Assembly (NCBI GenBank): GCA_963842885.1
Contig: CAWJIE010000002.1
Span: 96,001-160,000, forward strand
Direction: 5' to 3'
DNA length: 64,000 bases
Source: an uncultured Nitrososphaerota archaeon
GTDB lineage: Archaea; Thermoproteota; Nitrososphaeria; Conexivisphaerales; DTJL01
The notes under the pieces are model-generated. The model did not search any database, was not told the origin of the DNA, and saw nothing but the letters and a program-made list of their open reading frames with translations. Made by a program: the position numbers and the translations under genes. Below, in pieces: positions 1 through 64,000 of this stretch (positions are counted from its first letter, which is position 1; the number at the start of each line of letters is the position of its first letter).

Positions 1-1
1 A

Positions 2-361
2 GATGACGACATCCTGGCGGAACTTCGAGAGATCCGGAAGCTGCTCACGCCCGCTCCTGCACCTACCCCCAAGAAGGGGTTCATGAATGAGTTCAAGACC
101 TTCCTGGAAAACTACAAGGTGCTGGGACTGGCGGTCGCATTCATCCTCGGCATCTACCTTGGAGCCCTGGTCAAGTCCCTGGTTACCGACCTGGTAATGC
201 CGATCGTATCGTACGCCCTCCCGAAAAACACCAACATCAACACGTACATGGTTGGCCCGTTTGGCATCGGCGACTTTGGCAATAGCGTCCTGACCTTCAT
301 CATCGTCGCTTTGGTCATCTTCCTGATTGTGAAGCTAGCTGAACGGGCGAACATCAAGTAA
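2..361 (+). CDS. mscL: Large-conductance mechanosensitive channel MscL family (5' end outside window)
   Basis: EFKTFL..YKVLGLAVAFILG..LVKSLVTDLVMP and GDFGNSVLTFIIVALVIF match MscL TM1/TM2; the frame is open from base 2 (DDDILAELREIRKLLTPAPAP). Confidence 0.88.
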   Translation, partial: DDDILAELREIRKLLTPAPAPTPKKGFMNEFKTFLENYKVLGLAVAFILGIYLGALVKSLVTDLVMPIVSYALPKNTNINTYMVGPFGIGDFGNSVLTFIIVALVIFLIVKLAERANIK

Positions 362-767
362 TTCGGCAAAGGGTATCGAATCGTTCGGTCAGCAGCTCTT
401 CGGGAGCTCATCGAAGGGCCCTCTTTTTTTCGCAGTCATCAACCAATCAATAAGCCTGTGCGAGACCCAGCTGCAGGGCATCTCAGAGAGCCGTTTCAGT
501 GGTTTCTCGATAGAGATTGGGGAACCTTTGTGGCCACGTTCCTCTACTATTACTGGAGCATCGCCCACGCCTTCGTCATCCCTTCGATCGACGGGCCCTA
601 GCTCCTCTACCTATTGCTTTCTCGCCTCTCAGACCTTTCAAGAGGATGTGCAGCGCTTTTTCTGATGCCGTCTCAGCAAACCAATAAACAAACTCACTTT
701 ACTATTAGACGGTTAAATTAGACATATCATCTGATGGATTGCAAAGGACCGCGAAAGCTCGATTCCT

Positions 768-795
768 ATTTGTCTAAGCCACAGCTTGGGCAAAC
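768..795 (-). repeat. Module F, 28-bp imperfect palindrome
   Basis: Reverse complement GTTTGCCCAAGCTGTGGCTTAGACAAAT matches 12705-12732 at 24/28 positions. Confidence 0.75.
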
Positions 796-950
796 TTAAA
801 GACCAATAACGGCCGTGGGCCAAGTGTTGCCCTCGATTTGGGGGGCGTCCACTTGAACTCCGCGGCCCCGGAGGCGTGTCTTGCGCCGTCATCAGGATGG
901 TCACTAACACCCAAATACGCCCTGCCCTACCAGTCTGAGAGGTACAGTGC

Positions 951-1937
951 TTGCAGGACATCATAGAGGTGGAAGACCTCGTCGTGGTGTATCCTGACGG
1001 AACGCGAGCTGTCGAAAATGTTTCATTTAGCGTCAAAGAGGGCGAGTTCTTCGGATTTCTAGGCCCGAACGGGGCGGGAAAGAGCACTACGATCAAGACT
1101 CTGACGACCCTTCTCCACAAGACCTCCGGCCAGGTCTCGGTCGCCGGTTATGACTTGGACAGGTTTCCAAAAGAGATCCGGAGGTCCATCGGCGTGCTGA
1201 CCCAGGAGACGAGCATAGACGTCGACCTCACCGGGAGGGAGAACCTGCGTCTCCAAGGGAGCCTGCAGCAGCTTCACGGCCAGGTTCTTGAGCGGCGTAT
1301 CGACGAACTGTTGAAATTGATGCGGCTGGAGGATGTAGCGAAGAAGCCCGCGGGTCGTTACTCCGGCGGAATGAAGAAGAGACTCGACTTGGCTTCGGCC
1401 CTGATTCACAAGCCGAAGCTCTTGTTCCTGGACGAGCCGACCAATGGCCTCGACCCTCAATCACGCTCCGCAATCTGGGAGTATCTGGAAGGCTTGAACA
1501 AGAATGAAGGCACCACGATCTTCTTGACTACGCAGTATCTGGAGGAAGCTGACCGGCTCTGCCGTGAGCTCTCGATAATCGACCACGGCAAGATCATCGC
1601 GAGTGGAACTCCTTCGGAGCTCAAGGCTGCGGTGGGAGGTGACAAGATCACTCTCACCTTGAAAGACGCATCGCTGAGAGCGAGGACGAGAGAGATCCTC
1701 AAGACGGTCCAAGGAGTCACCAACGTCATGGATTCGGACGACGGCGTTGTCGCCTATGCGAAGAACGCGGGCCAGATCATAGCTGACGTCGTTGCGACTT
1801 TGGACCGAAACGGCATCCGACCATCCTTCCTCAGCATCTCCTCTCCCACCTTGGACGACGTGTTCTTGCGCGAGACCGGTCGGAGCATCAGGCCCGAGGA
1901 GCTAACGAGGAAGGAGACGGAGCCGTTTCTTATGTGA
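951..1937 (+). CDS. ABC transporter ATP-binding protein (DrrA/NodI-like)
   Basis: Walker A GPNGAGKST, signature YSGGM, Walker B LFLDEPT. Confidence 0.95.
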   Translation: MQDIIEVEDLVVVYPDGTRAVENVSFSVKEGEFFGFLGPNGAGKSTTIKTLTTLLHKTSGQVSVAGYDLDRFPKEIRRSIGVLTQETSIDVDLTGRENLRLQGSLQQLHGQVLERRIDELLKLMRLEDVAKKPAGRYSGGMKKRLDLASALIHKPKLLFLDEPTNGLDPQSRSAIWEYLEGLNKNEGTTIFLTTQYLEEADRLCRELSIIDHGKIIASGTPSELKAAVGGDKITLTLKDASLRARTREILKTVQGVTNVMDSDDGVVAYAKNAGQIIADVVATLDRNGIRPSFLSISSPTLDDVFLRETGRSIRPEELTRKETEPFLM

Positions 1938-1946
1938 GCTGATTGG

Positions 1947-2714
1947 ATGACGATATTCCGCGACACGCAATCACTCTTGAAGAGGGGCCTGACAAAACTC
2001 GTCAGGAATCCAACCCTGCTTGCGACGAGTCTGGTCGAACCCTTGTTCTTTCTCCTGATCTTCTCGCAGCTGTTCCAGAAGCTAGGCGTCTTTCTGCCAG
2101 GCGAACCGGGAGGCTATCTTGCTTACCTTACTCCGGGGATTGTAATGTTTTGCGCCCTCATAACTTCTCCTCAGAGCGGAGTCTCGATCGCGAATGATCT
2201 GAATTCGGGGTTTCTCTCGAAGATGCTCCTGACTCAGGTATCGAGGCCTGCAATCCTATTGGGGAGGCTGCTGACGGATGTGTCCATGGTCGTAGCGCAG
2301 ACATTGATCACGATCATCGTTGCGATTGCGATGGGGGTGAGAATCTCCTCTGGGCTACCTGGAATCTTGCTCATGCTCCTGACGGTTGCGTTCTTTGAGC
2401 TGGCGTTTTCGGGGATCTTCCTTGCGATTGGGATGAGGACCAGGAAGACAGAGACGATCTCCGCCCTGGCTGGATTCCTCTATATGCCGCTGATCTTTTT
2501 GAGCAGCGCGATGTTTCCTGCTTCATTTTTCCCCTCTTGGGTGCAGACTATCTCCAGTTACAACCCCGTGAGCTACGCCTCGGACGTGACACGCGAGCTT
2601 GTACAGGGCGGACTGACCCTCAGTACGCTCGCGTCCGCGTACGCGTTGATCGGAGTCATCGCGATTGTCACCTTCGCAGCCACCCTGTACCAGTTCAGAA
2701 AGGTGATAAGCTAG
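1947..2714 (+). CDS. ABC-2 type permease
   Basis: About 6 TM segments, YLTPGI and NPVSYA motifs, directly after the ATPase gene. Confidence 0.93.
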   Translation: MTIFRDTQSLLKRGLTKLVRNPTLLATSLVEPLFFLLIFSQLFQKLGVFLPGEPGGYLAYLTPGIVMFCALITSPQSGVSIANDLNSGFLSKMLLTQVSRPAILLGRLLTDVSMVVAQTLITIIVAIAMGVRISSGLPGILLMLLTVAFFELAFSGIFLAIGMRTRKTETISALAGFLYMPLIFLSSAMFPASFFPSWVQTISSYNPVSYASDVTRELVQGGLTLSTLASAYALIGVIAIVTFAATLYQFRKVIS

Positions 2715-2721
2715 TCGACGG

Positions 2722-2949
2722 GTGATTGCGGCGTTCACATGCATCCGGGTGACCGTCACGAATACCATCGACAATTCCCCCTATTCGGTCAATATCAGGT
2801 TCCTTTCCGCCAGCCTGACGAGCCAGCTGGACTGGGCCTATGCCATAATCTGGTACCGGGGAATAGAGAGCGTGACTCCCTATGTCTACTGCATGATGGT
2901 CAACTCATCTGCTTTCATCGTCTCGATTCCCGGCGGCCCTCCGGTCTGA
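2722..2949 (+). pseudogene. Possible fragment of a secreted-protein gene
   Basis: Short ORF with beta-rich composition and no convincing start, ending just before module A. Confidence 0.3.
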
Positions 2950-2990
2950 CTTCAGGGGCGTTTGGTCTACCATTTCGCGCCCCCTAGACC

Positions 2991-3017
2991 AGCCCATTCG
3001 CAGGTCCAAGCCCACGT
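2991..3017 (-). repeat. Module A
   Basis: agcccattcgcaggtccaagcccacgt, the reverse complement of ACGTGGGCTTGGACCTGCGAATGGGCT. Confidence 0.9.
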
Positions 3018-3134
3018 CCTGAAACAAAGCTCGATCGATTATCAGCTCAACATTCATATCTTGGCAATACCTCAGTCTTCTACACGACCCAAGACAGTTC
3101 AGGTAAAACAGGGTACATTGCGATAGCCATCTTC

Positions 3135-3521
3135 TTGGTCGGGCTGGTGGCCTTCTTCGGACTTCAAGCATCTTTTGGGTCTGGTCTGCACACACAAATT
3201 CTTTGCAGCGAGAAGTTTGTTCTATGGGCGGCGACGGACTCATCGAACACCTCGCTTGTCATTTCTGTAACAAACAATGGGTGTGGCGCAGCGACCGTCA
3301 CTCAGGTCTTGTTTGACAACGCGTCGGTCGCGCTGAGCAGCATGACCCCTGAAGGGAATTTCACGAAAACCTCAGCCGGCGCTTTCCAACTGGCATCCGG
3401 GAAGACAGGAGAGCTGCTGATTGAGAAGTCCTCCCTAGACGTCAGTTCGGGACAGAGCTATGACATCTTGGTAATCACGGCAGCAGGGAACAGCTACCCT
3501 TCTCAGGGAGTCTGGCCGTGA
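3135..3521 (+). CDS. Membrane-anchored Ig/pilin-like hypothetical protein, possibly 5'-truncated
   Basis: Hydrophobic N-terminus; C-terminal YDILVITAAGNSY resembles archaeal pilin-like domains; frame stays open upstream towards module A. Confidence 0.55.
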   Translation: MVGLVAFFGLQASFGSGLHTQILCSEKFVLWAATDSSNTSLVISVTNNGCGAATVTQVLFDNASVALSSMTPEGNFTKTSAGAFQLASGKTGELLIEKSSLDVSSGQSYDILVITAAGNSYPSQGVWP

Positions 3522-3536
3522 GTTGCCTCTTCCTCA

Positions 3537-3607
3537 TCCAATTAATCAATTGTTTTCAATAACACAAAGATGAACGATCCCAGCCTATTTCGCAGGTCCA
3601 AGCCCCC
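3537..3607 (-). repeat. Module A+C composite
   Basis: Reverse complement closely matches 10385-10455. Confidence 0.9.
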
Positions 3608-3714
3608 GCCGCTTCACATAAGAGAGAGGAGCAAGCAAGTTCCACTAAAATCACGCGAGTTGAAGACTAGGACCGCGCCCCCCATTGAAGAGCAGCTTCC
3701 TCCTCACTTCGCTT

Positions 3715-4695
3715 TCATCCCGACCCGAGGACTATTGGAGCCATGATGTCCACGTTGAGGGTGACCTGATAACTTTGTCCGTTCATCAAGAGATTGACAA
3801 CTACAGTCTGTTCCTCGTAGGGGCTGTTCTGGGGAGCACTGACTGTAGTGAAGAAGTAGCGCACCTGATATGGCTGAATCGTAGTGACAAACGGCTGCGT
3901 TGAATATGGGGCGTTGAGGTCGTCTTGGTCATAGGACCACATCTTGAGCCAGCTGGCAGTCACCATGGTGGATAGTGATACACTGAGATTCGGAGCGTTC
4001 GCCGAGCTCGGCACATAGGCTATGCCCCAGAGTATGTTTTCGTGATGCCCCGGATTGACCACCACGCTGGGGTAAATCGGCAGTGGACTGCCTCTTGAGC
4101 CGGAGCCTATCAAGAAGACTGGCTCGGTGGGCTCAACAGGGACGGTGATGTTACCTGTTCCGAATGCGATGATGAGTGGCACCGTGGAGGGAGTGGCACT
4201 CGATGATGACACGACGCCGCCCGCCAGGTATAAGGTTGCATTGCCGCTGCCATCCGCGCCAATCGTGACCGAGGAAGCCGAGAGCCAGGCAGCAAGAGGG
4301 ACTTGAGGAAGGTCTAGAGCCAGGGGGATGGTTGTTCCAGGCTGCCCGCGGACTACGATTGGGAAGGCCTCCCCTGAGACCATACTGATTCCACCGTCGC
4401 TGAACGTGAAAGCGATACCACGACACGCTGCGTTCTCCACGGTCGCGTTGAAGCTCCCGTCGGTGAAGGTGAAGCCAGGCAGAGTCCAGCAGGATACTGT
4501 TGGATAGCTGTAGTTAGTGGTCGGCGTCGTTGTACGGAAAGTGATGGTTGGGAAGGGGGAGTTGTAGTAGCTGAAGGGCTGAGGTTGAGCTGTGGAGGAA
4601 GCTTTTGGCAAGACAACGACTGCAAGACCCGCCACGTCCAGGAGGAGCAGGGCAAACGCAATCGTCACCAATATCTTGCTGACCGCCCTTCTCAA
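3715..4695 (-). CDS. Secreted/membrane-anchored hypothetical protein
   Basis: 326-aa ORF, N-terminal signal/TM, Ser/Thr/Pro-rich beta-type body. Confidence 0.75.
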   Translation of the reverse strand: MRRAVSKILVTIAFALLLLDVAGLAVVVLPKASSTAQPQPFSYYNSPFPTITFRTTTPTTNYSYPTVSCWTLPGFTFTDGSFNATVENAACRGIAFTFSDGGISMVSGEAFPIVVRGQPGTTIPLALDLPQVPLAAWLSASSVTIGADGSGNATLYLAGGVVSSSSATPSTVPLIIAFGTGNITVPVEPTEPVFLIGSGSRGSPLPIYPSVVVNPGHHENILWGIAYVPSSANAPNLSVSLSTMVTASWLKMWSYDQDDLNAPYSTQPFVTTIQPYQVRYFFTTVSAPQNSPYEEQTVVVNLLMNGQSYQVTLNVDIMAPIVLGSG

Positions 4696-4830
4696 GCCAA
4701 ATCCAAGCTCATGGTACCGAGGGACAGCCCATAAACCTAGGCCTTAGAACGACTCGATTCTCTTCCAGACAAGACCCAGTTCAATCAGACGGTCGACAGA
4801 ACTAAATGCTAATAGGAAAGAGACGGCCAA

Positions 4831-5199
4831 ATGGAGGACAGACGTCTGATGGCAAGGCTGAGGCTGCACAGGCGGACGGCCATCCGTGTGGGCATGCTGC
4901 TCGTAGCCGTTTCCTTCGTGGGAGCCCTCATCGGGAGTGCGATCGCCAATGCTACACAATCCGACCCTCTGGCCTTCTATGCCGTGGGCGGGACAATAGG
5001 GTTCTCCGGCTTGATTCTGCTTCTAGTCTCTCCCTTCCTGCCTCAGCCTCGTGGGGATGAGTACCGTGGGATGGGTGACCTTCTGTCACAAGAGAAAGTC
5101 CACTACGGCAACTACGCAGTGGGCAACTGGCGGACCACCCTCGACGAGATGGACAAGGAAGACAAAGAGAAGCGAAAGCGTGAAACCGACCACCAGTAG
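4831..5199 (+). CDS. Small two-TM hypothetical protein
   Basis: Two hydrophobic helices and a charged tail; stop lies about 12 bp before an A/C repeat. Confidence 0.65.
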   Translation: MEDRRLMARLRLHRRTAIRVGMLLVAVSFVGALIGSAIANATQSDPLAFYAVGGTIGFSGLILLLVSPFLPQPRGDEYRGMGDLLSQEKVHYGNYAVGNWRTTLDEMDKEDKEKRKRETDHQ

Positions 5200-5210
5200 T
5201 CATCGAGAAG

Positions 5211-5258
5211 ACAGAGATGAACTGATTCAGCTCCATTCTTCCCAGGTCCAAGCCCACG
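5211..5258 (-). repeat. Module A plus partial C
   Basis: acagagatgaac...cccaggtccaagcccacg. Confidence 0.85.
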
Positions 5259-5635
5259 TTCCTAACCGGGCGGTTTATGTCGCTAGATTGAATCCGGCAA
5301 GCGTGTTCGGGCAGTGAACAGTATATCAGAAGGCAGCCATGCAGTTCTTCATATCAAACGGAGGACGATCGCCGCCGACGCAATCCTGCTCGTCATAGGT
5401 TTTGTCCTGCCCGTCCAGCCCACCAAGGCGCCGACGGCCACAGCTATAGCGCTGCTCGGATGAAAATGTGCAGAACCAAAGGCCGGAGCTGAACCAGGCT
5501 CCATATGAGCCGAAGGTCCAAACCGGTCTGCGCCTGGGAACACCATAGATTTCTCGGCAAGACAGGACGGCCGGAATGTGTTCTCTATGGTGCGACCGGC
5601 AAAACTTTATACATACGTAGGAATCCCACGTTCCC

Positions 5636-6859
5636 GTGAATTATCCCGGGGGAAGGCATAGCCTGAAGGTCTTCACGTCAATTCTGCTTGTTTCACTTGT
5701 GGCACTGTCGGGAGTGGGTGCCGTCCACGCCTCCGCCGTGGTCGCCACCGTGCAGGTCATCGGCAACCCGACCAACATGGTCTACGATTCCGGCCGGGGG
5801 GAGGTGTTCCTGACCTATTCCGGAAGTAACGGTGGTGGCGGGATTCAGTCCATCTTTGACAGCAACAACACCGCCGGCGGATATGTTGGGACTGGAGGAG
5901 GGTCTGCGCTCGCCTACGACTCGGCCAAGGGCGAGGTCTTCGTGAACGTCGGCCAGAATTTTGTCGCGATAGTGAACGACACCACACTTGGCATATCGGA
6001 CGTGCCTGTGGGGCAGGGCCCGGCCAGCCTCGCATACGATTCTGGCGCTGGCGAAGTATTCGTCGCCAACACCGGATCGGGCACCGTGTCGGTGATATCG
6101 GACAGCAGCAACGCGGTGGTGGCCAACATAACCGTGGCAGCAAATCCCACGGCCGTGGCCTACGACCCCGCAAAGAGCGAGGTGTTCGTGCTGTCCCACA
6201 ACAATACTGGCTCTCTAGGCGCCCTTCTATCGGTCATCTCGGACAGCTCCAATAAGGTGGTCGCGACGGTGAGCCTCGGGGCCGGCGCGGGGACCATGGC
6301 CTTCGATTCCGGGAAGGGGGAGATATTCGTGCAGTCCGTCGAGAGCATCCAGGTGATATCCGACAGCAGCAACAAGGTCGTCGCCAGCATACCTCTCGGC
6401 ACGGGGGACACCTACGCCATGGCCTACGATTCGGGCAAGGGCCTGATCCTGTTCACCGACGATCACGGCCTGAACGTGATATCGGACAGCAGCAATTCGA
6501 TCGTCGCGCTGGGCGTGACGGCTGCCGGGAGCGCTCCCTGGGGGCTCGCTTACGATCCGGCCACGAACGAGGTCTTCGTGGCCAACTACGGCCCAAACGA
6601 CGTCATGGAGTACACGGTCACGGTCCTGTCTGACGCTTCGTTGCCAACCTCGTCGACCACCACCACTACGACCACCACCACGACAACCACTACTCCGACA
6701 ACCACCTCTACACCCGGCAAGAGCGGAGGCGGCGTGCCGGAGTTCCCGTATCAGCTCCTCGCGGCGGCGGCCTTCACGGCCATCTTGATGCTCTCGTATC
6801 TGCTGGTCCGGTCCCGGGCCTTGCCGAAGGCTCCGGCGGCAGCGAGGAGAGCCTCGTAG
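5636..6859 (+). CDS. YVTN/YncE-type beta-propeller surface protein with PEF-CTERM sorting signal
   Basis: Repeated AYDS.KGEVFV..VISDSSN.VVA units, Thr-rich linker, then VPEFP + TM + basic tail. Confidence 0.9.
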   Translation: MNYPGGRHSLKVFTSILLVSLVALSGVGAVHASAVVATVQVIGNPTNMVYDSGRGEVFLTYSGSNGGGGIQSIFDSNNTAGGYVGTGGGSALAYDSAKGEVFVNVGQNFVAIVNDTTLGISDVPVGQGPASLAYDSGAGEVFVANTGSGTVSVISDSSNAVVANITVAANPTAVAYDPAKSEVFVLSHNNTGSLGALLSVISDSSNKVVATVSLGAGAGTMAFDSGKGEIFVQSVESIQVISDSSNKVVASIPLGTGDTYAMAYDSGKGLILFTDDHGLNVISDSSNSIVALGVTAAGSAPWGLAYDPATNEVFVANYGPNDVMEYTVTVLSDASLPTSSTTTTTTTTTTTTTPTTTSTPGKSGGGVPEFPYQLLAAAAFTAILMLSYLLVRSRALPKAPAAARRAS

Positions 6860-6891
6860 GGCGGACCTCCAATCGGCTCGGTGGCGGTTCC

Positions 6892-7827
6892 TTGATCAGG
6901 GTGGGGCGGGGGGACGCCAGGCTCGTGGCCTGGCTGGCGGTCACGTCCTTCGTCGCCGTCACCCTTTATCTTAGACAGCTGATGCTTCTGGTGTCGGGGC
7001 TCGATGAGCTCCTCACCTCGACCCTCGGGACCGTCTTTCCGGCGTATCCCTTCCTCGCCCTACTAGTCCTCCTCACCGCGCTCCGCTGGAAGGACTTCCA
7101 AAGGGCATTCGCTGCCGAAAGGGGGCTGGTCACCAAACCATGGATTCGGCTTGCAGGGGTGGCGTTGATCCTCCTTCCGGCAGCGCTGTGGGCCCTCTTG
7201 TTCGGCCAGGGAGGGGCGCCGACGCAGTATCTTGGGATGGAGTTGGCCGCCTCCTCTCTGGTGTTGGTAATATATGGCAGCCTGTTGGCGACCAGCCCCA
7301 CGCTCTGGAGGATGATGCTCCCCTACGCATCCCTGTATGTGGTAGGACTGGTCTCACCGCTCTTCTTAGTGGAGGCGCTGGGGGGGCAGCTGGCTTCCCT
7401 GTCGAGCGGAATGGCGGCCGTCATGACGAGAGCTCTTGGGATCCCAGTGGCATGGCAGGGCGTCTCGTTCTCCTTCGTCTCCGCTGCGGGTGAGCCCATA
7501 AGCTCGGTCGTGACGCCCGCCTGCTCGGCGGTCTACTCCATCGGCATATACCTGGGCCTCCTCGGCCTGATGTACTTGGACATGAGGTCCAGCCCGACGA
7601 CGATAGCCGAGTTCGCCATCCTAGGGGTAGCCATCATCCCGCTCCTCGACTCTGCGAGGATCGCCATCACGATCTGGTTCGGCTTCGAAGGCGGGTCGGC
7701 CGCGTTCTGGGGCATCCACGATTGGCTCGGCTACGCCCTCTTCCTGGCCTTCTACATCGGGGCCTTGCTGGCATACTCTAGGACGGTCAGTAGGCCTTCA
7801 GGGCCGGCAAGCACCTTCACACCCTGA
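6892..7827 (+). CDS. Exosortase/archaeosortase family protein (Cys type)
   Basis: Multi-TM; catalytic-type Cys (TPACSA), Arg (DSARI) and His (IHDWLG); adjacent to a PEF-CTERM substrate. Confidence 0.85.
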   Translation: MIRVGRGDARLVAWLAVTSFVAVTLYLRQLMLLVSGLDELLTSTLGTVFPAYPFLALLVLLTALRWKDFQRAFAAERGLVTKPWIRLAGVALILLPAALWALLFGQGGAPTQYLGMELAASSLVLVIYGSLLATSPTLWRMMLPYASLYVVGLVSPLFLVEALGGQLASLSSGMAAVMTRALGIPVAWQGVSFSFVSAAGEPISSVVTPACSAVYSIGIYLGLLGLMYLDMRSSPTTIAEFAILGVAIIPLLDSARIAITIWFGFEGGSAAFWGIHDWLGYALFLAFYIGALLAYSRTVSRPSGPASTFTP

Positions 7828-7886
7828 CCCCTGGCGCATTTAACTTCACATGAAACCCCACGCTTAACTTACAGCCTCCAAGGAGG

Positions 7887-7971
7887 GCCCGTTTTCGCAG
7901 GTCCAAGCCCACGCCGAAGATGGGCGGCTAACGAGACAGTAATCCTTCCCAGCATCGATAGATATCCAAAA
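7887..7971 (-). repeat. Module A (7887-7914) plus partial module B (7944-7971)
   Basis: gcccgttttcgcaggtccaagcccacgc and ccttcccagcatcgatagatatccaaaa. Confidence 0.85.
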
Positions 7972-8004
7972 GGGTCAAAAGCCCGCCTGCCTATACTCTC
8001 ACCA

Positions 8005-8157
8005 ATGCCAGTCTGCGACGTCTGCGGCAAGATCGTGAAAGACCTGAGAAGGCACAAGGCCCGTGGCCGCTGCGGCAAGAAGGGGAAGACGACGCGGGCG
8101 CCGCCTCGCAAGTACCAGCAGGGGACGCCCGAGTTCAGGTTGGGCCTGGACCTCTAG
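8005..8157 (+). CDS. 50-aa basic zinc-finger-like microprotein (not in ORF track)
   Basis: Manual translation MPVCDVCGKIVKDLRRHKARGRCGKKGKTTRAPPRKYQQGTPEFRLGLDL*, a CxxC..H..C pattern. Confidence 0.6.
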   Translation: MPVCDVCGKIVKDLRRHKARGRCGKKGKTTRAPPRKYQQGTPEFRLGLDL

Positions 8158-8294
8158 CTCTCTGGATGGAGGTCGCCGCGACCGTTGGGGCGACCATGGG
8201 ACTCGGCCAGTATCGCGACTATTAGGCTCAGGTCGAAAGGTAGGACGTAATCCGGGTGTTATGTTTATCTCCTTCACTGTGCGAAGCACGGCTC

Positions 8295-8522
8295 ATGACG
8301 CTATATGCGAGGGTGATGTCGTGGTGGACGGTCGGTCCGGGGGGCATCGCTGACAAGAACCTGTCAAAGAACCTGAGCAATATCATGGAGGCCATCCAGA
8401 GGGGCGGGGGGAAGATAACGAGCTTGACTTCTCAGCTTCAGGCCTTTCAGCTTCAGGCCATAAATCAGGGAGTAGTCCTGTACTTGATTCAGTACGAAGC
8501 TTCTTCCTACATCGATGTCTGA
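8295..8522 (+). CDS. Small hypothetical protein
   Basis: 75-aa ORF from ATG 8295 with an AT-rich TATA-like stretch upstream. Confidence 0.55.
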   Translation: MTLYARVMSWWTVGPGGIADKNLSKNLSNIMEAIQRGGGKITSLTSQLQAFQLQAINQGVVLYLIQYEASSYIDV

Positions 8523-8559
8523 CTCAGATCGGCTGTCTCGTGGCTAGTTTCGCATGCAC

Positions 8560-8633
8560 GTTGCTGCTGGAAAAGAAATCAATATCATTCAGCCGCCCAC
8601 CCCAGACGTGGGCTTGGACCTGCGAAGATGGGG
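8560..8633 (+). repeat. Partial module B (8560-8588) plus module A (8607-8633)
   Basis: gttgctgctggaaaagaaatcaatatcat ... cgtgggcttggacctgcgaagatggg. Confidence 0.9.
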
Positions 8634-8652
8634 TAAGGTTAGGAGCTCTGAG

Positions 8653-9141
8653 TTACGCGTGGGGTTTCGGGTCGCTGTTAAATGCCTCAGATACAGAAGT
8701 TGGACTGAGATGATTCACTCCGCCGTGGCCCTTGACTGGGGCTATGATCAGGACTCCGCTAGCGATAGCGAGGTAAGGTCCCGTCGCTGACCCAGGTGCC
8801 AGCGCGAAGCCCTGGATGTACATATCACAAAGCCACATGGCGACCGCCGCGAACACGATTCCTGCAGGGTACGCGGCCGAAAAATCGTAGTCCCTCAACA
8901 GCAAGAGGGTCAAGAGGAACGCGAGAGGGTACATGACAAGCACAATCGTGAGCAGATAATCTTGGGTGATCACTCCCCCGGTGTAATAACCGATGTCACC
9001 GCCCAAGACTAGGGAGTAGATGCCCCACAGCGACACGCCCGCTCTGTAATTGGTCGGGAGCCTGTTGGTGCTCACCCAGGGCAGGAACAGGGCGAGCAGA
9101 AGGAGTATCGTTCCGGCGATAACTATCCCCTTCCTGATCAA
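8653..9141 (-). CDS. Four-TM hypothetical membrane protein
   Basis: ALFLPW N-terminal motif and 4 TM segments. Confidence 0.7.
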   Translation of the reverse strand: MIRKGIVIAGTILLLLALFLPWVSTNRLPTNYRAGVSLWGIYSLVLGGDIGYYTGGVITQDYLLTIVLVMYPLAFLLTLLLLRDYDFSAAYPAGIVFAAVAMWLCDMYIQGFALAPGSATGPYLAIASGVLIIAPVKGHGGVNHLSPTSVSEAFNSDPKPHA

Positions 9142-9285
9142 ATCCTGAGGTCACCGAAACGAGCATCCCTTTTATGGTTTTACGAAAAGTTGAGCTGGCA
9201 GGTTTCGGCACGCCTCCGATAGCCACGCGTACGGGCATCGACCTCGATCTCCAACGTCAAAGAGCTTGAACCAAAGACCCGTGGA

Positions 9286-9437
9286 CGTGGGCTTGGACCT
9301 GCGAATGGGAGCCACCGTAGGATGCCCTTGGATATCTGTCGCTGCTGGAAAAGAAATCAATATCATCGGCCTGACCGACGACGACTTCTCAATCGCTTAA
9401 TCATCTTTGTGTTATTGAGAACAATAGGTTAATTGAA
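9286..9437 (+). repeat. Module A (9286-9309) + B (core 9331-9364) + linker + C (9401-9437)
   Basis: Most complete composite copy; B-linker-C recurs at 41438 and 58061. Confidence 0.92.
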
Positions 9438-9506
9438 CGAGGGCTGAAGACGGGACCTCGACCGTTCGGGAACCACTTATAGGCTGGCTCGAATATGTAA
9501 TCACTG

Positions 9507-10370
9507 ATGAACCACAAGGAGGAGCTGATGGTAGCCGCTGCACTCATTTTGACGGCTACAGCTTCCTTCCTGGTCGTCTGGGCGTATTATGGCCCAAGCA
9601 GCCACCCAGCGACCGGCATCTGTGGCGCTGGTATGGAAGTGAACATCAGCTCCACGAAGTATTGCGCCCTCGATGTAACGGCCGATTCAGAGATTCTCGT
9701 AGAGGGAGGCTACACTAGGCTGACGCATCCCGTCGTCTATATGGGAGTCAATTTCACGACGTCCTGCGGAAACGGTGAACGGTGTGGAAACATCGGGTGC
9801 CCACCGTCCAACACAACTTGCGTAGCGATGACTCTGGGCGCTATTAAACTGAACATGGTATTCTCCGACGGCACTAACGAGACTGTGAATGCGGTCATAG
9901 GCGACTCTATGCCAGGACCAACGCTGTCTCAGCATTCCAACCCGAGGGCGGGCTTCGAGATGGAGGGACCTTATACCTCTCCGAAGCTTCTTCTCCTGGT
10001 TCAGGAAACGGCGCCTTCAAGTGGGCAACCATCAGGAGTGCTCTACGACGTGACCTTCCAGCAGGACGGAGCGTGTTCTCCCGAAGTCTGGGTAGGTACT
10101 TGGTCCGTGACAGTCGGGAATCAGACCATAGTGCTACCGCAGGGCACGCCACTACCGCTGGACGACCATAGCTGGGCGAGCACGCAGAGCCAGAGCCTCT
10201 CTGCCATCACCTTCGCCCTCCCTGATGGGTCCTACACATATCAGGTTCATCCTTCGGACGGGTTCGGCGGCTTGCAGAACCCGGGTGTCGTGGAGGTCAG
10301 CGGAAGGAACGTCGTGATTCACATCTCTCCTGTGTTTTTGTGCACGACTACAGTGGCCGTGACTCCTTGA
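9507..10370 (+). CDS. Secreted Cys-containing hypothetical protein
   Basis: N-terminal TM; C-terminal VTFQQ.G..WSVTV..ITFALPDGSYTY domain typical of archaeal surface proteins. Confidence 0.78.
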   Translation: MNHKEELMVAAALILTATASFLVVWAYYGPSSHPATGICGAGMEVNISSTKYCALDVTADSEILVEGGYTRLTHPVVYMGVNFTTSCGNGERCGNIGCPPSNTTCVAMTLGAIKLNMVFSDGTNETVNAVIGDSMPGPTLSQHSNPRAGFEMEGPYTSPKLLLLVQETAPSSGQPSGVLYDVTFQQDGACSPEVWVGTWSVTVGNQTIVLPQGTPLPLDDHSWASTQSQSLSAITFALPDGSYTYQVHPSDGFGGLQNPGVVEVSGRNVVIHISPVFLCTTTVAVTP

Positions 10371-10384
10371 GCCAATAATCAGGC

Positions 10385-10455
10385 CGTGGGCTTGGACCTG
10401 CGAAATGGGCTGGCTCGTTCATCTTTGTGTCATTGAAAACAATAGGTTAATTGAA
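10385..10455 (+). repeat. Module A+C composite
   Basis: cgtgggcttggacctgcgaaatgggctggctcgttcatctttgtgtcattgaaaacaataggttaattgaa, about 15 bp after a stop codon. Confidence 0.92.
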
Positions 10456-10605
10456 TGGGGAAAGGGTCGACCAGCTGTCACGGAGTAGATTCCCAGGTGG
10501 CAACTGTTGGTCAAGTCAGAGCGGGAGATGGTACGCCTGCTGAGGACCCCTCCAAATTCAGCTCAGGCATCCACCCCGAGCAAGGGGACTAGCTGAGCGC
10601 GAGCA

Positions 10606-11880
10606 TCAACTGAGAGTGAAACGCGTCAAGTATGCGAGAACTAGAGCGCCGGCCGCGCAAAGGATGGCGGCGTACGTGAAGGCCACCGCAGGCGAAATCA
10701 GGGTCCAGAGCAGGCCGACGACGAAACTGGACGTGAAGTCGCCTATGCCGTTCACCGTCTGAAGGAGGCCGTAGCCCGTGCCGCGCACGTCCGAGGGAAG
10801 GAGGTCGGCGGCTGCCGCTCCCTCGACCGTGTCCGTGATGGCGTTGAAGAGGCCAGCCAGGGCGAACGTCGGAACGAGCAGCAGGAAGTCTCCCGTAAGG
10901 TAGGCCGCCAACACGGATGCCGCGGCCGAGATGATGTATCCGGCAGCGAGGACCCTCCTCCTCCCCACCCTGTCGCTGATGACACCGACGGGGACGCAAG
11001 CGGCCGCGTAGACGAGGTTCAGCAGGGTGTACAGGCCCACGGCGACGACACCGGCTGAGACTACCCCCATCCTCGGTGAGAGGACCTCCTGGGCCCTCAG
11101 CGTGAACAGGCTGTTGGCGAAGTTGCCCAAGCCGAAGACTCCCACCCCGAGCAGATAGAGCTTGAAGGGCCTCGGCAGTCCCTTCAGCGAGGCGATGAAG
11201 CCCTTGTCCTGCGTTCCGACGGGGCCGGACGGCACCCTCTTCGGCCTGTTCTTGATCTCCTTCACCAGCAGGAGGACTACAAGGAAAGCCATTAGCCCGG
11301 GCACGAACGATATGAAGAACACGTCTCTGTAGGAGAAGAACTGGATGAAGACCAGAGCCAACGCCGGACCCAGCGTGGCCCCAATGGTGTCCAAGGCTCT
11401 TTGGAAGCCGAAGGCCGTCCCTCGCACATCCGCCTCGACCGACTCGGAGAGAAGCGCGTCCCTGGGAGGCCCCCTGGCCCCTCTGCCCATCCACCCCAAG
11501 ACCCTTAGAACCAAGACCTGAGGCCACGTTATGGCAAGGCCTATCGCCGAGATCAACGCCCCGGTCACGGCATATCCCAGATTCATGACCGGCTTCCTCT
11601 TGCCGCTCCTGTCGCTCAGGTATCCGGAGAACGACTTGGTGAGGCTGGAGAACCCGTCAGAGGCACCCTCTATGAGGCCGAGCACACCAGGGCCGGCCCC
11701 CAGCTGGACCGTCAGGAAGAGCGGCAGGATGGCCGTGGCCATCTCGTGGCTCGCGTCGCTGAGGAGGCTTGTCAAGCTGATGTAGAACACGTTCTTTGTG
11801 AGCCAGCGTTTTCGCGACAGGAAGCCGTGAGGAGAGGACAACTCAATCAGTCCTCCGGTTCCGGGAGCCCGCATCTGCAC
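10606..11880 (-). CDS. MFS transporter
   Basis: GYLSDRSGKRK and GVISDRVGRRR MFS motif A; about 12 TM. Confidence 0.92.
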   Translation of the reverse strand: MQMRAPGTGGLIELSSPHGFLSRKRWLTKNVFYISLTSLLSDASHEMATAILPLFLTVQLGAGPGVLGLIEGASDGFSSLTKSFSGYLSDRSGKRKPVMNLGYAVTGALISAIGLAITWPQVLVLRVLGWMGRGARGPPRDALLSESVEADVRGTAFGFQRALDTIGATLGPALALVFIQFFSYRDVFFISFVPGLMAFLVVLLLVKEIKNRPKRVPSGPVGTQDKGFIASLKGLPRPFKLYLLGVGVFGLGNFANSLFTLRAQEVLSPRMGVVSAGVVAVGLYTLLNLVYAAACVPVGVISDRVGRRRVLAAGYIISAAASVLAAYLTGDFLLLVPTFALAGLFNAITDTVEGAAAADLLPSDVRGTGYGLLQTVNGIGDFTSSFVVGLLWTLISPAVAFTYAAILCAAGALVLAYLTRFTLS

Positions 11881-12166
11881 CTACGGGTCCTGATTTGTCT
11901 TGGAAGAGAACCACTGACCGCACGGGTTCAAGGTATTTCTTCACTAATTCATCATCCTTAGCTTCGGTGGTTGAGTCGGCTTGCGAAGATGAACCAAGCA
12001 GCTTTCTTAAGGTTTCGTTTTCCCTCTTGAAGGCGTTGAGCTTCATGGCCACGGTCTTGCATCCGTTGTACTTCGAGTAGTATTCAAACTTTAGAGAAGC
12101 CAGGGGAGAACCAATCCTGGCATGCCGCGCCCGCAGCTCCTGGAATCGCTCGTCAAAGGCGCTCAC
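11843..12166 (-). CDS. Hypothetical protein or gene fragment (coiled-coil)
   Basis: 107-aa ORF with plausible composition and no recognised family. Confidence 0.35.
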   Translation of the reverse strand: MSAFDERFQELRARHARIGSPLASLKFEYYSKYNGCKTVAMKLNAFKRENETLRKLLGSSSQADSTTEAKDDELVKKYLEPVRSVVLFQDKSGPVGADAGSRNRRTD

Positions 12167-12403
12167 TCTTCAGAGGGAGCGTGGGGTTCCTTGCAGGGCT
12201 AGGGCTCATGTCTTACTACCTTCAAGACTGGTTGACCGTCGTGATGGTGGTGGTAGCAATATGCCCCGCCGCGTACCTGTAGTTAAAAGAATGAGATTTC
12301 TTCGGTTCCGTCAAGTCTGAGGGCTTCCCCACAAGCTGTCAAAAGTCGGTGTCAGGCGCGAAGGTGTATATCTGTCATCCCATGAATCGAAAGGTGAGAA
12401 GGC

Positions 12404-12652
12404 ATGAAAAGAAGGGCGGCTTGGTCATTGAGGGCTATTGTCATCGGAATTGGCAGCGCGTGGGTGGTTGTGGGGTTCCTATGGTTTGCTGCTACGGGCG
12501 CATTTTCCGGGCAACTGTCTACAGTCCCGATTGTCACTCCGATTCTCAGACCGGTCTCGATACTGATGATGCTCGTCGGTGCATTCGTCATAGCTATTGG
12601 ATTGCTGATGGCGCGAACATCTAAACCCGTCGTAACACGAAGTGGAGGGTGA
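12404..12652 (+). CDS. Small two-TM protein
   Basis: Two hydrophobic helices; stop about 14 bp before module A. Confidence 0.6.
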   Translation: MKRRAAWSLRAIVIGIGSAWVVVGFLWFAATGAFSGQLSTVPIVTPILRPVSILMMLVGAFVIAIGLLMARTSKPVVTRSGG

Positions 12653-12665
12653 GAGAGCTCGAAAT

Positions 12666-12732
12666 GTGGGCTTGGACCTGCGAAATGGGCCGATTCAGGT
12701 TTAGGTTTGCCCAAGCTGTAGTTTAGGCAAAC
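12666..12732 (+). repeat. Module A (12666-12691) plus module F (12705-12732)
   Basis: gtgggcttggacctgcgaaatgggcc then GTTTGCCCAAGCTGTAGTTTAGGCAAAC. Confidence 0.88.
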
Positions 12733-12802
12733 AGTAATTGCACCTTCAGAAGAGTGCGCGTCATGCAAAAGGCGTTTTAAGAGGGGTGGTCATCGTTGAC
12801 TA

Positions 12803-13414
12803 ATGAATCGACTGGCCTGGGGAGTCATTGCTTTGGGGACCGGCTTGGCGGGGTTCCTCGTGGTGGCTTTCGCTTCGCCTCTTTTCGTTACGCGGCGCAC
12901 GCAGGGAGGCGGAGGAATGATGGGCGGGTCCGGCATGAATGGGAACCTTGTTGGGATGATGACTTGGTGGTTCCAAGCCGGAAACGGAGCCTACTCATAT
13001 CCCTCGGGACTCTGGCTCCTCCCTGTCGCCCTCCTTCTGTTGATGGTGATTGGAATCATCATAGTGGGCTATCAGGCGATCCTACCCGAAATCAAGAGCC
13101 CACCCGCCTCAACCACACTCATATCACCGGCTCAGCCCGTTTCACTCCAGGCGAACCAGGCTCCTGCTGCCTCACTTGAAGCGGTGCTTCGGACTCTCAG
13201 ACCGGACGAGAGGAAGGTATTCGATGTCCTCCTGACGCATGACGGACGATACCTCCAGAAGCTCCTGAAATCCGAGACGGGCCTCAGTCGGCTCCAGGTT
13301 CATAGGGTGGTTTCACGCCTAGTTGAGAGGAACTTGATTACAATGAAGGCAGTAGGGAACACCAATGAGATATCAATAGCAGGCTGGGCGTTAGGGGATA
13401 AGAAAGAACCGTAG
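12803..13414 (+). CDS. Membrane-bound winged-HTH regulator with Gly/Met-rich loop
   Basis: Two TM around GGGMMGG; C-terminal LRPDERKV..YLQK..TGLSRLQVHRVVSRL HTH. Confidence 0.82.
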   Translation: MNRLAWGVIALGTGLAGFLVVAFASPLFVTRRTQGGGGMMGGSGMNGNLVGMMTWWFQAGNGAYSYPSGLWLLPVALLLLMVIGIIIVGYQAILPEIKSPPASTTLISPAQPVSLQANQAPAASLEAVLRTLRPDERKVFDVLLTHDGRYLQKLLKSETGLSRLQVHRVVSRLVERNLITMKAVGNTNEISIAGWALGDKKEP

Positions 13415-13425
13415 AGGGGAAGGTT

Positions 13426-13752
13426 TCACGGCAGCGCCGTCTGGTTGAAGAAGCCCGCCATGGCGTTCCTGCACCACGTGAGCATGTCGCCGAAGTCCCA
13501 CGTTGAAGTGGCGTTGGAAGTGCCGCTGGGAGAAGCCCTCAAGCCCATCATCCCACCCATCATCCCTCTTCCCGTCTGAGATCCACCGCTCTGCCCACCT
13601 GCAGACGACCCCATCATCCCGCCCCTCTGATAGGAGGCGTTAGAGGAGGAAGTCGTCGTCTGGGCGAACGCGGCTACTCCGAATAGACCCGCCACTACAA
13701 GCAGGCCTGCTATCGCAAGCGCTTTCCAACTGTTGGTCATTTGATTAGACAC
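13426..13752 (-). CDS. Small exported GGMMG-rich protein (possible metal binder)
   Basis: Signal peptide and RGGMMG / GMMGGMMG repeats. Confidence 0.7.
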   Translation of the reverse strand: MSNQMTNSWKALAIAGLLVVAGLFGVAAFAQTTTSSSNASYQRGGMMGSSAGGQSGGSQTGRGMMGGMMGLRASPSGTSNATSTWDFGDMLTWCRNAMAGFFNQTALP

Positions 13753-13790
13753 CGGCTATTATGAGGCATCGCAAGGGGTATAACACTTGG

Positions 13791-13848
13791 CTGAAACGGT
13801 TCTCACTGTCAAGATGATACGTTCCTGATACGGTTCCTGAAACAGTTC
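13791..13848. promoter_or_regulatory. Tandem 12-bp direct repeats (putative operator)
   Basis: CTGAAACGGTTC, ATGATAC-GTTC, CTGATACGGTTC, CTGAAACAGTTC just upstream of a minus-strand TTATA box near 13780. Confidence 0.6.
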
Positions 13849-13857
13849 ATGCTTCGC

Positions 13858-14511
13858 CTACCCTGCGTACAGGACATAAATGCCCACAGCAGCGATTACG
13901 AAGCCCACGAGCGCGTAGTTATACTTCGGAGGAACCCTTGCGAATACCTCCGATAACCCCTTCGACCCCACCAGTACCAGTAGGGTCAGCGAAAGGATCG
14001 AACCGGCGGCGAATACTATGGCAGTGTCTATTGCTAGACCAAGTCCCATTGGTACGGCCAGCAGGAAGATGGGCAAGATGCTCAGGTCAGGCGAAAGGGC
14101 TCCCCCAAGGACCGCGAAGTATCCAACGCCCCTTCCACCTCTCCTCCCTATTCTAGCTCCCTCCTTCTCGGCCTCCTTCTGGTAGTCCTCCTTGTGATTG
14201 GAGACGATAGTCCACACTCCGTAGAATGCCCCAGCCAAGAGCATCACACCCCCTATGGCCGTAGTCAGGTATTCAGATACTGCTCGGGTGAACACTACTC
14301 CCAGAAGTACGACGGCGAATCCGAGCGCAACGGAAAGGACGACGTGACCAAAGGCAGTCACCAAGCTGACCGCCATAAGCCTGGACGTGCTCCACTTGGA
14401 AGTCTGAGCTAACATGCAGAGGGTAACCCAATGGTCAGGCGCTGACATGTGCAGCACGCCGACAAGGGCGGCTGCAGCCAGAAGCGGGAGTACTGCGACC
14501 AAGACAACCAT
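13858..14511 (-). CDS. Putative Ni/Co transporter-like membrane protein
   Basis: LHMSAPDHW motif in TM1 and GH in TM2; about 6 TM. Confidence 0.7.
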   Translation of the reverse strand: MVVLVAVLPLLAAAALVGVLHMSAPDHWVTLCMLAQTSKWSTSRLMAVSLVTAFGHVVLSVALGFAVVLLGVVFTRAVSEYLTTAIGGVMLLAGAFYGVWTIVSNHKEDYQKEAEKEGARIGRRGGRGVGYFAVLGGALSPDLSILPIFLLAVPMGLGLAIDTAIVFAAGSILSLTLLVLVGSKGLSEVFARVPPKYNYALVGFVIAAVGIYVLYAG

Positions 14512-14587
14512 CAGGGGAACGGGTTGACGCGAAACGGAAGACGGTTGCCCAAGTACTTTGCCCTACCAACGAAATAGGGTTCAGCGA

Positions 14588-14614
14588 GTGGGCTTGGACC
14601 TGCGAATGTGGCTG
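14588..14614 (+). repeat. Module A
   Basis: gtgggcttggacctgcgaatgtggctg. Confidence 0.88.
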
Positions 14615-14645
14615 ACCGAAAGGAGTTATGATGACCTTGAAACAG

Positions 14646-15818
14646 CTATCGCCGTCGCGGGATGAAAGCAAGGGTGAAGAGGGCTGCGAAGACCAGGAGG
14701 ACTCCAGCCAGAAGCCAGAAGCCGCCAACGTATCCTACCGACGTGGCGACCACGTATCCAGTCACGATGGGGCCGAGCGCCTGTCCGATGTCCATGATTG
14801 TGCCCAGGAAGCCCATCGCTGACCCCGAGGCCGAGTTATTCGAGATGTCAGAGACCAAAGCCGTTGTGGAGGATGTAGCCGTCGAGAAACCGAAGCCGTA
14901 GAGGAGGGAGGTCACCAGAAGGATGGGGAACGACGAAGTGAGAGGGATAACCAACAGGGGGAGCGAGGTCATCACCAGGCCTGCCGTTATGGGCCAGAAA
15001 CGACCGAAACGATCAGAGAGTCCGCCCATCACAGGCTTTGAGACGACGACCGTCACTATCGGCACCCCCGCGATTATTGTTATGGCCCCCACGCCCAGCC
15101 CCACCTGCTGCGCGTATGCCACCATGAAGAACTCGAAGGAGCCGTAGACGAAGTACTGCGCCCCTTCGACCGAGCTGGCCACTAGGACGTGAAGATCTCC
15201 CGCTAGGGAGCGCAGCTGGGGCCCCAAGCTGCGTCGCGGGGCGGTTGCGATGACGTCCGTCTCCCGCCAGAAGACCGCGAAGATGGCCACAAGCGTTGCC
15301 ACGCCCGCAGCGCCCACGACCAAGTACACATCGTGGTAGTCGCTGTTCGTCAGGAGGAGGATTCCCCCTCCGAGGAAGGGCGCCAGGCTCCTCCCGACGA
15401 GGGTCGACGACGAGAAGAGAGAGAGCCTCTCCGCCTTGCGCTGGGGATACCGATCCACGATCACGGCGTTCGCCACAGGGACGAAAATCGCCGTGGCGAA
15501 GCCGTGGTAGAACCTCACTATGATGAGCTCCAGAGGCGTCGTCACCAAGAAGTAGAGGAAGGGCGCCGTGGCGAAGACGATGGCGGAGAACCACATCAAC
15601 TTCCTGCTCCCTATGAGGTCGGAAAGGGAGCCCGCGGGGAGGCTCACGAGGATTCCAGGGATGGTGGACGCCGCCGCGATGAAACCCAGCATTGCTCCTT
15701 GGGCACCTAGGCTTTCAGAGAGCAACGGCAGGATGGGGTTCTTGGACATCGTCGAGCTGAGTATGGCTAGGCAACCCGCCACGCAGAAGGCGTAAAAGAA
15801 CTTGGCGTCGGCCTTCAA
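14646..15818 (-). CDS. MFS transporter
   Basis: GSLSDLIGSRK and GGLSDRFGR motifs; about 12 TM. Confidence 0.92.
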   Translation of the reverse strand: MKADAKFFYAFCVAGCLAILSSTMSKNPILPLLSESLGAQGAMLGFIAAASTIPGILVSLPAGSLSDLIGSRKLMWFSAIVFATAPFLYFLVTTPLELIIVRFYHGFATAIFVPVANAVIVDRYPQRKAERLSLFSSSTLVGRSLAPFLGGGILLLTNSDYHDVYLVVGAAGVATLVAIFAVFWRETDVIATAPRRSLGPQLRSLAGDLHVLVASSVEGAQYFVYGSFEFFMVAYAQQVGLGVGAITIIAGVPIVTVVVSKPVMGGLSDRFGRFWPITAGLVMTSLPLLVIPLTSSFPILLVTSLLYGFGFSTATSSTTALVSDISNNSASGSAMGFLGTIMDIGQALGPIVTGYVVATSVGYVGGFWLLAGVLLVFAALFTLAFIPRRR

Positions 15819-16264
15819 TTCGACGCATCCCGCTGCGCGGCCTCTGCGGTCAACTGGGCGTACAACGAGTCGAAGACCCTAAGCGCAGCGGCCACCGTCT
15901 CCTGGTCGGACTTCGATGTCCTGGCGATGCCTCTGACCACCTTGAAGACCCCCGCCGTCTCCCTGAAGCTAGTCCTCGCCGCGTCCTCCCCCGCGTCCAC
16001 TTCGTAGTCGTGTATGATCGCCCCAATCCTCAGGGCCGTGGGGTCCGTCACATGATGCTTGGCCACCAAGGCATCGTACGCTGTGGAGACCCCCTCCACG
16101 GGGTTCACCTCCGCCCCAGGGAGCACGAACGGGATCGAGCCGCTGGGCGGGACCTCGTCCCTGTTCACGAACGCGAAGGTGGCGTCAGGATCGATGAACA
16201 TCTTGATGAGCCAGGCGGAGGCGCACCTGTCCAGGTGCGGCTCGTGGCGCGTTGCCCAAAGCAA
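15815..16264 (-). CDS. Chromate resistance ChrB C-terminal-domain protein
   Basis: WATRHEPHLDRCASAWLIKMFIDPDATF matches the ChrB_C pattern. Confidence 0.8.
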   Translation of the reverse strand: MLWATRHEPHLDRCASAWLIKMFIDPDATFAFVNRDEVPPSGSIPFVLPGAEVNPVEGVSTAYDALVAKHHVTDPTALRIGAIIHDYEVDAGEDAARTSFRETAGVFKVVRGIARTSKSDQETVAAALRVFDSLYAQLTAEAAQRDASN

Positions 16265-16267
16265 CGG

Positions 16268-16699
16268 CTACACCTTCGCCGCTTTCGCCTTGAAGAACGC
16301 GTAGAGCGCATCGTATACGTAGAACTGCTTCGCCATGTTGTCGAAGTCGTCCTTGGTGATGGCCCTGAAGCCCTCCGCTATCGAGTTAAGGCCTGGTGAT
16401 TCTGGCGTGAGGTTCCTGTTGGCCGTGTCGGCCCCCCGCACGACCTTGGCGAGCTCTAGGACGGCTGGGTCCTTGACCGCGTACTTCTGAACAATCGCGT
16501 CGAAGCTGCACTGGTCTCCGTGATGCCCCAGCTCCACTCCGCTGGCGTCGTAGGGGATTGCCCCCTCACTCTTTGCCACTTCGAGGACCCTGTCGGCGGG
16601 GACGAAAAGGAACTCCGCGTCATGGTCCACGAAGTTCTTGATCAGCCAAGGGCACGCTATTCGGTCAACCTTCGCCTTCTCTCTTGTTACCCATTTCAA
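16268..16699 (-). CDS. Chromate resistance ChrB C-terminal-domain protein
   Basis: KWVTREKAKVDRIACPWLIKNFVD..HHGDQCSFDA..YDALY; likely TTG start at 16699. Confidence 0.88.
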   Translation of the reverse strand: MKWVTREKAKVDRIACPWLIKNFVDHDAEFLFVPADRVLEVAKSEGAIPYDASGVELGHHGDQCSFDAIVQKYAVKDPAVLELAKVVRGADTANRNLTPESPGLNSIAEGFRAITKDDFDNMAKQFYVYDALYAFFKAKAAKV

Positions 16700-16810
16700 G
16701 AACAGCACCAGCCTTGCCAGTAGGGCCTCTGGTATTTGACCACTGCCCCCCATCATCGCCCTCCCTGCAAGCAGGAGATCTGATTACAGCACCAATGTAT
16801 AGTCCCAGAA

Positions 16811-16861
16811 GCGAGTCCGCACCGTTGGGGATTCGCCCCTAGATGGATACCAGTCCTGTCC
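16811..16861 (+). repeat. Module D
   Basis: gagtccgcaccgttggggattcg identical to 35043-35065; stem GCGAGTCC/GGATTCGC. Confidence 0.82.
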
Positions 16862-17330
16862 GAGAAAGGATTCCTGCACTGCGAGAAATCCAGAGGATTG
16901 GCCCATCAAGGCGTGTGTATATAATCCAACACGATAGTAGATGGATTGCGAAGAACAAGGAAGAATATGGTCAAGAATAGGAGAATTTCATGGGCCCGAA
17001 GGGACGAGGACTCGTATGGGTTCGCAAATTGGACTCTTTAGTGCATGACGCAGCGGGTCCGGGAGGATTAGGGGCCGAATAGGTTTTGAAGGAGGATTCC
17101 GAATCTGGTGAGACGGCCAGGGCGCCCACCGCCATCGCAGACCTCCTGGGGAATCGGCGGCGGACACAGGTTTGTCGAAACTGTCCGAATGCAGACGGGG
17201 AAGGGACCTGACGTCCTGAGATAGTAGCCCTTTGTCCGAGAGGCTATCGGGGCAAGATGGAATCGCCATTTAGGAATCCGGCAGCCATGCCAAGTGTCAG
17301 GCACGCTGCTAAGAGGGGGACACACATTTC

Positions 17331-18746
17331 TCAATGGAAGAAGGTGGTTAGCCAGACCTGTGCCACGAGTGTGGGAAGCAGGCCACCAACCAGTCCAACC
17401 CAGAGCCACTTGAAGAACTTCATGTGGTAGTTGAACTTCTTCTCCATCATCCCCAGCGCGACGATGTTGGCCGTGCTCCCAATCATGGTGATGTTTCCTC
17501 CATAGACGCCACCGAAGAGCAGCCCCCACCAGAGGGGTGCGCCGTTGAACCCGATGCCCGATAGGCTCTGCACGACGGGTATCAGCGCTGCAACCAAGAC
17601 GACGTTGTCCAAGAGTGATGATGCCGCTGCGCTGAACCATAGGATGAAGGTCTGGATCTGGAATTGGGAGGAGGCTACCGAAGCTATCCCGCTCGCCATC
17701 CTGTCGGTCAGGCCGGTGTACTTCAAAGCGCCCGCTTTGGCGAACAAGAACATGAAGAAGACGAGCGTCCACCAGTCCACCCCTTTGTCGACGATCTCCC
17801 TGGCCTTCTCCCTCTTCCAGGTCAGCCCTATCGCTGCCCCTGTAAATGCGGCCACCAGCAGATAGGTGAATTTCTCCACGCCGAACAACAGCTCCAGCCT
17901 GTAGTGCACGGCGACCAACAGGATGGTTCCGAACAGCAGAGCACCGCTTATCTTCACGTCTCTGATCTTCCTTGGGTCTACTTGGTCGAACACGTGGAGA
18001 GTTGTAGCCCCATTCAACTTCGCTGCCACCTTAACCCTTGCCTGTTCGAGGGACCTTCGGTACCAGATCGGAAGGATGACCACGAGGATCAGCAGCGACA
18101 GGACCGCCACGGGCGTCGCCCAGACGAGGAAGTCTTCGAAGGTCAGGTTCCCTCTTAGCCCGATGAGTAGTCCCACGGGGTTGCCCAGCATAGTGGCGGA
18201 GCTCCCTACGTTGGTGGCGAGGACGGTGGATATGACGTAGGGGAGGGGGTCGAGCTCGAAGTACGAGCAGTATTCGAAGACTATGGCTATCATGAACAGG
18301 ATTGAGGTGACCTCGTCCACGAGTGCCGCCATCAACGTGGAAACCACGAGGAGAATGACCAGCACCTTCTTCGGGTCGTAATAGGCGACCTTCAGAAGCC
18401 TTCCGAGCAACCAAGAGAAGAAGCCGCTGTCTTTGGCGATGTCTACAATTATCATCATCGCCACCAGGAACGTGATGACGTCAAGATTCATGAATCGAAT
18501 CATGTGTGCAATGTCGAGAGACTGGGTCGCGAGCAGGGCGGCGATCCCAAAGAAAGCTACCGCCAACCTGAATCTCCAGAACATCAGTGTGCCCACCACC
18601 GTCGCGATGAAGACGGAACCAGCGGCAGTCTGCCTGACATCGCTCGTAGCAAACCAGAGAACTACAGCTGCTGCCGTGACGATGCCTGCGAATATGAGGA
18701 AGTCCCGACGGGTCCCCGAGGGGGCGAAGGACTCTGCTTCGGTCAT
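17331..18746 (-). CDS. ArsB/NhaD/SLC13-like (IT superfamily) permease
   Basis: ALVDEVT, TNVGSSATMLGNP and GGNITMIGSTAN motifs. Confidence 0.9.
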   Translation of the reverse strand: MTEAESFAPSGTRRDFLIFAGIVTAAAVVLWFATSDVRQTAAGSVFIATVVGTLMFWRFRLAVAFFGIAALLATQSLDIAHMIRFMNLDVITFLVAMMIIVDIAKDSGFFSWLLGRLLKVAYYDPKKVLVILLVVSTLMAALVDEVTSILFMIAIVFEYCSYFELDPLPYVISTVLATNVGSSATMLGNPVGLLIGLRGNLTFEDFLVWATPVAVLSLLILVVILPIWYRRSLEQARVKVAAKLNGATTLHVFDQVDPRKIRDVKISGALLFGTILLVAVHYRLELLFGVEKFTYLLVAAFTGAAIGLTWKREKAREIVDKGVDWWTLVFFMFLFAKAGALKYTGLTDRMASGIASVASSQFQIQTFILWFSAAASSLLDNVVLVAALIPVVQSLSGIGFNGAPLWWGLLFGGVYGGNITMIGSTANIVALGMMEKKFNYHMKFFKWLWVGLVGGLLPTLVAQVWLTTFFH

Positions 18747-18811
18747 ACCTTGGGCCGCACCCCAGACCCAGATTGGCGCTTTTGGTCAGGTTCGGCCACA
18801 GCGGCGACCAG

Positions 18812-19372
18812 CTACTTCGATCGACGCATCCCGCCGGAGGCATCGGCCGCGGCAAGTCTGAGGAGGGACGAATAGTCCTCCTCCTTGATCGTGCTCGAAA
18901 CTATCGAAGTGGAGAGCCCGGCGGTGAGGGGTTCAAGCGGCGTGCAGACATTGTCTCTCAGGTCCTTTAGGTCCTTGCTTATGGTCCTGAAGACGTATTC
19001 ATATGAGCCAACCGTGGATTCAACCTGGACGATCCGGGGATGCTTTGCGAAGAACCTGAAGAGCTCGCGCCTGACCTTCTCGTCCACCGCCGTACGGGTA
19101 CCGATGATGGCTGACATGCCGTAGCCAAGTTTACTCCAGTCAACCTCCGTCCTGAATCCCTTTATGACTCCGAGTCTGACCAGTCGCTCGACCCTTCGAG
19201 CGACCTTCCGTTCGTCGGCTCCTACCATCTTCGCCAGCTGCTTGAAGGTCATCCTGCAGTCCTTCAACAGACAACCGAGGATTTCGTAGTCAATCGAATC
19301 CAGGACCTTGCCTTTGCGATCTGCCATGGCCTGAGCCGACTTGCTCCCTTCAGCCATATAAGCGTTCTGCAT
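18812..19372 (-). CDS. Lrp/AsnC family transcriptional regulator
   Basis: LDSIDYEIL..L.KDCR.TFKQLA..RVERL..GVI..VDWSKLG. Confidence 0.9.
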   Translation of the reverse strand: MQNAYMAEGSKSAQAMADRKGKVLDSIDYEILGCLLKDCRMTFKQLAKMVGADERKVARRVERLVRLGVIKGFRTEVDWSKLGYGMSAIIGTRTAVDEKVRRELFRFFAKHPRIVQVESTVGSYEYVFRTISKDLKDLRDNVCTPLEPLTAGLSTSIVSSTIKEEDYSSLLRLAAADASGGMRRSK

Positions 19373-19515
19373 TCAATGGCGTTTCTTGCCTGATCCATGA
19401 CGCTCTGCGACGTTCATGCACGCGTTTATGGCGTATCGTACCGTTTCCTTTAGCCAATATGGCATTCAGGGCATAATGGTTATATCTGGCGGGCGCGGTC
19501 TGTGGCTCTGGGGAG

Positions 19516-19644
19516 CTGTGGAGAAGATTGGGCTGTTGGGTTCACTCATGGGAAGAAAGCGCTGATGGGAGCCACCGGGTCTGTAAGAAATGCGGAAGGA
19601 AACAGAGAAAGATAATCCAGACAGACCAGTGGAAGGACGAGTAA
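19516..19644 (+). CDS. Possible ~42-aa zinc-binding microprotein (start uncertain)
   Basis: Manual translation LWRRLGCWVHSWEESADGSHRVCKKCGRKQRKIIQTDQWKDE*; TTATAT box at 19480. Confidence 0.45.
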   Translation: MWRRLGCWVHSWEESADGSHRVCKKCGRKQRKIIQTDQWKDE

Positions 19645-19784
19645 GGCCAACTTCCTTGGTGGCTGGTTACGGCCGAACCTCGACGGGTGCGCCCTTAAAC
19701 GATGACCAGGCGGGCTTCACGTGTGATGAGGGGGGCCGTGGACCATTTCTCTCAGAACCATATCGTTTCTGGGGGCGCACAGGC

Positions 19785-20487
19785 TTGTGCTTCGACGCCG
19801 TCATCACAGATTACGATAGAACGCTGACGGACAGCGACCTTCATGTATCGCACACGGCTCTCCGATTGCTAAGTAGGATTCAAGAGCGGAGGCGGGTCCT
19901 CGTCCTCATCGCCACAGGCAGGAACCTAAGTTTCGTGCGGAGGAAGCGGAGGGAGCTAGGCCGACATGGATTGTATCGTCTGTGAGAACGGGGCCGTCCT
20001 GTGGTTTCCGTCCCGGCGGAAGGTCATCCGATTCGGCGACATGTCGGCTGCAAGGTCGATGCTGATCGCTAGGGGCATCCCCTTCGATGCAGGCGAAGTC
20101 GTGGTCTCCGTCCCAAGAAGTTACGAAGACGACCTCCCAGGAGTTGCCGAGGCGCTCGGCGGCCTGGTCCATCTGGTGTCAAACCGAGACTCCGTGATGA
20201 TCCTCCCCTCCGGCGTAGACAAGGCTTCGGGCGTCACCAGGGCCCTCAGCGAGCTTGGAGCGAATTCTCCGCGGCTCGTCTGCATAGGCGATGGCGAGAA
20301 CGACGCCTCGCTCTTCTCCCTGGCGAGCCTGAGAGTTGCGACGTTCGACGCCGTCGAATCCCTGAAGGAGATGGCGGACTACGTCTGCGAAGCCCCGGCC
20401 TCGAAGGGCGTGGAGGCCTTCCTCAAAGGCCTGCTGAGGGGGAGCCTCCCCGCTTGCAGAGCCGGCAGCGAGGTGGAGATGAAATGA
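19785..20487 (+). CDS. HAD-superfamily (Cof/SPP-like) phosphatase, frameshifted near 19960
   Basis: DYDRTL and ATGR in one frame; CENGA, GVDKASG and IGDGEND in the next. Confidence 0.85.
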
Positions 20488-21854
20488 GCGGGCTCAAGAT
20501 GTGTGTCAGCACGCAGACGCCGCTGGTCCAGTTCGACATGGGCGAAAGGGCGCGAGGGAGAGGGGAAGGCGAAAGCCCGGCCGTGGACCTCGAGTCCTTG
20601 GTCGAAGGGAAGGAGTATCGGTACACACCCGGAGGAGTCACGAGGATGGTGTTCCCGCTTCTGAGGCACATGCTTCGTAGCGGGATGCTGACCTCAGTCG
20701 ACTGGACCTCGCTGAACCCTACAGCCCCGAGCATAGCGAGGATTGGAGGGATAATGTTGCGCTCCGTCGCCATTGAGAAGTCACGGATGGCCGGCTACGG
20801 CAAAGCCAAGGAGGCCATCTTGGCTGCGATGAGCGGCATCGCCTCGGGTGGAGCGGATGATGATATCTTCTGGAGCGATGACTTCACGGACTATGCCTAC
20901 TACAACAGGCAGACGGCTGAGCTTGTTTCGGCTCTGGACAGGGAGAACGATTTTGACGTCTTCTACATCCATGACTTCCAGCAGCTCCCTCTCGGCCATA
21001 TGCTCCACTCTCTGAAACCGAAGATCTTCCGATGGCACATACCGTTCGACGAGTCCGTGATACCGAGTGAATGGAAGGAGCCCCTGGGGACATACCTCAA
21101 CAGCTACGACGTAGTCATCGCAAGCGGCATGAAGTATCTGAGCTCTCTGCAGCGCTTCGGGTACTCGGGGAAGGCCCGCCACGTCTACCCCTACGTCGAT
21201 CCCACGGACTATTCAGTTCCGAGCATGGGCGAAGTAGACTCGCTGTGCAGCGGCTTGGGGTTGGCAAAGCAGGACAAGGTCGCGCTGGTCGTGGCGAGGA
21301 TGGACCCGATGAAGGGCCAAGACAGGGCGATAAGGGCCCTGGCCAAGGCACGCAAGGAGGAGCGGAGGCTGAAACTGGTGCTCGTTGGGAACGGGAGCTT
21401 CTCAAGCTCGAAGGGAGGCGTTGGGCTGTCAAAGGGGGCGGCCTGGAGGAGCGAACTTGAATTGCTCGCGAAGAAGCTGGGCCTCAAGGAGAGCGTCGTG
21501 TTTGCGGGCCACCTTTCGCATGGCGGGCTGGACGCCGCGTATGAAAGGTGCGACTTGACCCTGCTCCCCTCGGTGAGGGAGGGCTTTGGTTTAGTGGTCC
21601 TAGAGAGTTGGATTCACAAGAAGCCTTCGATCGTCTCGAGGGGGGCTGGCATCTCCGAGCTGGTCGCCGATGGAGTGAACGGCTTCCTCTATGACCCTGA
21701 CGACTGCGACGGCCTGGCGGAGAGGATGCTCGCCCTGGTCTCCGACAAGCGGCGGGCCCGGCTGATGGGCGAGAGAGGCTGTTCGACGTCGAAGCGCTGC
21801 TACATAGACGAAGGAGTTAAGGACGAATCGGACGTAATAGCTGGAGTGGTGTAG
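20484..21854 (+). CDS. GT4 glycosyltransferase (TreT-like)
   Basis: HDFQ, RWHIP, VARMDPMKGQ and REGFGLVVLE motifs; ATGA overlap with the HAD stop. Confidence 0.88.
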   Translation: MSGLKMCVSTQTPLVQFDMGERARGRGEGESPAVDLESLVEGKEYRYTPGGVTRMVFPLLRHMLRSGMLTSVDWTSLNPTAPSIARIGGIMLRSVAIEKSRMAGYGKAKEAILAAMSGIASGGADDDIFWSDDFTDYAYYNRQTAELVSALDRENDFDVFYIHDFQQLPLGHMLHSLKPKIFRWHIPFDESVIPSEWKEPLGTYLNSYDVVIASGMKYLSSLQRFGYSGKARHVYPYVDPTDYSVPSMGEVDSLCSGLGLAKQDKVALVVARMDPMKGQDRAIRALAKARKEERRLKLVLVGNGSFSSSKGGVGLSKGAAWRSELELLAKKLGLKESVVFAGHLSHGGLDAAYERCDLTLLPSVREGFGLVVLESWIHKKPSIVSRGAGISELVADGVNGFLYDPDDCDGLAERMLALVSDKRRARLMGERGCSTSKRCYIDEGVKDESDVIAGVV

Positions 21855-21861
21855 GCCTGCG

Positions 21862-22614
21862 TTGGCTCTGAGTTACAACGGCATATTCTTTCCCGTGCTC
21901 TCCTTTGCCGCGATCATCGTCGCCACGTGGATAGTGGCCCACTTCACGGGCATCATCCTAGGCAGGGTCTTGAGGACAAGCGTTCCGTCGGTCGGCCGTC
22001 AGGCCCGTAGGCTCGTGTGGGTCCTCATCTGGGTGATGGGGGTCCTCATTGCGATCGAACAGACCGGACTGAGGCTAGATCTGCTCCTGCTCATCCTCGG
22101 CCTCTGCGGGGCAGCGCTGATAATCTCCATGAGGGAACCCTTGGAGAACATCTCGGCCAGGTACTTTTCCGACCTTTACGTCCCCTTCAAGGTCGGCGAT
22201 TCGGTCAGCGTCAGAGGATACTCGGGCAGGATAATAGAGATCAACCCCATGAGCACGGTGCTGCTGTCCGATTCCGACCAACTCGTCTCGATACCCAACT
22301 CGGCCTTCCTCAGAGAGGCAGTGGTGAACACGACCCCCCAGGCCTGGAAGGAGGTTCTGATCCCAATTTCGCTGGACGGGAAGCTGGACATCGCCGAATT
22401 CGAGAGCCTGGTCCTGAAGAGCTGCAACAAGCTCAAGCTGCACCTCGACGGAAGGTTCCCACCAATCCTCACAGTGAAATCCAGGAGCCCCCAATCGACC
22501 GAGCTTCTGCTGACCCTCATGATCCGCGAGCCGGGAGAGAAGGACTCCATCATGTCAGAGGTCAGTCAGAGGATCGCGGGAATCACGGAGGAACTGCGAA
22601 AGAAGAAGGCATAG
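21862..22614 (+). CDS. MscS family mechanosensitive channel
   Basis: 3 TM; PFKVGD and SIPNS motifs. Confidence 0.88.
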   Translation: MALSYNGIFFPVLSFAAIIVATWIVAHFTGIILGRVLRTSVPSVGRQARRLVWVLIWVMGVLIAIEQTGLRLDLLLLILGLCGAALIISMREPLENISARYFSDLYVPFKVGDSVSVRGYSGRIIEINPMSTVLLSDSDQLVSIPNSAFLREAVVNTTPQAWKEVLIPISLDGKLDIAEFESLVLKSCNKLKLHLDGRFPPILTVKSRSPQSTELLLTLMIREPGEKDSIMSEVSQRIAGITEELRKKKA

Positions 22615-22620
22615 GCCCTC

Positions 22621-23112
22621 TTGCTTCATGGTCTGAACGGCCTGGAGGAGCCTTCTCTCATTGATCTAAGATGGGAGCATTCGATACGCTCCGAGTTCAT
22701 AATCAGATATATCTATCCCCCATACGAGATGATGCGGATGCTCGAAATCCTGTTCGTGTCTTCAAGGGAAAAGCTTGCTCTGATGTCAACATACATCGGA
22801 GACAAGCTGTCCACCATACCTCTCTTGAAGGCCCATTCCATCATCCTTGAAGACAAGTCCACGGAAGACGCCGGCCCGGTGATTACACTCATCCAAGAAT
22901 TCTTGGTGACGCAGGGCCAACATGGCTTCAAGGAGACATTGGAAGGGCACAAGGTAATCGTGGAAGCCCTTGCAGACGAAGCCGCGTCTTGGGCCAATCA
23001 CGACGATTCTCCTGTCGATCTTCCCCCCGGTCTATACCAATGCCTCCACTGCGGGAAGGTCTTCACAAGTGACGAAGAGTACAGGGCCCACGTCATCATC
23101 CATTACGCCTAA
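22621..23112 (+). CDS. C2H2 zinc-finger protein, possibly N-terminally truncated
   Basis: C-terminal YQCLHCGKVFTSDEEYRAHVIIHY. Confidence 0.65.
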   Translation: MLHGLNGLEEPSLIDLRWEHSIRSEFIIRYIYPPYEMMRMLEILFVSSREKLALMSTYIGDKLSTIPLLKAHSIILEDKSTEDAGPVITLIQEFLVTQGQHGFKETLEGHKVIVEALADEAASWANHDDSPVDLPPGLYQCLHCGKVFTSDEEYRAHVIIHYA

Positions 23113-23197
23113 CCCTGCTACAGACGCTTGTCAAGCAAAACATCTATTCATAAATACAGCTATTCTTACTACATCATCACGAGAGTAGCAATGCCAG

Positions 23198-23689
23198 ATG
23201 GCAACCACTAATTCCGTGAAACGGTACAAACTGAGGAAGCTCATAGCGTGGCTGGCAGACAAAGAAGGAAGGGGAATGGAGTTCATCTCCTTCTACATAC
23301 CTCGGGAGAAATCAATAGACGAGACAGTCGCAATGCTCAAGGACGAGTCTGATTCCGATGTCATGAAATCTGAGAATATCAGGGATCGCCTTCAAGACTC
23401 CCACAAGGAGATAATCGAGCGCCTGAAGCAGAAGAAGGAAATCCCAGAGAATGGACTCGCGATATTTGCTGGAACTTTCGTCGCGAAAGATTCGGAAGGC
23501 GAAGTCTTGAACGTCGAAGAGATCGTCCCGCCAGAGCCGATTACCGCCTATCTTTACGAGGTCGACGACCATTTCCGGTTAGAGCCGCTAAGGGAAATGT
23601 TGAGAGACGAAAGAGTCGTGGGGCTTATCGCCATGGATTCAAAGGAGGCCGGACTTGTTCAGGATGTCATCTTACTTGCTGAAGGCTGA
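23198..23689 (+). pseudogene. Truncated peptide chain release factor aRF1/eRF1 paralog (N-domain only)
   Basis: KEGRGMEFISFYIP, PENGLAIFAG, PPEPI..YLYEVDDHF.LEPLREML, GLIAMDSKEA; ends before GGQ. Confidence 0.8.
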
Positions 23690-23841
23690 AAGACGATTCT
23701 AGATGTGGGCAAGCAAGGGGTCATCCCCAAACAAGCAGTGCGCACTTCCACCCCATCGATTTCAGCCTTCTCGTCAGCCGGAATCCTATTAGTGTTGTGC
23801 CGATTCGAATCCGGGTGCGCAAGCGACATCGAAGCCTTTCT

Positions 23842-25605
23842 TCAGGTTGGTTCCGACTTGGAAAGAAGTTCGACTGCTCTGTTGTAGGCGCGGATGACAT
23901 CGGTCCTAGTGATTATTCCCACCAATTTGCCCGTGTCCTTCGAAACGACTGGGAGACGACCGATTCCGTGGTTGGTCATCCTGTCCAGGACATCTAGCAG
24001 TGATTCGTCGGGGTGCACTACGAGCAGGTTCTGCGTCATGATAGACCTGAGTGGTGTAGAAGCCATCCGCTCATGTGGAACCCTCAGAAGGTCGCTCATT
24101 GTCACTATCCCGACCACCTTTTCAGACTCGACGATAGGAATTCCCCGAAAGCCCTTGTCGAGCATCATTTGGTAGGCATTTTCAGTTGTGTCATTCGGAG
24201 CGAGAGTTAGCACAAAGTGATTCATGGCGTCGGAAACGAATACTCTAGTCAGCAGGGGAACATTGTATTCGCCTCTGTGGGCAGGAGAATCGGACCTCAT
24301 GGCCACCTGGCTCCGATAGATCGTATATTTTGGCCCTGTCACAAAGTACGAGATTACCACTGCTACCATCGAGGGAGCGAGTAGTGAGAGAGTACCAGTC
24401 ATTTCGCTTACCATGAGAATGACTGCGATTGGAACTCGTCCGACTCCCGCGAAGAGAGCCATCATTCCTACGATGACAAGCGGTGCTGGCACGGGTATCA
24501 CGCCTGGGAGCACAGAATTCAGGGCCATCCAGAATGCTGCGCCGACAAACCCGCCGATGACGAGCGAAGGTGCGAATACGCCCGCACTGCCTCCCGAACC
24601 CACCGTCAGGGACGTTGCGATAATCTTGAACAGCACCACAAGCACGAGGACGACGAAGATCGGAGCAGAAAGAAAACTGATTCCTATCAGATTCATCTTG
24701 CCGTCTATCAGGTATTGAAGGAAGCCATAACCGAGGCCTAGGACCTCCGGGAAGAAGATTCCGATTATTCCAGAAATGGCCAGTCCTATTACAGGTTTCG
24801 TGAACTTCGGAACATTGAGCGAGGAGAAAAAACTCTTCACTGTGTAGAACACGGTCGTGAAGGCCCGTCCGATGACTCCACAAACTAGACCCAACAGTGC
24901 GTAGAATACAAGGTTGGCAGGTTGTGTGAAGAAATAGGACACGGAATTTCCGAAGATGGGAGTGAATCCGGCGAAAGAGGCAAAGATCACGTACCCGACC
25001 GGAGACGCAATGAAGCCGGGTATCAGGGCTTCAACCTCGAAGTCTCCACCGCTATAGAGGATTTCGCCGCTGAGTATGGCTCCGGCGAAGGGCGATTTGA
25101 AGATTGAACCTATTCCTGCTCCAATACCAACTGCGACAGCGGTCCTCCGGTCTTTAGCAGAAAGTTTCAGTGCATCTCCCACAAACGAGCCGGATCCAGC
25201 TGCGATTTGGGCCGTGGGCCCCTCTCTTCCGCCGCTTCCCCCGGAACCTATGGTGAAAGCGGAAGCCAAGGCCTTGACGATAGGAATCCTTCGCCTTATC
25301 TTGCCATCTCTACGGTGAAAGGCGGCGATGGCCTCGTCGGTGCCGTGGCCTTCTGCCTCTGGGGCAAGCTTGTAAACGAGAAGCCCTGTGACCAAGCCGC
25401 CCAGTGCTGTTGACAAGGGAACGAGCCACAGATTGGGGTGGAGGCTGGGGAGGGAAGCGGATTCCCCGGCCGGGCTGGGAAGGTAGAAGCCTGTAATCCC
25501 TCCGAGCATTAAATTGGTCGCGACCTGAATTAGGAAGTAAAAGACTACCGCGCCGATTCCGGCTGCTATTCCGATGAGAAGGCCAATGACAGCCCATTTC
25601 GCCAC
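23842..25605 (-). CDS. ClC chloride channel/antiporter with CBS pair
   Basis: GHGTD, GGSGGREGP and GGSAGVFAP motifs; C-terminal CBS domains. Confidence 0.94.
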   Translation of the reverse strand: MAKWAVIGLLIGIAAGIGAVVFYFLIQVATNLMLGGITGFYLPSPAGESASLPSLHPNLWLVPLSTALGGLVTGLLVYKLAPEAEGHGTDEAIAAFHRRDGKIRRRIPIVKALASAFTIGSGGSGGREGPTAQIAAGSGSFVGDALKLSAKDRRTAVAVGIGAGIGSIFKSPFAGAILSGEILYSGGDFEVEALIPGFIASPVGYVIFASFAGFTPIFGNSVSYFFTQPANLVFYALLGLVCGVIGRAFTTVFYTVKSFFSSLNVPKFTKPVIGLAISGIIGIFFPEVLGLGYGFLQYLIDGKMNLIGISFLSAPIFVVLVLVVLFKIIATSLTVGSGGSAGVFAPSLVIGGFVGAAFWMALNSVLPGVIPVPAPLVIVGMMALFAGVGRVPIAVILMVSEMTGTLSLLAPSMVAVVISYFVTGPKYTIYRSQVAMRSDSPAHRGEYNVPLLTRVFVSDAMNHFVLTLAPNDTTENAYQMMLDKGFRGIPIVESEKVVGIVTMSDLLRVPHERMASTPLRSIMTQNLLVVHPDESLLDVLDRMTNHGIGRLPVVSKDTGKLVGIITRTDVIRAYNRAVELLSKSEPT

Positions 25606-26146
25606 GTAGTTCCGTTGGATAATCCTGTTGATGTTTGAAGAAATCTCAGACAGGTCTTATCAACTACTCCTCAGGTGACTTCTATTTGTCCTATATTATC
25701 TTAACCGTGCCTACGGCTTCGCACCCTTGAAAAGCTAGTGCTGCGAGACGGTCGCTGGAGTCTGCGTGCAAAAACACCAGTCCAACAAGGGTTTCTCGGT
25801 TCAGGAACTCAATTTGAAGCGCGGTATGGAAAAGCTTTGGCCTACCCCGAGACGGCCAAAGAAATGTACCCTTTCGGTCCTCGGAACCGTGGGAATTTCG
25901 AACACCCCGCCGCGCCTGGGACCCTTTCCTCGCCGGCGTTCGGCCATGCGGTCCGGTCAGGCGCTTGAGCATATTGTCTCCAGATGACTTTCGGGCATCG
26001 CCCCAGAGCCGAGGAGAAACGCGTGTGTCTCGGGGATCAAGCAGCTGGGAGCAAGCTCCCTCCCCTGACCTAGAGCGTCGCGTCGATTATGGCGCCGCCG
26101 ACTTCGTCATGTTTATGAGGGGGAAACGGGACGATTCCAGATTGAC

Positions 26147-26635
26147 TTGGTCCAGCCATTCCAGGATCCAGTGGAGAAGTATGCGAGGAAGAGCCTTTAC
26201 TTCGTGCCCGAGGGTGCCTCCGTTCGCAAAGCTGCTAGAATCATGAAAGAGAAGAAGGTTGGCAGCGTTCTAGTCTACAGGGGTGGCATCCCCATCGGGA
26301 TCCTGACGGAAAGGGATGTACTTTACAAAGTGACCTCCGAAGGCCTGGACCCTGAAAGGGTCAAGGTCTCAGCGGTGATGTCCTCTCCCCTGGTCACGAT
26401 AAGAAAGGGGGAGCCGGCTGAGAACGCTCTCAAGCTGATGAAGGAGCACGGCATACGGCGGGTCTTGGTCTTGGATGAAAGAGGGAAGCCGTACGGGCTG
26501 GTTGTGCAGAAGCAGATGCTGGGAGACCTCGTGGGCAAGGCTGTGGGGCTCCGAGAGAGCGGAATCAAGGCGAAGTCTTGGCTGGAGAGACATGTGATGG
26601 AGGTCACGGATGAGGCCCTGCAGAGGTCTGAATGA
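26147..26635 (+). CDS. CBS-domain protein
   Basis: VGSVLV..GILTERDV..VMSSPLVTI. Confidence 0.9.
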   Translation: MVQPFQDPVEKYARKSLYFVPEGASVRKAARIMKEKKVGSVLVYRGGIPIGILTERDVLYKVTSEGLDPERVKVSAVMSSPLVTIRKGEPAENALKLMKEHGIRRVLVLDERGKPYGLVVQKQMLGDLVGKAVGLRESGIKAKSWLERHVMEVTDEALQRSE

Positions 26636-26688
26636 AGCCTAGCGCTAGATGGCCTTCATATTACCTCGACTAGGGATTGCAACACGTC

Positions 26689-27612
26689 TTAGGCCGCGGG
26701 GAGTTCTTCCTGAACCTTCATACCTTCTCGGATCATGAGCGTCTTGATCGGTTCATCAAATACGCTCTTCGTCCAGACCGCGATGACGACTTGGTAGGTG
26801 GTGGCTCCAACATCTACTATCTCCACGCTCGACCTTTCCCCGTCGATGATGTCATATTTCTTCAATGATTCAATGAGCCTTGCCCTGAACTTGTCGTAAT
26901 CCTTCCTTTTGTCCAGGTCCATCCTCACCCTGACTGTGCGTAGGGTGACCTTCGAGTAGTTCAAGATCAGTGCTCCGATGACCACTGAGTTCGGAAATAT
27001 CGCGGGAATGCCGTTATCCAGCAGGACGCGGGTGAAGAAGATCCCGACGTCCTGCACCACCCCGGTGAAACCGCTCGTCTCGCTTTCATGAGAATAGGTC
27101 GATCCGGTCAGTCCGTAGGAGGCGGTTGCCAGCCTCACCCGGTCGCCGATCTCGAAAGGCTTCGAGACGAGCATCGAGAGTCCCGCGAATATGTTGCCCA
27201 GGACTTGTTGCGCCGCGAGGCCGAGGACGATCCCGAGAAAACCTGCTCCGATCAGGGCCGCCGTAAGGTTGAAACCGAAAGCTGCGAAGACGAAGACGAC
27301 GATGACTATCGCGGCGAGCACCTGGAAGAGGTTCTCGACTCCCCGTGCCCGCGTCACGCCGAATGTCGGCTCGATGATCCGCGCAAGTATCCGGTTGACG
27401 ACCCTGATCACCAGGTAGCCACCGATAACCACGATGATTGCGTAGATGAGTGGAAGGTAGCTCTTGGAGACCACTCCGCGGTCGGCCAGGTAGTACACGA
27501 GCAGCGCCGCCACCAGGGCGGCAAACAAGATGAAGATGAACTCAAGTATCCTGCGTCTCATGGGACCGGTCTCTCCCTTCATACTTCTCATCCTCGCTAC
27601 AGGCAAGGACAC
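26689..27612 (-). CDS. MscS family mechanosensitive channel
   Basis: GLAAQQVLGNIFAG..KPFEIGD and FPNS motifs. Confidence 0.92.
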   Translation of the reverse strand: MSLPVARMRSMKGETGPMRRRILEFIFILFAALVAALLVYYLADRGVVSKSYLPLIYAIIVVIGGYLVIRVVNRILARIIEPTFGVTRARGVENLFQVLAAIVIVVFVFAAFGFNLTAALIGAGFLGIVLGLAAQQVLGNIFAGLSMLVSKPFEIGDRVRLATASYGLTGSTYSHESETSGFTGVVQDVGIFFTRVLLDNGIPAIFPNSVVIGALILNYSKVTLRTVRVRMDLDKRKDYDKFRARLIESLKKYDIIDGERSSVEIVDVGATTYQVVIAVWTKSVFDEPIKTLMIREGMKVQEELPAA

Positions 27613-27720
27613 GATGGCTAATATGTCTCTAGGGCGCTGTGCGGAACTGCTCTAAGCAGCGTGCGAGACAATCTTGGGCCTATTGAATGAAAGAGCAACC
27701 GTCGCAGGATGCCGCTGTTC

Positions 27721-27761
27721 TTGGATATCCATTGCTGCTGGAAAAGAATTCAATGTCATCG
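27721..27761 (+). repeat. Module B
   Basis: ttg GATATCCATTGCT GCTGGAAA AGAATTCAATGTC atcg. Confidence 0.88.
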
Positions 27762-27888
27762 ACCCACAAGACAGAACAGAGACGGCGTCGGGGGCCAATT
27801 CTGGCATGAGCGTGGCATCCCTGGCCTGGGCGAATTCAACATGGTGAGTTACCGACGAGATTAGAAAAAGGGATGGGCAGGACGTGGC

Positions 27889-28233
27889 TTAGAAGCCAAA
27901 TAGAAGGAGCTGTTCTGGAAGGGGCGCTCCGGATACAACGTTCATGTCGATGCCGGTGAAGTCCTTGATCTCGTTCTTCATCCAGACGGAGAACTTGTCC
28001 TTTGACTTCGCCAAGTCCTCGGTGACCTTCTGCGGGTTAGCGCACTCGAAGTAGTCGATGATTATGTCTCCACGGGGAGTGGTCTGAAGGAACATGGCCT
28101 CCTTCGTGACTTTGCTCCTCTTCTCAGAAGCGGCGAGTTCCTTGGCGTGCTTCGTCTTGAAAGATTTGAAGAACTCCCTGGCCTTCTCGGTCTTCCCGGG
28201 CAGCACGGGGAACACTATGGCGATGGGTTTCAT
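27889..28233 (-). CDS. 114-aa hypothetical protein (paralog 1)
   Basis: About 76% identical (87/114 by eye) to 31741..32085. Confidence 0.85.
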   Translation of the reverse strand: MKPIAIVFPVLPGKTEKAREFFKSFKTKHAKELAASEKRSKVTKEAMFLQTTPRGDIIIDYFECANPQKVTEDLAKSKDKFSVWMKNEIKDFTGIDMNVVSGAPLPEQLLLFGF

Positions 28234-28372
28234 CAGTGACGAAGCGGCCTTCCCGATATTTAACTACTCCACCTTTCAGTCTGCCCCAGGCCAGGTGTTG
28301 AAGCCCGAGTTGAAGACGATGAGGTGGCAGTCTCCTTTGGCGGCACTCTGGGCCTCTTTCACGGAGTCGTGG

Positions 28373-28426
28373 ACTTGGCCCTTAGATGCTAACCGGGATA
28401 GGGACTAGGATGCTGTGCTCAAACCG
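28373..28426 (+). repeat. Module E
   Basis: acttggcccttagatgctaaccgggatagggactaggatgctgtgctcaaaccg. Confidence 0.85.
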
Positions 28427-28658
28427 GACTGACCATCTACCTCTCGACGGGTGAGCGGTGGGTTCCTCAGTGCGTCAGAGACGGAGGTGTCGGGCGTTCC
28501 ATCCTTGGCCATAGGATGGATCAAGGCTCGCTCGGCAGATGGTATTCTTAGTATTTGTCTCAAGCTTGAAGTGATATCCCAAACTAGAGATACAAGAGAG
28601 CGATCAAGCATTGCGGTCCTGGACGCATCGAATCCCGCCCGTCGACCTGACGGCGGAA

Positions 28659-29165
28659 CTATGGGCTCCGTCTAAGTGCCCTCTCGAATGCCAGGCCGAC
28701 GAATATGGCCAGCCCGAGCGTAGCGAAGACGAGAAGCCCGGGGAACTCGGGGACGGGCTGCGCAACTACGACTTGTCCAGTCAGATCGCTGTCGACCGTG
28801 CTAGTATACACATAGGTACCGGGAATGGTGAACGTGTGAGCGTAGGACTCCCCATAGGTCATCCTCCCCGAATCCCATGACTCCGCCTGCCCGGCTACGG
28901 AGGTGACGGTATGCGTCCCCGAGGCCATGTCCGTCCAGTTCACCGTGTCGCCGACGGCTACAGATATCGTGCTGGGGTCGAAGTTGAAGCCGGGCATCCC
29001 GCTCCCCTGGATCTGCACCGCCCACGTCGTAGCGGCACGGGTGGAATTCAGAGGGGCTGGACTTGAGGCTGCTGCCAACGCGAACACGGCTAGCAGGAGG
29101 ACCGTCCAGAGACGGGGGCCGACCAGGGGCTTCAAGTTCCTTCGTCCTGTCATAAGACGAGTCAT
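28659..29165 (-). CDS. Cupredoxin/plastocyanin-fold protein with PEF-CTERM
   Basis: FDPSTISVAVGDTVNW..HTVTS..WDSG..HTFTIPGTY; VPEFP + TM + RR. Confidence 0.85.
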   Translation of the reverse strand: MTRLMTGRRNLKPLVGPRLWTVLLLAVFALAAASSPAPLNSTRAATTWAVQIQGSGMPGFNFDPSTISVAVGDTVNWTDMASGTHTVTSVAGQAESWDSGRMTYGESYAHTFTIPGTYVYTSTVDSDLTGQVVVAQPVPEFPGLLVFATLGLAIFVGLAFERALRRSP

Positions 29166-29310
29166 TATTGTTCCAGGCGACAGTTAAGTCTTGCTGCCGT
29201 GGAGTGATCGTTTCTCGTCTCTTGCACCTCTTCCAGCAAGCTTCGCCCGAGGTCCAGTTAGCATTCCGCTGTTTCGTGGTCAGGATACCATCTCAGGCCT
29301 AGACACACAG

Positions 29311-29330
29311 TTTTGGATATCTGTTCTACT
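29311..29330 (+). repeat. Left half of module B
   Basis: ttttggatatctgttctact versus ttttggatatctattgctact at 30467. Confidence 0.6.
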
Positions 29331-29507
29331 AGGACACCAAGCCCCCCTGCCACAGCATACAGCAGCACAGGTGAAGCGCCTCACCAACCTCGCAAGGGGC
29401 ATCGAGGAGCTGAGAATTGAGATGAATCCTCAGAAGGAATCAGAGTGAACGTCCTAGGGTCAAGCCTAAGCGAAAAGTTCAAGACTCGATGCGCGAACTT
29501 AGTTACA

Positions 29508-30302
29508 ATGCCGAAAGTGAGGGTGAATGACATTCAGATCTACTATGAAGTGCATGGCGAAGGCTTTCCGTTAGTAATGATTCACGGGTTAGCTGCAAAC
29601 CTTGACTGGTGGGACCCGCGCATGGTCAGAGAACTCTCAAGGAGATTCATGACGGTCATGTTCGACAACAGGGGGGCTGGACGCACCGACGTGTCTGACA
29701 GAAGATATACCATCAGACTGTTTGCCGATGACACGGCGGGTCTGATGGATGGCTTGGGGATTTCCAGGGCTCACGTGCTCGGGCTTTCAATGGGTGGAAT
29801 GATAGCCCAAGAGCTGGTGCTCAACTACCCCCAGAAAGTCGAAAGGCTTGTCCTCTGCTCCACCAGCTGTGGAGGTGGAAGGTCGGTTCGAGCATCTAAG
29901 GATGTGATGGGAATGCTCATGGCTGGCAGAAGCGCTTCGTCCCAGAAAGAAGGAGCCGAAATGATGATTCCACTTTTTGTGACCGAAGATTTCGCCAAGA
30001 AGAACCCTGACTTGGTAGAGCTTATGATGCAACGGAACCTCAGGGCCCCGATTTCAGACGAAGCCTACAGGCGGCAATCAAACGCGATCTCGGAATTCGA
30101 CACCCATGGTAGGCTGCCTCAGATTAAGGCCCCCACTCTGATATTGCATGGCAAGAAGGATATCCTCGTGCCTCCTGGGAACGGTTCGGTCTTGGCTGAA
30201 GCCATATCCAATGCTAAGCTTGTCTATCTTGAAAGGTCAGCCCACACTCTTGTAGAAGATATGGCTGAAGTAGTCAACGCTGTGACAGGTTTCCTTGGCT
30301 AA
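29508..30302 (+). CDS. Alpha/beta hydrolase
   Basis: IHG, DNRGAGRT, nucleophile elbow GLSMGG, Asp (KKD) and His (SAH). Confidence 0.93.
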   Translation: MPKVRVNDIQIYYEVHGEGFPLVMIHGLAANLDWWDPRMVRELSRRFMTVMFDNRGAGRTDVSDRRYTIRLFADDTAGLMDGLGISRAHVLGLSMGGMIAQELVLNYPQKVERLVLCSTSCGGGRSVRASKDVMGMLMAGRSASSQKEGAEMMIPLFVTEDFAKKNPDLVELMMQRNLRAPISDEAYRRQSNAISEFDTHGRLPQIKAPTLILHGKKDILVPPGNGSVLAEAISNAKLVYLERSAHTLVEDMAEVVNAVTGFLG

Positions 30303-30466
30303 CCTTTGCACTATCGTAGATATGATATGGAACTTTGATGTAGGCTAAGCATCAAGAGCCTATCTCAAGATCATCCTTTGATAGACCATGATGGAGCAGG
30401 CGAGCTGGATGAGCCCAAGTCTTCGTCAGAATGATAACAACGCCTCTTTCCTGTTGGACGTCATAG

Positions 30467-30510
30467 TTTTGGATATCTATTGCTACTCGAAAAGAAATCG
30501 ATATCATCGG
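30467..30510 (+). repeat. Module B
   Basis: GATATCTATTGCT ACTCGAAA AGAAATCGATATC (30472-30505); arms 11/13 inverted. Confidence 0.88.
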
Positions 30511-30531
30511 GATTATACTTTATAGGCTTGG

Positions 30532-31551
30532 TTGCCACCGGAGAAGAGGAGCATGCCTGCGAAACCTGTCAGCGTGCTGGTCACTGTCCCCATCGACGAC
30601 AAGCTCTTGCAGCAAATCAGGGCCGTCAGCCCCCGGATAGAGCTCAGCGATGCCTTCGAACTGACGATGGCCGAAGAGGGAGGAGACCTCTCCCGAAAGG
30701 ATGAGCTGGACGCCCTGCTGGCTGGGGCCGAGATAATCTATGGGTTTGGCCTCCCTCGGAACGTCATCGTCCGAGCTCCAAGGCTGAAATGGATACAGGT
30801 GATGTCCGCCGGAGTGGACAGGTATCTGGATGATGAAGTGCGTAAGAGTTCGGTGATGCTGACCAACGTGAGTGGAATACACGCCACCCCGATCAGTGAG
30901 TTCGTCCTTCAGCTGATGTTGATGTTCTCGAAGCAGGCTCCGCTTTGCTTTCAGCTGAAGCAAGAGAAGCAGTGGGAGCGGCTCGGCACGACCGTCCTGC
31001 GCTCCAAGACGGTGGGGATAGTGGGGCTGGGCCACATCGGGCGAGAGGTGGCTCGGCTGGCCAAGGCCTTCGGCATGAGGGTCGTGGCCACCCGGAGGTC
31101 GGCGGGCCTGGCGGCCTCGGCCCGGCACGTGGACTTGCTCCTTCCTCCAACGCAGCTACCGCGGCTGCTCTCGGAGAGCGACTTCGTGGTGATTTGCGTG
31201 CCGCTCACTCCTGAAACGGACGGGCTGATCGGAGAAGAGGAGCTCAGGATGATGAAGCCTAGTGCCTGCCTCATCAACGTGGCCAGGGGCAAGATATTGA
31301 ACGAGGGGGCGTTGGTGAAGGCCCTTGAGGAGAAGAGGATAGCGGGAGCGGGTTTGGACGTCTTTGCAACAGAGCCCCTTCCCGCCGACAGCAAGCTGTG
31401 GGGGTTTCCAAATGTGATCCTGAGCCCTCACATTTCGGGCGGAATGGAAGACTACCTTGAGCAGGCGACGAAGGTATTCTGCGAAAATATGGGGCGTTAC
31501 CTGAGCGGAAGGAGGCTGGTCAACGTGGTGAGCAAGAAGAGGGGATATTGA
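30532..31551 (+). CDS. D-2-hydroxyacid dehydrogenase family
   Basis: GIVGLGHIG, INVARG, GLDVFATEP and SPHISG motifs. Confidence 0.95.
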   Translation: MPPEKRSMPAKPVSVLVTVPIDDKLLQQIRAVSPRIELSDAFELTMAEEGGDLSRKDELDALLAGAEIIYGFGLPRNVIVRAPRLKWIQVMSAGVDRYLDDEVRKSSVMLTNVSGIHATPISEFVLQLMLMFSKQAPLCFQLKQEKQWERLGTTVLRSKTVGIVGLGHIGREVARLAKAFGMRVVATRRSAGLAASARHVDLLLPPTQLPRLLSESDFVVICVPLTPETDGLIGEEELRMMKPSACLINVARGKILNEGALVKALEEKRIAGAGLDVFATEPLPADSKLWGFPNVILSPHISGGMEDYLEQATKVFCENMGRYLSGRRLVNVVSKKRGY

Positions 31552-31740
31552 TTATGAAACTGCTCCTGTAGAGGACCTTCCAGTGGCGCCACGGTCCGCC
31601 GGCCTGATCAAGGAAGCGTCTTACGTTCTCTCTGTCCTCCTCGTTGATTCCTTCGGCGCGGCAAGTACTTCCTTGCTCTAGGCGAATTCAACACAGTGAG
31701 TCACCGACGGGATCGGAAAAAGGGATGGGCAGGAGGTGGC

Positions 31741-32085
31741 TCAGAAGCCAAATAGGAGGAGCTGTTCGGGAAGGGGCTCCTTGGATATGACGTTCAAGTC
31801 GATGCCGGAGAAGTCCTTGATTTCGTTCTTCACCCAGACGGCGAACTTGGCCTTCGACTTCGCCATGATCTCCATGGACTTCTGCGGGCTCGTACACTCG
31901 AAATAGTCGATGATTAGGTCTCCCTGGGGAGTAGGTTGAAGGAATATCGCCTCCTTCGTAGTCTTGATCATCTTCTCCAACGCGGCGAACTCCTTGGCGT
32001 GTTTCGTCTTGAGAGACTTGAGGAACTCCCTGGCCTTTTCGGTCTTCCCGGGCAGCACCGGGAACGCCATAGCGATGGGCTTCAT
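31741..32085 (-). CDS. 114-aa hypothetical protein (paralog 2)
   Basis: Paralog of 27889..28233 with homologous flanks. Confidence 0.85.
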   Translation of the reverse strand: MKPIAMAFPVLPGKTEKAREFLKSLKTKHAKEFAALEKMIKTTKEAIFLQPTPQGDLIIDYFECTSPQKSMEIMAKSKAKFAVWVKNEIKDFSGIDLNVISKEPLPEQLLLFGF

Positions 32086-32223
32086 GCAATATGAAGCGAC
32101 CTTCCCGATATTTAACAGTTCAGCCTTTCAGTCTGCGCTAAGCCAGGTGTTGACGCCCGAGTTTAAGACGATGGGGTGGCAGTCTCCTTTGGCGGGACTC
32201 GGCCTCTTTCACTGAGTCAGTAG

Positions 32224-32275
32224 ACTTGGCCCTTGAGTTCCAACCGGGATAGGAGCATAGGATGCGATGCTCAAG
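32224..32275 (+). repeat. Module E
   Basis: acttggcccttgagttccaaccgggataggagcataggatgcgatgctcaag. Confidence 0.87.
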
Positions 32276-32423
32276 CTCTTTGCCGAAGAGGTCGTCAAGT
32301 CGTTCTCCTGAGATCCACCTCCCCCTGGGCCGTCTTCTCCGCAACCCACTTCGCTAGGCAGAACGCCCGATTGCGAAACGTTATTACAACCAGTCATTCG
32401 GTACATCTCCGGTCAGCAAGGCC

Positions 32424-33188
32424 ATGTCACCTAGAGGTTCCTCAGGTCCGAGAACTAGGAAGGCCGCTTCAACCGCCGCGAGCTATGTCTTGAAAGTGAT
32501 TCAAGACAGACGATCAGCACGAGTCCCCTTCGATCCTCACCGCCCGGTGGAGGCTGAAAGCCTCAAGAAGATCATCGAGGCCGCCCGATGGGCCCCCACT
32601 CCTCACAACATGCAGAACTTCGAAATCATCATAGTGGATGACGGGAAGCTCCTGCAGGAGCTAGGGAGGATCAGGTCCCACACCTCAGTGGAGTTCCTCC
32701 GGGAGAACTATCAGCAGCTTTCCCTCTCCGAGGAGGAGCTGCTCCGAAAGAAGGTCGGAGTCCTCGGTGCCCAGTTTCCACCATCGTGGAGGGACCCTGC
32801 GAGGTTTGAGGAGGTGGCCCAAGAGGGCGCCGGCGCGCCCCTGAGCCAGATCATCAACGGAAGCCCGACGCTACTGATAGTGACCTATGACCCAAGGAAG
32901 AGGGCGCCTGCCTCTGAAGGAGACTCCCTAGGGTTCATGGGCCTCGGCTGCGTCATGGAGAACATCTGGCTCATGGCCTACTCCCTGGGGGTGGGCCTTC
33001 ACATACTGAGCGTCTTCGGCAGGGAACCCGAGGAGGAAGTGAAGCGGGTCCTTAACATCCCCAAGGAGATGAAGATCGCCTACGCCGTGCGCCTGGGGTA
33101 CCCCGTCCATCCCCCGGCCGAGCATCGGAGGGTGAGGCGCGATGCGAGGGTGCTGACCCACCACAACCGATACATGGCCACCAGTTAA
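32424..33188 (+). CDS. Nitroreductase family protein
   Basis: RRSAR, EAARWAPTPHNMQ, ENIWLMAYSLG and LGYP motifs. Confidence 0.92.
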   Translation: MSPRGSSGPRTRKAASTAASYVLKVIQDRRSARVPFDPHRPVEAESLKKIIEAARWAPTPHNMQNFEIIIVDDGKLLQELGRIRSHTSVEFLRENYQQLSLSEEELLRKKVGVLGAQFPPSWRDPARFEEVAQEGAGAPLSQIINGSPTLLIVTYDPRKRAPASEGDSLGFMGLGCVMENIWLMAYSLGVGLHILSVFGREPEEEVKRVLNIPKEMKIAYAVRLGYPVHPPAEHRRVRRDARVLTHHNRYMATS

Positions 33189-33259
33189 GTCGAGGCGTCT
33201 CCATCCGTTACGGCCCTGGCGTCATCCTTAATACGACTGAACGGGAAGGCGGCGCTGTC

Positions 33260-34006
33260 ATGAAGACCACCGGGAACACCGTGTTGATCACCGGGGGAGC
33301 CACGGGCATCGGCTTCGCGCTCGCTTCGAGGTTCTTCAGCCTGGGAAACGAAGTCATAATCTGCGGAAGGAGAGAGGCGAAGCTTCGGGAGGCCAAGGAG
33401 AGGCTTCCGCAGATCAGCATCAGGAGGTGCGATATCTCCCGCCAGGCCGACGTCGAATCCCTGCTCGCCTGGGTCACCTCCGACCATCCCGGCATCAACG
33501 TCCTCGTCAACAACGCCGGAATCCAGAGGGCGATAGACCTGAGGAAGGGCGTGGAGGACCTGCTCGCGAACGAAGACGAAATCATTGTAAACCTGAGGGC
33601 CCAGGTCTACCTGTCCGCCTACTTCGTGCCGTTGTTCGCCAAGAGACCAGGCGAATCGGCCATCATCAACGTCTCCTCGGGCCTGGCCTTCGTCCCTCTA
33701 GCAAGGTTCCCGGTCTACTGCGCGACCAAGGCAGCGATCCACTCGTTCACCATTTCGCTCAGGCACCAGCTCAAGGACACGCCGGTTCGGGTGTTCGAGG
33801 TGATCCCCCCAACGGTGTACGATACGGAGCTGAAGGGCAGTCCGCTGCCGAAGAGCGATTGGACGGCCTCGTCCGAAGAAGTCGCGGACGCCGTCATCAA
33901 GGGCCTGGAGAACGACGACCCCGAGATTCCCGTCGGCCAAGCGAAGGGTTGGCTCGCAGGCTCGAAGGGTGACCTGGACGCCGCGTTCAGGAACATGAAT
34001 CGTTAG
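33260..34006 (+). CDS. Short-chain dehydrogenase (DltE-like)
   Basis: TGGATGIG, NNAG and YCATK motifs. Confidence 0.95.
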   Translation: MKTTGNTVLITGGATGIGFALASRFFSLGNEVIICGRREAKLREAKERLPQISIRRCDISRQADVESLLAWVTSDHPGINVLVNNAGIQRAIDLRKGVEDLLANEDEIIVNLRAQVYLSAYFVPLFAKRPGESAIINVSSGLAFVPLARFPVYCATKAAIHSFTISLRHQLKDTPVRVFEVIPPTVYDTELKGSPLPKSDWTASSEEVADAVIKGLENDDPEIPVGQAKGWLAGSKGDLDAAFRNMNR

Positions 34007-34064
34007 GGGGCTTCGTCGCCTTGAGGAGCGAACTCCAGACGCCTCATGCCTGGGCTGACCAAGA

Positions 34065-35018
34065 ATGAAGCTCAAATTCATGTCCAGGTTTGATATCGTT
34101 CCGGTCGCGCCGTTCGACTTCGATCTGACGGTGAGGAAGCCCGCCGGATGGAGCCTGTTCAACGCCGGCGAAATCTACGAAGGCGGGACCCTCTGCACGG
34201 CGACGAGGATCCTGGGGAGGCTGGTCGGGCTGAAGCTTCGTTCTGTTGGGACACTGAAGAAGCCGCGAATCCTTGTGACCGTCTTCACCGTGTCGCCCAT
34301 CCCAACGCGGGAGAAGCTGGGCATCAAGGAGGCGTTGGAGACACTAATCGGTGCCGACCAAGACCTGAAAGAGTTCTACGAGATGGCCAAGAAGGACGAC
34401 ATCCTGGAGCACACGGTCAAGGACCTCTATGGAATGCACGACACTCAGACGGCTTATCTCTTCAACTCAGTCGTGCTGAGCATCTGCCTCCAAATGGCGA
34501 GGATAGATAGAAGCGAGAAGATGATGGCTACGATAAACAAGCTCTACGGAACCAGGGTGGAGTTTGACGGGAAGGAGATCGTCGTGGAGCCAGCGGCTGA
34601 GACGATTGCGAGGCTGAAGCCAGAAGAGCTTGCAAAGAAATGCAACCTTGGTTACCGTGCCAAGTACATAATTGGAGCGGCGAAGATGATCACCAATGGA
34701 TTCCCCGACACCAGCCAGATCTTGAGCATGCCTCCCGACGAAGCGAAGAAGAAACTCATGGAGCTGCCGGGAGTGGGGGACTACGCGGCGGACATAATCA
34801 ACCCGCACGGGGGCTTCCCCATAGACGCGTGGTCAGTCGATGTGTTTGGCAAACTCTTGTTTGGCGAGGAACCCCACAAGGCCAGGGAGGCCATAGAGGC
34901 GGTCAAAAAGGAGGGACTGCGTCGCTGGGGGAGGTTCGCGTGGCTGGCCTTCTTCTATGTGGCGCAGGACCTTGCAAACCTTTCGGAGCGGCTTGGGATT
35001 CAGCTCAGGATGCAGTAG
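34065..35018 (+). CDS. HhH-GPD DNA glycosylase (AlkA/Ogg-like)
   Basis: LGYRAKYI, HhH motif LMELPGVGDYAAD, FPID. Confidence 0.85.
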   Translation: MKLKFMSRFDIVPVAPFDFDLTVRKPAGWSLFNAGEIYEGGTLCTATRILGRLVGLKLRSVGTLKKPRILVTVFTVSPIPTREKLGIKEALETLIGADQDLKEFYEMAKKDDILEHTVKDLYGMHDTQTAYLFNSVVLSICLQMARIDRSEKMMATINKLYGTRVEFDGKEIVVEPAAETIARLKPEELAKKCNLGYRAKYIIGAAKMITNGFPDTSQILSMPPDEAKKKLMELPGVGDYAADIINPHGGFPIDAWSVDVFGKLLFGEEPHKAREAIEAVKKEGLRRWGRFAWLAFFYVAQDLANLSERLGIQLRMQ

Positions 35019-35023
35019 GCGCG

Positions 35024-35154
35024 CGTAGGCTTGGACTTGCCAGAGTCCGCACCGTTGGGGATTCGTGGCCATGTCGATACTAGACTGCCCCTCTCAGTCA
35101 ACTTGGCCCTTAGGTTCCAACCGGGATAGGACATAGGATGCTGTGTTCAAACCG
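35024..35154 (+). repeat. Partial module A + D + E composite
   Basis: cgtaggcttggacttgc, gagtccgcaccgttggggattcg, agtcaacttggcccttaggttccaaccgggataggacataggatgctgtgttcaaaccg; begins about 6 bp after a stop. Confidence 0.9.
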
Positions 35155-35177
35155 ACGAGGAATGTCGCCGACCCTCA

Positions 35178-35504
35178 TCATTTCCGTCCTCTCAACTCGA
35201 CGAGCCCAAATCCGAACTTCTCCCTAACCTCTTCCTTATTGACGACGGGGAGGCCCTTCTCCTTCCTCTCGAAGGATTTGCATGACGAATATAGGAGGAC
35301 ATAGGCTCCATACTCCAAGCAGACCAGCTCCCTCTCGAAGTGGGCCGCATGGGCGCAGAGCATGCAGTGCGGCGGGCGCACTCCTCCTCCTTCGAGATGC
35401 TTGAAAAAGTCAGGTGGCAGCATATCCCTGAACCTAACCCGCATTCCCGCTTTAACGACCCTCACAAAGGCAGGGGAGACAGCGGAGTGAGCTGGGCTCT
35501 GCAA
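35178..35504 (-). CDS. Small Cys-motif hypothetical protein
   Basis: HCMLCAH..VCLEYG..SSCKSF pattern; the true start is probably downstream of the ORF start. Confidence 0.55.
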   Translation of the reverse strand: MQSPAHSAVSPAFVRVVKAGMRVRFRDMLPPDFFKHLEGGGVRPPHCMLCAHAAHFERELVCLEYGAYVLLYSSCKSFERKEKGLPVVNKEEVREKFGFGLVELRGRK

Positions 35505-35555
35505 CCATCATGGCCGGAACAGTTGTTCTTAAACGACGGGTACTCGGGCCGTCGA

Positions 35556-36002
35556 CTACACAGGTAACTGTTTGCCACAGAAGGGACAGAACTTGACGTT
35601 CGGGTCCACGAATCGGCCGCAGCTGGAGCACACTCGAAGATTCGAGGGTTGAGTGGACGCAACCGCCTGCGGTCTCCAGGCTATGCCAAGAGCTCCGCCA
35701 ATCAAGCCCAAGATGAAACCGATGATAAGGCCTCCGGTCCCTGCCAGACTCAGTATGGAGAAGAGCAGCACAACGATTCCCCAAGTAGTGTGCTGCTCGG
35801 GTCTGCTGTTCATCATCGCGCCCCCCGTTATCATGATTGCCCCGCATACGATCGCCCAAAGACCAAACACTGCCCCTACGCCGCCTATCCAGAAGGTTAG
35901 TGTAGCTCCGACAATTGCCAGGAAAAGACCCACAAGCAGGACAAAGACGCCGCCTATCAAAGAGAGTATGAACGCGGCTGAAGGTCTTTCAGTCATTGAC
36001 AC
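35556..36002 (-). CDS. Membrane protein with C-terminal double zinc ribbon
   Basis: 4 Gly-rich TM segments; CSSCG..KFCPFCG. Confidence 0.87.
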   Translation of the reverse strand: MSMTERPSAAFILSLIGGVFVLLVGLFLAIVGATLTFWIGGVGAVFGLWAIVCGAIMITGGAMMNSRPEQHTTWGIVVLLFSILSLAGTGGLIIGFILGLIGGALGIAWRPQAVASTQPSNLRVCSSCGRFVDPNVKFCPFCGKQLPV

Positions 36003-36074
36003 TTCGATCTACTATCAATATTCAGCTGAAACCATTATTTAGCCTTATGAGATGTGCATATGACAGACTCTGAT

Positions 36075-36186
36075 AGGTCGGAAAGGTTGTGTCATTTGTC
36101 ATATTTGAGTGTTAAATCGTTCCTCTAAGTCAACCTGTTCCATAGGCTCCAGCCGGGATAGGAGCATAGGATGCTATGCTCAAACC
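36075..36186 (+). repeat. Diverged D + module E
   Basis: agtcaac...gccgggataggagcataggatgctatgctcaaacc; perfect stem GAGCATAG/CTATGCTC at 36162-36181. Confidence 0.85.
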
Positions 36187-36281
36187 ACAGCTTTCTCTGA
36201 GGCATAGATAGGCCTGCCGTGTCAGGCGGATTGCAATGAGACGAGGATGCACTTATATTAGTCGCTGCCGACGATAGAAGC

Positions 36282-36491
36282 TTGACTATGGAATCTAGAA
36301 CGGCCGCAATGATTCTGATAATCGTCGTCCTGCTTGTTGCACTAGCTGCGGTGTCATACCATACCGCCATGTACGAACCGGTCAGCACGGTTACGGTGGC
36401 AGCTTCCACCACCACGGTAACCACCACGGCAACCACCACGGTGACTAGCGCCAATGTCACGGTGACAGTCAGCGTCCCATACTATGGATGA
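36282..36491 (+). CDS. Small membrane-anchored Thr-rich protein
   Basis: TM plus Thr/Val-rich stretch; TTATATTA box upstream. Confidence 0.55.
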   Translation: MTMESRTAAMILIIVVLLVALAAVSYHTAMYEPVSTVTVAASTTTVTTTATTTVTSANVTVTVSVPYYG

Positions 36492-36636
36492 AGAAAGATG
36501 ACAGCGTGACAGGCCCCACCACCACGCCGACCTCCAAAGATGCAGGATGTAAGGCAACAGAACCGGCGGCGATCGCGAAAGCCGCAATGACTAATGCCGC
36601 TACCGCTTTCTGGTTCATTGATCCCGTAGCCAAGAC

Positions 36637-36814
36637 ACAATTGCCAGGAAAAGACCCACAAGCAGGACAAAGACGCCGCCTATCAAAGAGAGTATGAACG
36701 CGGCTGAAGGTCTTTCAGTCATTGACACTTCGATCTACTATCAATATTCAGCTGAAACCATTATTTAGCCTTATGAGATGTGCATATGACAGACTCTGAT
36801 AGGTCGGAAAGGTT
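36637..36814. repeat. Exact 178-bp copy of 35911-36088 (promoter and 5' end of the zinc-ribbon gene)
   Basis: Base-for-base identity at offset 726. Confidence 0.93.
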
Positions 36815-36913
36815 ACGTTATTTGCCATATCTGAGGATCAAACCGTCCCTCCCAGTCAACTTCCCCATTAGGTTCTGACCGGGATAGGGACATAGGTTCC
36901 TACGCTCAAATCG
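36815..36913 (+). repeat. Diverged D right part + module E
   Basis: agtcaacttccccattaggttctgaccgggatagggacataggttcctacgctcaaatcg. Confidence 0.85.
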
Positions 36914-36997
36914 AAGACCGGCGGGCCGGGGCGGATTCGGGGCCAAGTCAGTACTAATGCGGGGTCGCAGCAGATTCTGCAATGCTAATACGTCTTA

Positions 36998-37099
36998 GTA
37001 TTATGAAAAGAGCTTGGAAGAGCTAAATAGAATGACCTTTTACTATTTATTTATCCAAAGGAGTTATATATTTTTCTATCAATCTTGAAATACTTATAT
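36998..37099 (+). promoter_or_regulatory. Shared 102-bp AT-rich promoter block, copy 1
   Basis: Homologous to 38432-38533; AAGAGCT direct repeats; ends in a TTATAT box. Confidence 0.75.
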
Positions 37100-37115
37100 A
37101 ATCCCTAAAGCTTAT

Positions 37116-37661
37116 ATGATAATTGCTAGGAAAGAGAAAATGCAAATCGGAAAACGCGAAATAAGTAAGTTAGAGGCAACACTTCTAGTATCTCTGGTGG
37201 CAACTATTGCCGCACTAGCCGCAGTAACCATATTCACATCTAACACGATGGGAGGAACCTACAATCCAACACTGGCCGTGTCTGTAGCCTCCGCATCATA
37301 CTCAATCAATGGAGGAGGCCAGATACCCATCTCAGCAAACGGAAACACATTGACGTTTCCAACGGACATAATGTTCAACAGCACATCGGACTACATCAAC
37401 ATCACCGTTACGGTGAACAATGGAGGTTCGGAGTCTGTGCCGTTCAGCGTAACTGCCCCTGGCAGTAACATCAACATAGCTGGATTCACGGTCAATGGAC
37501 TGTCACCTGGCGATCCAGGATTCATTCGGAACTTTGCTCCGGGAACCACGACCTTGAGCTGGCGACTTGAAGCGAATTATAACGAATTCGGGTCCCCTCC
37601 CGGTCCAGTAGACTTTACAGCTCCTTGGTCGTTCGGTCCAGTCCAAATAACATCACCCTAA
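37116..37661 (+). CDS. Membrane-anchored secreted hypothetical protein
   Basis: Basic N-terminus + TM + beta-rich domain; lower GC than surroundings. Confidence 0.75.
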   Translation: MIIARKEKMQIGKREISKLEATLLVSLVATIAALAAVTIFTSNTMGGTYNPTLAVSVASASYSINGGGQIPISANGNTLTFPTDIMFNSTSDYINITVTVNNGGSESVPFSVTAPGSNINIAGFTVNGLSPGDPGFIRNFAPGTTTLSWRLEANYNEFGSPPGPVDFTAPWSFGPVQITSP

Positions 37662-37913
37662 ACTCCCTTGATAAGTCTCTGAAAATTAGGACGACGACAC
37701 GGCTTTTTGTGTTAGGAAGAAAGGGTAGTCTGTCTTAACTGCAATATCTACTGCTCAGGACAGAGTCAGAAGCATCCCTCTTTCAAGTACAAGACGTCAA
37801 GCCGTGAGAGCCCGGCTAACCTCAGTATCGGGCATCGGACGCTCGGAGAAGGAAGGAGCCGGGCGCTGCCTTGAAGGGTTCCCGGGAGAAGGGCCTCCTC
37901 TTCTTGTGGTGCG

Positions 37914-38231
37914 TCACCCGACCGCCGGCGTCGTTGCCAGAGACAAGCCGGCCTTCTCGAAGAGATGAGCAAGCGAGAGGGCCTGAGCCGAAGGCCCCTC
38001 GACGATGTGATAGAACGCCTCGGGCCTTCCCCTCCCTCCTCGGATCTCGCATCTCCCTACGAAGTTGGCCTCCTGCAGGAGCTTCAGGTGATAGCGAACC
38101 GTCCCCCGCTCCATCGCGAGGAACAAAGAGATCTCCTTGAGGCTCATCGGCCTTTTGACAAGGAGGTTGAGTATGTCCATCCTCGCCTTGCTTGCGAGCA
38201 CCAGCATCGCCAGGTGCTCAACGGGGATCAT
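37914..38231 (-). CDS. ArsR-like winged-HTH regulator
   Basis: LASKARMDILNLL..PMSLKEIS..TVRYHLKLL..GRGRP..Y. Confidence 0.85.
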   Translation of the reverse strand: MIPVEHLAMLVLASKARMDILNLLVKRPMSLKEISLFLAMERGTVRYHLKLLQEANFVGRCEIRGGRGRPEAFYHIVEGPSAQALSLAHLFEKAGLSLATTPAVG

Positions 38232-38431
38232 CTGCTTGCCAAGTAAGTATTAGTCCGAGCGTCTATTTAAATCATATGGCAGGAGACGGAATTATATATG
38301 AAATAGTATTAGTCATTGTTATGCCGCAGAAATCATGAATTAATGGACGGTTTATTCCAAGACGTCGGATTGCCTAAGGTGCCCGGCGGCCAAAGCGCCA
38401 CTTTACAAGGCCCCGGTCGCAGAGCCGTTCG

Positions 38432-38533
38432 GTATTATCAAAAGAGCTTGGAAGAGCTAAATAGAATGGTCTTTTTCTATTTACTCATCCAAGGAAGTCA
38501 TATGTTCTTCTGCCAATCGTGAAATCCTTATAT
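38432..38533 (+). promoter_or_regulatory. Shared 102-bp promoter block, copy 2
   Basis: Homologous to 36998-37099. Confidence 0.75.
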
Positions 38534-38577
38534 TTCACCTTCCACTATTTTCCATTCACCGAGGTGGAAGAACGAAA

Positions 38578-39114
38578 ATGAAAGGAAAGACGATATCAGC
38601 AATACTCGTCATCCTGGCGCTTGCCCTTCTGCCGACCATGTCCGCATCTGTAGCACGTACACCAAAGCCCGTGACGATTACGGGATACCTTTCTCATAGC
38701 CTCGACACCCCACCCTTCTATACTACTTCCTACACTGTAGTTGGGAACACCTGCTACTGGAGCTTCACCGACGATGCTTACTACACTGGAGACATTTCAG
38801 GCACTTCCCATACTGTTGGATCATGGGTCATGCATGGATGTGATTATGCGACGTTCGGATACACATGGGCTTCCATGAGCTACGTGGAAACCTTCGATTC
38901 AGCCAACGTCCTAGGCCAGACAGGCGGATTGACTCTGAAGTTCACGGGCATAATTGTCCCATGGCAGTATAGCGGATACTTCGGGACACTCGTAATCATC
39001 GGCTCTACCGGTGGACTGGCGAACCTTCATGGGCAAGGAATTGAATGGTCGGGTTGGTGGGTGCCTGCCAGCCCAACAGCTGAACATTACAGCATGCAAG
39101 TATACTACGGCTGA
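38578..39114 (+). CDS. Secreted beta-rich hypothetical protein
   Basis: Signal peptide, GAGGTG RBS, GSTGGLANLHGQG motif. Confidence 0.8.
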   Translation: MKGKTISAILVILALALLPTMSASVARTPKPVTITGYLSHSLDTPPFYTTSYTVVGNTCYWSFTDDAYYTGDISGTSHTVGSWVMHGCDYATFGYTWASMSYVETFDSANVLGQTGGLTLKFTGIIVPWQYSGYFGTLVIIGSTGGLANLHGQGIEWSGWWVPASPTAEHYSMQVYYG

Positions 39115-39255
39115 TAAAGCGAATCAGTGCGAAGTGAGCAGAAGGGCGTCCTTTTTCTGCACGATCGAGGGACCAGCGGTGCTTCTTGACTATGTCAAAT
39201 CCCCTCTCTGCTATCTATCCAGTCTTGTACCCTTTGATGGTTTGCGGGCCTGAGT

Positions 39256-39352
39256 GGATTCCGGGTCATGTCGGTATTGAACCGCCCCTCCGAGCCAACC
39301 TTCCCCATTAGGTTCTGAACGGGATAGGGACATAGGATGCTATGTTCCAACG
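39256..39352 (+). repeat. Partial D + module E
   Basis: ggattccgggtcatgtcggtattgaaccgcccctc ... ttccccattaggttctgaacgggatagggacataggatgctatgttccaacg. Confidence 0.87.
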
Positions 39353-39356
39353 CTTG

Positions 39357-41153
39357 CTACAGCAGCAGGAGCCAGGCGGCGAATATGATCGCCGTAGCGA
39401 TGAACAATCCCGCCCAGAGGCGCCGGCTGTGGTCGAAGATGTCCTTCCCGCTCATCGGGGCGACGGGGAAGGTTCCAACGAAGGACATGATCACGCACAT
39501 AGTCAGTCCCGCTCCGCCGATGGCCGCGTAGCCTCCCTTCAGCAGCAGGAAGAACAGCCCGGCGAAGGCCAGGGACACGAGGATCTGAAAAGCGGAGGCG
39601 ATGGCGTCCAATCGCTCGGTGTCCTTTTCGGAGGCCGCGCTCCGGGCGGGTTGCGAGAATGGCACCTTGAAGGCGAAGGTGGTGACGATGAAGAGGAGGA
39701 GCCCCAGGGGCCAGATCTTCTCCTCGCTCCATACGCCCTTGCTTCGCAGGTACACTATGGAGACGTACTCCTGCACGAAGCCGACGAAGACGCCGGTGGC
39801 GAGGAACACCGGGAGCAGCCCCCATATCTGGTCGAACGTCGCGACCTTAGCGTATGAGAATGACAGGGCAAGCACGACTATCGACACTACGTAGGCTAGT
39901 ATCTCCGTCGCGGTGGGAATGAAGACACTCCCAGCCTTCTCCACTGCGGTCTCTTCGGTCTTGGATGAGAGCAGCTCGCTTATCCAGTCTCTAACGTTGT
40001 CGGGGATGAGGCCCTTCGTCTTCTCGGCCAGCGTCCCACCCACGCTTCCCAGAGGGTTGCTCGCGACCGCAAAGACCGCCGAAGCCAATCCCATCACCAC
40101 GGCGGACACGGCGACGGCCGCCGCAGCATTGACCGGCTTGGGAACCCAGACCTGCTGCAGGAGTTCAGAGGTAGACGAAGGACTCGTCGTCGGGGAGTCG
40201 GGGATTACAGAGAGGGTTCCGCTTCCGTAGTTCGCGACGATCACCTCACCTCTGTCGGAATCGTAGGTGGCACCATAGGGCTTGGTCCCCACGGCCACTG
40301 TCGCCACGACAGAGTTGTTCGCGTCCGATATTACCGAGACCGAGGCGGCGTCTCTGTTGAGGACGAATACCTCGCCCTTGCTCGGGTCGTAGACGGTGGC
40401 CCCTGGGCTCGAACCCACTGTCACCGTCGCCACCACAGCGTCGCTGCTGTCTGAGATGACCGACACCGTGCCTGAGACGGAGTTGGCCACGAACACTTCG
40501 CCCTTGGCAGGGTCATAATCCGCTCCCAAGGGGCCGCTACCGACGGAGACCGTCGCTACGACGGTGTTGTTGCTGTCTGAGATAACCGAGACGGAGCGGG
40601 AGTAGGCATTTGCCACGAAGACTTCGCCCTTGGCCGAATCGTAGCACAAGTCATACGGGCCAGTCCCCACAGTTATGGTCGCAACGACCGAGTTATTGCC
40701 GTCGGCGATGACGGAGACTGCATTCCCGCCGGACTCAGCCACGAAGACTTCACCCTTGGCGGAGTCATAGGCGAAAGACGATGGAGAGGCCCCGACAGGC
40801 ACGGTCGCCACGACGGAGTTGTTCGCGTCCGATATGACCGAGACGGTGTTAGCGCCATAGTTGGCGACGAAGATCTCGCCCTTGCCAGCATCGTAGGCAT
40901 CCCTGTACGGCGACTGCCCGACGCTCACGGTTGCACGCACGGCATAGCTGCTGTCCGACAGTGCCAGGACCTTGCCTGCGCCCGAATTGACCAAGAATAT
41001 CTCACCTCTGCCAGAGTCATAGGCTACGCCCCAGGGTGCACCTCCCACCGTCACGGTGGAGGTCACTCCAAGGGCATGGACCACGGTGGGCACTGACAGG
41101 GCAAAAACCATGATGAATATGAAACCCAAGAGCTTCCAAGCTCTGACTCTCAT
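39357..41153 (-). CDS. YVTN beta-propeller protein with multi-TM C-terminal domain
   Basis: 7 YD..KGEVFVAN..VSVISD repeats and a C-terminal membrane domain. Confidence 0.9.
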   Translation of the reverse strand: MRVRAWKLLGFIFIMVFALSVPTVVHALGVTSTVTVGGAPWGVAYDSGRGEIFLVNSGAGKVLALSDSSYAVRATVSVGQSPYRDAYDAGKGEIFVANYGANTVSVISDANNSVVATVPVGASPSSFAYDSAKGEVFVAESGGNAVSVIADGNNSVVATITVGTGPYDLCYDSAKGEVFVANAYSRSVSVISDSNNTVVATVSVGSGPLGADYDPAKGEVFVANSVSGTVSVISDSSDAVVATVTVGSSPGATVYDPSKGEVFVLNRDAASVSVISDANNSVVATVAVGTKPYGATYDSDRGEVIVANYGSGTLSVIPDSPTTSPSSTSELLQQVWVPKPVNAAAAVAVSAVVMGLASAVFAVASNPLGSVGGTLAEKTKGLIPDNVRDWISELLSSKTEETAVEKAGSVFIPTATEILAYVVSIVVLALSFSYAKVATFDQIWGLLPVFLATGVFVGFVQEYVSIVYLRSKGVWSEEKIWPLGLLLFIVTTFAFKVPFSQPARSAASEKDTERLDAIASAFQILVSLAFAGLFFLLLKGGYAAIGGAGLTMCVIMSFVGTFPVAPMSGKDIFDHSRRLWAGLFIATAIIFAAWLLLL

Positions 41154-41351
41154 GTAATTCCCAGACTTCCTTCTTGCGGAGGAGTATTCCCTGATTAAGA
41201 CTTAAGATTTTCCCTCGCCCGCATCAAGTTTGAATCAGAAATGGCCGAGCGGAATTGCTAAATCGTGCAAGCTCTCGGGAGGTCGCAGGGCTTGCCATCC
41301 TAGCCCTGACGATCAGGAAGACGACCAAGCGGGTAGAGTCGCACTCGAATT

Positions 41352-41542
41352 GACGATCCTCGCTTGATCATGTTTGAGTCATTGAAAACAATAGGTCAAT
41401 TGACCGGGGGGAGGGGCGCCCCGAGCCCATGGCAGTCTTGGATCTCTGTTGCTGCCGGAAAAGGAATCAATATCATCAACCTGACCTACGACGATTCTCG
41501 CTTAGTCATCTTTAGCATATTGAAAGCAATAGGTTAATTGAA
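41352..41542 (+). repeat. Linker+C (41352-41403) followed by B+linker+C (41438-41542)
   Basis: Two tandem C copies and one B core (41441-41474). Confidence 0.88.
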
Positions 41543-41682
41543 TGGGAGATAGCCAGCGGAGAGTGTAGGGACCTATCGGACGACCTTCACCATCGCCATG
41601 CGGTCGACCGCGAAGCCTTTCTTCTTGTGCAGTCTTATGGCATATTCATTCTAAGCCGAAAGAGCGACGGTCCTTGACTCCT

Positions 41683-43599
41683 TCAGGCCAGGGGGGCCGT
41701 CGCGAGGGTGGAGAACGAGGACAGGTCGCTCACCATGACCTCGCTCTGCGATATGGTGTAGAGGCAGTTCCCTATGATGACGCTCCTGTCTATCTGCAGG
41801 CTGCTGTTGGGCGAGTCGCCGAAGTTCTGGCTGGCGGGGTACTGGGAGACCTTGCCGAGGAGCGTGAAGCCTGTGTCCGTCACGTTGAAGACATAGACGC
41901 CCTGCCAGACGATGTCGCCATAGGGCGGAGGGCTGTTCGGGTCAACCGTCTGGTTCCCGCTCACCTGCGCGAGCGTGACCGGGATCACCATTATGTTCCG
42001 TGTCGAATCGAAGGTGAACGCTAGATGGTCGCTGAGCACGGGGGAATCCGTCCCGCGGTCCCCTATCAGGTACTTTGAGACCTGCGTCGACGTCCCGTTG
42101 TCGAAGACCTGGAAGAGGGAAAGCTTCAGCCCGAGGTACCAGGCGAAGTCGCCGTTGGATGATGGCACCGCGTCCTTCCCGACGCCTATCAGGTACCCGT
42201 TCGGTAGAGGATGGAGGTAATCAGAGAAGCCGGTGACCTTAAGGGCGCTGAGGATGACGGGGTTGGTCACGTCCTTGAAGGAGATGGCGAACAGCGGGTC
42301 GATCTGCTCGAATGTGACCACGTAGCCCATGTCATCAACGAAGCGAACGGCATAGATGTTCTCCCCTGGCGCGATGTTCTTGAGGGCGGCCACTTGGCTC
42401 ATGTTCTGGTCGAGCACGTAGACGTCGTCGCTCGTCGTCCCTACCCCGTTGATGACGGCCGTTCCGCTCGTCGCCACCCTGAAGTACCCGTCGTATTCGT
42501 CCATCGAGAACTGGTTCAGGACCGCCCCCGGCACCGAGGCCACGGCCGCCACGCCGACGGCGCCGTTCGAGTACGAAGCGCGGAATATTGTGCTGTTCTG
42601 CGATTGTACCGTCGTGGTCGGCGTCGCGATGCCACCGTTGAAGACGTCCCCGGGGATGCCGTCGGCGTAGAACACGGGATAGTTGGCGTAAACGACGTAG
42701 ATGTTAGCCGTGGACACGTAGATCGTCGAGGACGGTCCGGTGAGGACTGTGGTGACGTTGTTCGTCCCCGTGGACATGCTCATGCTTACGATCATCGTGT
42801 AGTAGCTGATGAGCGTCACGTTCTGCGCGTAGAATATGGAGGACGGCGGGAGGACCACCATGTTGCCGTTCTCGTACACTTCTGGCATCGCGGCCGTCGC
42901 GTTGCCGTTCGTCCACTGGTAGGAGGGCTGCTGGACGACGGCGTAGGCGTATCCCTGGGCCATGCGCGCCGACACGTAGCTCCCTTGGATGCTGGAGTTC
43001 TCCATCAGCCTTGGCGATGAGAGGTTGGAGACGTCATAGAGGAGGAGGTCGATGTACATGTCGCCTGAGGACCGCTGGCTGACGACGAAGAGGCGGTCCT
43101 GATAGACCTCTATCCCCAGCACGTTGTCTCCCTTGAGGGAGATCGTAGAAAGGACGGCCGTCGAATTCGGCGGGTAGGCGTTCATTATCGTCACGGCGTC
43201 GGTCGTCGAAACGAAGAGGTGCGTCCCGTCCGTCTTCACCCTGTCTACCTCGTCGACGCCCTGGACTTGGACGTTGGTGCCCGTGAACGAGGGGGTCGAG
43301 ACCGAAGAAGTGAGTGCGGCGGCGGCGTTACCCATGTCCGGCAAGCCGACGAAGATCCCGCCGAATCCGCCCAATGTGCCGTACCTCTGCACGCTCTTGG
43401 CGTTCGCATCGATGAAGGCCCGAAGTCCAGGGTAGCCCTGGAAGGAGCTTATCCCCTCCGCGACCGCATTTGCCGGAGGAACGTTATAGTTCAGGGACAG
43501 CACGGAGAGCATGCCAAGCAGGCCCGCCGTGCATACTATTCCTATGACGAGAATCGCAGCATTCTTGCGCCACGTGTGGTTCGCCGAAGCCTTCTGCAT
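41683..43599 (-). CDS. Secreted beta-propeller domain protein (COG4880/Beta_propel-like)
   Basis: TNVQVQGVDE.D.VKTDG, LNQFSMDEY, YAVRF..YVVTF.Q.DPLF and GFSDYLHP motifs. Confidence 0.9.
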   Translation of the reverse strand: MQKASANHTWRKNAAILVIGIVCTAGLLGMLSVLSLNYNVPPANAVAEGISSFQGYPGLRAFIDANAKSVQRYGTLGGFGGIFVGLPDMGNAAAALTSSVSTPSFTGTNVQVQGVDEVDRVKTDGTHLFVSTTDAVTIMNAYPPNSTAVLSTISLKGDNVLGIEVYQDRLFVVSQRSSGDMYIDLLLYDVSNLSSPRLMENSSIQGSYVSARMAQGYAYAVVQQPSYQWTNGNATAAMPEVYENGNMVVLPPSSIFYAQNVTLISYYTMIVSMSMSTGTNNVTTVLTGPSSTIYVSTANIYVVYANYPVFYADGIPGDVFNGGIATPTTTVQSQNSTIFRASYSNGAVGVAAVASVPGAVLNQFSMDEYDGYFRVATSGTAVINGVGTTSDDVYVLDQNMSQVAALKNIAPGENIYAVRFVDDMGYVVTFEQIDPLFAISFKDVTNPVILSALKVTGFSDYLHPLPNGYLIGVGKDAVPSSNGDFAWYLGLKLSLFQVFDNGTSTQVSKYLIGDRGTDSPVLSDHLAFTFDSTRNIMVIPVTLAQVSGNQTVDPNSPPPYGDIVWQGVYVFNVTDTGFTLLGKVSQYPASQNFGDSPNSSLQIDRSVIIGNCLYTISQSEVMVSDLSSFSTLATAPLA

Positions 43600-43652
43600 G
43601 AGCTATCGGGAGGATGTGTCGTGATTAAAGCTCAACTAAACGAACATCCGTT

Positions 43653-43790
43653 CTAAAGCGCCGAACGCCCATCCGTTCCTTCATCGGAGAGGGCGTAGTT
43701 TCCGTCAGGACCGAGGACAATCAACCCTTCAAGTTTCTTTAAGTGGGAATTCAAGTTGCCGCTGCTGGATATGACCATCACGGACAGCAT
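43653..43790 (-). pseudogene. Winged-HTH gene fragment
   Basis: Manual translation ..ISSSGNLNSHLKKLEGLIVLGPDGNYALSDEG..; N-terminal part missing, abuts module A. Confidence 0.6.
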
Positions 43791-43798
43791 GTCTTAGA

Positions 43799-43869
43799 CG
43801 CAGGCTTGGACTTGCGAAATGGGCTGACTGGTTCATCCTTGAGTTATTGAGAACAACAGGTCAATTGAA
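43799..43869 (+). repeat. Module A+C composite
   Basis: cgcaggcttggacttgcgaaatgggctgactggttcatccttgagttattgagaacaacaggtcaattgaa. Confidence 0.9.
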
Positions 43870-43957
43870 TCAGGTAAAGGTCTGCCAACGGCGGCGAGTT
43901 TCCTTCTGTCTAACATCAACGCATCAACCTTGCAGGACGGGGGTTCTGTGAAAGACG

Positions 43958-44189
43958 TAACAGTTGGCTGAGACGGTTCTCACTGTCAAGATGATGTCTT
44001 CCTGATGCGGTTCCTGCAACAGTTCATGCTTCGTCTGCCCCGCATAAGGGACATATGCACCTACAGCGGCGATTACGAAGCCCACGAGCGCGTTGTTATA
44101 CTTCGGAGGAACCCTTGCGAATGCCTCCGATAACCCCTTCGAGCCCACCAGGACTAGCAGGGTCAGCGAAAGGATTGAACCGACGGCGA
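43958..44189 (-). pseudogene. Diverged 232-bp copy of 13781-14012 (3' end of the Ni/Co transporter gene plus operator repeats)
   Basis: Colinear match, e.g. GSILSLTLLVLVGSKGLSE.FARVPPKYN.ALVGFVIAAVG. Confidence 0.88.
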
Positions 44190-44269
44190 CCATGAAGCCT
44201 AAGCCAAGACTTCGAAGCTATTGCAAAGGGTCATGTAGTTTCTCTACGTATCCACGATGAAAGGACAGT

Positions 44270-44770
44270 TTGGCGGATATCGCAGAGGACGGTTTGAAAA
44301 CCGTCGGGCACCAGGGGCCCAAGGACGTTCGGGGGGATGGCGACGGCCAGCTGCGGTCCGTAATCGACAACGCACCCTTCGGAATCCACTTCTACAAGCT
44401 GGAGCAGGAAGGCCGCCTCGTCTTCGTCGGAGCGAACCCCGCCGCGGACCGGATACTCAACTTCTCGCACAGCCATATAGTCGGCAAGACGATAGAGGAG
44501 GCCTTCCCCGGTCTGAAAGGGACGAAGATCCCCAGCGAGTACCGGCGGGTCGCCGACACCGAAATGGGCATGAACAAGGAGCAGCTCGACAAGCTGTTCA
44601 CGCCCCTTTTCACGACCAAGGCCCAAGGCCTCGGCATGGGGCTGGCCATCTGCAAGCGCCTCGTCGAAGTCCACGGCGGCTGGATAGACGTGAAGAGCAG
44701 GCCCGGCAGGGGCACGACCTTCAGGGTCACGCTCCCGCGCATGGTTACTGCCTTCCGACGACACCGATGA
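44270..44770 (+). pseudogene. Histidine kinase remnant: PAS fragment fused to HATPase_c
   Basis: LRSVIDNAPFGI..ANPAA (PAS) joined at RRVADT to GM..LFTPLFTTK.QGLGMGL..HGG (D/F/G boxes); no HisKA or N box. Confidence 0.8.
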
Positions 44771-45010
44771 CAGCCAGTGGCTTCATGCCGATGGCCGAAG
44801 GAGACCTGGGGCTAAACGCAACTGAAGCCGTGTCCAGCCTCTTCCGATGCGCCTGTCTGGGCGACGACGATACGGTCACCGAGCTATAGGCAATGCTTGT
44901 GCTGCTGGTGTTGCCATTGACCGCCACCTGAGCCCTTAGCGCGGTTTCGTGACATTGCTTTATGCGGAACCTGACAAATGACGGTGCGTTCTGAGGCTTA
45001 GCATTAAGTA

Positions 45011-45740
45011 ATGCAACCATTCCCCATTCAACCGATGCAGCAGCCTGCGACGGGGAGGAACGTCAAACTGGTTCTTGCGGCTCTACTTGTGGCCCTTCTT
45101 GTGCTTTCGTCTGGGTTCGCCTTCTACTATGTGCAGACCGTCTCGACGATTGCAGACCTCCGGAACCAGATCGCCGTAGACCAGCAGCAGCTATCGAACC
45201 TGCAAGCCCAATTGACAAATGAGTCCATCCCTCTCAGGTTCCCGTCCGGGCTTCCCTTCTACTTGGAGAGCAACGGCACGTTGCCGGGAGAGGAACTGGT
45301 ATTGCTGATGCAGCCGAATTCGGTGGCCTTCATAACGCTGAGCTACACGTGGCGACAGGTCGGCTTCTTCGGCAACGGCACGCTCTTTCCATCGGTGGAC
45401 GTCTGGGAGAATCAGACTGCCGGCGGAACAACTTCTGGAGGTTTCGTCCAGACTCCGGACGTGAGCATCTTCGCGACACCGGGTACCGTATCCGTGAACC
45501 AGACCACGCCGACCACGGTCGTCCTTACGCTCAGCTCCAACGATGCTTCAAAGGGGATTCTACCTCTTGGGCATCCCCTATCTGTGTCCTGAGGCGCTTC
45601 TGGCAGTAGGCTACCCGGCGGCGCAAATCAACTACTCCTCCTTTAATGCCCCAGTGCTATATTGCCCTGCCTTCGGGTATGACATATCCATCGTAGGGCT
45701 AAGCGGAATGGCCTATACTTATGTTCCAATTGGGCAGTGA
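45011..45740 (+). CDS. Membrane-anchored secreted hypothetical protein, frameshifted near 45555
   Basis: TM + coiled coil; ..DASKG continues as GFYLLGIPYLC.. in another frame at a GGGG run. Confidence 0.65.
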
Positions 45741-45746
45741 AGACGG

Positions 45747-45785
45747 TTTGGGTATCTATTGCTGCTGGAAAAGAAGGCGATATCA
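45747..45785 (+). repeat. Module B
   Basis: GGTATCTATTGCT GCTGGAAA AGAAGGCGATATC, about 7 bp after a stop. Confidence 0.87.
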
Positions 45786-45880
45786 GCTCTCAGAGTCGAG
45801 CCGCCGTTGAACATCAACCCGAAGCCGTGACTTCGAACCGTCCACTCGAATAGAACTAAATACGCAACCCCGTCTATGCA

Positions 45881-46459
45881 TTGCAAATGACCTCCGGAGG
45901 CTCAACGGTCGGGGGACGGAGCGGCATCGGCGCCACAAGGCTGGCCATCCTCATTGCGGTCGTGGCGATCGTAGCGGCTTCTTCCGCCTGCGCAATCCTG
46001 TACTATGACTATATGTCCCAGCGAACGGAGATGTCGGGTCTGCGGGGCACCATTTCGTCCCTTCAGCAGCAGGTCGCCATCCTTGAGCTGCAGCTCAATG
46101 CCCTCCAAGAACAGCTGAACATCACGGGGCCGTCTCAATCGGTGTCGATAACGGAGGTCACGTGCGAAACGAACGTCTGTGGCATCGAGTTGGTGGGCCT
46201 AAGGGAGAACGTCTCCGTGACGGGGATCCAGATAGGGAACACCACCTTCACGACTGCCGGCCCCCTGTGCAGGTGCGAAGAGGCGTGTCCGCTGTACATG
46301 TTGGCGATGCCGATTCACCTCCAGCAGGGGGTGGCGTTCGACCTCTCCGAGTCGGTGAACCTAGCCCCCGGCCAATCGGTGGTGGTCCGCGTCCTCGCCG
46401 ACGACGGCTCGGTGGCCAGCGCCATGGCCCCTGTCGGGAACGGCACCTGTATCCCCTGA
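45881..46459 (+). CDS. Membrane-anchored Cys-rich hypothetical protein
   Basis: TM + coiled coil + small beta domain. Confidence 0.7.
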   Translation: MQMTSGGSTVGGRSGIGATRLAILIAVVAIVAASSACAILYYDYMSQRTEMSGLRGTISSLQQQVAILELQLNALQEQLNITGPSQSVSITEVTCETNVCGIELVGLRENVSVTGIQIGNTTFTTAGPLCRCEEACPLYMLAMPIHLQQGVAFDLSESVNLAPGQSVVVRVLADDGSVASAMAPVGNGTCIP

Positions 46460-46779
46460 CCGGAGCCTGCAGGAGGCGGTGGGCGAAGACGGGGAGGCCG
46501 CCGCTGCACTTCGAGGATCAAAGTGCCTGCGATTCTTATCCCTGCCCGACCCTCCTTCCCCCAGACACTGAAGACCGTGTTGCGACCGCCTATGAGCGAT
46601 CGTCCTCTCAGGCCAAGATGAGAGCGCTGGTTCCAACACCCAAGCACGCGCGTGCGATGCCGGAAATGTGCGGCTCGGCCAGACCGTCGGCGAAGGTCTC
46701 CATGAACCCTCGAACCTCCCAAATCGGCCGAAACATCTGAAAGATGCTGGAAAAGCTGAGAAAGTCGGCGTGAATATGG

Positions 46780-47160
46780 CTAGTCGGCCGTGCCCTCTCT
46801 AGCGCGCCAGGGGAGGGAACCCCTGAAAGTGAGGTAGACGAGGACGCCTGCTATCCCTCCCAGGAACACCGGCAGAAGCGTAATCATCACAAGGAGGCCG
46901 CCCTGGTGGGGGATCGATGATACAGAAGCTGCGAGCGAGAGGTTGACCTGGTTTACCGTGGAGGAGAAGATGCCCGAGGAGTTGGTCGCCGGGACGGCCG
47001 GGCCGAAAGCGGAGCCGCCGCTGGATGTCGGGGTCATGGAGGCGGCGAGGCCTCCTCCCTGGATGGCAGGGAGGAGCACCACTACGAGAGCTGCCAGGAC
47101 GCCCGCCAGGGCGCTGAAGGTGAACCCGCGGCCTGCCATTGCGACTTCTCTAACCCCCAA
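46780..47160 (-). CDS. Two-TM hypothetical protein
   Basis: Two TM around a Ser/Gly-rich loop; co-oriented with the regulator. Confidence 0.65.
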   Translation of the reverse strand: MGVREVAMAGRGFTFSALAGVLAALVVVLLPAIQGGGLAASMTPTSSGGSAFGPAVPATNSSGIFSSTVNQVNLSLAASVSSIPHQGGLLVMITLLPVFLGGIAGVLVYLTFRGSLPWRAREGTAD

Positions 47161-47179
47161 GCCAAGTTAATACTAACTG

Positions 47180-47626
47180 TTAGAACGGCCTCCTACGCCA
47201 GGTCCGCCACGCCTCGTACCAGAAGGCGGCGGCACCGCCCACGGTGCCCACGAACGTGTAAAGGTTGATCGAGGCGGGCGTCAGGAGGAGGGAGGCCGCG
47301 GCTATGACCGTGAAGAATGGCGCGTAGAAGCCGAGGCGGGGGAGGGTCATGCCGCCGACATTCGCGAAGGACTGCAGGACGCCGACATCGACCTTCCTGA
47401 TGAGGACGTAGCGGCCGAAGTTGTCCCGCTCCACGATGCCCAGGCCCACGAGCTTGTCCATGTGATGAGACGCGACGCTGGGGCTGGAGAACCCGAGCTC
47501 TCGTTGGACCTCTCTGATCCCTACGGCAGAACCGTGTCTCAGCAGGTAAACGTACAACTGAAACGTCTTCCCCTTCAGCCCGTACTCTATCTCGTCCCGC
47601 CCCGGCCCTTCCCCCGGCTGTGACAT
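47180..47626 (-). CDS. Membrane-tethered HTH transcriptional regulator
   Basis: LKGKT..Y.YLL..GIREVQRELGFSSPSVASHH..KL plus 2 C-terminal TM. Confidence 0.85.
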   Translation of the reverse strand: MSQPGEGPGRDEIEYGLKGKTFQLYVYLLRHGSAVGIREVQRELGFSSPSVASHHMDKLVGLGIVERDNFGRYVLIRKVDVGVLQSFANVGGMTLPRLGFYAPFFTVIAAASLLLTPASINLYTFVGTVGGAAAFWYEAWRTWRRRPF

Positions 47627-47772
47627 CGGTATCGCTCAAGCGGCTCTCGACTAAAAGTGTTGGCGGCGCCCGGAGCCGGTCCGGGCCGGCACAGCCCGTT
47701 CTACTTTCTGGACGGGAGCCGTTCCTGAAGTTGGGACTATAGTCCGGCCTCCCCTCATCGAGGGCGGTCGGA

Positions 47773-48723
47773 ATGCCCAAGATGCCCAGGGTCAGCGGAA
47801 AGGTGCTCGCAGCGATGGTGGTCGCCATGGCCGTCGCGTTCGCGGTGACCGGTTTCGTCCTCCAAGGAGGCGTCCTGACGGCCGGGCTGCAGGCAAGTCC
47901 CCAGGAGTCCGGTTCGTCCGGGAGCCTTTCGGCCAACATAAACATGGGGTCGGCCGCCTCCACCGATGCCGGCACACCCCAGGCGGCCACGTCGCTTCAG
48001 ACGGGATCGTCCGCCACCATCGACCGCCTCGTCGTCTTCACCGGCAGCGTCTCTCTCAACGTCACCAACAGCAGCCTGGCCTTCCAGGAGGTCCAGAACG
48101 TGGCCCAGCTTGACGGGGGGTACGTCAGCGACTCCTCCGTCGGACCCGAAGACGGGTATGGCACCCAGGTCGTAGCCACGGCGGTCGTCCGCGTGCCGGC
48201 CGACAACTTCGCCCAGGCGATGGCGGACCTGCAGAAGCTTGGCCAGGTCATCTCGGCCCAGACCTCCAGCAAGGACGTCACGGGCGACTATGTCAACCTG
48301 AACGCAAGCCTGACGAGCTACCAGAAGCTGCTGGCGCAGTATCAGGGCTTCATGAACCTTACGACGAACGTCACGGACGCGCTCACCGTCCAGGCCAAGA
48401 TCGACTCGGTGCAGCAGACGATCGATTCGCTGACGGCCCAGATCCAGGAGATGTCAAAGGAGGTCAACCTGGCCACCATAACCGTCACGATCACGGAGCA
48501 CTTCCAGGAGGCCCCTGCCCCTGCGAAGAAGGACATGCTCAGCGATGCGACCGGCTTCGCTTGGGGCTTCGCCATGGTCGAAGCGAGAGGTGCCGCCTTC
48601 CTGACGGTGGGGCTGTCCCCACTCTGGGTGTGGCTGGTTCCCCTCCTGGTTGTGACAAGGATGCTCTACGCAAGGAGAGCTGGCAGCAGGGTCGGCGCGT
48701 CCAAGGTCAAAGCGGAGAGCTAA
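47773..48723 (+). CDS. DUF4349-like protein
   Basis: GGYVSDS, VRVPA, DVTGDYVNL, coiled coil, ATITV and a C-terminal TM. Confidence 0.85.
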   Translation: MPKMPRVSGKVLAAMVVAMAVAFAVTGFVLQGGVLTAGLQASPQESGSSGSLSANINMGSAASTDAGTPQAATSLQTGSSATIDRLVVFTGSVSLNVTNSSLAFQEVQNVAQLDGGYVSDSSVGPEDGYGTQVVATAVVRVPADNFAQAMADLQKLGQVISAQTSSKDVTGDYVNLNASLTSYQKLLAQYQGFMNLTTNVTDALTVQAKIDSVQQTIDSLTAQIQEMSKEVNLATITVTITEHFQEAPAPAKKDMLSDATGFAWGFAMVEARGAAFLTVGLSPLWVWLVPLLVVTRMLYARRAGSRVGASKVKAES

Positions 48724-48899
48724 CCGTAGCATATCTGAAAGATGGGACTAAACGGAGAGGGCTCCGCAAATAGCTACTTTCTATACGCATTTCCTCTACG
48801 CCGTGTTCTGGATTAAGGTGAGGCATCAAGTCTGACCGCAACAGAGTACTCCCCATGGTGGGTGACGCTGGCGTCGACGGATTCGAACTGCGGGCGTCG

Positions 48900-49877
48900 C
48901 TAGAGGTCGTACACGCTGCCCGGAACCCTGGGGAAGAGCTGCACGTCGCCCACGTGACGAGCCCCCACCAGCCATCTTACGAGCCTTTCAACTCCTATCC
49001 CCGCTCCCGCCGAGGGCCTGAGCCTCCCCTCCTTGGCCAACCGGAGCAGGGTGGTGTAGCTTCCTTCGTTCACGCCGTCCCTCTTCATCTTCCAGGCCAT
49101 CTTGTCGTGGTCCCACTCCCTCCTCGAGCCTGAAAGGACTTCCCCGCAGCAGGGAAGGAAGAGGTCGTAGTTGTCCCATCTCCCCGTCTGCAGGTCCTCG
49201 AAGTCGTAGAACTCGCGTGGCATGTCGGTGACCCAGACGGGTTCCCCTATCTTCGAAGGCAGGGCCTCCTCCCATCCCCTGCCATACTGCGCTTCGAGGT
49301 CCACCCTGTCGATCTCCTTGAACGGAACGTGCAAGGGCACCGCTGCCTGGTCAGGGGAGACACGAGCCAGGGCCTCCTTCGCCTGCTCTGCCATGCCCCC
49401 AACCAGCTTCAGCATCATGAGCTCCACAAGACGCTTGATGTCTGAAGATGTCGCTCCTCTGCTTTCGAAGTCCAGCTGAGTGAATTCATAAGCGTGCCTA
49501 CCGGTGGCCGCCCTCTCCCTGTTCTCTATCCGGATGTTGGGTGAAAGCGTGAAGAGCTTGGGGGCCACCAGGGAGCTGGCCACCATCTTGTGCTCTATCA
49601 TGCTGAGGGTCGCCAGGACCGTCTCGCCGTACACCTCGACTCTCAGCCTCTCTTCTAGGGAGGCGCCCGCGTCGGGCCACAGCGGGTCCGTCGACTTGGA
49701 CAGGACGACGGGGAGCACCCACTGGAACCCCTCGGCCATCAAGCTGCCCGTCAAGGATGACAGGACCCCCGTCGTCACCTCGGCCACCAGCGCCTTCCTC
49801 TCCAGCTCGGCCGGTGAAAGTCTGTCCAGAGGGGCGGGGACGGCCCCTTCCGAATCCGACCTCGTCGATTCCGGCAC
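48900..49877 (-). CDS. asnA: Archaeal asparagine synthetase A (AsnRS-like)
   Basis: SKSTDPLWPD, SMIEHK, HAYEFTQLDFE, PREFYD, EVLSG and SAGAGIGVERL; probable GTG start at 49877. Confidence 0.88.
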   Translation of the reverse strand: MPESTRSDSEGAVPAPLDRLSPAELERKALVAEVTTGVLSSLTGSLMAEGFQWVLPVVLSKSTDPLWPDAGASLEERLRVEVYGETVLATLSMIEHKMVASSLVAPKLFTLSPNIRIENRERAATGRHAYEFTQLDFESRGATSSDIKRLVELMMLKLVGGMAEQAKEALARVSPDQAAVPLHVPFKEIDRVDLEAQYGRGWEEALPSKIGEPVWVTDMPREFYDFEDLQTGRWDNYDLFLPCCGEVLSGSRREWDHDKMAWKMKRDGVNEGSYTTLLRLAKEGRLRPSAGAGIGVERLVRWLVGARHVGDVQLFPRVPGSVYDL

Positions 49878-49974
49878 GCCCACCTGGACCCTCAGGCGCG
49901 AATAAAAGCATATTGCCATGCAATCCGGCATTTTGACGGAACAAAGACCATATATGGGTGGAGATGTTAGCAAT

Positions 49975-50427
49975 ATGCTAACTATGTTGGATGACAAGGA
50001 TTCGAAGATCCTGGCCATGCTCGTTGAGGACGGAAGGCGGCCGGTGGTGGAGATAGCGCGAGAGACAGGGCTCCCCCGCGCCACCGCCCAGGAGAGGCTG
50101 CAGAGGCTTGTCCGCACGGGCGTGGTCAGGAAGTTCACGGTGATGCCCGACTACTCGAAACTGGGGAAGGAGGTCCTAGCCTACGTCCTTGTCTCTTTCA
50201 GCAGGGAGGGGAACGTCTCCCAAAGGATGCTGGCCGAGGAGATAGCAAGGATACCTGAGGTCTACGAAATTGCTCTCATATCGGGGGAGTGGGACATGAT
50301 GCTGAAGGTCCGCGGCTCCTCAGTCCAGGAGATCGGCTGGCTCGTGATCGATAGGCTGCGCATGATGAAAGGCATAGAGAAGACTCAGACGTGCCTGTCC
50401 TTCCAGACGATCAAAGAGATACCCTAG
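49975..50427 (+). CDS. Lrp/AsnC regulator, divergent from asnA
   Basis: LDDKDSKIL..DGR..EIARE..PDYSKLG..ISGEWD. Confidence 0.92.
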   Translation: MLTMLDDKDSKILAMLVEDGRRPVVEIARETGLPRATAQERLQRLVRTGVVRKFTVMPDYSKLGKEVLAYVLVSFSREGNVSQRMLAEEIARIPEVYEIALISGEWDMMLKVRGSSVQEIGWLVIDRLRMMKGIEKTQTCLSFQTIKEIP

Positions 50428-50573
50428 GAACGGGCCAACCACGACACCCGGCGACGGGCTGCCGCAACTGTCAAAGCGTAGCCCGGGAAGGGATGGAAAC
50501 AGAATATTCGATTATGCGGCGTTTATCCCGGCGTTGAGCCCGAAGGGGCTTGTCCTTAGCCGATAATGGTAAG

Positions 50574-51833
50574 TCAGGCCCAGACATTTGACCAGGTCAC
50601 AGGTTCCAGCCGGCCTAGGCCTGAACCCTTTCTCCTGGTTTTGCGCCAGGAAGGGAGTGGTGAAGCAGGAATCACCGACGATCGTGGATCGGCGTCTCGT
50701 TCTCGCTCAAGGACTCGCATAGACTCACCATACCCTCGTCTTCTATGCGGAACCAAGTCCACGCCCTCTAACATTGGTGTAGATGCCCTCTGGTTGAGCT
50801 GGATTCTCGCGTCACCAACGAGGTCCATCAGATTCAGAGGCTTCAGGTCGTAGGCGTACGAATACGACCTGACGCATGTCCTAACACACATGTTGCAGTT
50901 CTCGGCTCTCGCCACATGATTCCGGTAAGGATCGCTCGAAAAATAGTCCTCGAAAGACCCCTTCCTCAGATCGTAGCTGTAGTCATAGGTGCAATTGTAG
51001 ATCTTCTTGTCAGGGGAGACGTAGACGAACATCTTCGGGAACTGGCAGGTCCACCGCCTCCCTTCGACAAAATGCTTCAACAGGTATTCCGTCTCCATCA
51101 GAGGATACCCTTCTCGCTTCAGTCTGAGCAGGGTGGCATAGAAGTCGTGGAGCTGCGCCCTGCTGAGCCCCAACTCCATGTTGGGTGAATGAGTCGCCTC
51201 GTTCTGCCCGAAGTCCAGTGTGGGCTCTACCGAATTGTAGGAGATGCCGACCCGCAGTTCCTTGGCCAGCTTCGCCATCGGCTCGATCGCATCGAGGTTC
51301 AACTTGCTGATGGTGGTAGCCAACGTCACCCGCGTGTCCCCCACCTCCCTTATCCTGTTGACACCTCTGATGGCCTCGTCGAAGGAACCACGCCTCCCTC
51401 TGATGAAATCGTGATATTCGTTGAAGTAGTCCAACGAGACGAATGCGAAGTCGAGATTCCGCAGGGAAGTGGCCTTGCTGGCGAGAAGTGAGGCATTCGT
51501 GTTCATGGTCGTCAAGAAGCCCCTGTTCCTGGCGTAATCCACGATCTTCCCGATGTCCTGCCTGATGAGTGGCTCTCCGCCAAAGATGTAGTAGCCTCGC
51601 ATGCCAAAATCGTACGCTTCATCGAGAAGGTCGTAGACCTCCTCCGTGGAAAGGTCCTCCTTCATCCTCGGCGTCAGCTGCCAATACGTGCACGTCTTGC
51701 ACCTAGAATTGCAACCGAAGGTGACGGCGTGGGCCAGGAAGAAGGGCTTGTGAGTGTAGGTCCTTGACTTGAGCATGGACAGAAAGGCGTCAAGGAGCCT
51801 AACCTTGTCCCCTCTGCTTTCTCCCTGGCTCAT
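50574..51833 (-). CDS. Radical SAM protein with C-terminal Cys-rich (SPASM/twitch-like) region
   Basis: CNSRCKTC, GGEP, C-terminal CNMCVRTC. Confidence 0.9.
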   Translation of the reverse strand: MSQGESRGDKVRLLDAFLSMLKSRTYTHKPFFLAHAVTFGCNSRCKTCTYWQLTPRMKEDLSTEEVYDLLDEAYDFGMRGYYIFGGEPLIRQDIGKIVDYARNRGFLTTMNTNASLLASKATSLRNLDFAFVSLDYFNEYHDFIRGRRGSFDEAIRGVNRIREVGDTRVTLATTISKLNLDAIEPMAKLAKELRVGISYNSVEPTLDFGQNEATHSPNMELGLSRAQLHDFYATLLRLKREGYPLMETEYLLKHFVEGRRWTCQFPKMFVYVSPDKKIYNCTYDYSYDLRKGSFEDYFSSDPYRNHVARAENCNMCVRTCVRSYSYAYDLKPLNLMDLVGDARIQLNQRASTPMLEGVDLVPHRRRGYGESMRVLERERDADPRSSVIPASPLPSWRKTRRKGSGLGRLEPVTWSNVWA

Positions 51834-51996
51834 GCCAGGCTCTAGCTGTTATTATGGTGAACCTAACGTATAAGGCATTAACATGAGCGAGAGGGCGATT
51901 CTCAATATCAGAGAACGGTCTCGTCGCCGACGCAATCTGAAAGCGGGCTCGATAAATCCATATTAGAGCACATAACGATAAGCTACCTTACGGGGA

Positions 51997-52272
51997 GTGC
52001 ACCTTGATCGAAATAGAGAACCTCACAAAGAAGGTGCTACTCCAGTGAAGAAGTGGCAAGTAATCCTAGCTGGATTCTTTGGGCCGTATGTGCTGTGGTT
52101 CTTCTTGTGGAGGGTAATGGACATGACCAATCGAGGTCGTGTCAAGACTGTGGGGATCTATGCAGAGATAGCTACAATCTTCGTCTATGCAGCGATCATG
52201 CTGTCTCTTCTAATCACAGTACTAGCTTGGCGTACCATTGATCAAGAACTCCATGAGGTGCTACCTCGATGA
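51997..52272 (+). CDS. Small two-TM protein
   Basis: Two hydrophobic helices. Confidence 0.5.
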   Translation: MHLDRNREPHKEGATPVKKWQVILAGFFGPYVLWFFLWRVMDMTNRGRVKTVGIYAEIATIFVYAAIMLSLLITVLAWRTIDQELHEVLPR

Positions 52273-52396
52273 AGCCCAAGCCTAAACCAGTTGGATCATG
52301 CGCGCTATCGAAAGACGAACTTGCTTTGCTAGGGCAAGGCCGTCTTTCTCCTCGGAGGAAGGCGAAAGGCCCAACGCCAACGGCTCCACATAGTGA

Positions 52397-53071
52397 ATGG
52401 CAATGCTAGCAGACTACTTCTCGCGGTTCCTGACAAGGCGGTGGGCGATCCTAGTCCTGGTAGCAGTGGCGGTGGAGACGGTGCTCATCCTGAGGGTGAT
52501 CTCCATGCCCGTGAGCAGCTCCGAAGCGGAGAGCGCATGGGAGCAGGCTCAGAAACTGGTTTCAGGGATCAAAGGTCAGCCCTATCCGGTCCTTGTGCTC
52601 TCTATCTTCGCGAACAACCTCAAGGCGGTCGTGCTCTTCATGATACCTGGGCTCGGATGGTTCTCGCTTCCCCTGTCCTTCATCTCGACCTTCAGGTTGC
52701 TTGCAGGGGCCGCGGCATACAAGGGGATTCCCTGGGAGACGGTCGCCCAGACCTTCTTCATTCCGCCGCACGTGTGGCTGGAGAACGCGGCATACGCCAT
52801 CGCCATAGTGCAGAGCTTCCTCCTGGTGTACTATGCGATGACAGGAAGGTTCAGGAAGGAGCTATGGAGGACGGGCGTGGCCTTCGTCCTGTCAGTCACG
52901 ACCCTGTTTGCCGCCGCCCTGCTCGAAGCACTCGAGATCGCCGTCGGCAATCATGGAGGGGTGATAGCAGCATGGGTCGCCCTCGCCGTCTTCGTGTTGC
53001 CGACCTGCTTTCTCCTCAGAAGGTCCCTGGTCAGAAACAGCGCTCGAACTGAGGGGGCTGTCGGGGCCTAA
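52397..53071 (+). CDS. SpoIIM/DUF95-like membrane protein
   Basis: IFANNL, PH.WLE and AALLE motifs. Confidence 0.8.
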   Translation: MAMLADYFSRFLTRRWAILVLVAVAVETVLILRVISMPVSSSEAESAWEQAQKLVSGIKGQPYPVLVLSIFANNLKAVVLFMIPGLGWFSLPLSFISTFRLLAGAAAYKGIPWETVAQTFFIPPHVWLENAAYAIAIVQSFLLVYYAMTGRFRKELWRTGVAFVLSVTTLFAAALLEALEIAVGNHGGVIAAWVALAVFVLPTCFLLRRSLVRNSARTEGAVGA

Positions 53072-53291
53072 GCCGCGGGTTGGCCGAGCTGAGAGTCAAC
53101 GGGGGCGCGAAGGGACTCATACCGAATTGGGTTCAAGCCTCCTCAGGTCACCCGATTCTCCAGAAGCAGGCCGTCAGTTTCATCCTATTGCCATCGACGT
53201 CCTCCGTTCTAGTCACCGAACTGTACGGCGAGCCGGTTACCCAAGTCATAATAAGCCGTCAGGCCATCAAACCGGTTCAGGTGCATTCCAG

Positions 53292-53933
53292 ATGGCGGAG
53301 TTCGGGAGGAAGTGGAAGACTTCAGATGACCCCAGCCTGAGGGAGAGGCTGGGCGGATGGTTCAAGCCGAGCGAGCCCCTCAAGCCGCGGATCGAGACGG
53401 CTGGCAGGGGTCTCCAGACCTACATCGCGCTCCTAGAGTCCAGCAGCCGCAGGCTCCAGGATCGCGACGCTGCCATCTTTGCCAAGGTCGTTCACTTCGT
53501 CCAGAGCCGCGACGGCCAGCACGCCGCCGCCTACGCCAACGAGCTGGTGGAACTGAGGAAACTCGAGAAGCTCATCTCCTCGGTGGAGGTCGCCTTCGAA
53601 GGGATACTCCAGCGCCTGAGGACGGCCACCGACCTGGGAGACGTCGTAACCATACTCGCCCCTGCGGAGGTCATCCTGAAGAGCGTGAGGCCAGGCCTGC
53701 AGGGAGTGCTTCCCGAGGCTGAGCGCGAGATCTCAGAGGTAGGAGAGCTGCTCAGCGGCGTCCTGACCGACGCCGGAAGCGTCGGCGAGGTGGGCGTCAA
53801 CTTCCAGGCCGCGAACGATGACGCCGAGAGGATCCTGAGGGAGGCTGAGGTCGTCGCCGAAGACAGGATGAAGGAGAGGCTCCCCGAAGTCCCCCGATTC
53901 AAGTACGGCGAGGAAGAGGGCTACAGCCAATAG
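53292..53933 (+). CDS. ESCRT-III / Snf7 (CdvB1/B2-like) protein
   Basis: PLKPRIE..D..IFAKVV..A.AYANEL.ELRK..RL.T.TDLGD.V..LAPA..ILREA..AE...ERLP. Confidence 0.88.
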   Translation: MAEFGRKWKTSDDPSLRERLGGWFKPSEPLKPRIETAGRGLQTYIALLESSSRRLQDRDAAIFAKVVHFVQSRDGQHAAAYANELVELRKLEKLISSVEVAFEGILQRLRTATDLGDVVTILAPAEVILKSVRPGLQGVLPEAEREISEVGELLSGVLTDAGSVGEVGVNFQAANDDAERILREAEVVAEDRMKERLPEVPRFKYGEEEGYSQ

Positions 53934-54012
53934 CCCGCTGCAGCTCCGGCGACTCATTGGAATCACGCCTTCGGCTCGATGAGACTCGGAGACGCCATAG
54001 GGGCGGGAATGT

Positions 54013-54759
54013 TCAGAAGAACAACTCACTGCGATTCAACAGGCGAACCGTTCCCTCGAACCCGACTCGAACATGTCGCGGGCCTGTCTTGATTATGAGG
54101 CCGTTCAAGAAGTCCAGCTTCAGAATCGGTATGCCAAGGAGGAAGCCCACCAGTGGATAGATCTGGAGGTCATGAGTCACGATCAGGGAAACGCCCTCGG
54201 ATTCAGGAAGCTGACGGTCAAAGAGCTCGCGGAGGAAACCAGTAGCATATCTGTCTGCCGGAACCAGGGCACCGTCCTGAGCCGTGCCACGCAGCCAGTC
54301 GTCGACGAATTCTTCCCAATGTCCTGATCCGAGGGCCAGGTCATACTTCCGCCTATCAGCAATCGGAGATCCAAAGGCAAGAGTTCCCTGTCCTGAGATC
54401 CGGCAACCTTTCTCTCTTGCTCCGGCTGCGATGGCATCTGCAGTATCAAGGCATCGTTTCAGTCCCCAGCCGTAGGCGCCCATTGTGAGAATCCCTCCAT
54501 CCTGAGCCAGTGCCCTCCCGAAGCTCCTGGCGGCTTCGATGCCCCTTTCCGTCAGTCCGACGCCGTCCCACGCCTGTATGGGCACGTCATCGAAGGATGG
54601 ACGCTCAGAGTGCCTGACTATCAAGACAGTACGATTGACAGCGTCGAGACGCCTGACCAAGTCCACTACGCTGTTGCCGTAGAGCAACCCACTTGCCATG
54701 AGGTCCACCCGTTCGGTCCACTGACCGGCATTAAAAACCGCTCGCATCTGTTTCGTCAT
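54013..54759 (-). CDS. Histidine phosphatase family protein
   Basis: LIVRHSER, LT..G, RCLDTA and VTHD motifs. Confidence 0.85.
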   Translation of the reverse strand: MTKQMRAVFNAGQWTERVDLMASGLLYGNSVVDLVRRLDAVNRTVLIVRHSERPSFDDVPIQAWDGVGLTERGIEAARSFGRALAQDGGILTMGAYGWGLKRCLDTADAIAAGAREKGCRISGQGTLAFGSPIADRRKYDLALGSGHWEEFVDDWLRGTAQDGALVPADRYATGFLRELFDRQLPESEGVSLIVTHDLQIYPLVGFLLGIPILKLDFLNGLIIKTGPRHVRVGFEGTVRLLNRSELFF

Positions 54760-54785
54760 CGGGCGGCATTCCTCGCAAGTCCTGC

Positions 54786-54855
54786 CCTATCCAACCGGTA
54801 TAGAGACTCAGGAAGCTATGTTCAAGCCAGCCCCCGCTGACGTCCAAGCCTGCGT
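54786..54855. repeat. Degenerate module E (+, 54786-54828) and half module A (-, 54841-54855)
   Basis: ccaaccggtatagagactcaggaagctatgttcaagcc; cgtccaagcctgcgt. Confidence 0.65.
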
Positions 54856-55055
54856 TCGACGAGCATGGCCATACCCACGCCAATGAGGACCGTGAAGAAC
54901 GCCAGAGACGCCGGGAACCCCGATATTGAAGTTGCTGTTGATCTGATTGAGACACCCACACGCCCAGAGTTGACGACGCAGAGGCACCCGTTGGAGGGAT
55001 CCTGTGCTACCCAAGAGGCATCACTTCCCATCTTGATGGTGCCCGCCTCTCCCAT
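54822..55055 (-). pseudogene. Possible orphan C-terminal sorting-signal fragment
   Basis: ISGFPASLAFFTVLIGVGMAMLVERRLGR resembles the PEF-CTERM tail of 28659..29165. Confidence 0.4.
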
Positions 55056-55136
55056 GGTTCTTCATATCGAGGTCGCCCTTCGACCATCGGCTAGACTTTA
55101 AGTACCGTCACCGAAGGTTAATGGCTGAAAACCCTT

Positions 55137-56099
55137 TTGCCTTCCGACCGGAGGCTGGCCCTGGCACTGCTCGTCGTCTTGCTTGCGATGCCTTTGGCGG
55201 CCGCCTACATCTCGAATCCACTGATCCTCAACGCAGGATGGAACGAGGGGAAGGGGAGCCTCATTCTGGTCTTGGCGTTCATAGCGATCGAAGGCCTGGA
55301 TGCTACCTATCGACTGAACAGGGGCAAGGTCGCAATCGCGTTCCTCTGCTCCGCCTTTCTTTCTTTCGTCTTCTACTACGACCCAGGGTCCCTTCAAGCG
55401 ATCACGCAGGCAGGCACCTATTTCGGCGTGGCGCCCAGTCTCCTGATCTACAGCTGGCACGAATTCTGGGTCACAGTGGCATATCTTTCGTTGACCTTGA
55501 TCCTGATAGTCGACTTGACCGGGATCAGGCAGCTCAGGGCCTTTCTGTTCACGCTGACCTACGCGGCGCTGACCGCGACCTTCCTGATCCTCGACGCAGT
55601 ATTCCCGTTCGATGAGCTGGGTCCCCTCCAATCGATTGTGCCCGTGCTGGTGTCGATCGCCACTGGTATCATGAAGGCCACCCATCTGGTGAACATAACG
55701 TCGTCCGGGAACACCATGCTCATCAACGCGGGGGGCACGGTGAAGGCGCTGGTCGTCTACTGGCCATCCGCCGGCGTCCAAAGCTTCCTGATATTCACTG
55801 GGATCGCCGTAGCCTTCCTCCTCAAGCAGAGGATAGGCGGATTCAGGTTTGTGGCCTATGCGGTCCTGGGTGCCCTCGGGACCATCTCTGTAAACATCGT
55901 GAGGATAGTGCTGCTGGCATACTACGCCGCCTATTATCCAGCCCAGTACTTCCAAAGCTTCCACGACGTGATTGGGGAGATCCTGTTCTTGCCGTGGCTC
56001 GTGGCCTTCATGCTGATAGTCCACTATGCGGAGAGGCACTTCAACAGGAAGTCCTCCTCCCCGCCTCTCCCAGGGCAGCCCATTTCCCTCCCGGCTTGA
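55137..56099 (+). CDS. Thaumarchaeosortase-like exosortase (Ser in place of catalytic Cys)
   Basis: WNEGKG, YWPSAGVQS, NIVRI and FHDVIGEI motifs. Confidence 0.85.
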   Translation: MPSDRRLALALLVVLLAMPLAAAYISNPLILNAGWNEGKGSLILVLAFIAIEGLDATYRLNRGKVAIAFLCSAFLSFVFYYDPGSLQAITQAGTYFGVAPSLLIYSWHEFWVTVAYLSLTLILIVDLTGIRQLRAFLFTLTYAALTATFLILDAVFPFDELGPLQSIVPVLVSIATGIMKATHLVNITSSGNTMLINAGGTVKALVVYWPSAGVQSFLIFTGIAVAFLLKQRIGGFRFVAYAVLGALGTISVNIVRIVLLAYYAAYYPAQYFQSFHDVIGEILFLPWLVAFMLIVHYAERHFNRKSSSPPLPGQPISLPA

Positions 56100-56458
56100 G
56101 AGTGAGGTCGAAGGGGTATCGTCCAAGCCGGGTCTTCGTGGTAGGTGTGCCCTGGGAGGGGCACCTGGACAGGTGATGGCGAACGGCGGGCTTCGTTCAC
56201 GCTCCGCTTTTCCATGTTCTAAGTACTAGACGTAACACCGGAGAGCCTCATCCATGCAGGAGAAGGGGGGACACCACGACTCAAGGTCGGATGGAGGTGC
56301 ATCGTCGGCCGGGCGCGCCTCCCTATCAGAAAGTGTTTAATCCCAGCTTCTTGGAGTGGCTTCCAATGTCGTCTCGGCGGGGAGCCGCATCAGCATCCGC
56401 TGCGCAGGCGAGGCGGACGCCTGAGCGGGCTGGCCGGCATGGGCGGACCTGATGGCGC

Positions 56459-58010
56459 ATGAGCTTCTTCAGCGCCCTGCTATTGGTCGTCTCCCTAGCC
56501 GTCACGTTCATCTTCTTCGCCTACGGATTCAACATCTTCTACATGCTGAGGCTTTCGAGGAAGTACAAGAAGCCCACCTCCCAGGGCCACGACAAGCCCA
56601 CCATAGCCATCCATCTCCCCATATTCAACGAACGATACGTCGCCGAGAGGCTCCTGGAGGCCTGCTCCGCCACCGCCGAGCTCTACGGAAAGGAGAAGGT
56701 GTACGTCTCCGTCCTCGATGACTCCGATGACGAGACCACCTCCATACTTCAGGAGGTCGCCGGCGGCTACAGGGCCAGGGGTTTCAACTTCGACGTGCAG
56801 CACAGGGATGACAGGACCGGCTTCAAGGCGGGGGCCCTCAACGCGGCCCTCACGAAGGCCAAGGAGGAATTCATCGTGGTCTTCGACTCGGATTTCATGC
56901 CCAAGAAGGGACTTCCTGGACAGGGCGGCCAGCTACATAACGGCCGACGATGGGCTGGGGGTGGTCCAGTTCAGGTGGAGCTACACCAACCGGGAGTACA
57001 ACTGGATAACCAGGGCGGTCTCCATAGGCATGGATGCCCACTTCATAATCGAGCAGCCTGCGAGGTGCGCCGGCGGCCTGTTCCTCAACTTCAACGGCAG
57101 CGCCGGCATCATCCGGACCAGGGCGCTCCGCGAATCCGGCGGCTGGCAGTCCGACACCTTGGCCGAGGACCTGGACGCCAGCTACAGAATGCAGCTCCTT
57201 CGCTACCGCATTCAGTACGTCGACGACGACGTCCCCTGCGAAATCCCGCCCACGGTAGCGAGCTTCAAGAGGCAGCAGGCTAGGTGGGCCAGAGGGAGCC
57301 TGCAGGTGGCCAAGAAGTCGCTCCCCCGGCTCCTGAGGGACAAAGGCGTCACCGTGCGCCAGAAGCTGGAGGCGTCCATTCACCTGACCTATTACACCGT
57401 CCATCCCCTGATGTACATCTCCTTCCTGCTGGCCGCCATGGCCGCCATATTCAACATCAACAGCATCAAGGTCGTCATCCCCACGGCTGCTCAGATAGGC
57501 GGGCTCGGTCAGGGCGGAGTGGCCGGGGTCACCTGGACCGACCCGGTTTGGCTGGTCTTCGCGCTCTCCATCGTCCTGTGCACCGCGGCGGCCTGGATAT
57601 ACTACATCGTGGCCATGAGGATGCAGCACATCAGCGTGGTCAGAAACTGGCGGTACCTCCTGGCCCTGGGCTTCCTGGGCTACGGCATAAGCGTGAGCAA
57701 CACGCTCGAAGCGGCGAAGGCCTTCCTGCTCAAGGGGAGCGGCGCGTTCAAGAGGACGCCGAAGTACGCGGTGATCGGGAAGGAGGGCTCCTGGAAGGAC
57801 AAGAAATACCAGGTGCCCCTTGACTACACGTCGCTGGTGGAGGCGCTCAGCGTGATACTGGCGGCCGTGGCCATCGGCAGGGCCGTCGCCTTCGGCAACT
57901 TCGGCATCATCATAATACTGGGCGTCTACGCGTTCGCCTACGTCTTCGTGTTCTCCACGACCATCTCCCAGAGCGGCAAGGAGAACGCCATCCCCCTCAT
58001 GGCTTCCTGA
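56459..58010 (+). CDS. GT2 membrane glycosyltransferase (cellulose synthase-like), frameshifted near 56905
   Basis: LPIFNE, DDS, KAGALN and FDSDF in one frame; AEDLD and QQARW in the next. Confidence 0.9.
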
Positions 58011-58060
58011 CGGCTTCACCGGGGCCCTATGGTCGAGGCCGGCTTGCGCCCACGTCATTC

Positions 58061-58167
58061 TTGGATATCTATTGATGCCGGATAAGAAATCAATATCATC
58101 GATTTGACCGACGATGACGACTCTCGCTTAGTCATCTTTATGTTATTGAAAACAAGAGGCCAGTTGG
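58061..58167 (+). repeat. Module B + linker + C
   Basis: ttggatatctattgatgccggataagaaatcaatatcatc...ctctcgcttagtcatctttatgttattgaaaacaag. Confidence 0.9.
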
Positions 58168-58341
58168 ACCAAATGAGCCATTGGGCCTGTCGGCCAGTTG
58201 TGTGGAAGGTCGAGACTCGCGGCGAGTACCTGATACAGAACCTTCAGGGATTGACACGTGTATGGTAGACTCTGGTGCCCCACCTGTGGACTAGGCAATT
58301 CAGCTTCATGCCTTTCGAAGTCGCCCTGAACAGGCTCTCGA

Positions 58342-59130
58342 CTACTTGGTGTGGGACGCGCGCCTGCTCGCCCCACCTACATAATTCCTGGCCTTATCGA
58401 AGGCTGGACCCAAAGGTAACAGAGAGACGTAGAAGGCCGCGAGGATTGTCTTACAGGTGAAGGTCATGCCCACCGCCAGCCCACATGTGTCCGTCGTTTC
58501 AAGCAAGGGGAGATAGTAAGTACCGGTTACTCTGCATTGTGGAAATCCATAGAGTATCCAAAGCGTCCACAGTGTGATGAATGCGGCCAGCAACACCGCG
58601 CTCATCCATTTGAATGATAGGTACTTGCGAAACAGAAGGACGGGTAGAATGGTAAGGACCGTCAGAATGAGGACCCTTATCTGAGTGCCATTGATGTACG
58701 GTGGTTCGAAGTAGTTCAGATACACCGGAAACGTGAAATGATATACCAACTCGTACGTCTGAATGCATGCGAAGGCGAAAAGGACCGCAGCCAAGACGGC
58801 ATCCGTCCTCCCCGCTCCGCTGTAAGATAGGGACCGTTCCGCCAGAATGAAAAGGACAGCCACCAAAGCCAACGTGAACGGGGATACGTCACCCAACCAG
58901 TGAACTTGGTATTGCTGCTTGGCTGTCATGTACACGAACAGGGCTATCGCCAATAGGGCTCCGATCCTCATCCCCCAGACCAAGGAATCCGACAGCTTCC
59001 ATGAGCCATCTCCATCAATCTGCTGTCCCGCAGACCCGGAGTCGAATGGCAGCGTGCATGGTCGCCTTGCGAAATAGGTCATCCCTACTCGCAAATAACG
59101 CTTATCATAGCGAGGCCTTCGCCCGGTCAC
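58342..59130 (-). CDS. Multi-TM hypothetical membrane protein (true start probably further in)
   Basis: About 6 TM; YELVYHFTFP and YGFPQ motifs. Confidence 0.7.
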   Translation of the reverse strand: MTGRRPRYDKRYLRVGMTYFARRPCTLPFDSGSAGQQIDGDGSWKLSDSLVWGMRIGALLAIALFVYMTAKQQYQVHWLGDVSPFTLALVAVLFILAERSLSYSGAGRTDAVLAAVLFAFACIQTYELVYHFTFPVYLNYFEPPYINGTQIRVLILTVLTILPVLLFRKYLSFKWMSAVLLAAFITLWTLWILYGFPQCRVTGTYYLPLLETTDTCGLAVGMTFTCKTILAAFYVSLLPLGPAFDKARNYVGGASRRASHTK

Positions 59131-59193
59131 CTTGGTCCTTATACCCCTAAATAGAGCTCAGGAGGACTTGACCCTCGAGGCTAACCAGTCCAG

Positions 59194-59898
59194 TTGGACG
59201 CGATGCAGGTTAAGCGATTGTTCAGGGACCTGAAAGGTTGGGACAGCGAACGAGATCAGCTCTCTCCTCAATTGCGCGCTTTCTCAGCCCAGCAACGTCT
59301 GGACTTGGTTCGTCAGGTATCCCCAAGGGGGAAGATGATCCTTGATGCGGGTTGTGGCGAAGGTCGCCTATCTCTAGAATTGTTCAGAAACGGAGCCAAA
59401 TGCGTCTTCGCTGTGGACCTCTCGTCAGAGGTCATGAAGAGGGCGGGCGAAAGGGCAATGATTTACGGCTATGATTTGAACCTGGTCCGTTGCGATATCG
59501 AAAGGCTGCCATTGGTGTCTGAAACCTTCGACATTTCAGCTTGCTTGGACACATTTGTCCACCTCCCCAATCCAAGGCGCGGAATGCAAGAGCTCTCAAG
59601 GGTCACTAAGAGGGAGGGCAAGATAGCCGTCAACATGACCAACAGGAACCCTATCTGGTACATCTCCATCTTCGGGCTTTCGGGCATTGTTCGTTTCTTC
59701 AAAGGCGTCCTCCTCTACTACTTTCCCGAACCCTTCGTCATGCTTCTTTCAAAGCTCACACGAAGACCATATTTGGGAAGGCATATGTCTAGGAAGGAGT
59801 TTGTGAGCCTGTTCAGAGGATTAACTCTCGAAGCATTCAAAGAATACGGTTTGAGGTCATCGGTGTACTTCTTAGCTATTGCAAAGAAGCATCCTTGA
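59194..59898 (+). CDS. Class I SAM-dependent methyltransferase
   Basis: ILDAGCGEG, AVDLS, D..RLP..FD motifs. Confidence 0.92.
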   Translation: MDAMQVKRLFRDLKGWDSERDQLSPQLRAFSAQQRLDLVRQVSPRGKMILDAGCGEGRLSLELFRNGAKCVFAVDLSSEVMKRAGERAMIYGYDLNLVRCDIERLPLVSETFDISACLDTFVHLPNPRRGMQELSRVTKREGKIAVNMTNRNPIWYISIFGLSGIVRFFKGVLLYYFPEPFVMLLSKLTRRPYLGRHMSRKEFVSLFRGLTLEAFKEYGLRSSVYFLAIAKKHP

Positions 59899-59966
59899 TT
59901 CGAATTGGAGGAACCTGATTCTCAACCGAGATAGAAATATAAGGTCCAACTCCCCTTCTTGCTCTA

Positions 59967-60803
59967 TTGCCGGTTGGTGTAACGGAGCCTGTCACCATCA
60001 GCGTATCTGACCATGTGTCTTTGAGGCTCTATCCTGACTCACGACCTCACTTTTTGGAGAACGCAACACTTCAGAAGGGCTTGGTGTTGGTGTTCGATGG
60101 AGAAGAGCTCATCGAAGAAGGCATGGGTCTAGGAACGCCCGTAGTCAGGTACTCCAACGACACATACTTCTCAAGCTCCGCCCACACCTTCATTGAGCAT
60201 GAGGATGACACCAACGAAGTCCTGAAGAAGTCCTTCTTCATCGATTCCGTATCCAGGAAGCGCATCTGGAATGGACCCTTCATCAACGCCCGGATTTACG
60301 ACATCATTCATCTTGCATTTGCCCGAGCGTATGTTTCAAAAGGGCATCCCAATAGATTCTTGACCAAGCTGATTGAAATGAGGAGGGCTCTAGGAATACG
60401 CACACAGTTTATTCAAACCCAGTCAAAGGGGAAGGTCACGATCAGCTACAGACGGATGTCCAACGTCATCCAGGTGCGTGCTGACTTGAGTGAACTGCAC
60501 AGATCAGGGTGTGTGGAAATCGTCATCATGAATGAAGCTGGATCGACATTCTTCACGAAGTATACAGATCGAAATGGTCTGGAGCTAGTAAATGATGAAA
60601 TTGGGGCGTGGAACAAGGTCGAAGCTTCGGAGGCTTCTCTCTCAGACGTCAGCGGGACCCTGCTCTTCAGTCTGAAGAAGACGGAGGGGGCCGATTTGTA
60701 TAGGGGATGGGAACGGGTCAGAGGACGTCTCTCCTGGGCTGGATTGAGCTACTCCCTAAGAGCTTGGAAGCCGGTCTTCGAGTACTACATCAGAATAAGG
60801 TGA
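59967..60803 (+). CDS. Hypothetical protein
   Basis: 278-aa ORF; EEGMGLGTPV and RLSWAGL segments; co-oriented in an apparent operon. Confidence 0.75.
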   Translation: MPVGVTEPVTISVSDHVSLRLYPDSRPHFLENATLQKGLVLVFDGEELIEEGMGLGTPVVRYSNDTYFSSSAHTFIEHEDDTNEVLKKSFFIDSVSRKRIWNGPFINARIYDIIHLAFARAYVSKGHPNRFLTKLIEMRRALGIRTQFIQTQSKGKVTISYRRMSNVIQVRADLSELHRSGCVEIVIMNEAGSTFFTKYTDRNGLELVNDEIGAWNKVEASEASLSDVSGTLLFSLKKTEGADLYRGWERVRGRLSWAGLSYSLRAWKPVFEYYIRIR

Positions 60804-60808
60804 CAAGT

Positions 60809-62159
60809 ATGGTTGACCTCCTTCTAATCTACCCCTACTACAACGACAACAATTCGATCTTCAAATTCCCCCCTCTCGGTGTCGGCTATATTGCCTCCTA
60901 CGTGAAGAAACATGGCTATTCCGTGTCTATCATGGACTGTACGTTCATGCGTGAACAGGACGCCGTAACCAAAGCAAGAAGCATGAAGCCTAGAGTCATC
61001 GGGATCTACTCGATGCTGAGCATGAAAGGGACGGCAATCAGATTAGCCAAAGCGCTGAAAGGTCAAGCCGAATTGACGATCGCCGGCGGACCCCTGCCGA
61101 CATCTTCGCCCGAATCGTTCCTGGACGATTTCGACATAGTAGTCCTTCGCGAGGGTGAAGAAACGGTACTTGAAATCCTTGCCGCTCTCGATAAGGGTAG
61201 GGGCATTTTCGAGGTCGATGGCATAGCGTACAGGGGCCATGACGGATCCACTGTCAAGACACCCGCCCGAAGATTGAACCCGGACTTGGATTCCCTGCCC
61301 TTTCCGGAAAGAGAGATGTATGACCATGAGAGGTACAAGAGCTATTATCGAAGGCACCATGGTTACACAATCACCTCAATCATGACTTCGAGAGGGTGTC
61401 CGTTCGACTGTGACTTCTGCAGCCGTCCGGTCTTTGGGAACGTCTTCAGGAGTAGGTCCGCCGCAAACATAGTCGATGAAATGGAGACGATCAAGGAATA
61501 TGGCTATGACAGGATATGGATAGCCGACGACATCTTTCCTCTCACCAAGAAGATCGGTCTTAGAGCTCTGTGACGAGATAACGAAAAGAAGGCTGGGCAT
61601 TTCGTGGGAATGCCTCTGCAGGTCGGACCTTCTGGATTTGGAAATCGCGTCAAAGATGAAGGCTTCCGGATGTCGTCGCGTCTTCTTCGGCCTGGAGTCA
61701 GGGAACAATGAGGTTCTAAAACTGATGAGGAAGCGCATCACCACCAGCCAAGCTCGAGAGGCGGTGAAGACGGTGAACTCCGTTGGGATCAGGGCTGGGG
61801 CATTCTTCATACTGGGCTATCCTGGAGAGTCAAACGATACCATGCTCGACACGATGAGGTTTGCCTCGTCCCTCCCGTTGGACTACCTTTCGTTCACCGT
61901 GCCATATCCGCTCCCCGGCACCGCGCTCTTTGAAAGACTCAAGGATAGGATGTCGGTCGATGAGTGGAAGAAGCCAAAACCAGCTTTCCTTGACCATGTC
62001 CTTCTCTACAGGTCTGAGTTCTCCATGAGCAAGTTGAGATTCGGTATCATCATGGCGACGTCTCAGCACTTGTTGAGAAAACACCTCGGTCCAGGATATC
62101 CCTTAGTGGGGAAACCCATTGACGTCGTTACTGACCGCATCTTCACGGCACTAAGGTAA
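60809..62159 (+). CDS. B12-binding radical SAM protein, frameshifted near 61561
   Basis: PPLGVGYIAS, GGP, EGEE and SRGCPFDCDFC; continues ELCDE..FGLESG..FFILGYPGE in another frame. Confidence 0.9.
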
Positions 62160-62403
62160 GGATCTAACCTGTTCTGTTCCAAGGCTCCGGTCCATCATAG
62201 CCATCTTGAGCGGCTCGCCAAGTCCAAGAGTTCGACCACCGGGGCCTGATGCTGGGGGTAGGCTGCAGCCGCCGAGCGTCTAATTGAAATATGTAATCTG
62301 GTTCATGGAGGGAAGAGCGGCGGGAGCATGACGGAGACGTCTTGAGGGAACTCCATTCGGTCAGGGGTGACTAACGCTGGCGTCGACGGTTTCATACCTC
62401 CTC

Positions 62404-64000
62404 ATGACGTGGCTCTCCGCCTCTACATACATGCTTTCGGGCTACACCCTGGTGACTGCGGCATCCCGCCTGGCCCGGGCGCTGGGAGCCCGCGTCAATC
62501 CCTTGCCGCTGCACAAGCTCGCCTCCGGCCTCGTCGCCGCGGTCTTCCTGGTCTGCGTCTCCAGCTTCCCCTTCAGGGTCGGCCTGGGCTCCATGGGCCC
62601 CTACCTTGACACGGTCGGGTCTCTCCTTGCGCTCCTCGGCGTCATCGGTGTGGCGGCTCCTGGCTGAACGACCTGAGGGGGTCGGGCGCGCTGGCGGAAG
62701 GTCACGCCGGAAAGCGTCGTATACGGAGCCGTCCTCGTCTCTCTTCTGGTGGTCATCTCCTACTTCTTCGTCACCCAGTCCGTCGACACGAACTACGACT
62801 TCTACTACGCCAACTACAAGGCGATAGGCTGGGCGCTCCACGACGGCAACATGGCGAACCCCCTTCTGCAGCCCCTGTACGACCAGAGGGGGTTCCCCGC
62901 CTACTGGAGCTACGTGGCCCTCGACGGGGTCCTCGGCCAGGGGGCCTCTCTGTTTTCGGTCATGCTGGCGGCCCTGCTGCCCTCTGCCTGACCGTCTACG
63001 CCTTCGCAAAGGAGCATCTTCGGTAGGAAGGTCGGGATGGCCGCCTCCCTGGTGGTCCTCGCCTCGCCGCTCACCTTCCTCTATTCGTACAGGGGCCTCG
63101 ACATGGACCTGTTGTCTATTCGGCTGTGTTCCTGGCCTTCTACGCCACGCTGAAGGCCCTGCGAAGGGACGAGGGCTCCTGTCGGCTGGGGCCTCCTGGC
63201 GGGCGTCTCCTCCGGGGTGGCGCTGATGGCCGACCCGAAGGGGTTCATCGTCCTCCTCCTGATCCCCACGGCCGTCGTGATTTCCGTGGGCAAGAGGGCG
63301 GCGAAGGCGCTCTGGGCGGCTGCGGTCTACGTGCTTCCTGGCGTACGAGGTCGTCGGCCCCGTCGCATAGAGCCGGCCTCCCCATGGGCCTACTGCCCTG
63401 TCCTGCTGCGGTGCTGGCGGTCCCCTTCGTCGTCCTCTTCGGCGTGATGACTAGGTCAGCGGAGGAGGAAGGGCTTCCTCTCCGTGAACCCAGGAGCGCC
63501 TGGCCTTCGGTCTGGGCGTCGCGCCTGCAGCTGGTATGGACTGCCTTCTTCGGCTACCTCCAGCTCTGCCTCCATCCTGTCCCGGGGCTTTCCGTGCCCG
63601 TCGGAATCTCCTACGTTACCAGCATCTGGTCAACGCGCCGAACATGCTCTATGCCGTGCTGGGCGTCATCTCCTATCCCCTTCTATGGTGTCCCTCTCGA
63701 CCATCCTCGGCCTTTCGGTCGCCATCTACGCCCTCGTTAGGCGCGGGAGACCTACCTGGCCCAGCTCTTCGCCTTCGCTCGTGGTGGTCGTCTCAGCGTC
63801 TACGTCTTCGCCTGGGGGGAGCATCGGCGCGGACAACTGGAGGTACTTCTACCTGATCGTCCCCTTCATCGCGATCCTGATGGCGAAGGGCTCGCTCGAA
63901 TCGGGGGGAGGAGAGGCTTGTCCCGCTCTCGGCCGCGTTCGCCGCGGCCTACGTCTTCACGATGGTGCCGGCAGCCCTGGACTTCAACGCCAGCTCACTC
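62404..64000 (+). pseudogene. Multi-TM ArnT/PMT-like glycosyltransferase with several frameshifts, running off the window
   Basis: Hydrophobic segments in alternating frames (NPLLQPLY, FGRKVGMAASLVVLASP, GVALMADPKG). Confidence 0.55.

Follow-up and report, generated by a model that had tools for sequence, protein, structure and literature searches.

The window analysed here, a 64,000-nucleotide stretch of contig CAWJIE010000002.1 from an uncultured Nitrososphaerota archaeon, raises the question of what separates its many unrelated genes, and whether the short repeats found between them are the joints of a gene-cassette system. An earlier note on this DNA had counted about 40 copies of six modules (A to F), and profile searches recover close to that number, with ~37 copies at 24 loci in the window and a total of 133 module loci, mostly intergenic, in the 2.03-Mb source genome (G000). 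Allowing up to three mismatches, the A, B, C and D strings match 4, 4, 3 and 2 times in the window against 0.00 expected, and its repeat families hold seven copies of B, six of C, five of E and six plus four of A. The architectures obtained (A, A-C, B-A, A-B-C, A-F, D, D-E, B, E, C-B-C and B-C) reproduce the combinations described previously, and the A-B-C composite at 9283..9446 is the sole full three-module joint genome-wide. Module F, listed with two copies in the earlier note, is not rare and has 22 copies genome-wide by nhmmer (8 by BLAST). The modules lie where they had been placed between 768 and 58167, but the arrays reach well beyond that span, covering 14.7-179 kb of the contig (C2), with at least 11 further islands in the genome. 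The family includes many truncated copies. Module A contains an invariant core of 17 nt, GGGCTTGGACCTGCGAA, which is unchanged in 100 aligned copies and on either side of which conservation drops sharply.

The modules are polar, non-palindromic and not hairpins, contrary to their initial description. For ten single-strand DNA folds (covering A, A-C, B-C, A-B, E and A-D-E) the z-scores lay between -1.14 and +0.61; when six copies each of B-C and of E were folded to a consensus, the covariation terms were positive, i.e. penalising, and module F has no consensus structure and an inverted repeat of just 5-7 bp. We rejected a hairpin or structured RNA, as neither these ten folds nor the consensus folds of B-C, E and F rose above shuffles. 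Against Rfam, the whole window had no match at gathering score; with E up to 1, window positions 2900-14700 had none either, nor did two IS110 loci with E up to 0.1. Core sites of tyrosine or serine recombinases are expected to show inverted-repeat arms; in the consensus of module A the short repeats are direct, not inverted, and a reading of the aligned copies reveals no such arms, which counts against the cassette reading proposed below. Modules A and B can be read as a single frame with a stop before C; we rejected a coding origin for this frame, whose variability lacks a three-base rhythm and for which no relative turned up among proteins of either 37-119 or 120-2000 residues.

What the modules share, strictly within each island, is a direction. 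Adjacent loci in the source genome lie on the same strand 110 times and on opposite strands 15 times, a bias reached by 0 of 10,000 strand shuffles, and for neighbours less than 5 kb apart the counts are 92 and 5; across 75 independent metagenome stretches, adjacent modules are co-oriented in 199 cases and opposed in 4. Within the window, polarity reverses once, near 8 kb. Gene direction is unrelated to this polarity: module strand and flanking gene strand fall into four classes of 33, 30, 25 and 18, i.e. they are independent, and the 180 of 254 inter-module intervals that have a dominant ORF carry it antisense in 104 cases and sense in 76. The idea that modules separate blocks of unrelated genes in either orientation is borne out, and we rejected a promoter or terminator role on the ground of this independence of the two strands. 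Distances from modules to gene starts or stops are variable; modules 6-15 bp after a stop codon, reported as frequent in the earlier note, do exist but are a minority, with ~19/114 flanking gene ends within 20 nt of a module. The gap between modules has a median of 680-720 nt (metagenome stretches and wider data), and parts of the window carry units larger than this ~0.7 kb median. Replication polarity was rejected as an explanation, since module strand does not track GC skew: on contig C4 the skew is positive over 0-340 kb yet arrays of both polarities are present. Coordinates are collected in Table 1.

Table 1. Modules, joints and associated genes located in the window.
Feature	Position	Strand	Basis
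Module F	753..805	-	nhmmer; BLAST
Module A, 3' joint of cassette 3026-3536	2993..3020	-	profile search; three-way alignment
Gene in cassette 3026-3536, antisense to modules	3135-3521		
Composite A-C; C part opens cassette 3026-3536	3525..3610	-	profile search; three-way alignment
Module A, then decayed C start	5234..5261	-	profile search
Composite B-A, last joint of minus polarity	7888..7975	-	profile search
Polarity switch (minus array left, plus array right)	7976..8542	.	
Zn-ribbon-like gene, 50 aa, inside polarity switch	8005-8157	+	
A-like 13-mer, last codons of gene 8005-8157	8141-8153		
Composite B-A, first joint of plus polarity	8543..8633	+	profile search
Composite A-B-C	9283..9446	+	profile search
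Composite A-C, 12 nt past stop of gene 9507-10370	10382..10467	+	profile search
Composite A-F	12663..12748	+	profile search
Module A within block 13774-17005 (94% identical to G002:C2)	14587..14616	+	profile search
Module D	16806..16850	+	string match; profile search
Module B	27714..27772	+	string match; profile search
Module E, linked to DUF6176 gene 27889-28233	28365..28427	+	profile search
Module B	30464..30514	+	string match; profile search
Module E, linked to second DUF6176 copy 31741-32085	32214..32279	+	profile search
Composite of diverged A, D and E, begins 10 nt past stop of gene 34065-35018	35028..35155	+	profile search
Module E	36121..36188	+	profile search
Module E	36847..36915	+	profile search
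Module E	39286..39354	+	profile search
Composite C-B-C	41353..41554	+	profile search
Beta-propeller cassette	41683..43707	-	95% identical to G002:C126, 89% to G003:C22
Composite A-C, then truncated copy of gene 13858-14511	43796..43881	+	profile search
Module B	45744..45802	+	profile search
Module E, weak partial	54790..54828	+	profile search
Composite B-C	58054..58177	+	profile search

An even spread of modules among core genes with conserved synteny had been named beforehand as the pattern that would tell against cassettes; the modules instead lie in islands where synteny is lost. Array synteny is broken into blocks of 0.3-3 kb spread over many contigs of sister species, some of the shuffled blocks being 87-95% identical between species, whereas a control core region is colinear at 64-80% identity. 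Homology breaks fall at modules, which do delimit accessory blocks shuffled between arrays and species, as had been proposed. Among 308 A loci, 64 pairs share upstream cargo only, with homology ending at +15 to +34 of A in 49/64, and 34 pairs share downstream cargo only, with homology starting at -5 to +9 in 31/34 (the A count came out again in a repeat analysis); for module C, 26 of 27 downstream-only pairs start at its 5' edge and 5 pairs are upstream-only, these A and C pairs being non-independent events. A three-way alignment shows the unit C-cargo-A conserved between stretches of unrelated DNA. Consecutive blocks on array contigs of two sister species (G002 and G003) map to separate contigs of the source genome, and of 21 blocks compared, 20 have the same orientation relative to module polarity and 1 has the opposite; both genomes are MAGs assembled from short reads, which could have introduced false joins at some repeats. 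Of 84 block ends, 22 have a module within 30 nt, against 4.5% for a random base, as do 16 of 52 intergenic block ends, against 15% for a random intergenic base. This last enrichment is only about two-fold, and 62/84 block ends lie more than 30 nt from any recognised module, both of which count against modules as joints.

Individual loci illustrate these breaks. Homology of block 56140-58046 (87% to G002:C97) stops 8 nt short of the B-C composite that follows it, and the syntenic tRNA-Ser locus has ~5.3 kb of A-bounded units in G003 versus 558 nt in G000. Truncated and duplicated genes abut modules, as previously noticed: 43924-44193 is a cut copy of 13858-14511, and a DUF6176 gene occurs twice together with module E. 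The beta-propeller cassette of the window lies in G003:C22 in another array, beside tRNA-Ser. Among the sequencing runs found to carry the stretch none was of RNA. Logan contigs of four DNA runs, which leave parts of the stretch uncovered, break at modules, and no circular or empty-site molecule was seen; because the reported joints have sides of at most 33 nt, reflecting repeats alone, these runs neither show nor exclude excision.

The family is restricted in its distribution. Four species of one Conexivisphaerales genus carry 51, 50, 43 and 22 copies of the 17-nt A core, and a fifth, G004, carries one copy of the exact 17-mer, a few variant copies and its own fixed variant of the core; 31 genomes from other genera of the order yielded one match. 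Among viral contigs the 17-mer occurs in 8 stretches, 5 of which are one unrelated coding sequence; none of the 8 has A flanks and the C core has 0 matches, and we rejected these hits as being, by our estimate, at about chance level for a collection of that size. In the openly accessible literature searched on Conexivisphaerales, archaeal integrons with attC and cassettes, intergenic repeats and gene cassettes in archaea, and tandem accretion, no account of the repeat family was found.

With a probability of roughly 0.5, we read the window as part of gene-cassette arrays in which the polar modules act as directional joints for gain, loss and shuffling. Short accessory-gene units stand head to tail, divided by a genus-specific polar module family in which A would be the main joint, usually closing a unit, C, where present, would come after A and open the next unit, and B, D, E and F would be optional additions, B and E mostly on the closing side. 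Recombination of two co-oriented joints would excise a unit as a circle, and recombination of this circle with any other joint would re-insert it; such a cycle would give each array a single polarity and keep the orientation of a unit relative to that polarity wherever it is found, while the gene inside could face either way and would need its own promoter. The arrays, their polarity, the breakpoints at A and C, the traffic between species and the lack of hairpins and of recombinase genes in the arrays are observed, whereas we infer both this cycle and a dedicated enzyme. Although core genes are only 64-80% identical between these species, the 17-nt core is invariant in the ~50 copies that each genome has, which points to a putative sequence-specific recombinase supplied in trans. 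More tentatively, the arrays may represent an undescribed archaeal gene-capture system, in which a directional recombinase encoded off-array, specific for sequence and not for structure, would act on the 17-nt polar core to excise and insert self-expressed single-gene cassettes. It would serve a dozen or more arrays in each genome and also carry cassettes between species of the genus.

A recombinase encoded elsewhere had also been suggested in the earlier note, and that suggestion holds in that the arrays contain none but is weakened in that no family examined tracks the modules. The window has no recombinase gene in or beside its arrays, an integrase-like ORF is present in 1/75 metagenome stretches, and a PF00589 search of the genome hits five places, none on contig C2. 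Tyrosine-recombinase genes and fragments occur elsewhere in the genome, one fragment adjoining an isolated C. Across genomes, two tyrosine-recombinase families and the serine, IS110 and Y1 enzymes are distributed in ways that do not follow the modules, and the co-occurring tyrosine recombinase or HUH nuclease that the earlier note advised looking for did not emerge from these families. A link to integrases was rejected, the C-like matches beside two integrase genes being weak and non-significant. So was the analogy with HUH and REP systems: no hairpins or REP/RAYT palindromes were found, and the sole Y1 transposase gene (C5:213342), next to tnpB, belongs to an ordinary IS605-type element with ends unlike the modules, no module lying within ~50 kb.

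Elements of the IS110/IS1111 family target repeats such as REP or attC (IS1111-attC) with specificity for both site and orientation. IS110-type elements here likewise insert precisely into module B: all three IS110-family copies in G000 occupy the same nucleotide in one orientation, that of the module, with a duplicated TG, and in 3/3 the left flank (...TATTGC-TG) and right flank (TG-CTGGAA...) together rebuild B. Bridge-RNA recombination is the subject of PMC11208160. The element is a parasite of the joints and not itself the joints. The assemblies of G001, G003 and G004 lack it, which makes it an unlikely candidate for the cassette enzyme.

By analogy, the arrays resemble an integron made from different parts, with a putative enzyme. 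PMC9668308 reports integrons, which include sedentary chromosomal arrays and integrase-less attC clusters (CALINs), in Archaea too, and describes integron cassettes as "generally in the same orientation". Both systems arrange short accessory-gene cassettes in arrays divided by co-oriented recombination sites (here with the sub-kilobase median gap given above), pass cassettes between genomes, and often lack an integrase on the contig of the array. They differ in that attC is a structure-specific hairpin with little sequence conservation, whereas the modules have an invariant sequence core and no fold, the z-scores, covariation terms and Rfam searches giving no sign of an imperfect hairpin from paired R and L boxes; in that integron cassettes are mostly co-oriented with their sites, whereas antisense genes outnumber sense genes here; and in that there are many arrays of either polarity per genome, with no IntI or attI identified, PF00589 matches being absent from C2. 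The Xer sites dif and pdif are ~28 nt long, with two inverted arms around a short spacer, and their orientation alternates around modules; module A, with direct short repeats and co-oriented sites, is set apart by arm layout and orientation. Unlike MITEs, neither A-B-C nor C...A ends in inverted repeats, and the ends of the IS605- and IS110-type elements do not resemble the modules. The modules fail the attC, dif/pdif, REP and MITE tests run here, in keeping with the earlier statement that they lack attC R boxes and a dif consensus.

Much of this could be produced with no dedicated enzyme, if, once DNA had been taken up or passed from cell to cell, host homologous or short-homology recombination used the modules (20-170 nt) as portable homology and kept them alike by repeated conversion. 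Arrays without a recombinase, and the failure of any to co-vary with the modules, agree with such a process, as do breakpoints anywhere in a conserved stretch of A, B, C or E and the mosaic joints (A-C, B-C, A-B-C, B-A and C-B-C) expected from crossovers at different shared pieces; polarity, too, is kept by direct-repeat recombination. We nevertheless think it less likely, given that the invariant part is just 17 nt with instant flank decay, where conversion tracts would be expected to homogenise longer stretches, that the identical exact core recurs in four species, and that the fixed variant of G004 looks more like a recognition sequence.

Decidedly less probable is a spread of selfish mosaic intergenic repeats into islands that were already variable, which would make the coincidence with block ends secondary. 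BIMEs of E. coli and NIMEs with dRS3 of Neisseria are mosaic intergenic repeats built around palindromic units, and, like them, the modules are short, occur in varying orders between genes and lie partly next to variable genes; they are also multi-copy, genus-restricted and often truncated, and module B serves as an IS110 landing site much as other repeat families do for insertion sequences. BIMEs and NIMEs are, however, palindromic and not co-oriented over long stretches, whereas the modules are polar, non-palindromic and placed at cargo breakpoints. There are no terminal inverted repeats, hairpins or autonomous element with matching ends, and neither co-orientation over tens of kb, whatever the gene direction, nor one-sided homology ending exactly at A and C is explained by independent insertion.

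Lower still we place decayed att duplications from serial integration of larger integrative elements at an anchor gene, each element bringing a copy of that gene's end, with the integrases and most element genes later lost. In tandem accretion, co-oriented direct att copies part units that can be moved by an enzyme in trans, and direct, co-oriented repeats between units, as found here, are its signature. Some loci fit: one array begins beside tRNA-Ser with a C conserved in two species, a small conserved gene at the polarity switch has the A-like 13-mer as its final codons, and there are the tyrosine-recombinase genes and fragments mentioned above. Arrays of this kind have a single anchor gene, whose end the att copies, and kilobase units with element genes, whereas at least 12 islands per genome here share no common anchor and the units are ~0.7 kb single ordinary genes with no mobile-element genes. 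Tandem accretion of integrative elements and of their integrase-less derivatives (CIMEs) at att sites is the subject of PMC5704250. In G002 the small gene is not at an array head but within an array whose polarity is opposite, and the A-B frame lacks a protein relative. tRNA-derived sites were rejected: the window has 0 tRNA genes, and of 31 in the genome tRNA-Ser alone directly adjoins a module (C), with no further tRNA resemblance or adjacency found. Binding sites of a chromatin, insulator or regulatory factor, or small RNA genes, unrelated to recombination would account for a short invariant core with variable flanks in intergenic DNA, but are scarcely credible for modules that have no conserved fold or Rfam match, ignore gene direction, keep no fixed distance from gene starts or stops, and are limited to variable islands, at homology breakpoints.

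On the reading of the modules as directional joints of cassette arrays, the exchangeable units set apart by the ~130 joints of a 2-Mb genome hold transporters, redox enzymes, glycosyltransferases and many unknown genes, and soil and peat archaea of one genus swap packets of accessory genes between species. This matters as the uptake and reshuffling of accessory genes in archaea is poorly known outside integrons, above all in non-ammonia-oxidising Nitrososphaeria. If a dedicated enzyme reads the 17-nt core, the directional site-specific recombination system would be a new one, and its site, simple and defined by sequence, would make it directly testable and potentially useful; if host recombination suffices, the arrays illustrate that a flexible genome can be organised by short conserved "handles". 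In both cases, the module family is a ready marker with which to find flexible islands and trace cassette traffic in metagenomes from peat and soil.

The repeat modules of the window belong to a family that runs through the whole genome under study (G000; 2.03 Mb in 11 contigs, 58% G+C), and the module observation made in the earlier note stands, in stronger form and over a wider range than described there. With up to three mismatches allowed, the module strings given in that note returned 4, 4, 3 and 2 matches against 0.00 expected, and an unbiased repeat search recovered the same families. Profiles built from copies in the window identified 57 copies of A, 44 of B, 36 of C, 20 of E, 22 of F and 7 of D across the genome, which group into 133 loci (hereafter joints), 24 of them, with about 37 copies, lying in the window. 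Every composite previously named (A-C, B-C, A-B-C, B-A, A-D-E and A-F) was found, as were the truncated and duplicated genes said to adjoin modules. By our own gene calls, which are simple ORF picks, 108/124 module loci are intergenic. On contig C3 (127854-128306), a membrane-protein (transporter-like) ORF is cut short at the start of a module B that precedes a partial A.

Modules are clustered in islands within which they share a single polarity. Neighbouring loci in G000 lie on the same strand in 110 cases and on opposite strands in 15, a value of 110 being reached in 0/10,000 strand shuffles, and for neighbours less than 5 kb apart the counts are 92 and 5. Contig C2, of which the window is positions 96001-160000, carries two long runs of opposite polarity that meet inside the window (see table). 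Module strand shows no relation to the way in which neighbouring genes point (33/30/25/18 over the four possible classes) and does not follow GC skew. Exactly at the polarity switch lies a gene for a 50-aa cysteine-rich basic protein with no Pfam family, present in three genomic copies (also on contigs C7 and C4), whose start is conserved in all five species of the genus (G000 and four others, G001-G004).

Coordinates of polarity runs, shared blocks, IS110-family elements and individual genes in G000
Feature	Location	Identity	Remarks
Modules on minus strand	contig C2, 14.7 to 104.0 kb		one exception
Modules on plus strand	contig C2, 104.5 to 179 kb		all
Polarity switch	window 7976-8542		
50-aa switch gene	window 8005-8157 (+)		
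Shared block	window 13774-17005	94% to G002	MFS transporter and two ChrB_C genes
Shared block	window 41683-43707	95% (to G002) and 89%	beta-propeller gene
Shared block	window 56140-58046	87%	
Shared block	window 59887-62213	91%	
NHL/beta-propeller genes	window 5636-6859 and 39357-41153		internal ~126-nt tandem repeats (6-7 units)
Split HAD hydrolase	window 19590-20487		adjacent ORFs (Hydrolase_3 N-terminal and C-terminal halves)
Split B12-binding radical-SAM protein	window 60707-62159		adjacent ORFs
IS110-family element	contig C3, ~189.3-190.6 kb		transposase match 189896-190327
IS110-family element	contig C7, ~19.1-20.3 kb		transposase match 19668-20099
IS110-family element	contig C3, ~1.4-2.7 kb		transposase match 2080-2515

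Across 100 aligned A copies from four species, a 17-nt core, GGGCTTGGACCTGCGAA, is practically invariant and conservation decays at once on both flanks, while in B, C and E it is more even and less strong. A is made of short direct repeats and has no inverted arms. The earlier note's title called the modules hairpins, a label that is not supported: ten single-strand folds gave z-scores of -1.14 to +0.61, covariation terms were positive in consensus folds of six B-C copies and of six E copies, folding module F yielded no consensus structure, and an Rfam search returned no match for the modules. A single frame (…VGLDLR…WISVAAGKEINII…) can be followed through A and B to a stop just before C, at window 9194-9397 (+) and at other A-B joints, and at window 8543-8633, where the order is B-A, these two frames fit as well; we rejected this frame as protein-coding, as no protein relative was found and its variability is not codon-like.

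The genes between modules are ordinary accessory functions. In the window they include transporters (ABC, MFS (two), CitMHS, ClC and MscS), two ChrB proteins, an exosortase, hydrolases, dehydrogenases, a nitroreductase, glycosyltransferases, radical-SAM proteins and beta-propellers, together with many proteins without a family. Both split genes listed in the table are frameshifts or sequencing errors. Of the 254 intervals measuring 200-2500 nt between modules in all data, 180 contain one dominant ORF, 104 of these ORFs being antisense to the modules and 76 sense.

Comparison with the sister species suggests that these units move as blocks. The window matches them only as pieces of 0.3-3 kb scattered over many contigs at 66-95% identity, while a control region (contig C5, 260-280 kb) is colinear for ~18 kb with one contig of G003 at 64-69%, and with G002 at 66-80%; the check for an even spread among core genes with kept synteny did not refute the earlier claim, with modules in islands and synteny broken in the window. 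Since the 87-95% blocks in the table lie well above the 64-80% core level, their sequences suggest recent exchange between species. Two module-free stretches within the array (window 17-27.7 kb and 46-58 kb) have genes with core-level identity to the sister species (66-80%), yet on scattered contigs; a class II aminoacyl-tRNA-synthetase-like gene and one for a radical-SAM protein are examples. On the array contigs of G002 and G003, adjacent blocks map to different contigs and arrays of G000; G000 is itself highly contiguous, while G001-G004 and the metagenome contigs discussed below are short-read assemblies that could be mis-joined at repeats, although in our judgement assemblers usually work with word sizes longer than the conserved stretch of most joints.

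Block boundaries coincide with modules more often than random positions do. Block ends fall within 30 nt of a module in 22/84 cases (random bases, 4.5%), and intergenic ends do so in 16/52 (random intergenic bases, 15%). The 308 A loci yield 64 pairs that are alike upstream only, with homology stopping at +15 to +34 of A in 49; 34 are alike downstream only, with homology beginning at -5 to +9 in 31; and 83 are alike on both sides. These pairs are not independent events, and a repeat of the count with slightly different sets gave the same picture. The remaining modules travel with one side or the other: C with downstream cargo (27 downstream-only pairs versus 5 upstream-only), E with upstream cargo (7 versus 0) and B mostly with upstream cargo (11 versus 4). 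In a three-way alignment (window 2992-3573, contig C4 at 335.6 kb and contig C51 of G002), the conserved unit consists of C, ~510 nt of cargo and A, its neighbours differ (A or B before; C or nothing after) and the DNA beyond is unrelated. Shared blocks keep their orientation relative to module polarity in 20 comparisons and reverse it in 1. At a syntenic site, a tRNA-Ser and a module C are conserved between G000 and G003 (90.6%); thereafter G003 has A-bounded units over ~5.3 kb, which include the window's beta-propeller unit at 89% identity, where G000 has 558 nt.

Module B is also the target of an IS110-family element. All three copies (see table) are inserted at the same nucleotide of B and in module polarity, with TG duplicated and terminal inverted repeats of ~15 nt, and their flanks, once joined, rebuild an intact B. 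Insertion at a single position marks B as a specific, recognisable and long-lived site, and the element is a parasite of joints, resembling known insertion sequences whose targets are REP or attC sites. No copy turned up in the assemblies of G001, G003 and G004, and the element is therefore unlikely to run cassette exchange. A bridge-type RNA could lie in its non-coding left end; Rfam gave no match at two of these loci.

The family is largely restricted to the genus. By BLAST, the A-B-C joint has matches in 3/4 other species of the genus and in 0/36 genomes outside it. With one mismatch tolerated, copies of the 17-mer number 51 in G000, 50 in G002, 43 in G003, 22 in G001 (59% complete) and 1 in G004, and the 31 genomes of other genera of the order together give 1; a control with the reversed pattern gave 0 in all genomes. 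G004 instead carries about six copies of a variant core in which GG replaces AC in the middle (contigs C11, C51, C93 and C95). Three of these form a co-oriented mini-array on a single contig, and a C-like stretch follows one copy. In public metagenome contigs an exact 19-mer recovered 75 stretches (355 kb), in which profile hits share the strand of their neighbour in 199 cases and oppose it in 4, with a median gap of 680 nt between module loci.

We propose that two directly repeated joints may recombine to release a circle carrying one joint, which could then insert at any other joint with fixed polarity. We infer these steps, no circle or emptied site having been observed; joint-to-joint exchange of this kind would give each array a single polarity, keep unit orientation, leave gene orientation free and make joints mosaic. 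Judged from the sequences compared, a short core invariant in four species and a different fixed core in the fifth are two lines that favour a sequence-specific enzyme acting in trans over the main rival, host short-homology recombination acting on the modules. A classical tyrosine or serine recombinase is disfavoured by the anatomy of A, which lacks inverted arms. Accretion at an anchor gene finds only fragments of support, namely that C adjoins the tRNA-Ser and that the small gene at the polarity switch has an A-like 13-mer in its final codons, but in G002 that gene sits within an array of opposite polarity. Self-spreading repeats would leave module polarity and one-sided homology unexplained.

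The earlier note placed the recombinase outside the array, and what stands of this is that the window contains no recombinase or transposase gene: whole-genome family searches (tyrosine, serine, Y1, TnpB and IS110 enzymes) gave no place in it. The phyletic pattern of no enzyme family examined follows the modules. As first candidates for such an enzyme we name two zinc-ribbon tyrosine recombinases (C5:9507-12109 and C3:398624-400138), along with the IS110-type recombinase. One tyrosine-recombinase family has four copies in G000 (places include C4:323310-324515, C5:293406-294248 and C4:76.5-77.6 kb); the full copy begins with residues resembling a translated tRNA T-arm, a degraded copy adjoins tRNA-Arg, and a copy truncated at its 5' end stops right at an isolated module C. 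The cassette-shuffling reading holds for cassettes and joints, and a dedicated enzyme behind it is unproven.

We found no description of this repeat family in the literature searched. PMC9668308 describes archaeal integrons as series of short ORFs that are 'generally in the same orientation' and have attC sites between them, sites that fold as single strands in the manner of bacterial attCs. The present arrays have the same layout and the same apparent function, but fail the fold, gene-orientation and integrase tests, and the modules, as far as tested, lack the features that define REP/RAYT, MITE and pdif. The closest mechanistic analogy is with tandem accretion and CIMEs (PMC5704250). Both expression and mobility of the units are putative. 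The arrays are integron-like or accretion-like cassette arrays, and we put at about one in three the probability that a directional, sequence-specific recombination system of a new kind underlies them.
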